NCBI GenBank assembly: GCA_026770705.1
Contig: JANJGN010000032.1
Location: 14,632,001-14,696,000, forward strand
DNA: 64,000 nt
Origin: Isurus oxyrinchus
Taxonomy: Eukaryota
Direction of reading: 5' to 3'
Shown here: positions 1 to 64,000 of the stretch, in pieces
How positions within the stretch are numbered: the first letter of the stretch is position 1
Layout of the letters: each line of letters begins with the position of its first letter
Made by a program: the position numbers and the translations under genes
Notes under the pieces: model-generated
Told to the model about the DNA's origin: nothing
Databases searched by the model: none
Seen by the model: only the letters and a program-made list of their open reading frames with translations

Positions 1-2124
1 CAAGTGGGCATTGCATAAGAAATCTGTCAGTGCCTAAAGGTACTTTAACAATCTAAATTCTAGCTGTGTATAACATATGTATCAACAAATGTTTCTGGTC
101 ATAATGCCAAGTGACTAAATAAATGCACAGATTTGCAAAATGATAAGTTCTTTGAAGTTTATAGGAAAATCCTGATGTAATCTGTAGCCTGCTTAAACAT
201 TCAGCCAGTTTCAAATGACAGACGTCTAGTAAGCATCAAGCATTACTGAAGGAGTTAATAGCTCTGTATGAACCCATTTGTGCAATAATGAATTCTCTCT
301 TAAAAGCTATCCACTTTCTGGATGTTGAAGAGCTATTGACATAGACTAAAAGCTTTCTTGCTGCGATCAAATTCCTCACAAGCTGGATGGATTCAGTTTA
401 TTTTGGGAGCCTGCAGCCAGGGAGACTGGTGCAGAGCACATGCTGGGAAACTGCTGCCACTGATATTTTGTTATTTTGATCTAGGCATCACACAGGGTTA
501 CATGCTGTACCATCCAATATGAGCAAGAGCATGTGAGTTCAGTTATCTTTCCAATTACTTGTTGTTCTTGTGGTGCTAATTTATGCAGAGAATATTTCAC
601 AACTTCATAACCACCGCATGTTCCACAGTTTACATTTATCTGGAGCCTTTCATGTATCAAAATGTCTTTACAAAGGGATTGGTGGATGCTGAGGAGGACA
701 GAAGTTGGGGGCAAAGTTGCCAACCATCCAGGGATAGTCTGGTGTCTTCGGGAATTAAAGATTAATTTTCTGGACCACTGCATTCAATCCAGGAGAAAAC
801 TCATAAGGTTATGAAAAAATTGTATTTTTTTCATTACCTTTCAATGCTTTTGTTTGTTAGGTATAAGAATAATGGAATGGGAAAAAGAGGCTGTTTGACC
901 AGGTGAGGCAGTTGGAGGCAGGAGGTTATGTGATGAAAACTTCAGGAATGCTTGAAACCAGAATTGGTAACTCTAGTTATAGGGAGTTGGGGCAAAGTAG
1001 CTGGAGGGGAGGGGAAAGGAAGACATAAGCAGTGTTTGAAGGGGTAGGCCTCGAGCAGGTATTTCAAGGTAGGGATAGAAGTAGCAAGGGTGGGAGGGAT
1101 TTAGGGAGAGATTACAAGACCTGATGTCTGATTTGCTTATCCTTCTCCTTCCTTTTCACTCCTCATCCTCGCTCCATCAACCAATTCCACTTGCACCAAA
1201 ATTGGGTCTACCCATTTGCCATCAGATCAAGTACCTCTCGTCACACAAGCTGAAGGGGCTGCAAGCAAACCAAACCTTGCCAACAAACACCTGCACAGAA
1301 ATGCTGGTACAACTCCCGCCCCAAAATATAGGTGGGAAATGGAGAGTCACCGATCATCCTTTAAGACTGGGATTAAGGCACATTGTCCAGGGAGCTTAAA
1401 ATTCTTACACTGCGTTAATATATTATAAGGGGTCCTGCGATTAGGGTTTAATGAAGACCCACAAAGTCTATGCACCACTTACCCAAGTTTATCTTGCTTT
1501 GACTGCCACTCCAATCATGGCCATGAAGGTCGGTTGTCGATGATTCCCATTACCAGAGGAATGTGGCTCAGTGTGTGCAATTAGAAGGTGATAGACAAGA
1601 GCAGGCAAGTAAAACATGGGCCCCTATTGTAATTCCGTCTCCAGAGCTCTGTCCTTCACATTGAATGTACAAACACGGTGCTGACTGGTTGCCATCAACT
1701 GTGCCTCTTCAATAAAAGAGCTTTATATACTATTCCCCAAGGTTTTCTTTGTCTTTCTCTTTAGTTTGTCTGCCTTATTACATTAAAGGCACTATATAAA
1801 TAAAAGTTGTTGTTGTTCTTTCCGTCTGCTTTGTCTGTGTCTTTTCCCCCCTTCACTTGGATTTGTTGGTGTTACTTTTCCTCTTTCTTTGTTCATCTTG
1901 ACGAATGTAGCGAATGGCCCACAGGTTTTTATCTCCATCTGAACTCCCAAGTATAAACATGTGAAGGACCAGCAGCGTCACAGAGTGATGAAAATCTGGG
2001 CCTCGCCATTTGCAGCAGGTCAAGCGCCTCTTGCCACACAAGCTGAAGTTGGTGGGTAGTACCTTGTAGGTCAGCGTGGCATTTCACATGTTTTCCCATC
2101 CCAGCCACTACCCAATCACCCTCC

Positions 2125-2566
2125 CATAAGAACGTAAGAAATAGGAGCAGGAGTAGGCCATACAACCCCTCGAACCTGCTCTGCCATTCAATATGATCAT
2201 GGCTGATCTTAGGCTTCAACTTCAACTTCCCGCCCACTCCCCATATAACTTAATTCCCTGTCTTTCTCAGTCTTAAATCTATTCAGTTATTTAGAATCCA
2301 CAACCCCCTGGGGTAGAGAATTCCAAAGATTCACAATCCTCTCAGTCCTAAATGATCATCCCCTTATCCTGAGACTGTGCCCTTGTATTCTAGATTCCCC
2401 AGTCAGGGGAAACAATCTCTCAGTATCTACCCTGTCAAACCCCTTCAGAATCATGTATGTTTCAGTGAGATCACCTCTCATTCTTCTAAACTCCAGAGAA
2501 TTTGGCCTATTTACTCAGCATCTCATTATAGGAAAACCCCCTTATCCCAGGAATCAATCCTGTGGA
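2125..2566 (-). mobile_element. CR1-type LINE 3' end
   Basis: ..GAAGAATGAGAGGTGATCTC..GAATGGCAGAGCAGGTTCGAGGGG..CTCCTATTTCTTA on minus. Confidence 0.8.
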
Positions 2567-2599
2567 TTTCATAAGGTTATTGATGAAGTAAGGATGCTT

Positions 2600-2737
2600 T
2601 CTGTTCTGTTGAAGAGTCATGCGGACTCGAAAGGTCAACTGTGCTCCCTTCCACAGACGCTGCCAGACCTGCTGAGTTTTTCCAGGTATTTTTGTTTTTG
2701 TTTTCGATTTCCAGCATCCACAGCTTTTTGCTTTTAT
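2600..2737 (+). mobile_element. Penelope 3' end fragment
   Basis: Same terminal sequence as other copies (GACCTGCTGAGTTTTTCCAGG..CCAGCATCC). Confidence 0.8.
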
Positions 2738-4304
2738 TTAAGGAAGGGTGCTTTGTTCCACTGGGAACTGCACTGGGGCTGCCCAAAGTGATTTCACAAA
2801 AGGCTCATTTCCTCTTGATCGCTGTGAAAGATCTTTATCCCAATATTCTGAAGTGGATTTGAACCCAGATCCGAGGCGTGAGAAGACTGTGTTCAAACAT
2901 TCCTGGCCCTTGTCTAGCATTGCTACTGTAACTTTACCTGCGCCCTACAAGGCCAGTAGAAGTGGGCCTCATATTTTGAGGTAAGACAGTGAGTTATTTG
3001 AGACCTGACAAGTATAGCATGTTCAGAAGGAACATGTGACTTTGGACCTTTAGTTCCAAAGCTCTCTGCCTCTCAGGTTTTCCTTATGCCAAATCTTAGT
3101 CTCTTGTGAACCAATTAATAAGAGATTGATTCCTGCGTTCCTCTAATTCTGGCCTCTTGTGTATTGGTGGCTCTGCCTTCCGTTACCTAGCCCCCAAGCG
3201 CTGGAATACCCTCCCTAAACCACTCTGCCTTTTTACCTCACTTTCCTCCTTTAATACACTCCTTAAAATCTATCTCTTTGACCAAGTTTTCACCTGACCC
3301 AGTATCCCCTTCTGTAGCTTGGTTTGATAATGCTCCTGTGAAGCGCCTTGGGATGTTTCATTATGTTAAAGGCACTATAAATATAAGTTGTTGTTTATTA
3401 GTCAATAGCTCCATTATTATTGCATCAGGGTGGAAAAAGACAAACCAGATGGACATTGGTCGTTTTTCATCTAGTGGCTCCTGTAATCCCACCTGGAGTT
3501 CCTGGCTGGAAATGTGGCAAGGAGGAGGGGCATTTTTAAAATATTTAGAAGCATCCCCCTCTCAAAGGGGGTCTTGGGGGAAGAGGAATATTTAAAGAAT
3601 CCTGGACACCTCCTCCCACCCCAGAACCAGCAGCTTTTGAGATGTGCCACAAGCCAGCATTTTAGATGTGCACCCAATGGTACCTCAGCCCCCATCCCTC
3701 CACTCCCCACCCCCACCCTCATCCCTGTGCATTGTAATACATTGATGGACTCCCCCACAACTCCAAGAGCTGTGGTGTGGCCAATGTGGAAGTCCCAAAC
3801 AGGTACGTGCTGGTAGTTATGCTAGGAGACCCCTTCCTCTCAACAGATTCTGTGTCTATTCCACTCTGCCACCTGTGGTCTGCGGGCCCAGTAAAAGCTC
3901 AACTAAATGCACCAGTATGGAAATGACTGGTGTGCATTTATAGAACATGAGGCCATTCACAGAGCTGTGAATTAATCACCAGATTTTACATAAGGCTTCT
4001 GTTAAGTGGTTTCTTCAAATTGAGTTGCTGAATGAGAGGCTTAAATGGGCTGTCATAAGAAGATTTACAAATTGACTCTGTTCATCTGCAGTTTATTGAA
4101 ACCTTGAGATTCGAACATTAGATTTCTTGCAAAATTATATATTCTGTCAAGATTATGCTACATAAACTGTTTGAAACTATTGCTGTTTAATCTGGTTTCA
4201 TCTAAATTGCACCTAGGCACGTATTTTACTGCCCTGTGACTTTCTGGATGTGATTTATACACTGGTTGGTCACTCAGTGTAAAGGTTGTTGATAAACAAG
4301 ACTT

Positions 4305-4680
4305 GAAAGACTTGCATTTCTATAGTGCCTTTCACAACCTCAGGATGTTCCAAAGAGTTTTACAGTCAATGAAGGACTATTTGAAGTGAGGTCACTGTTG
4401 TAAAATAGGAAGTGTGGCAGCCAAAATATACACAACAAATTCCCACAATGTGATAACAATCAGATCATCTTTTTTTTAATGATGTTGATTGAGGGATAAA
4501 TATCTGTCAGGACACTGGGGTAACTCCCCGCTCTTCTTCAAGTAGTGCCATGGGATTTTTATGTTCATCTGAGAGGGCAGTCGGAACCGCAGTTTCCTCT
4601 GGAAGATGGCACCTCTGACAGTGCAGCACTCTGAGCCAGAAGGCCATAGGGTCAAGTACCACTCCAGGAACTGTGAGCAT
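4305..4680 (-). mobile_element. Deu-domain SINE
   Basis: Reverse-complement homologue of 31640-31985. A head fragment also lies at ~21872-22003. Confidence 0.7.
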
Positions 4681-5437
4681 ATAATCCAGGCAAACATTCC
4701 AGCCCAGTACTAAGGGAGTATAACTGTCAGGAGAGGACCAGGACAGATGGGGGCCTTGCAACCTTGAAATCTCACAAGGAAATGGCCCTCCAATCAGTTA
4801 TCCTCATTGGAGAGGGTAAATTTGGAGGGAATCCACCACGTGCCCAGGTTTGTGCTCATTGGCTGCAGACATTTTAATGAATGACAATCATGGGCTATGC
4901 AATTGCGGTCTCCTACTATTAGTAGCTCCCAACTGGTCTTCATTCACAAACACATGACCCACATTTCTCAACTTATTTCCAGTGTTATTATAAAAGAAAA
5001 ATACTGCGGATGCTGGAAATCTGAAATAAAAACAGAAAATGCTGGAAACATTCAACAAGTCTGGCAGCATCTGTGCAGGGAGAAACAGAGGTAACAGGAT
5101 GAATTCTGGGTCCTGACCCTGCACCTCAACAGCATTGCTCTTGTGACGCTATCTTTCAATTCAAATGGCCTAACTGGATAGGAGAAGAGTTCGGCACCCA
5201 ATTAGGCACCAAGTGTCTGCAGGAGGTGGGCACCTGTGGCAAAGACAGGCAACAGCCACATTGGAGGCTGCTGCTGTCTTGCTGAACAGAGGTGGCAGCT
5301 TCTCCGAGGTCCAGCAGTGAAGACAGGGCTGGCAGGGGCCATGCAGGAAAAGTGAAGGTCCAGCACTAGCAAAGGCACAAGGGGTCCTGGAGAAAGCAAA
5401 AACAAAAACAAATAAACTTTGTTGACAAAAACTTAAA

Positions 5438-5712
5438 TTGACAAAGATGTCATGGGCAAAAGGACACTACTATTAACACCCCCTTTGTCCTTTTGTTCAT
5501 GGCATCTTTGTCAATCTCTCCTTAACCCCCACCTAGCGCTGGCCTTCTATCCAGCTTCACCTGCTCCACACCACTTAAACAGTATAAATTTCATCACATT
5601 TTTACTTCTCCTTAGCTCTGAAGAAGTCATATGGACTCGAAACGTTAACTCTGTTTCTCTCTCTACAGATGCTATTACACCTGCTGAGTTTTTCCAGCAT
5701 TTTCTGTTTTTG
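5438..5712 (+). mobile_element. Older Penelope pseudo-LTR fragment with a short 5' inversion
   Basis: Hairpin at 5438-5514 and canonical CTGAAGA..GAAAC motif at ~5617-5645. Related tail fragments lie at 4990-5097, 10980-11089 and 32264-32352. Confidence 0.7.
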
Positions 5713-6319
5713 ATTCAGGCCCCTTAACAAGCTCCTTAAGGAGCTTAAGAGGCCGTTAATTGGCGGCAAGCTGGTTTCCAGTTCCCTCCCTTCCACTGGC
5801 CCTTTGAAAATTACGAACTGTTCCAGGGGCATCAGAATCCCAAGATGACTGCCGGGACTGTGATTTTGAAATTGCGCCTGCGCCAGGTCCCAACCCCGTG
5901 GCACTTTGAAAATCCAGCCCAATGTTTCAGGTCAATGACTGGTCTAAAGTCAACTCTATTTCCCTCTCCATAGATGCTGCCTGACCTGCTGAACATTTTG
6001 AGCATTTTCCACATCTATATTATTCTTCTTGGCTTGGCACCAATAAACAACAATGCAAAATAGTTAATACAGCCCTCTCTGTGGCCTGTGCTGATAGAAT
6101 TTATTCATTTTGTTTTGAAACCCAGAGTGGATTCTATCTTCAGATGTGGTTCCTTTGAGGGCAGGCCAAGTGCAGAACTAAGGGATGTAACAAAGGCATC
6201 TTTTCCAGGTGGGCAGCCTAGTTCCATCACAAATTCTCCTTTCAAGTACAGCCACTTCTTTACCTTCTCTGGGTTCATCTAGAGCACAGAACAAAAACTT
6301 TCCAAAAAAACAAACACAG

Positions 6320-6778
6320 TCACAGAATCAGAATTGTTACAGCACAGGAGGAGGCAATTCAGCCCACCATGTCTGCACCTACTCTCCAAATAAGCAATCC
6401 ACTTCGTGCCATTCTCCTGCTTTCCCCCCAGTAGCCCAGCACATTTGTCCTTTTCAGATAACAGTCTAATTTCCTTTTGAATGCTTCGATTGAACCTGTC
6501 TCAACCATAGTCTCAGGCAGTGCGTTCCAGACTTTAACCACTCACTTCATAAAAGAAGTTTCTCCTCATACTGCTTATTGCTTTTTTCCAATTACTTTAA
6601 ATCTTTGCCCTCTCATTCTTGATCCTTTCATGACTGGGAACAGTTTCTCCCTATCTACTCTGTCCAGACCTCTCATGATTTTGAACACCTCTATCAAATC
6701 TCCTCTCAGCCTTCTTTTCTCCAAGGAAAACAGTCCTAACTTCTCTAATCTATCTTCATAACTGAAGTTCCTCATCTC
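6320..6778 (-). mobile_element. CR1-type LINE 3' end
   Basis: [32 protein letters not shown]. Confidence 0.9.
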
Positions 6779-6782
6779 AAAT

Positions 6783-7662
6783 GGGCAAAATCGTCTCACC
6801 AAAGCCCTTGCTGGAATGGCAGGACCATTTTTGGATCTGGACCCCGATTCACTGAATTGAGTCCTTGGCTCTTTACCAGAGTAAATCAATTGCCATCCCA
6901 TTCTTGTCAGTTCCTGGCAATGCATACCCACCTGGTCCAATGGAACGAAGGTCTAGTTCCAGGGGGCTGAAGATGTCAACAGCGACCTGCCATGACGTCC
7001 TAAACCTCAGTGTCCATCCCCTCTGCCTTCTGGAGGGGCATGTGGTTGAGGAGAAGGCAGCTCATATTACTGCTAGAGTTGCTCCTGCAGTTGCTGGCAG
7101 TTAGTGGTGGTGTGGTCTTTGCTCAGCAGAGGTGGAAGGTAGAGCTGCATAAACTATTCCCATGCTGTGGTGAAGGCTGGCGGCAGGGTATTACAGGTGA
7201 AGGTGAGTGAAAGGCTACACAGGTGAAGTGCCTTCCAAAAAGTTGGCGATCGTCTGTCAAATGGTGAAAGAAAAATCTGAGAGAAAAAGTGCTTTCAACA
7301 GTAGCCTCTCATCTGGCCATGGTTGGAGCTCTTCAGCCTCACTGATCAAAGCCTTCCCAGCTTGTCACTTCCACTCTTCCCTCTGTGTACACACCTCGGT
7401 GACCCTGGCGAGTTGCTGACAGGTCAGAAAACAAGTCCCCAGGCTGGAAAATCCAGGATACAAGGTTAAAACAGCTAATAATTGCCCTCAACTACTTGTT
7501 ATTTATTTACCCAACAGATCCAGAGGGTTTCCCGCTTGCTTTCAATCCAGGCTCGGAGAAAGCCAGAACCGCACAAGAATGATGACCTGATGTCAACTTA
7601 TGGGACTTTCCTGCCCTGCATGCACTGGAACTCGCTGCCACAGGGCCGGGGAAATTCTGCCC
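6783..7662 (-). mobile_element. Harbinger deletion derivative
   Basis: TIRs GGGCAAAATC/GAAATTCTGCCC and TSD AAT. Minus strand ~6900-7010 reads SWQVAVDIFSPLELDLRSIGPGGYALP, resembling the transposase N-terminus. Confidence 0.75.
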
Positions 7663-10600
7663 AATTCGTTTGAAAGAGGTCAGCATCAAAAAATATTTGT
7701 AAAGCCTGTTTTTTTATTTGCTTTAGTAACAAATGATATGAAGCGTAAATCATGTGAAATTCATTATCACTTGCCAACTATTTTATCGTTATGTAAAATG
7801 TTGCACAGTACCCCTCCCACACACCGGGAAATATATTGGCTGAGCACTTTCTCCATGAAAACAAAGCCCTCTTAATCAACAGTCATTGACAACTATTAAA
7901 CATTATGTTTCTGACAGGATATGCTGAGAAGCTGAGTACCTGGCCATAATGTCATATTTGTACATGTTTCATTCAACCCTCCAGGACAAAGCTTCAGTTA
8001 TACTCCTAAGTGAGGACCTCCAACAGCAAAAGATGCCATTTATTGATGATTGGCAGGAGAGTGAGTGGCAAAGAGAGAGAGAGAGAGAGCCAGGAGACAA
8101 GCAGCTTTAGTCTTCAGGAGACTACACTGGTGTAAATACACTGCAAAAATAATGATGCTTACCTGTTTACTGTTGCTGCTACTGATGATAGCAATTGAAT
8201 CTGGACAGCCTTTAACTCTATGCAGCATTTAAAACTTCTGGTATCGGCTTTGACATTTTTATGCAGACCTGGATGATTCCAGTTCAGTTACCAGTCTGTG
8301 CTGAGATAGCGGGCCTGAGTTGGGTTGATAGTGGGCCAGTATAATTACATTTAGTGTTCCTGGGTTGGCACAATGGAAGGCAGCCAGGCTTCCTATCTGG
8401 TGGACTCGCACTGGCAAGTGCGTGCACGTGAATTTCAGGATTAGGCTCGGCTCTGATGACCCCATTGTAGCCAATTAGGCTGCTCATGACCAGGAACAAC
8501 CAGTTTTTGGCAGACTAACAGAAGGCAACTGCCAACCATGGAACCATACAGCAATTGGCATCTAGGCAAATATGTGTCAGGGACTTCAGGAGAAATTTGC
8601 CAGAAAAAGATTTTGTTTTAAACCCTTGTGCTTGATTCATGTAAATACTAAGACCCACTACGTGACCTGTAGTTCTACTGAAATTGATAGCTCATTTTCA
8701 CCACTCCCTTCTTCATTCATAAATGATTCTGGATTTGATCCCTTGTTTGTGTTCTGTTACTGAGCTGAAATGGGCAATTATGGCTCAGAACAGGAAGCAT
8801 CTGTCAGGGATCAAACTGCCACTGATTAGCTAGCTGATGCCTGGTGAAAGCAGATGTGTGGACAAAAATGAGGTCTCTATAGCAATAGTTCCTGAGTCGC
8901 ATAACCCATCAGCATCACTCACTAAAAGAATGGCTGCTTGGGTGAGGCTACTGGAGGGCCATTGGTTCCTGTAGAACTTCACCTCCCCACAAGAGAAAAA
9001 AGGTAAAAGGGGGAAACGTTACTGCCCTTAAAAGGCGACAGCATCCATCCTGCCAATTGTTTAGTGTCTCCTGTCAATGTTTGGCAAGCAGGAAATTTCC
9101 CTCCCTATTTGTTTGGAGGGGGCCAACTCCCTTCACATAGTTGGACAGTCCACTGTCAGGAGACTGGTTGAGAGCTAACAAAACATTCGCAATTGATGCC
9201 AACAGGATCAAGTGATGGGCAACTTAAGTGCTTCACCCCTTGGTATTCTGGGTCAAGCATCCAACCATTTGACGCATGGTTAAGATAGGCCTGGGTCATG
9301 ATGGCTCCCATGGTCAAATACCCCATCTATGCCAAAAACCCCAAGGCAAATATGAAGACTAGTCAGTTGGGTGAGGAACAGAAGATTGCTGGTGCCCATG
9401 GAAATGCACTCCAGTAAGGGTAAGAGCCTTCAAGGAAAATGGGGGGAGAAAACTGTGAGCAAGCGAGACTGTGTACGTTATTTCTTTGCCAATTTGCATT
9501 GTTTATTTGATGCTGAATTAGAGAACAAAGCCTTGTTTGTCAGAGCAGTGGCTGACGGAGCGGATGCAGCTTTGGAGACCTCTTGGATGGCAGCCACCGA
9601 CTGCAAATGAGAAGCATTTCTTCATAAAACCAAGTGTTTTGCAGCATTCACTATTGCATTATGCTCCAAATCATTTCCCTCTACTTTTGTCAAACACTGC
9701 CCTAATTTCATGCAATGAGTATTCTATTAAAGCTTTATTTCAGTGTTTAAACAATAGAAATTATTTACCTTATTTCGACAGTGCAGTTAGATGTCATTTG
9801 CATCCAACAGTTAAAGTGAGGGACAAATGTCATTCACATCTGAATTGCCAAAAGCTGCCTTTTGCATTAAGAATAAAAAAGGAGTATTTACATAAATACA
9901 CATTGCATGTGAGGGGTTCCATTCAATTATTCTGCTCTGGTGCCACTGCAGCACATGGTGCAAATTTGCACCCAGTGTATCTTAGTTAACATGTTAGTGA
10001 TTGGTTCACATGCCACATTAGAAAAACATTTTACATAGTCATGCTCCTGGCACTCACTGTAAATATCTAAAGGCTGACCTCAGAAGCATCATTAGTGCGC
10101 CACTCTCTCTTCGGCTAGAAATGGTCTGGCTCCATCTAAAACCATCCATCCTTTACATTTGAAACTCAATGTAAGGAGTTCATCTTGCTCTTTCGGACTT
10201 TTGGAAGCTTCTATAAGGTCACCTCAAAGTTACCTTTTTCCAATAACAATAACCTGCCTTTATATAGCGTCTTTGATGTAGCAAAATAACCCAAGGCGCT
10301 TCAAGGAGCAACTATCAAACAACATTTGCCACCAAACCACACAAGGGGATATTCCAGTGTGAACATGTTCAGCTTCCCCACTATTCCTCCCAACTTGGAT
10401 TCCCAGGACTTGATACCATCTTGGCTGCTCTTCATTGCACCCTCAAGGCCAATAATATCCTACAAGCACCTAAATCATTCTTATTCTGTGGAAACACCCA
10501 TCATACTACCTCTATATGATTCAAGCCGCAGAATAATGCATAGGCAATACCCTCTGTAACTTTCCCTGAGTTCCTCATAGGTTGTCCCAAGCTAAACTTT

Positions 10601-11089
10601 GCTGTGTTCCTGTGGTAACTTCCTTATTTATTTAACCGTTTGGTAAATGGGGTAATGGCTTCACCATATTCTCTTACTCTCCTTTCTATCTCCTTTGTCT
10701 TTGCTCACTCCTCTTAAATGTTGGTAAATGGTTCAACCAGCGAGAAATGAATCCACAAACAATTGCTTACTGCTGGAAGTCTCGAAGAAACTGTTCATGT
10801 ACTCATGGCAGCTTCCAAGACTGGAAGCAAGTGTATTTTGTAACTGTTTAAATGGCCTATGGGGAATGGGAGCGCATGTTGTCCAGGAGACTGAGCCCAG
10901 CCCTCAAACTGTATATGTTCCAAACTTCTCATTGGGAGCTTCAGGTGACATTCAATCCCTGCCAGTGGATGTTTTCATGGAACAAAAGTAAAATCCTGCA
11001 GATGCTGGAAATCTGAAATAGAGACAGAAAATGTTGGAAATACTCAGCAACTCAGGTAGCATCTGTGAAGAGAGAGAGACAGAGTTAAC

Positions 11090-12014
11090 GGCCCAGAACT
11101 TCTGGTCTCTGGATCATCGGAAACCGGACGTACGACCCAAGGTGCACATTGGGACCCTGCGGAAATCCCGAAGCACTGACCTCTGAGGGAATTACCCAGA
11201 AGTTTGAATTTCCAACGGACAATTCCCCTGCTCCCTGTGACCCTCCGCAAAAGACTCCGAGTCTGAGTTAGAATCAGAGACTTCAGACAGTTCCGGCGTA
11301 CTTGCCTGAATAGCTACCCAGGAAATGTTAAAAAGAAAATTCCTAGTCCAAGTCCTGAGTAACTACAGAACTGAACCCCCCAAGCAATCATACTGACCAC
11401 CTGACCACCTCCCGAACCTCTCCCCATTGACCTCCTCTGAACACAACCCCCTCCAACATCCCTCTGACCAACTTCCTCCAGACCACACTAACCCCCGACC
11501 ACCCGACTACTCCCCCGACACCAGGCTTGACTAGCCCCGAGCTGACTACCCCTCCCAACACGACCTTACTACCCCAGCCAGACCTGACTACTCCCCACTA
11601 CTCGACTAATGCCACCCTCTCCTCCACCAGACTAGCCCCCAACCTTACTACTTCTCCCAATCCAACTATCCCCTGACCCACCACACCCACCTACCACCCT
11701 AGCTGTCACCCAACCCCACCCTGCCACCTTACCCGCACCTACCACCCTCCCCACCTGCCACCCAAGCCCCCCTGTCCTCTACCCATTCTTTCATTCATCC
11801 ACTCGCCTTTCATTCATTCACAAACAAGTGGGCATGTCCATTCTTCCCCCAATGCTACTCCGCTGTGATAGAGCTCCCCAAGGATAACTATGCTCCACAT
11901 TTCTGGAGAAGCCGAGGTCAGAAGACCCAGCCAGAAATGAGGAGCTGCGTCAGGGCACAGAAAAGTTGGAGCAGCAAACTGACCATGATTGCAACTTTGC
12001 AGAAGATCCAGGCC
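11090..12014. mobile_element. MITE-like element with a C-rich core, inserted in a Penelope fragment
   Basis: TIR-like GGCCCAGAACTTC/GAAGATCCAGGCC. A second copy is split between 23867-24041 (+) and 37965-38080 (-). Confidence 0.65.
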
Positions 12015-14523
12015 ATAGTTTCAGATCTGTGTCCTTCTATCAGAACTCAAGAAAGTTAGAAATGTAATAGTTTTGAGCAAGTGAAAGGTGGTGGGAAGAA
12101 GAGACAAAAGGGGAGGTCTGTGATAGGGTGGAGAGCAAGAGAGATTAAATAACACAAAGTTTCATGGTTCAAAAACCAAAGAGGGATGGTAATGGGTTAA
12201 GTAAGGAAACAAAAGATATGTCCTGATGAGGTGTGAATGGCTGGATATTAGCAGCCCAAATGCAGACTAAAACGATTAAGAAAATTTTCAAAATGGTTTC
12301 ATAGCCTGTTCTAATGATTTGGAATGTGAGCTTTATTTTCATATAGAGCTTTGATTTCTCCATTTGTTTCCTTGAATCTCTTGACCAAGTGGCTATTCTT
12401 CATATGTATGACTATTGTTAAAAGGCCATTTAACCATGTGGGAACACATCATAGCCTAGCCTGATCCTTAACTGATGTCTATACATGTACACTTTCCAGC
12501 AAGCATCACTAGATAGTAGTCAGGAGCATGAGGCCTGACATATTTCTTTCCCCCCATCTCCCTAGCCAAGGAGACCTGGCAATGGTGAGATTATAAATCA
12601 AAGTTAATAGGTTAAATAAACTATAAGACTAGTTCCCAAACCTACTCCTGAGAAATCATCTTTAAAGATAGGTTACAGATAATTAATTCCCCAAAATACC
12701 TCCTATTTCCTTTTCTTAACAAACTAGCAGTAGTATGGTTTGTAATCTAAAAGAATAATTGGAGTTAAAATAGAAATATAAATAAATATAAATGGGAAAT
12801 ATTAAAATGGGTACTTATTCATACTTTAAAAGCCCCAAAAGATGATTTGAAATCCCTTTATGACAGTTTCTGGGATGCAGTTGAATGAACACCCATTACT
12901 GTCGCAAAGCATTATTTCCAATGTTCCCGCAGTATAATTTCCTTAGCCTTTCCTAGCACGATGCATCTATCACAAGAAGTTAATGCAGGTAATATACCTG
13001 TCAGAGAAAAATATAAAATAAGTCCCAAATGCACAGAGGAGATAAGAAAGGAAACTAAAAATGGACGACTCCTAATTCTGCAGTTGCAAGCAGGACCCAT
13101 GTGTTAGATTATAATCTTCCACGAGAGAAAGATAATGCATTTTAAGAGATTTTGGACTGTGTACTCAAAACCCCTGAAGAACAAACAGATCACTTAACAA
13201 AGACTACTACTTATTAGGAATTTACCTCACTCTCACTAGCTGATCTCAACACTGATAGCTAGAGATAAATTACTGTTAAAGTGCTCATTTTTCAGCTGAG
13301 TGGTCAACAAAATACAGTGAGATCCATCTGCCTTAAGAAGGGCATTATTAAGGAGGGGAAGCACCTTCTGGTGAGCGATCAAATCCAAGCTGGTAGTAAG
13401 GCTGTTGGTTTTGTCATGATATAGTCACTGCAGATGGACAAGAGAGCCCCAGTGTCCCAGTACACACCAGCAAGGACCCAGATTCAATCCCCAGTCTGAC
13501 AACTGGTCTAATTTAGCATGTCAGTAGGTCCATTACAGTTGCACCCTGGGAGATGGATGTGGAGCGTAAAATTAAGCGTAATGCATGGCCTCCTTCCCCT
13601 GACCCCACCACAATTTTACACACAGCATGGAGGACCCAGTTGGCCCACCTACCCAGGTCCCACTCCTCGGGCTACTGGTGAGGAAAGTGGATGTGGGGGG
13701 TGGTTCCTCCTTTAAGGGCCCCCTAGGCCCATTCGAGGACTCCCCTGTGTCAGGACGCCACCCCCATCCCAGACCTTCTCCTTCCACCCTGGCCTCCCAA
13801 GCCCCCCCACTTTCAAAGGGGCCTCCAAGGCTGGCCCTACCGAGGACCCCCCCCCCGCCCCCCCCCCCCAATTTACCTCTTCAACGGGCTCCAGCAACAA
13901 TCTTCAATGGGGGCTGGGTGTAGTCCCAGCAGTGGCCACCGATCCGGTGGCATTGCTGGAACCAGAGAGCTGTTGGCCATTTGATTAGGTGCAGCGTTCG
14001 GAGGCGGGAGTTCCTCCCCAGGTGTTGGCTGCAGTATTCTATGCATTTAATGGCTGCAGGGCAGCCCTTTGGAGTGGGGGCAGGCTCGCAGTCAACACTG
14101 TAGCTGGGCAGCTGAGGGGGGGAGAGCTGCGGATGGAGCACGGAGGGTTGGGGTGGGAGAGGGGGCGGGGGGGGGTGGGGGGAGGTGGAGGAAGAGGTCA
14201 TGAACCACAGCGATCCATAAAATCCTGCCCGAGGTTTATAAACCAACTGTCACTGTTTTTTTTTCATTCATTCATGAGATGTGGGCATCACTGACTGGGC
14301 AGCATTTATTGTCCATCCCTAATTGCCCTTGTTCAGAGGGCATTGCTGTGGGTCTGGAGCCACATAGACGACCAGGTAAGGACGGCAGATTTCCTTCCTT
14401 AAAGGACATTAGTGAGCCAGATGGGTTTTTACAACAATCAGCAATTGTTTCATGGTCATTTTATTGAATTCAAATTTCACCATCTACCATGGTGGGATTC
14501 AAACCCAGGTCCCCAGAGCATTA

Positions 14524-16580
14524 AAAACAAAAAAACTGCGGATGCTGGAAATCCAAAATAAAAACAGAATTACCTGGAAAAACTCAGCAGGTCCGGCAGC
14601 ATCGGCGGAGAAGAAAAGAGTTGACGTTTCGAGTCCTCATGACCCTTCGACAGACCTTGAGTGAATCCAAGAAAGGGGTGAAATATAAGCTGGTTTAAGG
14701 TGTGTGGGGTGCGGGGAGGTTTGGGTTGGGGGAGAGAAGTGGAGGGGGTTGGTGTGGTTGTAGGGACAAACAAGCAGTGATAGATAGAAGCAGATCATCA
14801 AAAGATGTCACAGACAACAGAACAAAAGAACACATAGGTGTTAAAGTTGGTGATATTATCTAAACGAATGTGCTAATTAAGAATGGATGCTAGGGCACTC
14901 AAGGTATAGCTCTAGTGGGGATGGGGGGAGCATAAAAGATTTAAAAATATTTAAAAATAATGGAAGTAGGTGGGAAAAGAAAAATCTATATAATTTATTG
15001 GAAAAAACAAAAGGAAGGGGGAAGAAACAGAAAGGGGGTGGGGATGGAGGAGGGAGCTCAAGACCTAAAGTTGTTGAATTCAATATTCAGTCCGGAAGGC
15101 TGTAAGGTGCCTAGTCGGAAGATGAGGTGTTGTTCTTCCAGTTTGCGTTGGGCTTCACTGGAACAATGCAGCAAGCCAAGGACAGACATGTGGGCAAGAG
15201 AGCAGGGTGAAGTGTTAAAATGGCAAGCGACAGGGAGGTTTGGGTCATTCTTGCGGACAGACCGCAGGTGTTCTGCAAAGCGGTCGCCCAGTTTACGTTT
15301 GGTCTCTCCAATGTAGAGGAGACCGTATTGGGAGCAACGAATGCAGTAGACTAAGTTGGGGGAAATGCAAGTGAAATGCTGCTTCACTTGAAAGGAGTGT
15401 TTGGGCCCTTGGACGGTGAGGAGAGAGGAAGTGAAGGGGCAGGTGTTGCATCTTTTGCGTGGGCATGGGTTGGTGACATAGGAGGGGGTTGAGGAGTAGG
15501 GGGTGATGGAGGAGTGGACCAGGGTGTCCCGGAGGGAACAATCCCTACGGAATGCCGATAGGGGGGGTGAAGGGAAGATGTGTTTGGTGGTGGCATCATG
15601 CTGGAGTTGGCGGAAATGGCGGAGGATGATCCTTTGAATGCGGAGGCTGGTGGGGTGATAAGTGAGGACAAGGGGGACCCTATCATGTTTCTGGGAGGGA
15701 GGAGAAGGCGTGAGGGCAGATGCACGGGAGATGGGTCGGACACAGTTGAGGGCCCTGTCAACGACCGTGGGTGGAAAACCTCGGTTAAGGAAGAAGGAGG
15801 ACATGTCAGAGGAACTGTTTTTGAAGGTAGCATCATCGGAACAGATGCGACGGAGGCGAAGGAACTGAGAGATTGGCATGGAGTCCTTACAGGAAGCGGG
15901 GTGTGAGGAGCTGTAGTCGAGGTAGCTGTGGGAGTCGGTAGATTTGTAATGGATATTGGTGGACAGTCTATCACCAGAAATTGAGACAGAGAGGTCAAGG
16001 AAGGGAAGGGAAGTGAACACTTTACAGCCTTCCAGACTGAATATTGAATTCAACAACTTTAGGTCTTGAGCTCCCTCCTCCATCCCCACCCCCTTTCTGT
16101 TTCTTCCCCCTTCCTTTTGTTTTTTCCAATAAATTATATAGATTTTTCTTTTCCCACCTACTTCCATTATTTTTAAATATTTTTAAATCTTTTATGCTCC
16201 CCCCACCCCCACTAGAGCTATACCTTGAGTGCCCTACCATCCATTTTTAACTAGCACATTTGTTTAGATAATATCACCAACTTTAACACCTATGTGTTCT
16301 TTTGTTCTGTTGTCTGTGACATCTTTTGATGATCTGCTTCTATCTGTCACTGCTTGTTTGTCCCTACAACCACACCAACCCCGTCCACTTCTCTCCCCCC
16401 ACCCAAACCTCCCCCCCACCCCCCCGCACCCCACACACCTTAAACCAGCTTATATTTCACCCCTTTCTTGGATTCACTCAAGGTCTGTCGAAGGGTCATG
16501 AGGACTCGAAACGTCAACTCTTTTCTTCTCCGCCGATGCTGCCAGACCTGCTGAGTTTTTCCAGGTAATTCTGTTTTTGT
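14524..16580 (-). mobile_element. Penelope-like element with inverted pseudo-LTR
   Basis: RT C-terminus (LPFLD..HYKSTDSHSYL) plus GIY-YIG (NLVYCIRC..LYIGET..RFAEH..GLN). 16020-16580 is an inverted copy of ~14563-15105. TSD TCCCCAG(A/G)GCATTA at 14510-14523 and 16581-16594. Confidence 0.95.
15058..16167 (-). CDS. Penelope RT-thumb/GIY-YIG endonuclease ORF (N-terminal ~50 aa from the antisense pseudo-LTR)
   Basis: 369-aa open frame with intact GIY-YIG and Cys/His motifs. The RT catalytic core is missing. Confidence 0.7.
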   Translation of the reverse strand: MEVGGKRKIYIIYWKKQKEGGRNRKGVGMEEGAQDLKLLNSIFSLEGCKVFTSLPFLDLSVSISGDRLSTNIHYKSTDSHSYLDYSSSHPASCKDSMPISQFLRLRRICSDDATFKNSSSDMSSFFLNRGFPPTVVDRALNCVRPISRASALTPSPPSQKHDRVPLVLTYHPTSLRIQRIILRHFRQLQHDATTKHIFPSPPLSAFRRDCSLRDTLVHSSITPYSSTPSYVTNPCPRKRCNTCPFTSSLLTVQGPKHSFQVKQHFTCISPNLVYCIRCSQYGLLYIGETKRKLGDRFAEHLRSVRKNDPNLPVACHFNTSPCSLAHMSVLGLLHCSSEAQRKLEEQHLIFRLGTLQPSGLNIEFNNFRS

Positions 16581-16709
16581 TCCCCAGGGCATTACCCTGG
16601 GTCTCTAAAACATTAGTCCAGTGACAATACCACTGTGCCACTCATGGTTTTTATACCAAACCTCCTGGTTATTAAGAGTTTGTCTCGTGATTTATGAGAT
16701 GATGGGATT

Positions 16710-16850
16710 TATATGTCTGTGTCTGTACCTGTGTACTTGTATGTGTGTGTGCATGTGTAATTGTATGGTAGTGTGTGTATTTCTATAAGCGTGTGTGTGT
16801 ATATAATTGTATGGCAGTGTGCGTGTGTGTATTTCTATGTTTGTGTATGC
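16710..16850 (+). repeat. Imperfect TG-rich simple repeat
   Basis: (TG)n-rich with a duplicated TAATTGTATGG..TATTTCTAT unit. Confidence 0.75.
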
Positions 16851-17149
16851 GGAAAGGAGGTTACAGAGAGAGAGAAAGACACAAGTTAATGTTTTTGTAG
16901 ACCAAACACTATTGTGTATGGAAAGGGAGAGGGGGAGGGAGTACACTATTGACTTAGCTTAGAGATGTCATGACTAATCGCGATCTAATTCTTCACAAAA
17001 TTGCCACTTACAAGCATGGAACAAAGCTCGTGAGAATGAAGGTGGGGGAAGGAAAATACTGTTTTCTTTTTAGATTTAAAATATCAATGGTCTTTCATTT
17101 TCCAGCTAGGCTTGATTTGCTCACTGCAGTTATCCATTAAGATATGATG

Positions 17150-17480
17150 CTGATGTGCACTGGCCTTTGACCTCTGAGACCTGAATTCAAATTCAGCCCT
17201 GACTAAAGGGATTAAATTATCACTTGCTACTGGCTGTCATTGTACTATGTGAATTAAATTTGAGAATTAAGTCTCAATCCAGTGTCCAGCCACCCTGTGT
17301 ACTGGTTTAAACTGGCAATCACAATCAAGCCACAGAGGGTTTTTTTTTGCTGGGAGATGGAAATATTACACTAGTGCATTTGAGAACATTGTTCATGAGA
17401 GCTGGGGCTGAGGCATATTGTTAGGGCAGAACAGAAGAAGCACTATGCTGCATCTAACTCTACCCAACCTATAAATGCTT
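17150..17480 (+). mobile_element. LF-SINE-like ancient SINE
   Basis: Ordered blocks GCCTTTGACCTCT..TTCAAATTCAGCCC, CTATGTGAA..TCTCAATCCAG and GGGGCTGAGGCATATTG resemble the recalled LF-SINE consensus. Confidence 0.5.
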
Positions 17481-17761
17481 CATCCTGGCACTAGGGTCTG
17501 GATTTGAACTTTTCAATGCTCTGACAGTGGGGGAGCCCAGGAGCATATGGAGAACCTGGAAGTATTTACAGTGTATTTGTCAGTGGCCTTTTAACACAGC
17601 TACTTCATTAGTATCTAACTTCAGGGTTTCCTACACAATTAGCACAGGTGGGCGAGATGACAACCCACGTGTGTCTATTTCAGCTGAAGTATTTAAAGGG
17701 ACCTTACTAAGAAGGAAGTTGAACGATTGTCCAGAGTTTCAACAGAGCAAGAAACTGCAGC

Positions 17762-17975
17762 AATGGATTCACAATGTTGCAAGGTAGTATCACACTTCAC
17801 TGATGCTTCCCTAGAGCTGATGCTGCAAGGGAGATTCCATTCACTGCTGACAGGAGGAAGAAGCCTGCCACAGAGAACAAGAAAGTGTGGCTGGAAATTG
17901 CTGAGGAGATTCTAGTGGCAGCTCCTGGATACGGTGCCTCAAGAAACTTAATGAACTAGTCAGGTCAGGGAAGGT
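17762..17975 (+). pseudogene. Harbinger Myb/SANT fragment
   Basis: HFTDASLELML..KKVWLEIAEEI..SWIRCLKKLNELVRSGK. Confidence 0.6.
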
Positions 17976-18096
17976 TAATGCATGGCCATTCAAATATATC
18001 CTGATCTTCATTTAACCCGGACCCCCCTCACTTTACCTTCCCAAACCCTTTCCGGCTTCCTGATGTGACACCATTTCCAGTCCTTTTAACCAGCCA

Positions 18097-18310
18097 AAAC
18101 AAAAACAGAATTACCTGGAAAAACTCAGCAGGTCTGGCAGCATCGGCGGAGAAGAAAAGAGCTAACGTTTCGAGTCCTCATGACCCTTTGACAGAGGACT
18201 CGAAACGTCAACTCTTTTCTTCTCCGCCGATGCTGCCAGACCTGCTGAGTTTTTCCAGGTAATTCTGTTTTTGTTTTGGATTTCCAGCATCCGCAGTTTT
18301 TTGTTTTTAT
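18097..18310. mobile_element. Mini Penelope fold-back insertion
   Basis: Two ~83-bp inverted arms of the Penelope 3' end plus the tail. TSD CTTTTAACCAGCCA at 18083-18096 and 18311-18324. Confidence 0.9.
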
Positions 18311-18689
18311 CTTTTAACCAGCCACCTGCTTCCAAATGCCCTTACATTTTCAGGTTAAAACTCCCCCCAAGACGCATGAAATGGAAAATATTCACTTCTC
18401 CAGCACTCAGCCTTGATCTGTTAAAGAAAAGTGAACAATGCTTGCAAAAAAAGGCTGCAGCATGGCCCTGGAAAGACAAAACAACACATACTTGATAGCT
18501 GTCAAGACAGCTCATTGAGAAATCCTAAAACTCTTACAATCTATTCTACTGATGTAAGATGACACACTGACTTCCTCCCTCCTTTAGGATAATGCGACAT
18601 GTGTATATTCTGATGTTTCTGTTGTGTCATTGAGAGTTCTTAATGAGTGATTATTGGGTCACCTACTATATAAAGAATTGTTTTATCAC

Positions 18690-19400
18690 TTCTCATTAAT
18701 TCTTTTTGCGATGATCTAAAATCTTTCCCTTCCAGTCTTGCCAACAAGAGGAAACAATCTGTCACTATTTACCCTGGTGTAACCTTCATAATCTTAAAAT
18801 ACCAATCAGGTTAATCCTTTCACCTTCTCAGCTGCAGTGAAAAAGGAAATAACTTCTCAAATCTTTCTTCATAACTGCGATGTTTCATCCTTGATAACAT
18901 CCTAATGAATCTTTGCTGCACCTTTTCCATTGATTTTTAAATCTGTTCCAATGATGGGGTGGCCAAAAGTGTACATTGTATCCAACTGTGATCTAACTAT
19001 GGGTTGGTAAAAGTTCACCGTTACATCCATGCTTTTTGATTTCTATGCCCCTTGACACAAACCTGGGGATTCAGCTTGCTTTTTACCTATTTGTGCTGCC
19101 ACCTTTAATGAGCTGTGCATCAGCCCAGGAAAGTCCCTCCTCTCCTCTACTGTTTTAAACATTGCCATTTAAGGCATAGTTCCTGTCTCTACTATTACTT
19201 CCAAAATGTATACTGTCACATTTTTCTACACTGGACTGCATCTGCCCACCCTGCCCGTGTCCTGCTGCAGTCACCATTGCCATCACAATTTGCTAGGCTG
19301 CCCGCCCCCCACCGTGCTAATTTGGTAAATTTTGAGATCGGAGACCTGAAGCTTTGCTGGTCTGTAAAGTTCAGTTTCATAATGAACAGCACACTCACCC
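18690..19400 (-). mobile_element. Degenerate CR1 ORF2 fragment
   Basis: ISKFTKLARW..WADAVQ and LEKLFPF-like remnants. Confidence 0.55.
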
Positions 19401-21477
19401 ACTGCGCTATTGGGAAAATCCAGCTCTTAATTACTTTATAGCTCTGGTTTATAAAAGGAAATTAATTTTCTTCCCATATCCTTCTGTGAATCCACTGATG
19501 ACATGATTCTACCATGATAGCAATACAATAGTCTTTATTGAATGAGATTCCAGCACTGCTCTTAACTATCATTAGCATTGTTTTCATTTTATTGCAATAA
19601 TAGAATATGCTATAAAAATTATAGATGGTAGAATGACTAAAAGGCTGCAAAAGTGTTCAGCTGACATCTATAAACCACTCTAGTTATGCTCTTATGAATT
19701 ATGATATCATCTGAACCCTTAGATTAAATTATGGCTGTATTAGGCACACTCCCAGACATCCATAGTTCTATTTTGGGGAGATAGGTTATTGAATGTCAAT
19801 GATTGTATGGAATGTGAGAGTAGGCATTACTGCCTGTGAAGAAAAAGATGAGAGGCCTAGATCAATAGTACCATCACTCTTTGTATGAATGGTCAAAACG
19901 GGTGGACCAGCTGTGTCTTGTGTTGAGCTGGCCCTGTCTCCTGATCTAGACTAATCATATTTAATGCTAATTATATAGTGAATAACCAGCTTGAACTGTG
20001 TTTCAGAGAGAACACACGATCAATAAGTTCAAATGACATCCTTAACCATAACTGTGAATCTTGATTGCATTACAAAGCCAGAGATTGAGTTCACTGGTGC
20101 AACGTCCGCCATATGTTTTGCCTAAAAATTGGATGTTAGATGTAACTTATTTGAGGTCAGTGACAGGACTGTCTACATGATGATAGGGAAAGACAGCGAT
20201 GTAAGGTGAAGATCGCAATGTCATCACCCAACAGCAAAGGAGTGTCTTAACAAAGAAACTTACTGTATTGGGGTGAGAATACTTCAGTTGGCATTACACA
20301 GAAAATCTCCAAGGGGTTCAACTTCCTTTCATGCTACAATGGTTGATGTGTTTTGCAAAATTCCTTTTGTGTGCTATTTTACAGCGGTCACTTACCTATT
20401 TTAAATTAGTTGGTTAAAATAACACAGGTAGCTAATGCGAATACCTTAACCAATGCCAACCTTAACCAACCAGTGGAAATGAAACCCCCCAGAATCAGAT
20501 TTGTTACCATTTCATTTAACTTTAATTTTTACTTTTCTAGTCAGCTGTATGTCTGAAGCACAGCATATTTAAGAGGCTCAAAATCAAGTTGTGCAGATAT
20601 CTAAATCCAATTGTAGGAATTCTGTTTGCACAATGTAGAATATGTACTTAACCCACTCCTTGGAGCTTCAATGCTAGTTGGCACTTAAGGGCCCAAAGTG
20701 TGTACAAGGGTTGTTGCTGGAGTTTCACCAGCTAAAAATGGGTAGCTTACCAGGGCTGCTACCCTCTGCTTGTACAACTAGGACCACCCACACTGGTGGG
20801 GCATTGGTTTGCAGGATTTTCCGAAGCCAAGCGAGGATCCCTGCTCCCAGTGACAGCTCTACAAAATCTGATTCACCAGCCTTGCAAGATCAATTCCAAG
20901 ACTAGCTGGTGGTTCCTGGTACCCTTCTTCATGTCCACCATTCACACTTCCTACTGAGAGCAGGTGTTAGGAACTTTGTATGACTACTGATTCCACTTGC
21001 CACTGTGCCATTAGTTAGTTGGAACAATGTGGAATCCAGTATTTTCCCCACCAAGCTGATTCAGTTAGGCAGCATATGTTAATTGTATATGAATTGGAAG
21101 TTTAATTGTATTCGGGTGGTGGATATTAACTGGGGATTCATCTATGCTCCAATACATAGGAGCAGACCAAAACACTGGTTGTTGGGTTTGGCAGTGTATG
21201 TTTGTAACGTGTATCTCTGGAAATGAAAGCTTGTAAATGTGTAAAGATTGGCTCCTGTTCTATCCTTCACCCCCTTGGTTTTCTGAAGTGTAACAACGCA
21301 TTCCACCAGCTCGGATCCCAAGGATGACCCCACAGGATGACTGGAGAGTCCCAGATTGGAACTTGGTGACCATTATCCAAGACAAAGTTAAGCCAGTGGG
21401 AAAAAAAGATTTAGGATCATGTTTTTGCAATTGGGATTCATTAGAGATAAATGCAACCCACTGATCTCACTACACTG

Positions 21478-21815
21478 AGGTGTTTAAAATATTTAAAAGG
21501 GTTAGATAGGATGGATATGGAAAAATTATTTCCTCTGGTGAGGGAATCAAGAACAAGGGGACAAAATCTAAAAATTAGAGCCAGGCTATTTAGGAGTGAA
21601 ATCAGGAAGCACTCTTTCCCACAAAGGTGAGTGGAAATCTAGAACACTTCCCCCAAAAGGCTGTGGATGCTGCTTAGAGCTTTCAAGACTGAGATCACAA
21701 GATTTTTGTTCAGTCAGGGCATCAAGAGATATGCAGCAAATCAACCATCCTTATTCAATAGCAGAACAGGTTCAAGGGGCTGCATGGCCTCCTCCCATTT
21801 CTATGCTCCTATTTC
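21478..21815 (+). mobile_element. CR1-type LINE 3' end
   Basis: EVFKIFKRVR..LFPLVRESRTRG and the 3' UTR motif. Confidence 0.8.
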
Positions 21816-22659
21816 TCTGATCCTGATCTCACAATATACAACACCTTGCAGCAGTCCTTGATCATCTCATCCTCTGACAGTGCAGCACTCCCTCAGTACT
21901 GCTTGGAGTGTAAGTCTAGATTTTTGTTCTCAAGTCTCTAGAACTTAAACCCACAACCTTCTGACTCAGAGGCAACAGTGCTACCAGCTGAGCCATGGCT
22001 GACAAGTAGCACTTTAAAATCCCTCTGCTTTCAGCAAAAATCTATCTTTCCCTTTACAGTTATCTTCACAGGGTTTAATTTGCATGCTGAAATATTAGAT
22101 TGTTGTTTAAAATTGCTTCTGAGCAACCAACTGGTATAACAATATATTATACTGCTTCATACTCAGTTCCAATATACAATGTTTTAATATGCTAACTACT
22201 GTTACAAACAGTTATAGTCTCTCTCTGGGGTTGCGATATATTGTACTGCATTATTACACTTAGCCCCCCCAATTGAAATATGTGAAAATTGTTCCTCCTT
22301 TATTTAGTTGTTTATGATACACATGAATTTTCAGAACATGTTTCTAAAATAAACACTTAAGAAAATAATATTCTGTAATGATTTCTCTGCAATTAACTCG
22401 GTGGGTTCGCTCCATGTTTACAGCAGAGCGCTTTTGATAGAAACATACTCCGTTATTAACTGATGAGTTGTTTGGCAAAAGCACTTGAGCTTAATATTTC
22501 ATTGTACGTAATGTCAGCCTCCACCAGAAAGGGGGATGCACATGGGTTGTTGATGTATTGCTTCAGTTGTACTGTTTATATGGAGCTGTAATTTTATTTC
22601 ATACTGTAAATATAGACTAGAGTAGGATTCCTAGAGTAGTGGAAAGGAGATTATAATTT

Positions 22660-23150
22660 AAGAGTAAATTGAAGGATATATTGGCCATGGAGGGAGTGCA
22701 GTGTAGATTTGCCAGAACGATACCTGGACTCCAAGGTTTAAAATATGAGGAATGATTACACAAACTAGGGTTCTGGAATTAGGTTCCCTGGAATTTAGAA
22801 GGTTAAGGAGTGATTTGATCAAAGTTTTCGATATTAAGGGAAACAGGATAGTTGGGGAGTCTAGGACTAGGAGGCATAAATTAGAGCTAGATCTTTCAGG
22901 AGTGAAATTAGGAAACACTTCTACACACAATGGTTGGTGGAAGTTTGGAACTTTCTTTCCCAAAAGTGAACTGATGCTAGATTAATTGTTAATCTTAAAA
23001 CCGAGATTGATAGATTTTTGTCAACCAAGGCTATTAAGGGATATGGGGCAAGGGTGGGTATCTAGAGTTAGGTCGTAGATCGGCCACGATGATCTCACAT
23101 GAATGGCGTAACAGGCTGAAAGAGCTAAATGGCTTTCTCTTGTTTCTGTT
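22660..23150 (+). mobile_element. CR1-type LINE 3' end
   Basis: SLEFRRLRSDLIKVF..GESRTRRH. Confidence 0.85.
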
Positions 23151-24041
23151 TTCTGATGTAATGGGTTTAGTCACACTGGGGTAAGAGTTGCTCTATCCAT
23201 TACGTTAAGAGAAAATGGAAGATGTTTTCTGCTTAATATATTTAGCAAAATTTAAATTGCTTAGAAAATTATTGTGTTTATAATGTTATTGGAAGTATTA
23301 ATCAGGAGAAATCTTCACAAAGTCATTTGCGCCACCCATGAGGGATGGTTCTGTGATCCTGGGCTCCCAGCAGGGAGCTGCACTCACAAGCAGTGCAGGT
23401 TGGCAAATTGGAACTAAAATGCTATCACCCTATTTCTGCGAGCATGGGAATACAGAATCCCACCCCCTCCCCCTACTATAATCCAACAGAGTGATTCTTC
23501 CACACTCATTCAGTTAGAAAACTATGTGGAATACAGGAACAGGAGTAGACCATTCAGCCCCTCAAACCTATTCTGCCAGTCTGTCCTGGATCCGAAATAA
23601 GTATTGATCCGGGGGCTAGGAACATGACGGGTAAGTGTGTCCCGCTCTGTCTAGTGAAATGCTGAAAGATGAGGGGAGACTGCATCATCAGTGAGGATGG
23701 TGATTAAAAACCTCTACCCACCCATAGTGTAAATTAAAAAGTATAAAGAACATCTTAAAACTATGTACATAGCTCAAATGTCTTTATTTCAGTCCTATTT
23801 CTAAATCCATGCCAAATTCACACACGTTAATATCATTGGAACAGGGTCCAGTAGAATGAATGCTTTGGCCCAGATCTTCCAGTCTCTGGATCATCAGAGA
23901 ACAGAGACCCTGCAGAGGTCCTGATGCGCTGACCTACATGGGAATTGCCTGGGAAGTTTGAATTTCCAATAGGCAATTCCCCTGCTCCCTGGAACACTCC
24001 GACTCTGAGCTAGAGTTGGAAACTTCAGACACTTACACAGT

Positions 24042-24124
24042 TTTGTTTTGAAAAATATACTTTATTCATAAAATATATGGCAGAACATTCCAACCCATTT
24101 CAAAATCACTATCACATAAGTACA
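24042..24124 (-). mobile_element. True Tx1 3' terminus
   Basis: Minus strand reads ..TATATTTTATGAATAAAGTATATTTTTCAAAACAAAA. Separated from the rest of the UTR by a Penelope with TSD ATCACA(T/A)AAGTACA. Confidence 0.8.
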
Positions 24125-24945
24125 GAAACAGAAATACCTGGAAAAACTCAGCAGGCAGCATCGGTGGAGAAGAGTACAGTTGACGTTTTGAGTCCTCACG
24201 ACCCTTGAACAGAATTAAGTAGAAATAGCAGAGGGGTGAAATATAAGCTGGTTTAAGGGATGGGGGGAGAGGAGATTGGGGGGCGGTGGTTGTTGGGACA
24301 AGCAAGCAGTGATAGGAGGAGATAACCAAAAGATGTCACAGACAAAAGAACAAAGAGGTGTTGAAGGTGGTGATATTATCTAAAAGAATGTGCTAATTAA
24401 GAGTGGATAGCAGGACAAGCAAGGTACAGATAGCTCTAGTGGGGGTGGGGTGAAATAAGACTAAAGGGCATAAAAGGTATCGATTTAAAAATAATGGAAA
24501 TAGGTGGGAAAAGAAAAATCTATATAAATCATTGGACAAAACAAAAAGGAGGGGGAAGAAACGGAAAGGGGGTGGGGATGGAGGAGGGAGTTCAAGATCT
24601 AAAATTGCTGAACTCAGTATTCAGTCCGGAAGGTTGTAAAGTGCCTAGTCGGAAGATGAGGTGCTGTTCCTCCAGTTTGCGTTGGGCTTCACTGGAACAA
24701 TGCAGCAGGCCAAGGACAGACATGTGGGCAAGAGAGCAGGGTGCAGTGTTGAAATGGCAAGGGACAGGGAGTTCTGGGTCATTCTTGCGGACAGAATGAA
24801 GGTGTTCTACAAAGCAGTCACCCAGTCTGCGTTTGTTCTTTCCAATGTAGAGGAAACCGCATTGCCAGACCTGCTAAGTTTTTCCAGGTATTTCTGTTTC
24901 TGGTTTTGTTTTGGATTTCCAGCATCCTCAGTTTTTTGTTTTTAT
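24125..24945 (-). mobile_element. Penelope fragment P1 (GIY-YIG C-part, pseudo-LTR, short inverted tail arm)
   Basis: Homologous to 14524-15320. Inverted ~80-bp arm at ~24862-24945. Inserted in the Tx1 3' UTR. Confidence 0.9.
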
Positions 24946-25601
24946 CACAAAAGTACAATCAGATTCAACTTTTACACATGTATCACAAGGTGCATCAATA
25001 TAATCAATGAATATTACAATCATTTCAATATGGTCAATGCAGACAATCAGACAATGGGATTGGAGTTATCAATATACATCATGTTACACTCTGAGGTGCT
25101 TCAATACATTTATAATGCACTTAGTATTCAATGCATACATTCATTGTGAGCTGCACAGCCCGAGGGGCTCTCAACAGTTCCCAGTCCCTCCGTGCCCTAT
25201 GGCAGAAAGGTCTTAGACAGCGACCTTTCCCCATTGCGCTTTTGTGGCGGCTGCCCCAACCTTTAGTGCGTCCCTCAGCACATAGTCCTGGACTTTGGAA
25301 TGTGCCAGTCTGCAACACTCGGTCGGGGACAACTCTTTGCGCTGGAAAACCAACAAGTTTCAGGCAGACCAAAGAGCGTCTTTCACCGAGTTGATGATCC
25401 TCCAGCTGCAGTTGATGTTTGTCTCGGTGTGTGTCCCTGGGAACAGCCCGTAGAGCACAGAGTCCCTGTGTCACAGAACTGCTTGGGATGAACCTCAACA
25501 GAAACCACTGCATCTTTCTCCAGACCTTCTTTGCAAAGGCACAATCCACAAGGAGGTGAACAACGGTCTCGGTCCCACCACAGCCTCCTCGAGGGCAACG
25601 T

Positions 25602-25996
25602 TGTCGCGGAAAACGGAGTGAACACTAGGACCCAGGAGGTTTGTCTTGGAAGTCTTTATTGAATCATGATATCATGGAGAGCCCAGCAGTATACAATGGA
25701 GCTAGCTGGCATTCTGAGAAGCATTAGAGTACACACATAGTTATAGCAAAAAAGTACATATCTTTTGGCATGCACACAATAGTTCTTTTAATTTACAACC
25801 ACATCTGACACTTGCACAACCCATCTGGCGCCCATTAGTCTGGGAAGGTAGCTGATAGCGCGACTAGTCTATTATTTTATGTGCTAGTGAGAAAACGTAT
25901 GGGCCTAGTTTCAAGGACATTTCGTTGTAATATTCCATCATATAGTTTAACCACTTAACCCTTTGTTATCCTGTATATGTATTTTATTCTCCCACA
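25602..25996 (-). repeat. Third ERV LTR (duplicate of the 3' LTR)
   Basis: Reverse complement of 46779-47172 with the same ACGTT/Tx1 flank. Confidence 0.95.
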
Positions 25997-26020
25997 ATCC
26001 CTCCTTGTTAATCTTTTAGA

Positions 26021-27292
26021 TTAACACCAGTGAGGAATAGTATCTTCACTTTCATATGGGGGTTCATAACCATAAGGAAAAGGCCGATCACTGGTGGGGT
26101 AAACTTTCTCTCCCCACCAGTGGGCTTCACTGGGGCCAGTGCACCTCATTTGGGGAATAATTGGGGCACCACCTAATCCAGTAAAGACGCCATTGATAAT
26201 CTGGGAGCAGCAAATCCGCAAAGCAACACATGCACAACACTCTATAACACATGCTATGGACCAACCCAATTAAAACGTATAGCAACCAACTTCCCCAATC
26301 AGAGAACCAACCTAGTATTACAGACCACCAAGAGTCTTTTTTATAAAAATTACTCAAACTTTCCGTTTCAATACGTAATACAAGTTAGATCACTTGATAA
26401 CAGCTGCTATATTGTTGCTGGACAATGTCTATTACAGCGAGTGGCGTGGACCCAGTCTTCCTTCCCTTTAATCTTCAGGGCCGTTCGATTTGTTAGCAGC
26501 ACAAGGTAGGTTCCTTTCCACCCTCTCATGCAATTCAGCTGCTGTTTTGCATAGAGGAAAATGAGTACAAATCCAACATTTAGTCCGATTAACTTGCGAG
26601 GCTACGGCCTGCATTCGTTGAACCGCAGAATTGGTAGTCCATACCCCCGCAAGGACCACGCAGAACAGGATCAAAATCAGAGTCAGCATTCTGATGGCTC
26701 AGTTAAAGTTCTTGCACAAGCACTTCCGTCCGAGGTCAGCGTCCGCTTGATGTGCGATGCGTGGATCCACAAGGGATGTCCTTCAACCTTCACTGCTATA
26801 TGGGTGGTGAGCAGGACTTGGAAAGGCCCTTCCCATCGAGATTCCAAACAGTTCTTTCTCCTGAAGGTCTTTACTAGGACTAGGTCCCCGGGCTGGTATT
26901 GATGGCAATCTTCAATGGTGGGCTTTTTCTGAGCTTCTACTACCTGTATATGCAAGCTCTTGAGAGAATTAGTGAGCGCTATACAGTATGTAATCATCCC
27001 CTCATCCATAGCGTGGATGTCCATTTCCCTAGCAGACAAGGGTGAGGTCACTGGGAGACGCATAGGACATTCCATTACAACTTCATAAGGAGAAAGGGAG
27101 GTGGTACGGTTAGGGTGAGAGCGCATAGTCTTTAGCGCCAAGCCAATTCAGGCTCTTTCAAACCAGTTTCTTCACATAATTTAGCTAGTTTGTTTTTCAG
27201 AATACCCTGTTGTCTTTCCACCGCCCCAGTAGACTGGGGGTGGTATGGGCAGGAAAGGTGATGGTTGCATTGTAAGGCCCTCAACAGTTCCT
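26021..27292 (-). pseudogene. Duplicate integrase A C-half and env A
   Basis: ORFs 26683-27141, 26468-26689 and 26127-26357 mirror 45633-46648. Confidence 0.9.
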
Positions 27293-28289
27293 AGGAACTG
27301 GGATGCTATCACTAGGATGCTATCTAAGATAAAGAATGTGTCGATAAACATAGGGAAATTATAACTTGGATACAAATCATTACACATGAAAAAGAGGTTG
27401 TTTTAATTCTGATAGTGTAAATTACAGTTCTTACAAGGTTTAAAAAATTTGAGGTTTGGTTCCTGATAATTTCTCAAAAGGGAATTTTCATTTTAAAAGG
27501 TTTGACAACAATTGGCATTAATTCAAATGCTGCAAGCTTTTGTGTTTGTAAGTCTGTTCCCAAAATGTGAAGTTAAGCTCAAGATCTTGACAAAGTTTGG
27601 CAGAAATCCATTTTTTGGCCGAGTTAATGAATCTGGGATAATGCAAAAAAAAAGAAAAAAAAGTCAGACATAATTTAGTGGGACAATAAGATGTTGTTTG
27701 AGAAGAAGATAAGGAAGCAAAACATGTCAATGTTTGATTTCTGTTTTAAAACTGTTATGAGAATATTTTATTGGACTGTAAAGTCTCTCCAGACAACCTG
27801 AACAAGATAAGATGGCCATCAACTGAGGCATTGGAACTGCCTAAAGAGTAAGGAAACATTTTAAACAATCAAGACAATAGAGAAACTGAACTCAAGAGAA
27901 TCTTAGGATGATCATGGTCAAGAAAAAAAAAACTTAAGAGGTAAAACTACATGGAATCTGTAGTTCAGGAATTGAAATGTAAGGAGAAATAATACTTAAC
28001 AACAATTTACCACAAGATGGATCCAAGTGAAGGGAAAGCTGGGAAAAGGCTAAATAGATGCATTACTGACTATATTAAGGTGCCTGCAAGCTACAAAGAG
28101 TAAGACCACAGGATTAATACCTTGATGACAGACAGAGTTAAGCGGTTCCCAGAGAAAACCATCACTGGGAGTGAAGATACTGAGCCATTGAAAGAAAGGA
28201 TAAGAAGGTGCACTGTAGAGTTGTGTTGGCAGTTTAAGGAATTGAGGCCTGACATGAGACAGCAGCAGGAGAAAGTAAACTGGAAGGAA

Positions 28290-30067
28290 TGGAGGTGCCT
28301 ACCCAGATGGATTCAGATCAGGGAACTCATTTCACAGGTAGAGTCATTAAAGAAGTGTATAATCTTATGGAGATTAAACAGAAATTCCATATTCCTTACC
28401 ACCCTCAGAGTCCAGGGATGGTGGAAAAGATAAACTGAACTTTAAAAACAACTATAGCCTAAGCAATTCAGGAGACAGGCAACAGCTGGGCCACTGTATT
28501 GCCCAGCATTCTGATATGCCTTAGGGCTACACCAAATAGGACTACCAGGTTCACCGCATTGAATTGGTAACAGGTAAGGGCCGTGCAATTACCTGAAGGC
28601 ATTATAGTAGGAGGTGTAGGGCCACTGAAAGGAAAAATACAGGACAATGTAAGGGAATTAAGTAGGCAATAACATGAGTTGAGAGAGGAAGTTAGAGACT
28701 GACAGATGATTAAGGATATGGAAACAGGCAAATCCAAAGAGCAACAACGGACCCCTCCAAGTGGGGAAAAAGGTGATGGCTAGGGTGAGCTCGAAGCGAA
28801 CAGGCATGGACCATACGAGGTAATTATGACAGGTGATACATGCGCACTTGTAGATATGAGAACGAGAGCCGATGTTAATGTCTCCACAGATCTACGATCC
28901 TGGTCATCGGCGTATCAGTACTGGCAACAATGTTGGGGATCATCACTGCTCATCCCTCACCGCAGGAGGAACTTTGGTACAGCACGGACAGTGCCGAATG
29001 CAACACGCAACGGGGAATGATAAATGTAACAGTAGGAGAACAAGTGCTTTCAAATTGTAGTAAGGGTTTGCTTCAGATCGGGCATGGGAGGTCCGCCACT
29101 ATCCAGCCACCTTCCACATCTACTTTCACAGTCCGAGTAGAGATAATTGAAGCCCCTAAAAACCACACTGACTGACCCATCTTGTCCGACTATGCATCCA
29201 GGACCAACGAATGGTTTGGTACTGGTTAATCAGAAGTTTTGTATGATAATGTACACCATGAGCTGGTACCCGTAGTCTTGAATGTATCCGGAATCATCCT
29301 GCCTCTGTGGTGCTCAACCCATACCCAAGCACTCTATACATCTCTGACGCGCCAGTTGATGACTGAAGCAGTTCAGTTCAATGGCGAGATGTGATCAGGC
29401 TTGGGAGGGAACTGCGTTAAGCGCAGCCTGATAAAGGATGCCGCTACGATATTCAATATAGGGACATCATTGGTTAATCCAAAGCCTGGCTACCATGCTC
29501 GAAAGTCATGTGGGGACTATCAATAAATTAACTGAAGTAGGGAAAAATATTTCAGACGAAGTGAGCAGAAATGATGTATGCAACACCAATGGATCTTGGG
29601 CACTGGAACAAGCCTGAGAAAACTTAACACAGATTAAAGAAGGGGTAGGCCCTTTATGGGTAACTAATGAGCATTTATTGAATCTCTTAAGACACAAGAA
29701 TCATGACTTGACCGGTTGCCAGCTCAGGGGTTTAACACGTTTATGTAGAATGAATGTTGAATGTATAGTGAATGGTAATATACTAATAGGCATTGTATTA
29801 GTAATACCTGTCACACCTATGTCAATGACATAACCCAGGCAAGACGCTCACAGTGACTACTGGTATGGGACCCCAGCCGTGGGGCCCATTTGTACACCTA
29901 CAAATGGACTTTATACAAATGCCTAAATGTATGGAATATAATTATGTTTTAGTTCTGGTATGTTTGTTCTCACAATGGGTGGAGGCGTATCCCACCCGAT
30001 GAAATGATGCTGTTATTGTTGTAAAATTGTTGTTGTGTGAATACATACCCAGATTTGGGATACCCGA
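28290..30067 (+). pseudogene. Duplicate integrase B, env B and integrase A core
   Basis: Same motifs as 42067-44480 on the opposite strand. The furin site reads CVKR in this copy. Confidence 0.85.
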
Positions 30068-31507
30068 AGGTGTTCTGCAAAGAGGTCACCCAGTCTGTGT
30101 TTGGTCTCTCCAATGTAGAGGAAACTGCATTGGGAGCAGTGAATGCTGTAGACTAAATTGAAGGAAGTGCAAGTGAAATGCTGCTTCACTTGAAAGGGGT
30201 GTTTGGGCCCTTGGACGGTGAGGAGAGGAGAAGTAAAGGGGCAGGTGTTGCACCTTCTGTGGTTGCATGGGAAGGTGCCGCGGGAGGGGGTTGAGGAGTA
30301 GGGGGTGATGGAGGAGTGGACCAGGGTGTCCTGGGGGGAAAGATCCCTGCGGAATGCCGCCGGGGGTTGAAGGGAAGATGTGTTTGGTGTTAGCATCATG
30401 ATGGAGTTGGCGGAAAGTTCCAACCCACTCCAACTTCAACTTTTCCGCCAACTCCAGCATGATGCCACCACCAAACACATCTTCCCTTCACCCCCCCCCC
30501 GGCGGCATTCCACAGGGATCGTTCCCTCTGTGACACCCTGGTCCACTCCTCCATCATCCCCTACACCTCAACCCCCTCCCGCGGCATCTTCCCATACAAC
30601 TGCAGAAGGTACAACAGCTGCCCCTTTACTTCCCTTCTCCAAGGGCCCAAACACTCATTTCAAGTGAAGCAGCATTTCACTTGCATTTCCCTCAACTTAG
30701 TCTACTGCATTCATTCCTCCCAATGCGGTTTCCTCTACATTGGAGAGACCAAACACAGACTGGGTGACTTCTTTGCATAACACATTCGGTCTGTCCGCAA
30801 GCATGACCCAGACCTCCCTGTCACTTGCCATTTGAACACAGCACCCTTGCTAGGCCACTTCAGAGGGCAGTTAAGAGTCAACCATGTCTGTCCTTGGCCT
30901 GCTGCATTGTTCCAATGAAGCTCAATGCAAACTGGAGGAACAGCACCTCATCTTCCGATGAGGCACTTTACAGCCTTCCGGACTGAATATTGAGTTCAAC
31001 AATTTTAGATCATGATCTCTATCCTCCATCCCCACCCCTTTTCCGATCCCCCCCTTTTTTTCCAATAATTTATATAGATTTTTCTTTTCCCACCTATTTC
31101 CATCCATTGTTTTATCTCTACCTTTTAGCCTATTTCGATCCCTTCCCTTCACCCCACCCCACCCCCACTAGGGCTATCTGTACCTTGCTCATCCTGCTTT
31201 CTACCCTCAATTAGCACATTCCTTAGATAATATCACCACCTGCAACACCTCTTTGTCCTTTTGTCTGTGACATCTTCTGGTTATCTCCACCTCTCACTGG
31301 CCCTCTATCCAGCTCTACCTGTCCCACCACCGACCCCCCCCTTAAACTAGCTTATATTTCACCTCTTTTCTATTTTTACTTAGTTCTGTTGAAGAGTCAT
31401 ACGGACTTGAAACGTTAACTGTGTTCCTCTCCGCAGACCTGCTGAGCTTTTCCAGGTATCTTTATGTTTGTTTTGGGTTTCCAGCATCCGCAGTTTTTTG
31501 CTTTTAT
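30068..31507. mobile_element. Penelope P2, inverted arms (30068-30419 minus; 30438-31507 plus)
   Basis: GIY-YIG coding remnants on both arms. The tail at 31470-31507 is followed by TCATATATTTAAGT. Confidence 0.9.
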
Positions 31508-31536
31508 CATATATTTAAGTACAGGCTGTCCTCTGT

Positions 31537-31985
31537 GTGTCAGCTGTGGTTCAGTTAGTAGCACCCTTGTCTCTGGATCTCTGTTCAAGCCCCATGCCAG
31601 GGCTTGAACACAAAATCAAAGCTGATACTCTGTTGTAGTATTGGGGGAGTGCTCCACTGTTGGAGGTGCTGTCTTTCAATAAATTGTGAAACCGAGGGCC
31701 CCATCTACCTGCTTGGGTGGATGTTAAAGATCCCATGGCACCATTTCAAAGAAGAGCAGGGGAGTTATCCTCAGTGTCCTGGCCAATATTTATTCTTCAA
31801 TCAACATTGCAAACCAGATTATCCAGCCATGATCACATTGCTGTTTATGGGAGTCTGCTGTGTGTAAATTGGCTGTTGTGTTTCCTACATTACAACAGTG
31901 ACGACACTTCAAAAAGCATCTCATTGGCTGTAAAGTGCTTTGAAATGTCCAGTGTTGTTTAAAGTGCTATGTAAATATGTCTTTA
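31537..31985 (+). mobile_element. Deu-domain SINE (SacSINE1/AmnSINE-like)
   Basis: tRNA-like head and core AAAGATCCCATGGCAC..GAAGAGCAGGGGAGTT..GTGTCCTGGCCAATATTTAT (recalled consensus). Confidence 0.75.
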
Positions 31986-32824
31986 TTTTTCTATTCTGTT
32001 TCCATTTCTCCATATTGGCGGAGAGTGAACTTTCTGCTCCCCTTTGCACAGTTCCGTGGGAATTGTGACAGACCATTTCATCCGAAGGATGGCACCTCAA
32101 CATAGTAGAGCTCAGGTCCTGGAGTAGAGTTCACTTCCACAACCTTTTGACCCAGGAGGTGAGAACACTACTGACTGAGCCAAGCTGGTAACACGCTACC
32201 ACTGATTTTGCTGTCGCCATTTTAAAGTAACTTCCATCCAGCCTTTATCGGAGTAATTTTTTAAAATAAAAACAGAGAATGCTGGAAAAACTCATCAGGT
32301 CTGGCAACATCTGAGGAGAGAGAAACAGTTAACATTTCGAGTCTGTATGACTCTGGCTGACTGAAGTCAAGCCAACAGAAGTTCCAACGAAATTTATGAG
32401 TTGGAACTTAAAAAAAAATGTATTTAACTTCTGACAAAACTTATTTGTGCAGCCAGGAGGAGAGCGGAGTCAGGTAAACCTACAAGGATACAATCAGGTA
32501 TCTCTTTGTAAAAGGGGCAACACAAACTAAGAGGTGGAATCTAGCCTTCCTAAACTAATTTTTGTTAAGCAGAAGTTAACAAATCGAATCAGAATGGTAA
32601 AATCCAGGCAAGTTATAACAAATTTTCAAGTGGTTTCCACTGATCACAAAAGGTGTCCAGTAGAACTTTAATAGGTTGTATTTTGTGTAGGCCTTTAAAA
32701 ATATTGGGGGAAAACCTGGCTCCACAGTGTCTTCTCTTAAAAAAGCAACAGCATTAATGTTTCATGGGGTGGGAGGGGTGGTTGTTGGGTTCAGGACTAC
32801 CTAAGATGAATTTTTTTATCAAAA

Positions 32825-33050
32825 ATAGGGAATTCAGAAGAAACTCCTTTACCCAGAGAGTGATGAAGAATGTAGAACTCGTGAGTAGTTGAGGTGAATA
32901 GCATAGATGCATTTATGGGGAAACTGGATAAGCACATGATGGAGAAGGGAATAGAGTGTTCTGATAATAAGAGTTAGCAAGGACTGGTTGGGCCATTTGT
33001 TCGATTTCTATGCTGTTTATTCTATGTAATTCTATGTAAATCTATGTAAT
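32825..33050 (+). mobile_element. CR1 3' end with (ATTCTATGT)n tail
   Basis: FTQRV remnant and a tandem tail at 33020-33050. Confidence 0.65.
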
Positions 33051-33082
33051 TAAAATGTTAAATATTAGAAACTGCAGACACA

Positions 33083-33833
33083 GGGCAGAATCTTGTGCTG
33101 TCGCTGGTTGTGAGCTTGGAAACGGGAAGGATGGTGGCGTACAGGAACCCCACTGCATTCACCAGAATTAAATTCTGGGTGAGAAGGTCCATGGTCGACC
33201 TTCCTGCCCCACCACCTATCGAGGCCCTTAAGTGGTCAATTAATGGCCACTTCAAGGCCTCATCCTGCCGCCATTGGTATTAACACAGCTGTGGGCCAAC
33301 CTGTCACCATGAGGTGTGAATGACAGGTAAAATTGTGCAGTCAGCTTGTCACCTCCAGGAGGAGGGTGGGGTGGGGTGGCGATGCATTCGATTAAAGGTG
33401 CCTGATTGAGGGACTGGACATTGGGAAGGATGGGGGGGTCCACTGAGACCCGGCCCCTGCCCTGGCTGCCGATCCCTCTGCCCTGTTCTTGCTGCAACCC
33501 CAACCCCATGAAACCACCTCCCCGCCCAACCCCCACCACATTACTTACCTGTGGCTTGGGTCACTCCACGAACCTGGGACCCCATTGCCTGTCCTTCCGG
33601 CAGCAGTCACAGCCACCCCACTGGCGCTGCTGAGCACAAGAGCCTCTGATTGGCTGGCAGCTCTTGGAATGGTGAGACATCTGCCGCCAGGGTCTTGTTT
33701 CCAGGGGAGGACCCGCCATTGGCCTCGCCACTGCCTGATTGGCTTGTGGTTCAGTGAAAAGAGGCAACACAGGTCTCTTACCAGTTCTCCAGCCAGCAGG
33801 CGAGACCCCCAACGCCTCAACAAGATTCCACCC
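33083..33833. mobile_element. Harbinger-type MITE
   Basis: TIRs GGGCAGAATCTT/AAGATTCCACCC and TSD ACA on both sides. A related fragment lies at ~13570-14230. Confidence 0.8.
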
Positions 33834-34589
33834 ACAGTTACAATGAGTCACAGAGAGTATTTGACAACCAAACACTCGGGTATTTTTCTTTCTCTATCCA
33901 GTGCACAACAGTAAAAACCTGAAAATATTTTGAACACTTTGAGGATTTTTTTTCTCTTGAATGCTGGACTCAGGCCCCAGCTACTGGTGTCAAATGTTCA
34001 GATCCTTGCTTGGCGATTGGTCTTGTCAAAGTTCCTTCATGAGTGAAGATGGTACCAAGCTTCAGGACCCATTGAAACTGGTTTGAAATGTATGAAGCAT
34101 ACAGTGGTTAACTATGCCTGACTCAAAGCACTCAGTATCATTAAGGCATCTTCTAATAAGATATGTTCTACAATCCTAAGCAATTGAATGATGAATAGGT
34201 GAGTTTTGGTCGATATTTTCAAGAGCTTCGTAAGTACAGGGGTTGTACCCAAGGACTAGAAAGTTGCTCATATAGCTGTAATATTCAAAAACAGGAGCCA
34301 GAACTAAGCAGCCTTAAACCAGTTAGCTTGGCACCTGTCATTAGAAATTATTTTGTCGGATACTTTACAAAACGTTATTGACATTGATCTGAAGAGTATT
34401 AAGGTCATAAGGGAAAGTCAGCATGGTTTTAGAAGACATGGATCATACTTCACAAATGGAGTGGGATTCTTTGAGAAGGCAACTAATTTAGTGGTTGAGA
34501 AATATCCAGCGATTGGAATTATTTGGATTTTCAGCAGGCATTTGATGAGGTTCCACATTTGAGACTTGAGAGAATATCGACTAACATAG

Positions 34590-34790
34590 ATAAAAGCAAA
34601 ATACTGAAGATGCTGGAAATCTGAAACAAAAACAGAAAATGCTGGAAAAACTCAGGTCTAACAGCATCTGTGGAGAAAAAGACAGAGTTAACGTTTGGAA
34701 TCAAGACGCCGGTGGCAGATGTCTCGCCATTCCAAGAGCTCTGAAGAAGAGTCATGCGGACTCGAAACGTTAACTCGGTCTTTCTCTCCA
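34590..34790. mobile_element. Mini Penelope with inverted arms and a foreign filler
   Basis: Tail arm 34590-34696 (-), filler 34697-34740, hammerhead-like arm (+). TSD TC(G/A)ACTAACATAG. Confidence 0.8.
34736..34776 (+). ncRNA. Minimal hammerhead-like motif (canonical CUGAAGA core)
   Basis: CUGAAGA-AGAGUC(AUGCG)GACUC-GAAA-CGUU-AACUC. Confidence 0.65.
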
Positions 34791-35024
34791 TCAACTAACA
34801 TAGTATTGTTGGTATAATAGCAGCACAGATAGCAAAGTGACTGGCAATAGAAAGCAGGTGATGATGATAAATGGAGATGCTCTGTCCTGGGGCAGTTTGA
34901 AGTGGAGTCCTAAAAGGCTCAGCTTTGGGTTCTTTTTCTTAACACTGTTGCTGGTATTATTAATAACGTTACAAAATGTGCTACTGACACCAAGCTGCAG
35001 TGTCTAACATACAGTGTAAAAGAC

Positions 35025-35477
35025 CACTGGGACCTTTCCAGAACCTAAGGAATTTTGAAAGATTACAACCAATGCATCCACTCTCTCTGCAGTCACTTCC
35101 TTTAAGACCCTAGGATTCAGGCCATCGGCCCAGGGGACTTCTGTTGAAGAGTCATACGGACTCGAAACGTTAACTGTGTTCCTCTCCGCAGATGCTGCCA
35201 GACCTGCTGAGTTTTTCCAGGTATTTTTATTTTTATTTTTGTTTTAGCCCGGGGGACTTGTCAGCTTTTAGTCCCATTAGTTTTCCCAGTACTTTTTCTC
35301 TAGTGATCATGATTGTTTTAAGTTCCTCCCTTCGTTTTGCCTCTTGATTTTCTGCTATTCTTGGGATTTTTTTTGTGCCTCCTACTGTGAAGGCAGATAC
35401 AAAACACTTGTTCAAAGTCTCTGCCATTTTCTTGTTTCCCATTATTAATTCCCCAGTCTCGCCCTCTGAGGGACCAA
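35025..35477 (-). mobile_element. CR1 ORF2 fragment
   Basis: MAETLNKCFVSAFT..VLGKLMGLKADKSPG. Carries a Penelope 3' insertion. Confidence 0.85.
35141..35246 (+). mobile_element. ~106-bp Penelope 3' end insertion
   Basis: Begins at the hammerhead-like motif. TSD GCCC(A/G)GGGGACTT at 35128-35140 and 35247-35259. Confidence 0.85.
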
Positions 35478-38084
35478 TGCAGGGGTTCCAATGAATGAAG
35501 GTTCAGTAGGCAAACACTTGTTAAACACAATGCATCGTAAGGAGTTATGATGAACCTCTCTTCATTTGGGCAGTAAACTTCATGTGGCACATAGAGTAGT
35601 GTGGGGTCCTTCTATCCATTGTAAGGAATACCATTTGCTAGCTGAAGCTGCAGAATGAGTGCATTGCATACTGGTATTGTTTCCTATGCATACTCCCTAA
35701 TAGCAGAATAGGATCAACTATGGGCGATGGCAGAAGAGCAAATGGTGGATTCTGTCTAAAGAGAGGAACTGATGGAACAGAATTGAGTAGAGACCAGAGG
35801 TGTGAAACATTCCATGTCCTGTTTGTGGTGCATGACCTTCTGATATTTGGTACAGAAGTCAAGATTGTCTTTTAACTTATTTTCACATGCCACAGACCTA
35901 CATTCAGTGCTGATCTTGACTATCAGCTTTTGGGGTCTGTGTCTTGTTCTGAAGCTGTTTGTCAGCTTCCGCTAGTTTTCTTGTTTGGCGTTCATGTTTT
36001 ACAACAACAATTTTTATTTATATAACACCTTTAACATAGCCCAAGTCCCAAGGTCCTTTGCATTGCATTTTCATTGAACCACATCAGGAGTTATTAGGAC
36101 AGGTGACGAAAAGCTTAATCAAAGTGGTAGGTTTTAAGGAATGTCTTTAAGGAGGAGAGAGAGTTAGAGTGGCAGAGATGTTTAAGGGAGGGAATTAGTA
36201 AAGGAAAATACTGTACTAGAAATATCTTCAATAGTGCGAAACAGCTCCTTATAGATCTTGAGTTAATCAATCCAATTTTCACCCGGTCTCTACATGATTT
36301 TAAATAAAAAGGCACAGGATTCTTGGGAGCCAACGACACAGCTGGCACTGCTGTACAGGTAGGATTTCCTACACTTTAATAACTGAAGCTTAGGTAATAT
36401 TGGCAGGCATCTCAATCCAGGCTCAAGCCAACAACGATTCACTAATGCCAACTTTTTAGAAATATAAAGTCTTCAGCTTTAGTAGTTCCTGTTTATCTAT
36501 TGAAACAGTCTTGATTGATACTCTTGGGTTGAAGTCATTTTAATCCTGAATGCAGGACAAATTTTCCACGCCATTTTTTTTTGACAGCAACAGTCATCAC
36601 CCATTTGAAACAGGATTCTTTGATTGGCAGGATTTACTTCTGCCTGAACTTTAAATGAGTACTGCACTGTTAAGGGGGGCACACCTCAAAAAGGTGTGGG
36701 GTTGCTCGAAAGGAATTCACCTGTAAATGAATCATCTCCCTAAATATGAGGGAGCATTGTATCTGAAGGGTGAAGGAGGGTGTTGGGGTGGGAAAAGTAA
36801 CTGAGGGAACCTGGTTTAACTCCGGTGGAAAATTTCAGCTATGGCATAGTGAGGAGAGTAGTAAAAAAATGACAGGCTTTCCTGATGGGAAAGGCTTCAT
36901 ATTTTGAAAACATCCCTCTGAGCACCACTGATGTCAGTATGTTTCTGTAACAAGATAGACCTGAAGACCAGCACCACAAAGATCTGCTACTCATTGAGAA
37001 TGATTGCGAACCAATATTCAACACTGACAGGCTGCTGAGACAGCTTGGACTGCTGACTTTTGCCATACTGTTAGCATGACGCGAGTGAATTTAACCCTTC
37101 TGTGCAGCAAAGGCATTCATACTGAAGATCAAAAAAGGATACGTGAGCATCAGGTCTACTTATAGGTGACAACATGTTAAAAGTATGCTTTCTAGACTCA
37201 GTAACAATAGTTGTCTACTGAGACAGCCAGTTCAGGAATACTTGCTTGTTTTTGCAAGGGGCAGCAAGCTATAGACATTTACCACTCTGATAATTGTGCA
37301 TTGGGTGGTTAGCAGCTGAATAAGTGACCCAGCAGCATTCTGACAGTTGAGTTTGAATTGGCTGCTTGGCCGAACTTTAGCTTTAATACAGCTTGGCTTG
37401 GTGAAAGCTCAGATCGTAAGTGGGGGCATGCCAAGGCATGTGTAAAGACCAAGGAGGGGAAAACAACTTAATTCAAAATATTCTCTGTGGATGAAGAGTA
37501 ACTTCACTTCCTTAGAGGTATTAGTTACCTCTCTGCAATATTTTACTGAATCAATTCATACATTTTTACATTAAGTTATTTTGATGCAACACAGTACATG
37601 CAGAAATTTGTCACTAACAACCAGTGTGCTCCAAGTAGTGCACAGAGGGAATGAAACCTTGCATTCTTATTTAATATGGGTCTGTAGACAGTTTTGTGCT
37701 GTGGATTCATGTGTACTGAAAACTGGATTGAGATTATCTAAATTCTTTACATATTGCTGGCAGAGAGGTGGTGGCATAGTGGTATTATCACTGGACTACT
37801 ATTCCCATAATGCTCTGGGGACCTGGGTTTGAATCCCACCATAGCAGATGGTGAAATTTGTATTAAAGGCTGGTGAAGACCATGAAACCATTGTTGTAAA
37901 AACCCATCTGGTTCACTAATGTCCCATAGGGAAGGAAATCTGGCCTACATGTGATTCCACATGTTGGGTGTGGGGAGTCACTGTGAGTGATTGGGGCATC
38001 AGTTCTGTACATACCCAGGAGTTTGCCTAGGTTTTAATCTGGCTAGCATTTCCTGGGTAACTACCCAGGAAAGTACTGTGAAAA

Positions 38085-39679
38085 GATGGGCCCAGACCTG
38101 CTAGAAGTGTACGAGAGTATGCTCCTGGCTGGCAGTATGTCAGAATCCATGAGGAAAGGCATCATCACCCTCATCTACAAGCACAAGGGGGAAAGGGAGG
38201 AAATTTAGAAAATTGGCGACCCATTTCACTGTTGAATGTGGACTATAAAATTCTGTCCAAGGTCATCGTCAATCGGGTCAAATCCGCTCTGGAATTGGTG
38301 ATCCATCCTGACCAGACCTGCACTGTGCCGGGCAGGAAGATCTCTGACAGCCTCGTGCTGCTCAGGGATACGATTGCCTATGTACAGGACAGGGGTGTGG
38401 ATACCTGCCTCATCAGCCTGGATCAGGAGAAGGCCTTTGACAGAATATCGCACACCTACATGGTGGATGTGCTCTCCAAAATGGGGTTTGGGGAGGGAAT
38501 TCACAACTGAATCCAACTGCTCTACACTAACACCAGTAGCGCAGTCTCAATCAAAGGGTGGGGATCAGATAGCTTTCTTATTAAATCTGGAGTCAGGCAG
38601 GGCTGCCCTCTCTCCCCTGTCCTTTTTGTGTGTTGCATTGAACCCTTTGCTGATCCATCAGGAAGGATCCGGGCATAAGAGGAGTGACGATCCCAGGTAG
38701 TGGAGACACTCAGGTCAAAGCCTCCCTGTACATGGACGATGTCGCCGTCTTCTGCTCGGATCCGCTGTCAGTGCACAGACTGATCCACATCTGCGACCAG
38801 TTCGAACTGGCCTCGGGAGCCAAGGTAAATCGTGGGAAGAGCGAGGCCATGTTCTTTGGGAACTGGGCTGACCGATCCTTTGTCCCCTTCACAGTCAGGG
38901 CTGATGGCCTGAAGGTGCTGGGGATATGGTTCGGAGGGACCAGGGCACGCATTAGAAACTGGAAGGAGCGAGTGTCTATGGTGAAAAGGAAACTGGGCAT
39001 GTGGGAGCGACGGTCCCTCTCCATTGCAGGTAAGAACCTGGTCATCAGGTGTGAGGCACTCTCGCTGTTGCTGTACGTGGCGCAGGTCTGGCCCATTCCA
39101 CACTCCTGTGTGGTGGTGATCACCCGAGCCATCTTTCGTTTTATCTGGAGGTCAAAAATGGATCGTGTCCGCAGGGACGTGATGTACAAGCCTCTAAATA
39201 AAGGGGGAAAAAACGTGCCCAACATCGCCCTCATACCGATGGCCACCTTTGTGTGTGGCTGCCTCAAGCTGTACGTAGACCCTCGGTACGCAAACACCAA
39301 GTGTCACTACATGCTGAGGTTCTACCTGTCCCGGGTGTTGCGAAGGATGGGTCTGGCCACGCTGCCGCGGAACGCTCCAAGTAGTTGGACCGTGCTGTAC
39401 CACCTGTCCCTCGTGGAAAAATTTATGCAGAGAAACACCTTTGACCACAAGTCCATCAGGCAGTGGTCGGCATGTAATGTCCTAGAGGCCCTGAGGGAAA
39501 AGGAGAGGGTGGATCCTGTGGGAGATGGATCCCCAAGCAGTCTGTCAAAGTCATTTGGCAGAATGCCTCATTGCCAGAACTTTCCAACAAACACCAAGAT
39601 GTAGCTTGGCTGGTGGTGAGAAAGGCCCTCCCAGTCAGATCCTTCCTACACGCCAGGAGTCTCACCCCCTCTGCACGTT
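38085..39679 (+). mobile_element. Tx1/L1-clade LINE, 5'-truncated ORF2 (RT), part 1
   Basis: NWRPISLLNVDYKILSKVI..DQEKAFDRISH..SGVRQGCPLSP..LYMDD, with frameshifts and stops. Interrupted by the ERV. Confidence 0.92.
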
Positions 39680-40071
39680 TGTGGGAGAATAAAATACATA
39701 TACAGGATAACAAAGGGTTAAGTGGTTAAACTATATAATGGAATATTACAACAAAGTGTCCTTGAAACTAGGCCCATCCATTTTCTCACGAGCACATAAA
39801 ATAATAAACTAGTCGCGCTATCAGCTACCTTCCCAGACTAATGGGCGTCAGATGGGTTGTGCAAGTGTCAGATGTGGTTGTAAACTAAAAGAACTATTGT
39901 ATGCATGCCAAAAGATATGTACTTTTTTGCTATAACTATGCGTGTACTCTAATGCTTCTCAGAGTGCCGGCTAGCTCCGCTGTATGCTGCTGGGCTCTCC
40001 ATATCATGATTCAATAAAGACTTCCAAGACAAACCTCCTGGGTCCTAGTGTTCACTCCGTTTTCCGCGACA
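39680..40071 (+). repeat. ERV 5' LTR
   Basis: TG..CA ends, AATAAA near 40013, direct repeat of 46779-47172, followed by the PBS. Confidence 0.95.
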
Positions 40072-40074
40072 AAT

Positions 40075-40092
40075 TGGCGACGAGGATGGGAT
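40075..40092 (+). promoter_or_regulatory. Primer binding site, tRNA-Ser(GCU)
   Basis: TGGCGACGAGGATGGGAT lies 3 nt after the LTR and is complementary to the recalled vertebrate tRNA-Ser(GCU) 3' end ...AUCCCAUCCUCGUCGCCA. Confidence 0.88.
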
Positions 40093-40423
40093 CCGACTGA
40101 AGTCCAGCAGCCTCTTAAGTTGGAGAGGTAGTTAAAATTTTGAGCTGTCGGATCTCTAAAAAAAAAAGAACCCTCACGGAGAAAAGGAGGAACAACTCTC
40201 CTAAGTTAGGGAGAGTACGAACTGCATCCTGGCTGAAAGGGGGATTGCAGTGAATTAGCGTCCCAGCTGAAAGGGGGACGGCGAGTAAAAGGGTAGCTAC
40301 TGACCTAAGAGACTTAAGAGACCCAAAGAATTGGAGGACTTGTTAAGGAACTCTTAAACACCGGTGAGCGCATAGGTAGGGAAAACAGGCTGCGCTGTTA
40401 ATTGTGTTTCCTTTCTAGATATA

Positions 40424-40834
40424 ATGGGTAGTCTTAGCAGCAGAGAGGCATCTGCTGCCTCCCCGGTTCCACAGGGTTCCAAAACCAAACCAAAGCCAGA
40501 GCCCAAATCAGGAACTTTGAAGATGGGTAAGAGAATGGAAAAAACGTATGAAAATGGTAACCAGGGCTCAACAAAAGGTAGGAGACCCACTGCCCCCCCA
40601 CCGGGGTCACCAGCCGACGTTGTTATAACAGAAACAGGAGATGACAGGTATGCGGTGCCTTTTAGCAGTGACTTATATGGTTGGACACAAGGGGAATGGC
40701 TGTATGGTGGCAGTTTTAAAATACCCCTCATCCAGGCCTGGTGGGATGGAGTGGCTAATGGGGCCGGAGATCCTACTTGGGATTTTGATTATATGATGGG
40801 TTGTTCTGAAAAATGGATGGAGGTAAAAAAGTAG
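40424..40834 (+). CDS. Open 136-aa upstream ERV ORF, Gag matrix-like
   Basis: Starts MGSLSS (MGxxxS myristoylation-like), has a PTAP motif, and contains GNQGS..PPGSPA..W...W..GGSF, which resembles ERV MA. Expression is unknown. Confidence 0.55.
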   Translation: MGSLSSREASAASPVPQGSKTKPKPEPKSGTLKMGKRMEKTYENGNQGSTKGRRPTAPPPGSPADVVITETGDDRYAVPFSSDLYGWTQGEWLYGGSFKIPLIQAWWDGVANGAGDPTWDFDYMMGCSEKWMEVKK

Positions 40835-40919
40835 TAATAGTATACCCAGGGGTTTGAGTCCCCTGGAGGTGAAAAGTAAGTAATTTCTATGTTCTCTTTT
40901 GTGAATATTATTAAGTAAA

Positions 40920-41110
40920 ATGGGAAATATGACATCAAAGAAACCCCAGGTTCCCCCTTTGAAGGGAACCCCAAATGCTTATATGTATGTCCATTATGTC
41001 CTGAAATTGTCCAATATGTTTCTGATTGGGTTAAATGGACTCAAAGTAAAGGAGAGAACTTCCCACCAGCTGGAACTTTTAATCAGGACAGAATTGAGCA
41101 CTTATAATAT
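40920..41110 (+). pseudogene. gag: gag matrix fragment (frameshifted)
   Basis: MGNMTSKK..KGTPNAYMYVHY, then after a frameshift PEIVQYVSDWVKWTQSKGENFPPAGTFNQDRIEHL*. This is a typical gamma/epsilon-like MA pattern. Confidence 0.7.
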
Positions 41111-42022
41111 GTTTTAAGGGAGGTAGATAGAATTGTCTTGTGTGTGTGTAGTTGAGCACTTTAGAGTCGAAAGCCCCATATTAGATTAAAGGAAAAGTTT
41201 ATTCAAATATTCCAAAGTTTTGAGTATAAGGTTTGAGTTGAGATTTCTGGTAAAAATCACAATTTGAAGAGCTTGCCTTTGTTTGAGATGAACCAACCCT
41301 TGTACCACCCCCTTGCAGACTAGTAGGGAATAACCCTCATCATCAGCTTTCAAGCTGATTGGGATTAATACATATGAGTTAGTATTCTAAAAGTCTGAGA
41401 GAAAAAAGAAAAAATTACTTGAAATTCAGAAAGATTCTAAGGAAACCAAAAGACATGAACGCAAGGTCTAGATGGTTCCAATGGATAAAAAGGGGTTTCT
41501 TATGAAGAGATGAATTAAATATTAGAGGAAATCTGCTTTCCAAAATCACTGGAATTTGAATTTGGGATAGTCTTGAGATGTAAAGTGGTGTAATTTAACA
41601 GATTACTTTTGAATCACTAGGATGCTATCTAAGATAAAGAATGTGTCGATAAACATATGGAAATTATAACTTGGATACAAATCATTACACATGAAAAAGA
41701 GGTTGTTTTAATTCTGATAGTGTAAATTATAGTTCTTACAAGGTTTAAAAAATTGAGGGTTGGTTCCTGATAATTTCTCAAAAGGGAATTTTCATTTTAA
41801 AAGGTTTGACAACAATGGGCATTAATTCAAATGCTGCAAGCTTTTGTGTTTGTAAGTCTGTTCCCAAAATGTGAAGTTAAGCTCAAGATCTTGACAAAGT
41901 TTGGCAGAAATCCATTTTTTGGCCGAGTTAATGAATCTGGGATAATGCAAAAAAAGAAAAAAAATTCAGACATAATTCAGTGGGACAATAAGATGTTGTT
42001 TGAGAAGAAGATAAGGAAGCAA

Positions 42023-42315
42023 TCACTTTAGCAGTAAAATGAGGCCCTGTATCACTCGATAAAATCTCGGGTATCCCAAATCTGGGTATGTATTCACGCA
42101 ACAACAATTTTACAACAATAACAGCATCATTTCATCGGGTGGGATACGCCTCCACCCATCGCGAGAACAAACATACTAGAACTAAAACATAATTATATCC
42201 CATATATTTAGGCATTTGTATAAAGTCCATTTGTAGGTGTACAAACGGGTCCCACGGCTGGGGTCCTGTACCAGCAGTCACTGTGGGCGTCTTGCCTGGG
42301 TTATGTCATTGACAT
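42023..42315 (-). pseudogene. pol: Integrase A, core N-half (inverted within provirus)
   Basis: Reads HNPGK..GPFVHLQMDFIQMPK..YVLVLVCLFS.WVEAYPT..EYIPRFGIPEILSSDTGPHFTAKV, covering the first two acidic residues of DDE. A copy lies at 29820-30067 (+). Confidence 0.85.
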
Positions 42316-42343
42316 AGGTATGACAGGTATTACTAATACAATG

Positions 42344-42967
42344 ATAAAAACAAAAAAACTGCAGATGCTGGAAATCCAAAACAAAAACAGAATTACCTGG
42401 AAAAACTCAGCAGGTCTGGCAGCATCGGCGGAGAAGAAAAGAGTTGACGTTTCGAGTCCTCATGACCCTTCGACAGAACTTGAGTTCGAGTCCAAGAAAG
42501 AGTTGAAATATAAGCTGGTTTAAGGTGTGTGTGTGGGGGGAGGAGAGAGAGAGAGAGGTGGGGGGTGTGGTTGTATGGACAAACAAGCAGTGATAGAAGC
42601 AGATCATCAAAAGATGTCAACGACAATGGTACAATAGAACACATAGGTGTTAAAGTTAAAGTTGTGATATTATCTAAACGAATGTGCTAATTAAGAATGG
42701 ATGGTAGGGCACTCAAGGTATAGCTCTAGTGGGGGTGTTTTTTTTTATATAATGGAAATAGGTGGGAAAAGGAAAATCTTTATAATTTATTGGAAAAAAA
42801 AAGGAAGGGGGAAACAGAAAGGGGGTGGGGATGGGAGAGGGAGCTCACGACCTAAAGTTGTTGAATTCAATATTCAGTCCGGAAGGCTGTAAGGTGCCTA
42901 GTCGGAAGATGAGGTGTTGTTCCTAAAGATGAGGTGTTTTTCCAGGTAATTCTGTTTTTGTTTTTTT
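42344..42967 (-). mobile_element. Penelope 3' fragment inserted after the duplication
   Basis: 16-bp TSD TATTACTAATACAATG at 42328-42343 and 42968-42983. The empty site is present at ~29791-29806. Confidence 0.95.
42442..42480 (-). ncRNA. Minimal hammerhead-ribozyme-like motif (variant core CUGUCGA)
   Basis: AGUU-CUGUCGA-AGGGUC(AUGAG)GACUC-GAAA-CGUC-AACU. PLE pseudo-LTRs are known to carry minimal hammerheads. Other copies at 16481-16519, 14619-14658, 31382-31420 and 48677-48714. Confidence 0.65.
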
Positions 42968-42969
42968 TA

Positions 42970-43885
42970 TTACTAATACAATGCCTATTAGTATATTACC
43001 ATTCACTATACATTCAACATTCATTCTACATACACGTGTTAAACCCCTGAGCTGGCAACCGGTCAAGTCATGATTCTTGTGTCTTAAGAGATTCAATAAA
43101 TGCTCATTAGTTACCCATAAAGGGCCTACCCCTTCTTTAATCTGTGTTAAGTTTCCTCAGGCTTGTTCCAGTGCCCAAGATCCATTGGTGTTGCATACAT
43201 CATTTCTGCTCTCTTCGTCTGAAATATTTTTCCCTACTTCAATTAATTTATTGATAGTCCCCACATGACTTTCGAGCACGGTAGCCAGGCTTTGGATTAA
43301 CCAATGATGTCCCTATATTGAATATCGTAGCGGCATCCTTTATCAGGCTGCGCTTAACACGGTTCCCTCCCAAGCCTGATCACATCTCGCCATTGAATTG
43401 AACTGCTTCAGTCATCAACTGGCGTGTCAGAGATGTATAGAGTGCTTGGGTATGGGTTGAGCACCACTGAGGCAGGATGATTCCGGATATATTCAAGACT
43501 ACGGGTACCAGCTCATGGTGTACATTATCATACAAAACTTCTGATTAACCAGTACCAAACCATTCGTTGGTCCTGGATGCATAGTCGGACAAGATGGGTC
43601 AGTCAGTGTGGTTTTTAGGGTCTTCAATTATCTCTACTCGGACTGTGAAAGTAGAGGTGGAAGGTGGCTGGGTAGCGGTGGACCTCCCATGCCCGATCTG
43701 AAGCAAACCCTTACTACAATTTGAAAGCACTTGTTCTCCTACTGTTACATTTATCATTCCCCGTTGCGTGTCGCATTCGGCACTGTCCGTGGTGTACCAA
43801 AGTTCCTCCTGCGGTGCGGGATGAGCGGTGATGATCCCTAACCTTGTTGCCAGTACTGATACACCCATGACTAGGATCGTAGATC
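42970..43885 (-). pseudogene. env: env B fragment (non-gamma; lokiretrovirus/F-like by recalled motifs)
   Basis: Signal-peptide-like ILVMGVSVLATRLGIITA, then PGPTNGLVL, ELVPVVLN.SGIILP, furin site RVKR and fusion-peptide-like SLIKDAATIFNIGTSLVN. Contains stops and frameshifts. Confidence 0.7.
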
Positions 43886-43909
43886 TGTGGAGACATTAAC
43901 ATCGGCTCT

Positions 43910-44480
43910 CGTTCTCATATCTACAAGTGCGCATGTATCACCTGTCATAATTACCTCGTATGGTCCATGCCTGTTCGCTTCGAGCTCACCCTAGCCATCA
44001 CCTTTTTCCCCACTTGGAGGGGTCCGTTGTTGCTCTTTGGATTTGCCTGTTTCCATATCCTTAATCATCTGTCAGTCTCTAACTTCCTCTCTCAACTCAC
44101 GTAATTGCCTACTTAATTCCCTTACATTGTCCTGTATTTTTCCTTTCAGTGGCCCTACACCTCCTACTATAATGCCTTCAGGTAATTGCACGGCCCTTAC
44201 CTGTTATCAATTCAATGCGGTGAACCTGGTAGTCCTATTTGGTGTAGCCCTAAGGCATATCAGAATGCTGGGCAATACAGTGGCCCAGCTGTTGCCTGTC
44301 TCCTGAATTGCTTAGGCTATAGATGTTTTTAAAGTTCAGTTTATCTTTTCCACCATCCCTGGACTCTGAGGGTGGTAAGGAATATGGAATTTATATTTAA
44401 TCTCCATAAGATTATACACTTCTTTAATGACTCTACCTGTGAAATGAGTTCCCTGATCTGAATCCATCTGGGTAGGCACC
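43910..44480 (-). pseudogene. pol: Integrase B fragment (second, divergent integrase)
   Basis: GVPTQMDSDQGTHFTGRVIKEV..HIPYHPQSPGMVEKIN*TLK..QETGNSWATVLPSILICLRATPNRTT. Confidence 0.85.
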
Positions 44481-45481
44481 TCCATTCCTTCCAGTTTACT
44501 TTCTCCTGCTGCTGTCTCATGTCAGGCCTCAATTCCTTAAACTGCCAACACAACTCTACAGTGCACCTTCTTATCCTTTCTTTCAATGGCTCAGTATCTT
44601 CACTCCCAGTGATGGTTTTCTCTGGGAACCGCTTAACTCTGTCTGTCATCAAGGTATTAATCCTGTGGTCTTACTCTTTGTAGCTTGCAGGCACCTTAAT
44701 ATAGTCAGTAATGCATCTATTTAGCCTTTTCCCAGCTTTCCCTTCACTTGGATCCATCTTGTGGTAAATTGTTGTTAAGTATTATTTCTCCTTACATTTC
44801 AATTCCTGAACTACAGATTCCACGTAGTTTTACCTCTTAAGTTTTTTTTTTCTTGACCATGATCATCCTAAGATTCTCTTGAGTTCAGTTTCTCTATTGT
44901 CTTGATTGTTTAAAATGTTTCCTTACTCTTTAGGCAGTTCTAATGCCTCAGTTGATGGCCATCTTATCTTGTTCAGGTTGTCTGGAGAGACTTTACAGTC
45001 CAATAAAGTATTCTCATAACAGTTTTAAAACAGAAATCAAACATTGACATGTTTTGCTTCCTTATCTTCTTCTCAAACAACATCTTATTGTCCCACTAAA
45101 TTATGTCTGACTTTTTTTTCTTTTTTTTTGCATTATCCCAGATTCATTAACTCGGCCAAAAAATGGATTTCTGCCAAACTTTGTCAAGATCTTGAGCTTA
45201 ACTTCACATTTTGGGAACAGACTTACAAACACAAAAGCTTGCAGCATTTGAATTAATGTCAATTGTTGTCAAACCTTTTAAAATGAAAATTCCCTTTTGA
45301 GAAATTATCAGGAACCAAACCTCAAATTTTTTAAACCTTGTAAGAACTGTAATTTACACTATCAGAATTAAAACAACCTCTTTTTCATGTGTAATGATTT
45401 GTATCCAAGTTATAATTTCCCTATGTTTATCGACACATTCTTTATCTTAGATAGCATCCTAGTGATAGCATCCCAGTTCCT

Positions 45482-46091
45482 AGGAACTGTTGAGGGCCTT
45501 ACAATGCAACCATCACCTTTCCTGCCCGTACCACCCCCAGTCTACTGGGGCGGTGGAAAGACAACATGGTATTCTGAAAAACAAACTAGCTAAATTATGT
45601 GAAGAAACTGGTTTGAAAGAGCCTGAATTGGCTTGGCGCTAAAGACTATGCGCTCTCACCCTAACCGTACCACCTCCCTTTCTCCTTATGAAGTTGTAAT
45701 GGAATGTCCTATGCGTCTCCCAGTGACCTCACCCTTGTCTGCTAGGGAAATGGACATCCACGCTATGGATGAGGGGATGATTACATACTGTATAGCGCTC
45801 ACTAATTCTCTCAAGAGCTTGCATATACAGGTAGTAGAAGCTCAGAAAAAGCCCACCATTGAAGATTGCCATCAATACCAGCCTGGGGACCTAGTCCTAG
45901 TAAAGACCTTCAGGAGAAAGAACTGTTTGGAACCTCGATGGGAAGGGCCTTTCCAAGTCCTGCTCACCACCCATATGGCAGTGAAGGTTGAAGGACGTCC
46001 CTTGTGGATCCACGCATCGCACATCAAGCGGACGCTGACCTCGGACGGAAGTGCTTGTGCAAGAACTTTAACTGAGCCGTCAGAATGCTGA
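45482..46091 (+). pseudogene. pol: Integrase A, C-terminal half
   Basis: ELLRALQCNHHLSCPYHPQSTGAVERQHGILKNKL, then ..SPYEVV..YQPGDLVLVK..LEPRWEGPFQVLLTTHMAVKVEGRPLWIHASHIK (GPF/WIHASH motif). Confidence 0.92.
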
Positions 46092-46754
46092 CTCTGATTT
46101 TGATCCTGTTCTGCGTGGTCCTTGCGGGGGTATGGACTACCAATTCTGCGGTTCAACGAATGCAGGCCGTAGCCTCGCAAGTTAATCGGACTAAATGTTG
46201 GATTTGTACTCATTTTCCTCTATGCAAAACAGCAGCTGAATTGCATGAGAGGGTGGAAAGGAACCTACCTTGTGCTGCTAACAAATCGAACGGCCCCTGA
46301 AGATTAAAGGGAAGGAAGACTGGGTCCACGCCACTCGCTGTAATAGACATTGTCCAGCAACAATATAGCAGCTGTTATCAAGTGATCTAACTTGTATTAC
46401 GTATTGAAACGGAAAGTTTGAGTAATTTTTATAAAAAAGACTCTTGGTGGTCTGTAATACTAGGTTGGTTCTCCGATTGGGGAAGTTGGTTGCTATACGT
46501 TTTAATTGGGTTGGTCCATAGCATGTGTTATAGGGTGTTGTGCATGTGTTGCTTTCTGGATTTGCTGCTCCCAGATTATCAATGGCGTCTTTACTGGATT
46601 AGGTGGTGCCCCAATTATTCCCCAAATGAGGTGCACTGGCCCCAGTGAAGCCCACTGGTGGGGAGAGAAAGTTTACCCCACCAGAGATCGGCCTTTTCCT
46701 TATGGTTATGAACCCCCATATGAAAGTGAAGATACTATTCCTCACTGGTGTTAA
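46085..46754 (+). pseudogene. env: env A, internally deleted gamma-type envelope
   Basis: Signal peptide MLTLILILFCVVLAG and the CWIC motif (NRTKCWICTHFP), joined to a TM-proximal segment WWSVILGWFSDWGSWLLYVLIG..CC. Confidence 0.8.
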
Positions 46755-46765
46755 TCTAAAAGATT

Positions 46766-46778
46766 AACAAGGAGGGAT
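46766..46778 (+). promoter_or_regulatory. Polypurine tract
   Basis: AACAAGGAGGGAT immediately 5' of the 3' LTR. Confidence 0.75.
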
Positions 46779-47172
46779 TGTGGGAGAATAAAATACATAT
46801 ACAGGATAACAAAGGGTTAAGTGGTTAAACTATATAATGGAATATTACAACGAAAGGTCCTTGAAACTAGGCCCATACGTTTCTCACTAACACATAAAAT
46901 AATAGACTAGTCGCGCTATCAGCTACCTTCCCAGACTAATGGGCGCCAGATGGATTGTGCAAGTGTCAGATGTGGTTGTAAATTAAAAGAACTATTGTGT
47001 GCATGCCAAAAGATATGTACTTTTTTGCTATAACTATGTGTGTACTCTAATGCTTCTCAGAATGCCAGCTAGCTCCATTGTATACTGCTGGGCTCTCCAT
47101 GATATCATGATTCAATAAAGACTTCCAAGACAAACCTCCTGGGTCCTAGTGTTCACTCCGTTTTCCGCGACA
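46779..47172 (+). repeat. ERV 3' LTR
   Basis: Direct repeat of 39680-40071, followed by TSD ACGTT. Confidence 0.95.
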
Positions 47173-47828
47173 ACGTTGCCCTCGAGGAGGCTGTGGTGGG
47201 ACCGAGACCGTTGTTCACCTCCTTGTGGATTGTGCCTTTGCAAAGAAGGTCTGGAGAAAGATGCAGTGGTTTCTGTTGAACTTCATCCCAAGCAGCTCTG
47301 TGACACAGGGACTCTGTGCTCTACGGGCTGTTCCCAGGGACACTCACCGAGACAAACATCAACTGCAGCTGGAGGATCATCAACTCGGTGAAAGATGCTC
47401 TTTGGTCTGCCTGAAACTTGTTGGTTTTCCAGCGCAAAGAGTTGTCCCCGACCGAGTGTTGCAGACTGGCACATTCCAAAGTCCAGGACTACGTGCTGAG
47501 GGACGCACTAAAGCTTGGGGCAGCCACCACAAAAGCACAATGGGGAAAGGTCGCTGTCTAAGACCTTTCTGCCATAGGGCATGGAGGGACTGGGAACTGT
47601 TGAGAGCCCCTCGGGCTGTGCAGCTCACAATGAATGTATGCATTGAATACTAAGAGCATTATAAATGTATTGAAGCACCTCAGAGTGTAACATGATGTAT
47701 ATTGATAACTCCAATCCCATTGTCTGATTGTCTGCATTGACCATATTGAAATGACTGTAATATTCATTGATTATATTGATGCACCTTGTGATACATGTAT
47801 AAAAGTTGAATCTGATTGTACTTTTGCG
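47173..47828 (+). mobile_element. Tx1 LINE part 2 (CCHC knuckle, stop, 3' UTR)
   Basis: Joining across the TSD restores ARCPRGGCGGTETVVHLLVDCAFAKKVW. Stop at ~47561. Confidence 0.9.
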
Positions 47829-48780
47829 ATAAAAACAAAAAACTGCGGATGCTGGAAATCCAAAACAAAACCAGAACCAGAAATACCTGGAAAAACTCAG
47901 CAGGTCTGGCAATGCGGTTTCCTCTACATTGGAAAGAACAAACGCAGACTGGGTGACTGCTTTGCAGAACACCTTCATTCTGTCCGCAAGAATGACCCAG
48001 AACTCCCTGTCCCTTGCCATTTCAACACTGCACCCTGCTCTCTTGCCCACATGTCTGTCCTTGGCCTGCTGCATTGTTCCAGTGAAGTTCAACGCAAACT
48101 GGAGGAACAGCACCTCATCTTCCGACTAGGCACTTTACAACCTTCCGGACTGAATACTGAGTTCAGCAATTTTAGATCTTGAACTCCCTCCTCCATCCCC
48201 ACCCCCTTTCCGATCTCCCTTTTTTTTCAATAATTTATATAGATTTTTCTTTTCCCACCTATTTCCATTATTTTTAAATGTATTCCCATCCATTGTTTTA
48301 TCTCTACCTTTTAGTCTATTTCGATCCCTTCCCTTCACCCCACCCCCAGTGTCAGCTATTAGTCAAAACTAACTACCTCCTCCCAGAATGGAATTTACCA
48401 GCCTTATTGGCATTGCTGAGTTTAAATGAACATGATTGTTGCAGCAGCTATGAGATTAAGCAGTCACTGGGATGTACCTTGCTTGTCCGGCTTTCTACCC
48501 TTAATTAGCACATTCTTTTAGATAATATCACCACCTTCAACACCTCTTTGTTTTTTTGTCTGTGACATCTTTTGGTTATCTCCACCTATCACTGGCCCTC
48601 TATCCAGCTCTACCTGTCCCACCCACCCAACCCCCTTAAACCAGCTTATATTTCACCTCTTTTCAATTTTTACTTAGTTCTGTTGAAGAGTCATTTGGAC
48701 TCGAAACATTAACTGTGTCCCCCTCCGCAGATGCTGTCAGACCTGCTGAGTTTTTCCAGGTATTTTTATTTTTGTTTTTG
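47829..48780 (+). mobile_element. Hybrid Penelope (P1-type 5' part, P2-type 3' part)
   Basis: Matches P1 up to ~48200, then matches diagnostic 31030-31160 sequence. Followed by ACTTAAATATATGA. Confidence 0.85.
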
Positions 48781-50058
48781 ACTTAAATATATGAGATGCT
48801 TACAGTCGACAAAAACAGCAAATGATAGAAATACTCTAAATCAGACAGTATCTGAGGAAAAAACTTACTTCATGAAATGATTTAAAATAGTAAAGATGCA
48901 ACTCTATTCCACCTCAGCGTTACTTAACATATGCAATCTAACCTCTTTGCATGCTGCCTTATAGCCCAGGGGGAAAATCCTCTTCCTGCAGTCTCTTGGC
49001 TTTTTTACCCTCTCATAGCACTCGACTTTCACAGCTCATTTGTCATTCTCTAACTCCAGTGTCAGCTATTAGTCAAAACTAACTACTTCTTCCCAGAATG
49101 GAATTCACCAGCCTTATTGACATTGCTGAGTTTAAATGAACAGGATTGTTGCAGCAGCTATGAGATTAAGCAATCACTGGGATGTCAAGTTGTCCATCAT
49201 CGTCTCCAGGTCAGTGGTTCAGATGCCCCATCTGAAAACTAATATATACTTGACAGCCCTGTTGGCCTTTTAATTGAACCCCTTAACATTTAAGTTTTTC
49301 TCAATACTTACATTTTTAACAAGGGCCCCTAAACCCACCACCTCCATCATAACAGCATAGGCTGAAATTCTATGTGACACTGTAGCCAACATTTATCCCT
49401 CAATCAAGACTACCAAAAGACAATTGGCCGTTCATTTATTTCAACCTTGGGGCAAGGAGCAGAAATCTTATCTGTCTGTTATCTATTGCACATTTGCTAT
49501 TTTGTGATTGTAAAATATTTAAATCTACATCTGAAGTAAACTGATCCACTCTATATTTTGCATCTGACACTTCATGCTGTGTCAATTCTGGTATGTGACA
49601 CAATGTTGTGCATTGACCCAGTTCATGCTTTGTATCTGACAGCCTCTCATAATGTATTGTTCTGCTTCGTTTTTGTTGCTGAGACTTTATGTAATATATT
49701 ATTCCATTCCATAATTTTGTAGCTGGACCTGTACTGATCCATCTCACATTTTGTATCTGGAATTAGCACAATCTGATTAGCTGTCGTCAGAAGTGAGAAA
49801 GTGGCCTGTAGCAACCCCGCCATCCTTTTGTGGCCCAATTCTTTCCTTTACTTCTTACTTGGTGCATACATTTTGCCATTCTGTTCTCTATCTTTTCATA
49901 TGCTGTTTTTTTTGCAGCTTTTATTAAGATTTTGACATGTTTCAACCATCTTTTTGTCTTTTCAATACTTGAACATCCTTAAGACTTTCTCTTTTTCCTC
50001 AATGTCTTTCTTAGTTTTTCTGATTTTCAAATGTTGGTTATCTTTCTATTCAGCCCTA

Positions 50059-50556
50059 GAGTCATTCGGTCATTATAGCACAAGAGGCCATTTGGCCCCT
50101 CAAGTCCATGCTGGCTCTCTCTAGAGCAATCCAGTCAGTCGCATTCCACCTTTCTTCCTCTGTGGCCCTGCAACTAATTCCCTCAAGTGCCCATCCAATT
50201 TCTTTTTGAAATCATTCATCGTCTCCGCTTCCATCACACTCGTAGGCAGCGAGTTCCAGGTCATTACCACTCGCTGTGTAAAAAAATCTCCCTCACATTC
50301 CCCCCCACATCTCTTGCCCAAAACCTTAAATCTGTGCTCCTGATAGTCCTTGGACCATCAGTTAAAGGAACAGCTTTTCTTTGTCTACCTTATCTAAACC
50401 TGTCATAATCTTGTACACCTCTATCAAATCTCCCCTCAATCTCCTTTGCTCCAAGGAGAACAACCCCAGCTTCTCCAACCTAACCTTGTAGCTAAAATCC
50501 CCCCATCTTTGGAACCATTCTGGTTAATCTCCTCTGCACCCTCTCAAGGACCCTCT
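50059..50556 (-). mobile_element. CR1-type LINE 3' end
   Basis: FFTQRVVMTWNSLP..FKKKLDGHL. Confidence 0.85.
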
Positions 50557-51279
50557 ATTCATTTCAGAGGTAAATTTCTTCTGTATTTTAAAAATTATTT
50601 CATTGAAACTTTTCTTTGTCAGATCTGTTCCTTTATTGTTTGAGCATTCACCTTGCCTCAAGCAGAGCAGGTGGTAATGTTAGTGGACTAGTAACCCAGA
50701 GGCCTGGATTAGTGATCTTTGAGACTATTGAGTTCAAATCCCACCACAGCAGGTGGTGAAATTCAGACAATTAAATAAATCTGGAATTAAAAAGCGAGTA
50801 CCAGCAACGCTGACCATATAACTACTAGATTTTCATAATCTCCTAAAGTTCACTAATGTTTTTCAGGGAGGGTAATCTGTCATCCTTCGTCAGTCTGGCC
50901 TACATGTGACTCCAGAGTCAAAGTAATATGGTTGACTCTTAACTGCCCTCTGAAGTGGCCTAGCAAGCCACTCAGTTGTTAAGAGGTGGCTTGTTATCTA
51001 TTAAGAGCAATTAGGGATGGGCAGTAGACTCTTTCATCTTCAAACCTCATTCTTATTTTAAGACTGGCAATATTAGGGTCACTGGACCGGAAGATATCCA
51101 CTCATGTACTCTATCACCCAAGTGTTATTCTTCAGATTCCTTAACACATTAATGTAAATACTGAAATTGCTTTTCTTGATTCAATTTCTCTTTCAATTCA
51201 GTTTATCTGGCACTTTAAAGAAAGAATAAACAAACTGCCTTCATGTCCTCAGGATGTTCCAAGGCAATTCACAGCCAAC

Positions 51280-51581
51280 TGTTTTGTGCTTTGGTTCCCA
51301 CTTTGAATAGTACTTGGATCTCTCTTCAGATAACTTGTGGCCTTAATCTATATTGGGAAGGTTTCCTTCTATTTATGAGTGACTCAGGTATAACTACAGT
51401 AGGTTTCTTCAAAAACAACTTTATTTACACTATACACAGAATAGGCTTCTAGGTAGGTACATCTCTCTTGTGTACAGACTATTCCATTTTATCTTCTTAA
51501 TCTCATGCATATGACTGCTGATGTTACATCATGATACACATCACTACCTCATTACCATAACTATTAACCCATTATTCTACA
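51280..51581 (-). mobile_element. Solo LTR of an unrelated LTR element
   Basis: TG..CA ends, AATAAA on minus, flanks CCAAC/CCAAT. Interrupts a Deu-SINE tail. Confidence 0.7.
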
Positions 51582-52764
51582 CCAATGACTTACTTTTCAA
51601 GTGTTGTCAGGCTTTTATGCAGCAAACACGGCAGCCAAGGTTGAATTGTAAAGAAGACAGGGTATATTAAATAGTATTGTTAACAGCCTATTTAGTTGTG
51701 AGAGACTGGGTTTGAATAACACTGAAGCAAAATAACTCCTTCATGAGAATCAGAAGCCTCTGTCTGTGGGCAGAATTTTCTGTGCCCGCTGGCATCGGGC
51801 ATGTTTGACAGCGTGAGCGAGCAATACAGCGAGAAGGCCAAAAATCAGTTTCACAATGTCGAGAAACAAGTTTGTGATCGTCCGCTCTGCCCGTCAACGG
51901 AAGGCCGTGTTTCCTGCTGTTGGACGTCGTGAACCTCATTGTAATACATCTGTACATCATCATAGGCCCAGCCTGCTGGAATCATCCCCCTACACTGGGT
52001 CATCCGAGCACGTCAGCGGGAAAATCCGCCGGTGCAGAACATGTCTTGACAAGTGTGATGTGCGGAAGCCAGGTCGTACCATAAGGGCCTTGCTCAGATC
52101 GCGGACATCTGAAGAGCAGAAGATGCTAGAGCCGACAGCAATGGGACGCTGGAGGAACGTGCATTGCATACTGGGTGGATTCTCATGGACATGGCTCTGC
52201 TGCGAAGCAGCTCACGGGAGGTGCAAAGTTATTGTTGAGGGTCTACTTACAAAGGATGATGGTCGAAGGAGTGGAGAGGAAGGTCCTGCTGAGTTTGGGA
52301 GAGGAAGATGTACCGGGGGGTGGGAGAGGAAGGTTGAGGCTCAACTGGAAGAGGAAGGTGTGTCGGGGGGTCATGATGTTGGGAATAGGGGAACAAAAGT
52401 GTTGGGGTGTGATGTTAGGGTGTGATCCAGGGGAATGAGGGTGTCGGGGGGGTGAGGTTAGGAGGGGGGGAAAGAAGGTGTTGGTGGGGTGAGATGGGGG
52501 CAGGGAGTACAAGGGAGGAGGGGGAAATAGGGGAGAAGACGCCAACTGGGGAGGTAGGTGTAATGGGGGGAGGAAGGTGTAGGGGAAGGAGTTTGGGGTG
52601 GAAGGAGTCCGGAGAGGGAAAGGAGTCCAGGGGGAGGAAGAAGTCTGGAAAGGGGAAGGAGTAAAGATGGAGGAAGGAGTAAGAGTGAAGAAAGGAGTCA
52701 GGAAGGGGGAAAGACTAAGGGGAGGTGTGGGGGGAGTCCAGGAAGGGGGGAGTCTGGGAGGTGG

Positions 52765-52854
52765 GGGAAAGGAGTTCCAAGCGGGGAAGAAGTCCCAAGT
52801 GGGGAAGGAATCCCAAGCGGCGAAGGAGTTCCAAGCAGGGAAGGAGTCCCAAGA
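52765..52854 (+). repeat. 18-bp tandem repeat x5 (GGGGAAGGAGTCCCAAGC) in a G-rich low-complexity tract (~52300-53270)
   Basis: Five consecutive 18-nt units read directly. Confidence 0.85.
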
Positions 52855-53756
52855 GAACGAGTCCAGAGGTGGGGATGCCCAGGTGAACATGCAAGGGAGT
52901 GCCCTGTTGAGTCGATGACTGCCTCCTGGGGAGTGAACTGAGGGTGGGCGTGGTAGGAAGGAACGGTGAGATGACTGAGCGCAGAGTGAGGCGGTAGGGT
53001 GAGGGTCCAATGGTATCGGTAGAAGTAACGGCGAGGGTGGTTGGTGGGGACTTGGAGGCAGACACGGGCTCTGGGCGTGGGAGGAGGAGGTGGGGGAAGT
53101 TAACTGGGGGTGGGATTTTCAGGAAGGAAGGAAATGGGCACGTTCACCTGGGCATTAAGAAAAGGGCTGTGGCTGGTAGGTGACGGTGGGGGGGTGGAAG
53201 GTGATGCCGGGGGGGTCAACAGTGATGGGGGAAAGGACACGGGTGAGTGGGGGAGGGGAAAGGATGGGGACTACAAGAAAAAACTGTAGCACTACCATCC
53301 TTGCTAAATTGAAACTGAAACAAGTCTTGGTGGGCAAGAACTTGTGCTGCATGGGAGTGTGGTCAGTGGGCGGGCGGAGATGTAGGGCAGCTCAGATGGA
53401 CAACTGAAAGGGAACCCCAGCAAGCAGCATTGAAAATGCTCGGGACAGTGAGGTGAGTGTGATGAAGGAAGGATCCACGTGTGTGGGAGAGGCTTACACA
53501 AGACTCTGAAAGGCCCTGCCGCACACACACTTCTCCCTCCAGACTCACTGGCGGGCAGTCTGCGTGCAGCTGAACTGCTAGTGGGCGATGGGGTGGGGGG
53601 GTGGGCAGGCGGTGATGGTGGGGGAGCAGGCAGGGGGAGGACTTGCAGAGCCTGTCAATGAAGCTGAAAGACACCATTACACGTTATTCAGTGAAAGTGA
53701 ATATATTTTCAGATTATAAAGTGACAAAATGTGTTCACCTGAGTAACCACTTGTGA

Positions 53757-55475
53757 TCAGAAATTCTTAACTTTTCTAGAACTACCATTTCTTCTAGGTG
53801 CTGCCCTGACATCCGCAGCAGGGGTGGAGACAGCCTGTGCAATGGTTGGCCCTGTTGCCTCTGATGATTTTGGCGTGTGTCCTCTGGAGAGCCGAGGCCT
53901 TGAGGGCCCTGACTTGCTTTGACTGTCCTTCTGTGGACCAGCTGCTCCCTCTGCGGTGACAGAGGATGAGGTTGAGGGGGTGACAGGCAAAGGGGACTCG
54001 GAGGGAGAGGGCAGCCTCTGAGATTCCTGAGTGGATGACCCAGGGGTGTCCAGCTGCTGCTCCTCCTCCGTTTGGGTGCCTGAGAGCCCCGGCCCAACTC
54101 CTTGAGGGGAAGGAGCACCTGGAGGGACGCTGAGGTGCCGCATTTCCCTTTTGTGTTGTCACTGCAGGAACTCACCCATGGCTACCGCGATGGAGTGCTG
54201 GCCTGCGCGCATCTCCATGTTCTGCTGGACCAGGTTCTCCATTGGATCCGCCATCCTTCCCATGGAGACCTCCATATGCACACATGTGGGCATCACTTCA
54301 TCAGAGAGCAGGGGGACCCACTCCTCTGACTCACGTGCCGCTCTGTTGAGGGCTTCCAACAGCTCTGCGTGATGTTCCCCCACCTTCTGCTGACTCTCCA
54401 CGATGAGTTGGAAGGCCAAATCCAGAGGCTTGTCAACTGACTCAGGCCTCACAGATGCTTCTTCCCCAGCAGTTCTCTGAGTGCCAGGGAGCTCGGCTGA
54501 ACCTGCCTCCCCTGCTGCGGACATGTGTCCGTGCAGCGACCACCAGATTGTGAATCTGAGCCTATTCTAGATCTAGGTCCCACCGAAATGTGTGTCTCTG
54601 TGCTGGTGGAGGGTGTTGGTAAGCGCTGTGACGGGTCTTCCAGGCTGCTTATTTCCAGCTCTTCAATGGAGGAGGTGTTTCTTGGCTGGAGGTGAGGATG
54701 TGGATGGAGCTGAGGGACTGGCCGGCTGAGGGTGTCGGTCGCTTGGCAGAGTTCCCTGTGAACCAAAGTAGAGATAATTAATGCACGGCAGCAGAGTCTA
54801 AAGCAGGAGAGAGAGCACTCACAGTTACATTGAGAGAGGGACGATGTGGTGCAGGATCCTCACGTGGGTGTTCACCGCTGACCTCACCATCACCACAGGC
54901 ACTGTCCACGTCCTCACCAGTCAGTGCGATGGCTCACTCCTCAAAGTGAGTGAGGGGCCTAATGTGGGCCACTCCACCCCCAGTCTGGGACCTCTCGCTG
55001 CACGAAAACAGATGGAGCGTGTGTGAGCAGGACGCATGGCACTGAGTGGAATGTTTCTGTGGTGAGCGGAGCCATGGACAAGATGAGGACATGAGCTCCA
55101 GAGGGTATGAGCCTGATGGAAATGTGAGGGTGTGTATGAGAGTTAGTCTATAGTGAGAGAGAGAGAGTTAGTCCCTTGAGTTGTGAGATCCCTGTGGAGG
55201 TGTGATGGGTTTGTGAGTGTGTGAGTTGAGAGTGATGAGATGAGTGACTTATCCAGGTGGAACGGATGAGACCATTCATCCTCTTGCGACGCTGGGTGGC
55301 TGTCCTCTTTTGCAGGGCATTGGTGCTGACCACCACCTCCCATGCAGGATTGGTGACCTTGCTTGCTGGAGCTGAGGTAAAGGGCATCATGGCACACCTT
55401 CACTGCATCCAAAAGGCACTTGAGGGATGCATCATTAAACCAGGGGGCTGCAGTTTTCTTGTCTTTTGGGGCCAT
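53757..55475 (-). pseudogene. Harbinger Myb/SANT-like DNA-binding protein (spliced, degenerate)
   Basis: MAPKDKKTAAPWFNDASLKCLLDAV..AWEVVVSTNALQKRTATQRRKRMNGL. Collinear with 58429-60543. Confidence 0.8.
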
Positions 55476-56989
55476 GTCTTCCATGCAGCAGTCCTGGCTA
55501 GAAGCACTGAGAGGTGTGCATGCACCTGCACTTTAAATATGGTGCCTGGCATGATGAACTGGCGGGGTGATGGCGTTACGAGCCCACCCACCATGGAAAC
55601 GGTGTGTTTCCTGGGAATGCATGATGATTGAGGTGGGTTTGGGATGATACAGCGTGATAAGCTGCATTGCGGCCAGTGGGTAAAATGTCCTTTTTCTCAC
55701 CCGCTACTGCACTTAGTGCAAATCTGGGATGATTCCACCTTGTGTCTTAGCCATGCTGTAACTCTGACCATATTTTGCTTTAGAAGCTTAACAAATAAAA
55801 TTACTTCCAGGGCCAGGTACTCCTGCTGGATACATGTATAATTACATACACCATCTTAAACACACCAGTAAAGCTAAATCCTGATTATTGCCTAGATGCT
55901 GTTTTTATTAAATTATATACAGAAACTATAAAGGTAACCAGCAATAATCACAAGGAACTCATTTAATTAATTCATTAATGAGCTCAATTAATGTCCTAAT
56001 GGTGAGATGAGAATGCAGCCTTGAAATCATTTATACAATCCCCGCAATCTGCTTCCCCTCCCTATTGTTTATTCAATATTGTTGGAGAATAGAATCTTTG
56101 CAATGAAAAGCATTAGCCCATTCAAATTGTCCAATTCCATTCTAACTCCTGATGAAAGCTAATGTTTTTGAAACGCAGCAAGATTTGAAGTTACTCATTT
56201 CTTACTGTTTTGGGCTGATTTCTGTAATAAATCACAGGCCGCTCGCAGCAAGCTCGGTAATAATACTAGGAGAAGGGGATGGGATGAGATTGATTTTCAT
56301 ATGAAGTCAGTCAGGGTTAAGGTAACATTGAAGCAGGAATTAAATTCAGGCTGCCGCATTGCTTAACATTTGCATGTGAGGCAGGAATTAAGGCAAACTC
56401 ATGAATATGAATGAAGCAGAGGTGCACCGCATCAGTTGCTGCTTCCTGAAAATCCTTTAATAATTAAACGCTGTCTCCTTTCAACCGACGGGGATTCAGT
56501 AAAGCAAGTAAATGTTGAATGTGAAAACATCTTCATCATTGGACAGTATCAAGACTTCAAAGGTTGTGAAGAGGAAGCCTGGCAGCATCTTCTTGGCAAA
56601 TAAACTATTGCCACTATCTTATTGTCCTCATTAATACTGCATTTGCATTACAATGCAGTCATATAAACAAGGTACTGCCAGTGCAGCTGGTGTGCATGGA
56701 TACCCACCTAGGGAAGTACTTTTTCTCTGCTCCGCTGGAGGTGCTGTGTTGCCATTAGCTAGAAGAAAGAGACATAATGCCACTTCTCAACACAATTTTA
56801 GAAAGATATCTTGCATTTATATAGTGCCTTTCACAACCACAGGATGTGCAAAAGCGCTTTATAGGCATTGAAGTACTTGGAAAGTGTAGTCAATGTTGCA
56901 TTGATGGCAACAATTAGATTTTAAAATGCTTGCACTAACTAAGCATATTTGATTACGTCATTTTTTTCAGTCCCCACTTCAAATTACGT

Positions 56990-57762
56990 TCCTTAGCTAC
57001 CGATTTCATCCCTCTCCCTGGCAAAAGTCTAATACTAAACCAATCTTTTCCCAATTTTGGTGTATTTGACCCCTGGCTGAGTTTCTGACCACATATTTGC
57101 GCCATCAGTAAGATCACTTATTTCTATCTCCATAACATCGCTCGACTCCCCGCCTGTCTCAGCTCATCTGCTGCTGAAACCCTCATCCGTGCTTCATTAC
57201 TTCTAGACTTGACTATTCCAACACACTACCCCATTCTACCCTCCATAATCTTGAGACCATCCAAATCTCTGCTGCCTTTGTCTTAACTCGTACCAAGTCC
57301 CATTTCCCTATCACCTCCTGTGCTCACTGACCTACATTGGCTCCCAGTCAAGCAACATCTTGATTTTAAAATTCTCAATCTTATTTTCAAATCCTTCCAT
57401 GGTCTTGCCCCTCCCTATCTCTGTAATCTGTTCCATTCCCCCAACTCTCCAAGATATCTGCACTCCTCTAATTCTGGCCTCTTGAGGGTCTCTGTTTATA
57501 ATTGCTCTACCACTGGTGGCTATGCCTTCAGTTATCCAAGCCCTGAGCTCTGGAATACCCTTCCTATACCTCACTGCCTCTCCACCTCTTTCCTCCTTTA
57601 AGATGCTCCTTAAAACTTACCTCTTTAACCAAACTTTTGGTTATCTGACCTAATATCTCCTTATGTGGCTCAGGGTCATACTTTGCTTTATAATGTCCCT
57701 GTGGAGTGCCTGAGGATGTTATATTACATTAAAAGCTCTATACAAATATAAGTTGCTGTTGT
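56990..57762 (+). mobile_element. L2-type LINE 3' portion
   Basis: AAETLI..ITSRLDYSN..LHWLPVKQHLDFKIL and the L2-type terminus. Short ends also at 3135-3395 (+) and 36000-36195 (-). Confidence 0.85.
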
Positions 57763-58428
57763 TTTTAAAGTGCTTTCAGATGTTATAACATGAGGGCTTT
57801 ATTCTTTCATATTGGCGTTGGGGAGGGGCCACTGCCTGTTTCTGGGGCTGGGGCTTCCTTTCGGTAATGCCGGTCCCCTACCTATTCAATTCGGTAAATC
57901 CAGCCACCAGCCAGTTTTCGCGAAGCTGGCAAGTTCATATTGGGACCGCCATCAGCTGAGCCCCAAAAGGACTCCATTTACATCAATATATAAGCAGCTG
58001 ATTGCAAATAGTATTATTTCCCAACAAGTGCTCAGCCCTTTCACAAAATGTGTGCTACATCAGAGATAATGGCGCAGTGAAGGGGATGGCAAAAGTGCTT
58101 TACAGAGCTTTACTGTTGAGGTTACCACATAAAACATAAGGCAGAATAATCTCTGAATTGCACTAAGTGCAACAGCAGGCGTGAAAAAAGATGTTTTTTC
58201 CCTCTGGTCACAAGGGCGGGTTTTTGCATCTTATCGTCCGCTTCCCACTGCGTCCCACCTCATTAATAATGCATGTACAGGAAACATGCCAGATCGCTGG
58301 CAGGCAGGCTTGGGTTTTCCAGCCACACTGTGACCTCAGCGTTTCCTTGCTCCAGACGTCATATTTTAAGCGTGCCACAGCGTGGCCTACTTCGTGTCTT
58401 CAGACCAGAGGACTGCTCCAGGCGACAT

Positions 58429-60543
58429 ATGGCCCCGAAAGCAAAGAAGACGGCAGTCCCCAAATTTAGTGGCTCCTCTCTGGGGTGCCTGCTGGGTGTA
58501 GTGGAAGCCTGCTGCAAACTCCTCTAGCCCTGTTCTCGGCGAAGGCCAGTCACCAAGCTCACCAATCCAGCATTGGGGGAGGTGGTGGCTGTGGTGAATG
58601 CCAACGCCCTCCAAAAGTGGACAGCCACCCAGTGCTGCAAGAGGATGAATGATCTCCTCCATGCCACCTGTGAAAGTCATTCTTCTCATCTCTCTCAACT
58701 CACACACTCACAAACCCATCACACATCCACAGGGTTCGCACTCACTGTCAACTCAAGGGACATCATCACTCACTCTCTCACAAACACCCTCATCTCCCCT
58801 TCCCATGTCCTCATGCCAACCATGGCACTACTCATACTCCACACATGCCAGGCATCCTTCTCATCTGGCCTGGCAAGCATCTTGCTTACCCTCTCTCCAT
58901 CTGTCTCCATGCAGGATAAGCTCGCCCACAACAACAAGGAGAGGTCGCAGACCGGTGGAGGAATGCCTGACATCAAGGTCCTCATGGCCTTTGAAAATGG
59001 AGCCATCCAGCTGGCTGGTGAGGATGTGGACCGTTCCTGCACAGGTGGTGAGGTCAATGGTGCTCAACCAAATGAGGATCCTTCACTGCAACATCCATCA
59101 GACAACCACACTGAGAGTGATGTCTCCTGTTTCACAGTCTCCTGCCATGCACTAATTATCTCTCTTTTCTATCACAGGCACATCTAGGAAGCAGTCGAGG
59201 GTGACCATGTGCCAGGTCCTCAACTCCAGCCCTGAGGACACCATGGAAGAGGAATCCGCAGACACTGACATTGAAGACCCGTCACAACGCTCACCCACAC
59301 TTTCCACAGCGCAGAGACACACACCTTGGTGGGACCTAGCTCTAGAGTAGCCTCAGGGTCACAATCTGGTGAGCACACTGCACTGTCTGATCCACAGCAG
59401 GCGGAGGCAAGGAAATCTAAGGTTGCTGGCACTTGGAGGACTGCTGGTGGCCAGGAATCTGCTGAGTTCGAGTCAGATGAGGAGCCTCTGGACTCGGTTC
59501 TACCTCAGTTGCTGGAGCTGCAAAGGCAAGCTCGGAAATATCAGGAAAAGATGTCTACTTCACTCCTCAGATCACGAGGCATGATGGAGGAGTCCGTCCG
59601 CCTTCAGTCTGAGGTGATAGGGCTGGCATGCTAACACACCGAGGTCAACACTGGTAGGATGGCAGCCACCATGGAGACCTTGGTCCAGGTCATTGGTCCT
59701 GCACCGCTGAAGGAGCTGTACTCCATCGCAGAGACACTTGCTGGCATCCATCAGTGTCAACGGGAGGAGGGGGACGGGGCATCTCGAGCTCACTCCAGCT
59801 GCCCTTTCCCAGAGGAAGTGTGCCAACATGCCTGAGCCTAAGTGCCAGAATTGGAGGTCTAGCCGCAAATTGTGCAGCAGATCTTCTGACTCATCTCAAC
59901 ATGGTCAAGACAACATCTGAAGTGACAATGGCTACATTTCTCAGAGTGATCCAGGAGTTCCTTGGCTTCCTTTTGGTGGCCTTCACATTACTTTTGTTTG
60001 GGTTGCTGTCTGCAGGATAAATCATGCAATATATAACCATGAACTGACCATGTCTGATGAAGTTTCATGTTCCTTACTGCACTGCCTTCCTCCTACCTTC
60101 TTCCTGTGAATTCCTGTTGGCACTATATGTGAGAAGAATTGTATCCATAAATCTGGCTGTTAAGCAATGATTGGCCTTTGAGGCTTGATGTATAATATCT
60201 CCTCTCAAGGAGTCAGCCAAGGGCCCTTGGGCACCCAGAGGGAGGAGGATCAGCAGATGCACACCCCAGGGCCATCCACCTAGGTGACATCCGGATCCCT
60301 TCTTCCTGTGATCCCAGCAGCTGCAGCTCCACAGGCCGAGGAGGGTGCCACTGCAACACAGCAGGACCCTGAAAGCAGGCCGGGGCCCTCCAGGTCTCGG
60401 CCCTCCAGAGGACACCCGCCAAGGTCATCACAGACAGGGAGCAGCAGTCAGCAGGCTACCCCCACCTCTGCTGTGGATGTGGGGAGAGCACCAAACATAG
60501 CAGCAGGGTTAGGAAGGTTAAGAAGATGTCGATGCACAGCCTG
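58429..60543 (+). pseudogene. Harbinger Myb/SANT-like protein (NAIF1/MSANTD-like)
   Basis: MAPKAKKTAVPKFS..WGEVVAVVNANALQKWTATQCCKRMNDL, intron, then DKLAHNNKERSQTGGG. Contains stops. Confidence 0.8.
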
Positions 60544-61191
60544 AGCACGAGTGTTAATCACTTGCAATTAATACTCACGATTGTAAATAAACTCCCAAGA
60601 ATGTCTCATTGCCTATGACTCCATGCTGTGATGAGCAGTGTTTGTGATGAGTGATGAGATGGGGGTCCAGCCCCACCTTAAATTCAGATGTGAAATCTTG
60701 GTTCTTGCACAGAAGAAGGTAAGTCTCTGAGTCCAGGGCCTCTTCCCTGTGCAGTGTGTAACCTTCAGACTGAAGTGATGGTCCAGCTTCACACTCCTTG
60801 GACACATTACTATTGCCTGCACCTCGATGGTGCTTGTTATTGCTGCCAGAACGTAGTGGGCAGGCATCACAGAGTTCCGTCATTCTCTCTGTGTGCTCTC
60901 AGCATCTTTGAGGTGGGGCTGGCCCCCATCACTTCAACATCTGTGTCCGGTGACAGTATGGTCCTAAAGGGGACATGTGATGAAGGCTGAAAAAAGATCA
61001 GGTGCTGTTGAAGTATCACGGCTGTGTGTCCATGATATGACTCTGTTCACAGAGTGGAAGCGAGCTGCCCTCAGCCAGACAAGAATCAAACATTCACAGA
61101 TGCAATGTGAGGATGTCAGGAGTGTCCTCACTGCATATTGTCATCATCCTCCACAAATCTTGCAGCTATAAGGGCCTCCCGAGCGCTTACC

Positions 61192-62373
61192 TCATCTGGC
61201 CACTGCAACAGCCTCTTCACTGGCATCCTCACCTTCCAGGACCTCATCACCTTTATGCCCTTCGACATTCCTCCTCATTGGAGGAGATGTGCAGCTCCTC
61301 CATCTCCTCCTCAGCCTAGTCCTCCCTCTGTTGCAACGCCAGGTTGTGTAGCGCGCAGCAAATGACAATGATGCGTGACACCCTCTGGGGACTGTACTGC
61401 AGGGCTCCACTGGACCTGTCAAGGCACCGGAACCTTATTTTTAAGATGCCAATCATGTGCTCCACCAAAGTCTGGGTTGCAGCACGAGCCTCATTATACC
61501 ATCACTCCGCTGCAGTCTGAAGCTGCCACACGGGCTTCATCAGCCACGTCCTCTGCAGGTAGCCCTTGTCCCCGAGGAGCCAACCCTGCAGCCTCTGTGG
61601 ACCCTGGAAGATGTCAGGGACCAGAGACCTGCTAAGGATGGAGGAGTCATGGATGCTCCCTGGGGATTGTGCGCAGACCTGCATGTTGCATTTGTTGTGG
61701 TTGCAGACCAGCTGAACATTCAGCGAGTAGAAGCCCTTGCAGTTGATGTACTGGACTGCTTGTTGCCAAGGAGATCTAAGTGCCACATGAGTGCAGTTGA
61801 TGACATACTGCACCTGTGGGAAACCAGAGATCTGCACAAATCCCAGCACTCTTGCTTCTTGGCTTTCCTAATCCCGGGTGAAATGCACAAAGTTCTGCGC
61901 CTTCGAGAAGATGGCGTCCATGACCTCCTGGATACACTTGTGGGTGGAGGCTTTGAGATCCTGCACAGATCACCTACGGAGCCCTGGAAGGAGCCACTGG
62001 TGTAAAAATTGAGCACCACTGTCACTTTCATGGCCACTGGCAGTGGATGCCCTCCAAGTCCCCATTGTTCCAAATCCTGCAGAAAGTGGCATGTGTGACT
62101 GACCAGTTCCATAGTCATGCGCAATCTTTGGCGACACTGGTTGTCACACATCTGCAGGAATGACAAGCACCATCTATAGACCCTGGGTCTAGCGAGGTGC
62201 CTATGAGCGACGGCTCACTGTGGATCTTCAGCTGCATCCAGAGGAGGCCCTGCCATCCCTTCATCTTGAGGGTGGTGCTCCTCCCTTTGCCGAGACAGGT
62301 GCCCCCACCGGTCTCCTCTTCTTCTCTGCTCCCTGTAAGCCATGAGGTATACTGGTAAATCACCAGGCTCCAT
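61192..62373 (-). pseudogene. Harbinger DDE transposase (HARBI1-like)
   Basis: GHPLPVAMKVTVVLNFYTSGSFQGSVGDL..GFPQVQYVINCTHVAL..NCKGFYSLNVQLVC..PGSIHDSSIL..WLLGDKGY, frameshifted. Confidence 0.92.
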
Positions 62374-64000
62374 GATCCTGATGTTCTCCTCCTGCAGGAT
62401 CAAAGGTTTAGCATATGTCTCCCAAGGACCTCTTTTGGTTAAGTCTCCGGCTCCAGCTATGTCTCAAGGCCCCTTCATTCATGCCGGAGTGTGCTGGCCA
62501 CCACTTGGATGGCCAGTGTTTTGTGCACCTCGTGGCTGTCCAAAACCCAACCCACCTCCACCCCACTCCACTTGACTGAATGGCAGCAGGTTTGGCCACT
62601 TGACTGTATGCTGTGCTCTCAGTTCAGGCGCAGGCATTCTCCTAACCCACACTGCAAGGCTGCACTGTTAGCTTGAACCATGAAGATTACTGATCTAACC
62701 TGAAAAAATACATTGCAAGAGGCTGAGCGCCTCCATCAGTGACTGTTCCATGCCCACCTTTCACAAGGGGATTCTACAACTTGCCTAGTTATCCAATTGT
62801 TCTGCAGCCCCCTAAAACTCACATTAATTTGCAGTCTGTGCCCAAGCGATGAAAAGTTCTTGAGCATTTGGCGGCACATTCATGCTTTTGCATTGAATGG
62901 GCAGAAAAGCTTCAGAGGCCTGACTCCAATCATGTCAATGGAGCTGCTGCTGAACGGTCTCAGCTGCGGAAGAATGCTCACTTTTGACAAGCTTTTCCAA
63001 GTGCGTGACTGTTTCCCTCATCCCCACTCCCACTCACTATCCAGCATGTGCTTGTGTAATTCCATCAGTCTGTGCTGCCTTGCCCCTCCACAGCCCCACC
63101 TGCACTGGAGCCCTTGCCGTGACACTGCACTGAAAGCCAGCCGGGAAAAAGCAACTTGCCTGTGGCCCCCCCCAAATGCACGGCGCCTCTTCCTTGATGT
63201 CCTACGGGTGATCCTCACAACTGCTGCACAAGGTTGTGTGCACTCACCTCCGCGTTCCCCTCGAAGTTCAGTTCGCCAGGTGCTCGCCTGTTAAAGGCAG
63301 TCATAAATCACAATGTTCTGAAGCCACACTGACATGGGAATTATATTTTGACATGGGGAATGATTCTGGCGAGCAGGCACAACAACGAGATGCAAACGCA
63401 TTAAAATTAAGTTCCCAACATTGGACAGCGGGAAACGTGGCTCAGCATTGATGGGGGGAGGGAATATCACCGCCTGGATTTACGTTGCTGGGTTATGTGA
63501 CTTGGGCCATCTTGCAATATTTTCCCCTCATGCCGCCAAATATGCCCAGCACAAATGGGAGCGGAAAATTCCAGTTATAGGTTCTCTGAGGGAGAGGGAT
63601 CATTCTAACTTATCTGTGAGGATATAACAATTTATTGCAATTTTTCCAGTTTACAGATATTACATTTTGGCTTTCACACTTTTCAATAGAAGGAAATTGA
63701 AGTTAATTCATAGCAAATTATCAGCTCTCTCGAGTTCTATTTTACAAGGTTTCTCCAGTCAACTTATTACGTCACTCTTTATTATCTAACGAATACAGTA
63801 TTTCACCTCCCAGCTCAAATTAGCATAGAAAACAGAGCCTATTTATTACCATAATTAATCTGTATTACTCTAAAATTCTAAATACCAAAGCCTTTCCTAT
63901 TCATAGTTATTTCCCAAGTCATTTAAACAGAATAAAAGCTCTTTTGTCTCACAATATCTCTACATTGCAGTGCCTCAGTCAATTCTAATTGTAACCTTGA

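Follow-up and report, generated by a model that had tools for sequence, protein, structure and literature searches.

Across the 64-kb window, by which we mean the whole stretch of DNA analysed, the blocks under study follow one another in the order A-B-C'-B'-D, where the ancestral order would have been A B C D. Host genes play no part: the 140 of 202 open frames of at least 75 codons that were scanned (484 to 53118) gave four Pfam matches, all to transposon domains, and Rfam returned no match. As no host gene is involved, no phenotype is implied. Segment C is inverted with respect to its flanks, in that the split host repeat, the target-site duplication (TSD) of the LINE and the TSD of the Penelope copy P2 each have one half inverted within C. 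Block B, which adjoins a breakpoint, is present twice in opposite orientation (24562-30067 against 42067-48212, 98.5%). The inversion with a ~5.5-kb inverted duplication proposed in the initial annotation is therefore upheld, with the two copies of B placed around a 12-kb C. Both new junctions are assembled in cis in the window, which has no gaps (0 N). We consider it very probable, given these features of the sequence, that the locus carries a real germline duplication-flanked inversion (dupINV), A B C D to A B C' B' D. The features are collected in Table 1.

Table 1 Coordinates of the rearranged blocks, transposons and junctions in the window.
Feature	Position	Strand	Remarks
Host repeat, left half	23906-24035	+	Flank A; split by LINE insertion; aligns to paralog 11153-11293, 25 mismatches/128 columns
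LINE TSD, copy at LINE 3' end	24036-24041	+	CACAGT; exact 6-nt run with reverse complement of 38075-38080
Penelope P1	24111-24957		Antisense arm long, sense end short; TSD of 14 nt (1 mismatch); sits in LINE tail; donor of homeologous junction
Block B, left copy	24562-30067	+	Part of P1, LINE 3' end, 3' LTR, part of retroviral internal region
Inner-junction insert	27293-27307	+	15 nt: 8 nt inverted copy of adjoining flank, 7 nt direct copy from 14 nt further on
Block X, inner-event copy, left B	27308-27720	+	6/410 columns differ from 41613-42022; 1/413 from 45054-45466
Derived junction J1	30064-30067		4-nt microhomology CCGA; end of B against broken P2 antisense arm
Segment C	30064-42066		12.0 kb, single copy; flipped relative to flanks (other half of split repeat, other LINE TSD and P2 TSD all inverted within C)
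Penelope P2, part kept in C	30064-31506		Rest of antisense arm 30064-30416, sense arm 30417-31506; arms differ at 30/344 columns
P2 TSD, copy in C	31507-31520	+	Exact 14-nt run with reverse complement of 48781-48794
Host repeat, right half, with second LINE TSD copy (38075-38080)	37977-38080	-	Aligns to paralog 11298-11397
5'-truncated LINE, reverse transcriptase part	38081-39679	+	RVT_1 matches 38082-38507, 38654-39601; interrupted by retroviral element
Decayed LTR element	39680-47173	+	5' LTR 39680-40071, 3' LTR 46779-47173; MLVIN_C and rve matches; holds inner rearrangement
Block X, original position	41613-42022	+	Ends at other inner junction, 2-nt microhomology 42021-42022
Inverted segment of inner event	42023-45053	-	Integrase core broken at its end
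Block B, right copy	42067-48212	-	Inverted; includes 640-bp Penelope insertion P3
Penelope P3	42344-42983	-	640 bp; exact 15-16-nt TSD; right B copy only; empty site 29791-29805
Block X, inner-event inverted copy, right B	45054-45466	-	7/410 columns differ from 41613-42022
Derived junction J2	48206-48213		Crossover from P1-type to P2-type sequence; diagnostic-site map and pairwise distances
P2 antisense arm, outer end	48213-48780	+	Still joined to flank D; 2/108 and 22/290 columns differ from P2 sense arm
Templated insert	48346-48475	+	130 bp copied from 49056-49185; 6/130 columns differ
P2 TSD, copy on flank D	48781-48794	-	Inverted partner of 31507-31520

The insertion order can be read from the sequence: the LINE entered the host repeat and was itself entered by P1 and by the LTR element, and P2 inserted further out, with P1 and the outer arm of P2 lying in inverted orientation. 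The LINE, putatively of the Tx1 clade and recognised by its RVT_1 matches, contains the retroviral element within a 5-nt TSD. The reverse complement of 38076-37977 matches 11298-11397 of an intact host-repeat paralog, each half of the split repeat is about 80% alike to it, and the halves abut in its register once the 6-nt word is counted a single time. That word, CACAGT, has 39 matches on the two strands of the window and is weak alone; the TSD holds because the word sits at both LINE ends and because of the paralog register. The split repeat and the LINE TSD at 24036-24041 and 38075-38080 thus stand as initially annotated, except that the left half can be aligned from 23906 and not from 23867.

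P1, P3 and a further copy at 18094-18314 carry inverted terminal arms bounded by TSDs of 14-16 nt, a layout described for Penelope elements in PMC3846280. P2, when rebuilt as TSD, antisense arm, sense arm and TSD, has the same layout. Both P1 and P2, which are mutually inverted 700-bp copies about 88% identical, are homologous to a copy at 14522-15616 with a putative GIY-YIG domain; the GIY-YIG match in this related copy (15058-16179, E 1.7e-4) scores 22.3 bits, under the cut-off of 22.6, and a profile search of open frames gave no GIY-YIG match in P1 or P2 themselves. The arms of P2 being 8-9% apart, it is the TSD, layout and subfamily sites that link the right end to P2, and not near identity. 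The P2 TSD has one match per strand in the window, with a composition-based chance of about 1e-8 per position and 4e-7 within 20 nt. An exact 14-nt pair with 48781-48794 had been reported and is present; its left copy, given as 31508-31521, was off by one and lies at 31507-31520.

At the left junction (J1), the two copies of B match up to 30067 and P2 matches its relatives from 30064, so that 4 nt are common to both, in agreement with the CCGA microhomology described at 30064-30067. At the right junction (J2), 47905-48206 is 1.0% from P1 and 9.5% from the P2 sense arm, while 48476-48780 is 7.6% from the P2 sense arm and 14.4% from P1. The last P1-type site is 48206 and the first run of P2-type sites starts at 48213, although 20 of the 83 diagnostic sites to the right of the crossover are P1-type. 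Diagnostic sites and pairwise distances therefore confirm the P1/P2 hybrid that had been placed near 48200 and narrow its crossover to 48206-48213. Mediation by Penelope copies, as the event was initially described, holds in the sense of homeology at one junction and at the break site, with no sign of Penelope enzymes acting. The templated insert lies 130 nt from J2, is flanked by 3-nt microhomology on either side and replaces about 11 nt of P2.

Which junctions are old can be told from the integrase. Its core runs in frame across 42067/42066 (rve profile positions 4-42, then 47-81), whereas in B the integrase frame ends at 30067, where Penelope sequence takes over, which makes 42067/42066 the old junction and 30067 the new one. 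Position 30064 corresponds to P1 position 24796, and the hybrid is P1-type over 24796 and on to 48206, so no Penelope coordinate is missing. The start of C' is in register with the resumption of D, about 230 Penelope positions from the crossover, a geometry that favours one break within P2 over two free template switches.

From the crossover onward, the copies of B differ by 84 substitutions in 5505 aligned columns (1.5%), and self-BLAST aligns them in two minus-strand matches, 24483-29806 against 48279-42968 (98.3%) and 29791-30067 against 42343-42067 (95.3%). The substitutions over 24650-30067 are 62 transitions and 22 transversions (n = 84). CpG losses number 17 on the left, 10 on the right and 1 on both, and with the 5' LTR as outgroup there is 1 change on the left and 3 on the right; hence both copies have mutated. 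Divergence along B is uneven (chi-square p = 0.003), at 4.7% in the 277 bp beyond the P3 insertion and 1.4% elsewhere; the middle may have diverged more slowly through conversion between the two arms. The longest identical run, 427 nt, is not significant (p = 0.09). Within the 4.7% stretch, which lies near J1, CpG is lost at 4 sites on the left, 0 on the right and 1 on both, and amino-acid changes fall on both sides; error-prone synthesis near J1 is not favoured as its source, given the changes on both copies and the small numbers. We also rejected the idea that B and B' are independent insertions of a common LTR family, as P1, the LINE end, the LTR-LINE junction and the inner-junction insert are all common to the two. 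The divergences are 1.5-1.7% between X copies, 1.0% between B copies at non-CpG sites (0.77-1.34) and 2.7-3.3% between the LTRs (16-18 differences in about 391 columns), and since their intervals overlap only the order of events is firm.

The LTR element holds an older event of dupINV shape, in which a 3-kb segment was flipped and a 413-bp block (X) copied. Positions 4-42 and 47-81 of the rve profile fall on the minus strand at 42305-42021, and a later piece of the integrase core lies on the plus strand at 45484-45639. At least six contigs of run X16 diverge from the window at 27292 and continue into sequence starting near 42023, so other copies of the family are unbroken there. The composition of the 15-nt insert at the inner junction is read from a 16-nt palindrome at 27285-27300 and a repeat (27301-27310 and 27315-27324), with the same letters in the right copy of B. 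As both copies of B hold the same junction insert, the inner event preceded the outer one, and their origin in a single event is not favoured. Block and segment taken together end in an inverted microhomology of 7 nt, the far-end break is clean, and the inner event has the same coincidence of register as the outer, within a few nucleotides. The initial reconstruction, sound in its inversion, inverted copy, microhomology junction and inverted-Penelope junction, had missed this inner event and the 130-bp insert.

The outer event is a known kind of rearrangement, a dupINV or, in Drosophila terms, a 'staggered-break' product, and not a DUP-TRP/INV-DUP, because it triplicates nothing. B is present in two copies and C in one, without a triplicated segment inside a duplication; that X and the LTR each occur three times is due to the older inner event and to the LTR element itself, not to the outer event. 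The initial comparison with DUP-TRP/INV-DUP thus applies to the pair of junctions, one a chimeric inverted repeat (the P1/P2 hybrid, 48206-48213) and the other a short microhomology (4 nt, 30064-30067), and fails for the product, whose copy numbers are those of a dupINV. A balanced inversion through ectopic recombination of two transposon copies was likewise rejected: the hybrid is confined to the right junction, P1 on the left is unbroken from one TSD to the other, and B is duplicated.

With moderate confidence, we regard repair of a single double-strand break inside P2 as the most likely route to the dupINV. P2 would have been broken at about 30064 and its D-side end resected, after which the Penelope tail would have paired with the inverted, ~88% identical P1 some 17-24 kb off, about 230 nt of P2 being overwritten by P1 sequence. 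Repair synthesis would then have copied B, and the other break end, the P2 end of C, would have been attached, through the 4 nt of microhomology, where the original B ends. This order of steps requires a putative further step, long resection or a second break, that removed C from where it first stood on the left arm. The inner event had come earlier, and its templated 15-nt insert is of a type left by synthesis-dependent end joining; after the outer event both copies of B decayed and P3 inserted in one.

Two template switches at a stalled fork, the mechanism initially suggested, predict exactly the sequence seen, and are one of several routes to it. Synthesis would have left B at 30067 by the 4-nt microhomology, landed in P2 on the opposite strand, copied C and B backwards and returned from P1 to P2. 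The junction pair is the signature reported for DUP-TRP/INV-DUP (PMC11293582), and the 130-bp insert could be a third switch. In the yeast work of PMC4215184, homeologous strand invasion is inefficient and tolerates divergence less than does a template switch after synthesis has started; this low tolerance of first invasions favours the initially suggested order over one that starts with the break. We nevertheless hold this route to be rather unlikely, as its first landing is free and yet matches the register of the return site (to about 230 nt in 12 kb), which it leaves unexplained; the inner event repeats the coincidence within a few nucleotides, and the mutations near J1 are on both copies, not solely on a newly made one.

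Two successive steps, or two chromatids, would yield the same product less plausibly still, and we think such a history improbable. A balanced P1/P2 inversion would have come first, or sister chromatids would have broken at separate sites; a standard and an inverted chromatid would later have been joined by microhomology, which doubled B. Staggered breaks on two chromatids are described as giving this product, one-sided inverted duplications included (PMC1885836), inverted transposon pairs are reported to mediate inversions (PMC9675761), and the uneven divergence of B (p = 0.003) could be a mosaic of haplotypes. The reciprocal hybrid is absent from the window, however, and J1 would again need to lie no more than about 230 nt from the earlier breakpoint.

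The public contigs that we compared come from four of 24 listed runs (X3 and X4 of organism A, X18 and X16 of organism B) and cover 23500-39670, with 42066 and the right junction outside. For X3, all eight listed pieces (4809 bp, 4458 in C) are without differing letters, and the eight of X4 likewise, though both runs are maybe from the source sample; two of the listed rows differ in single-copy DNA. The contigs of organism B are 1.6% diverged (82/5117 bp over eight listed X16 pieces, single-copy parts only). Neither junction 30067 nor the P1/P2 hybrid occurs among the contigs, joints and loose ends listed for 23500-39670; as transposon families dominate these listings, this is evidence neither way. 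An assembly artefact, in which two B haplotypes were falsely placed in tandem, is very improbable, even though no listed public contig spans either junction and depth is uninformative (B belongs to repeat families whose depth is hundreds to thousands of times that of single-copy DNA): J1 is a non-homologous, gap-free join that a standard haplotype would lack, as would one with a balanced inversion, the copies are 1.5% apart, each with transition- and CpG-rich changes and one with a private insertion and its TSD, and the zero differences in 4458 bp of listed same-species pieces inside C put allele-level differences far below that figure.

Comparable products are known elsewhere. The dupINV and dupINVdel structural variants of Collins et al. 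2017 (PMC5338099) and Sanchis-Juan et al. 2018 (PMC6286558) are described as inversions with a one-sided duplication, two new junctions, and short microhomology and repeats at the breakpoints; the shark event is, by contrast, old (1.5%) and non-human, has junctions and a history readable from TSDs, and encloses an older event of its own class. The staggered-break inversions of Ranz et al. 2007 (PMC1885836) share the product, 12 of those reported having a duplication at one breakpoint, and also reuse breakpoints, but their described duplications reach at most about 1.9 kb with repeat-free joins, against 5.5 kb and one transposon-hybrid junction here. In the DUP-TRP/INV-DUP cases of Grochowski et al. 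2024 (PMC11293582), which are proposed to arise through break-induced replication, a chimeric inverted repeat forms one junction and 1-9 nt of microhomology mark the other; there the repeats are long, near-identical low-copy repeats, whereas here they are 700-bp, ~88% identical transposons and nothing is triplicated. The transposon-mediated rearrangements of Balachandran et al. 2022 (PMC9675761) likewise include junctions in opposed, diverged copies (Alu pairs, median 81.7%), hybrid elements and breakpoint complexity, although the elements here are Penelope-like and not Alu or L1, with one hybrid junction and a 5.5-kb duplication alongside. The inner insert, an inverted (snap-back-like) plus a direct (loop-out-like) copy, resembles the products of synthesis-dependent microhomology-mediated end joining described by Yu and McVey 2010 (PMC2943611), except that it marks an inversion junction in a single old allele. 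Searches of open-licence papers gave neither a sequence-resolved Penelope-mediated case nor, among the titles listed, a nested dupINV; for such events with Penelope in sharks they listed general reviews.

The locus offers a case study: TSDs and divergence date its steps, each junction is placed to within a few bases, and for one of them the homology comes from Penelope copies of just 88% identity. If the in-register geometry and breakpoint reuse recur genome-wide, break repair and fork switching could be told apart from assemblies alone. A distance of 44 nt separates the outer breakpoint from an inner junction, and a doubtful reading is that one dupINV seeded the next. The 413-bp inverted-repeat stem would have been cut at the edge of its loop, which would put the outer breakpoint 44 nt off, and both events would follow one rule, a clean far-end break and a short or diverged inverted repeat that primes the copy. 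Later conversion of the arms, except in the 277 bp past P3, would make the event about three times older than it appears, with the 130-bp insert (4.6%) a part of it. Were this so, slow-evolving, transposon-rich genomes would hold many datable events, and a census of them could decide between a break-first and a fork-switch origin.

Taken together, the stretch reads as the rearranged product A B C' B' D, in which a 12-kb segment (C) lies inverted between two opposed copies of a block (B), with A and D as the outer flanks. Three split features, a host repeat, the TSD of the LINE that cut it and the TSD of the split Penelope copy P2, each have one half reversed inside C. The host repeat had been described as split in the initial annotation, and its halves indeed match consecutive parts of an intact paralog and abut in register; the LINE TSD is likewise found twice, the second time inverted. 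Both copies of the P2 TSD exist as claimed, the right one inverted, but the left one lies one base to the left of the position first given. This TSD has a single match on each strand of the window (chance ~4e-7 within 20 nt). When reassembled, P2 (TSD, antisense arm, sense arm, TSD) is laid out like the Penelope copies P1 and P3 and a minimal insertion, whose TSDs are also 14–16 nt, and Penelope elements with inverted terminal arms enclosed by a TSD have been reported (PMC3846280). The minimal insertion consists of two inverted ends inside its TSD. A further Penelope copy, whose 374-codon open frame has a weak GIY-YIG match at its end, carries an inverted arm that is 96% alike and sits in a short repeat that recurs inside C.

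Coordinates of the features discussed, with inverted or second copies
Feature	Position	Inverted or second copy	Remark
Block B	24562–30067	42067–48212	inverted
Self-BLAST pair	24483–29806	48279–42968	inverted
Self-BLAST pair beyond P3	29791–30067	42343–42067	277 bp, inverted
Segment C	30064–42066		inverted
J1, left junction	30064–30067
J2, right junction	48206–48213		crossover
P1	24111–24957
P2	30064–31506	48213–48780	split
P3	42344–42983		empty site 29791–29805
Host repeat	23906–24035	38076–37977	paralog 11153–11397
LINE TSD	24036–24041	38075–38080	6 nt
P2 TSD	31507–31520	48781–48794	14 nt
Minimal Penelope insertion	18094–18314		14-nt TSD
Further Penelope copy	14522–16581		its host repeat recurs at 37808–37942
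LTR element	39680–47173
Block X	41613–42022	45054–45466	inverted; also 27308–27720
Inner event	41613–45482	27285–27720
Second integrase core	28253–28435
Primer-binding-site-like stretch	40072–40090
130-bp copy	48346–48475	49056–49185	source
Old inverted pair, part 1	54404–55495	59507–58409	67%
Old inverted pair, part 2	53797–54110	60492–60200	69%
Frame	61720–62214

The proposed inverted duplication of ~5.5 kb is recovered by self-BLAST, and counting from the crossover, 84 of 5505 columns differ between the B copies (1.53%; non-CpG differences, 54/5253). Mutations have accumulated in both copies, with 17 CpG losses in the left, 10 in the right and 1 in both; polarised against the 5' LTR, 1 change falls in the left copy and 3 in the right. 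P3, a 640-bp Penelope piece with an exact TSD, is present in the right copy only, and its empty site is found in the left. At 4 differing B sites, among the 40 rows listed for the public contigs, the family allele is the right-copy allele. Along B the differences are U-shaped (9, 11, 4, 5, 5, 3, 3, 4, 11, 14 and 15 in 11 bins; p = 0.003, non-CpG p = 0.06). The 277 bp beyond P3 hold 13 of them (4.7%), as against 71/5228 (1.4%) in the remainder, an excess with a post hoc Fisher p = 2.5e-4, or 0.028 allowing for any window. Arm-to-arm conversion, blocked beyond P3, would yield the U-shape, and the event would then be older than 1.5% implies; conversion with other family copies would also yield such uneven divergence.

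The two ends of C differ in age. At 42067/42066 a minus-strand integrase core runs through in frame (rve profile 4–42, E 1.3e-5, then 47–81, E 0.053), whereas in the left B copy this frame gives way to Penelope sequence at 30067; 42066 is therefore old and J1 new. J1 has the microhomology first described for it, 4 nt being common to both sides. The claim that the right junction is a P1/P2 hybrid is borne out by pairwise distances and diagnostic sites: 47905–48206 differs by 1.0% from P1 and by 9.5% from the P2 sense arm, while 48476–48780 differs by 7.6% from the P2 sense arm and by 14.4% from P1. By manual count, P1-type sites make up 38/40 of the diagnostic sites as far as 48206 (10 of these lie where a P2-private insert disturbs the alignment), and 61/83 sites in 48213–48780 are P2-type, with 20 P1-type and 2 neither; residual P1-type sites are expected here, since P2's own arms are 8.7% apart. 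In P1 coordinates, 30064 falls at 24796, a point over which the hybrid is P1-type, as it is from there up to the crossover (~P1 24562–24568). Some 230 nt of P2 are replaced by P1 sequence, but the Penelope coordinates are all present, and C' starts where D's arm would resume. The P2 arm also contains a 130-bp copy of sequence 710 bp downstream, with 3-nt microhomology on each side and 6 differences.

The best route, which we consider somewhat probable, is a single break in P2 followed by homeologous copying repair and a microhomology join. The D end of this break would pair homeologously with the inverted P1, B would then be copied, and the other end would be joined by microhomology. A single break inside P2 directly explains the in-register arm of C' and D. 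The two template switches first proposed would produce the same letters, and in yeast divergence is reported to impede such switches less than first invasions (PMC4215184); we nevertheless regard them as unlikely, as a free landing needs a coincidence of ~230 nt in 12 kb. An origin in two steps or on two chromatids seems more doubtful still. These three routes are not separable by sequence alone.

For the public data, 4 contig runs of 24 were compared with 23500–39670, two of them from one sample of organism A, possibly the source. Among the matches listed on this interval, none spans 30067 or shows the hybrid, and the depth of B there is that of high-copy families. All eight listed pieces from one organism A set and all eight from the other show no other letters over 4809 bp, of which 4458 bp lie inside C; among the rows listed, 2 (35537, 35584) differ in single-copy DNA. 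That the B copies are falsely duplicated haplotypes is highly improbable, as two haplotypes differing by 1.5% should not show near-zero single-copy differences (a rough Poisson figure), and as J1 is absent from standard and balanced-inversion haplotypes alike, so that an assembler merging the two could not create it. Organism B, in which 82/5117 bp differ (1.6%; 8 listed pieces of one contig set), is the natural outgroup.

An older duplication-flanked inversion, overlooked in the initial annotation, is nested in the LTR element, where a 413-bp block (X) recurs inverted and, via the outer duplication, a third time. The segment between the X copies is inverted, with the integrase core ending at 42021 (minus) and a later core piece starting near 45484 (plus). 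Six contigs of organism B depart from the window at 27292 and run into sequence found near 42023, and other family members are thus unbroken there. The starts of X and of the inverted segment have 7 nt in common (41612–41618, 42021–42027). One inner junction has 2-nt microhomology; the other has a 15-nt insert that combines two copies of neighbouring sequence, one inverted and one direct, of the kind left by snap-back and loop-out synthesis (PMC2943611). Because this insert is in both B copies, the inner event precedes the outer. Divergence is 4.1–4.6% between the LTRs, 1.5–1.7% between X copies and 1.5% between B copies. A distance of 44 nt separates the outer breakpoint (42067) from the inner junction (42022); by a rough estimate, a position drawn at random from between P1 and P2 would come this close about once in 100 cases, though the proximity was noticed post hoc. 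The LTR family occurs at hundreds of times single-copy depth in the public contigs. A second, different integrase core (rve 65–102, E 6.6e-5) lies upstream of the split one, so the element looks chimeric. Its TSD is 5 nt, and directly after its 5' LTR comes a primer-binding-site-like stretch, presumably resembling a serine tRNA 3' end.

The event is a member of the dupINV class as described (PMC5338099; PMC6286558). It is also the product that the staggered-break model yields in its one-sided form, a product reported at 17/29 Drosophila inversions along with breakpoint reuse (PMC1885836). Its junctions work like those of DUP-TRP/INV-DUP as described (PMC11293582), but no segment is triplicated by it, and it is therefore not a member; the initial observation is confirmed and its interpretation supported in part. 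Inversions whose junctions join diverged copies of Alu or L1 into hybrid elements have been described (PMC9675761), and for Penelope an indirect link to inversions (PMC6278893). Listings of open-licence papers gave neither a sequence-resolved Penelope-mediated case nor a nested dupINV. Of all its aspects, only the nested recurrence of one geometry might hold a specialist's attention.

The whole window is repeat-rich animal DNA (G+C 44.7%, 0 gaps), with repeats that we take to resemble those of cartilaginous fish. Outside the right duplicate it has 202 open frames of at least 75 codons, and of the 140 scanned against Pfam (484–53118), 4 gave matches (GIY-YIG, MLVIN_C and two RVT_1); an Rfam search of the window gave none. 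The frame near the window's end has no Pfam match and looks, we assume, Harbinger-like. An old inverted pair at 53797–60492 may represent decayed DNA transposon copies.
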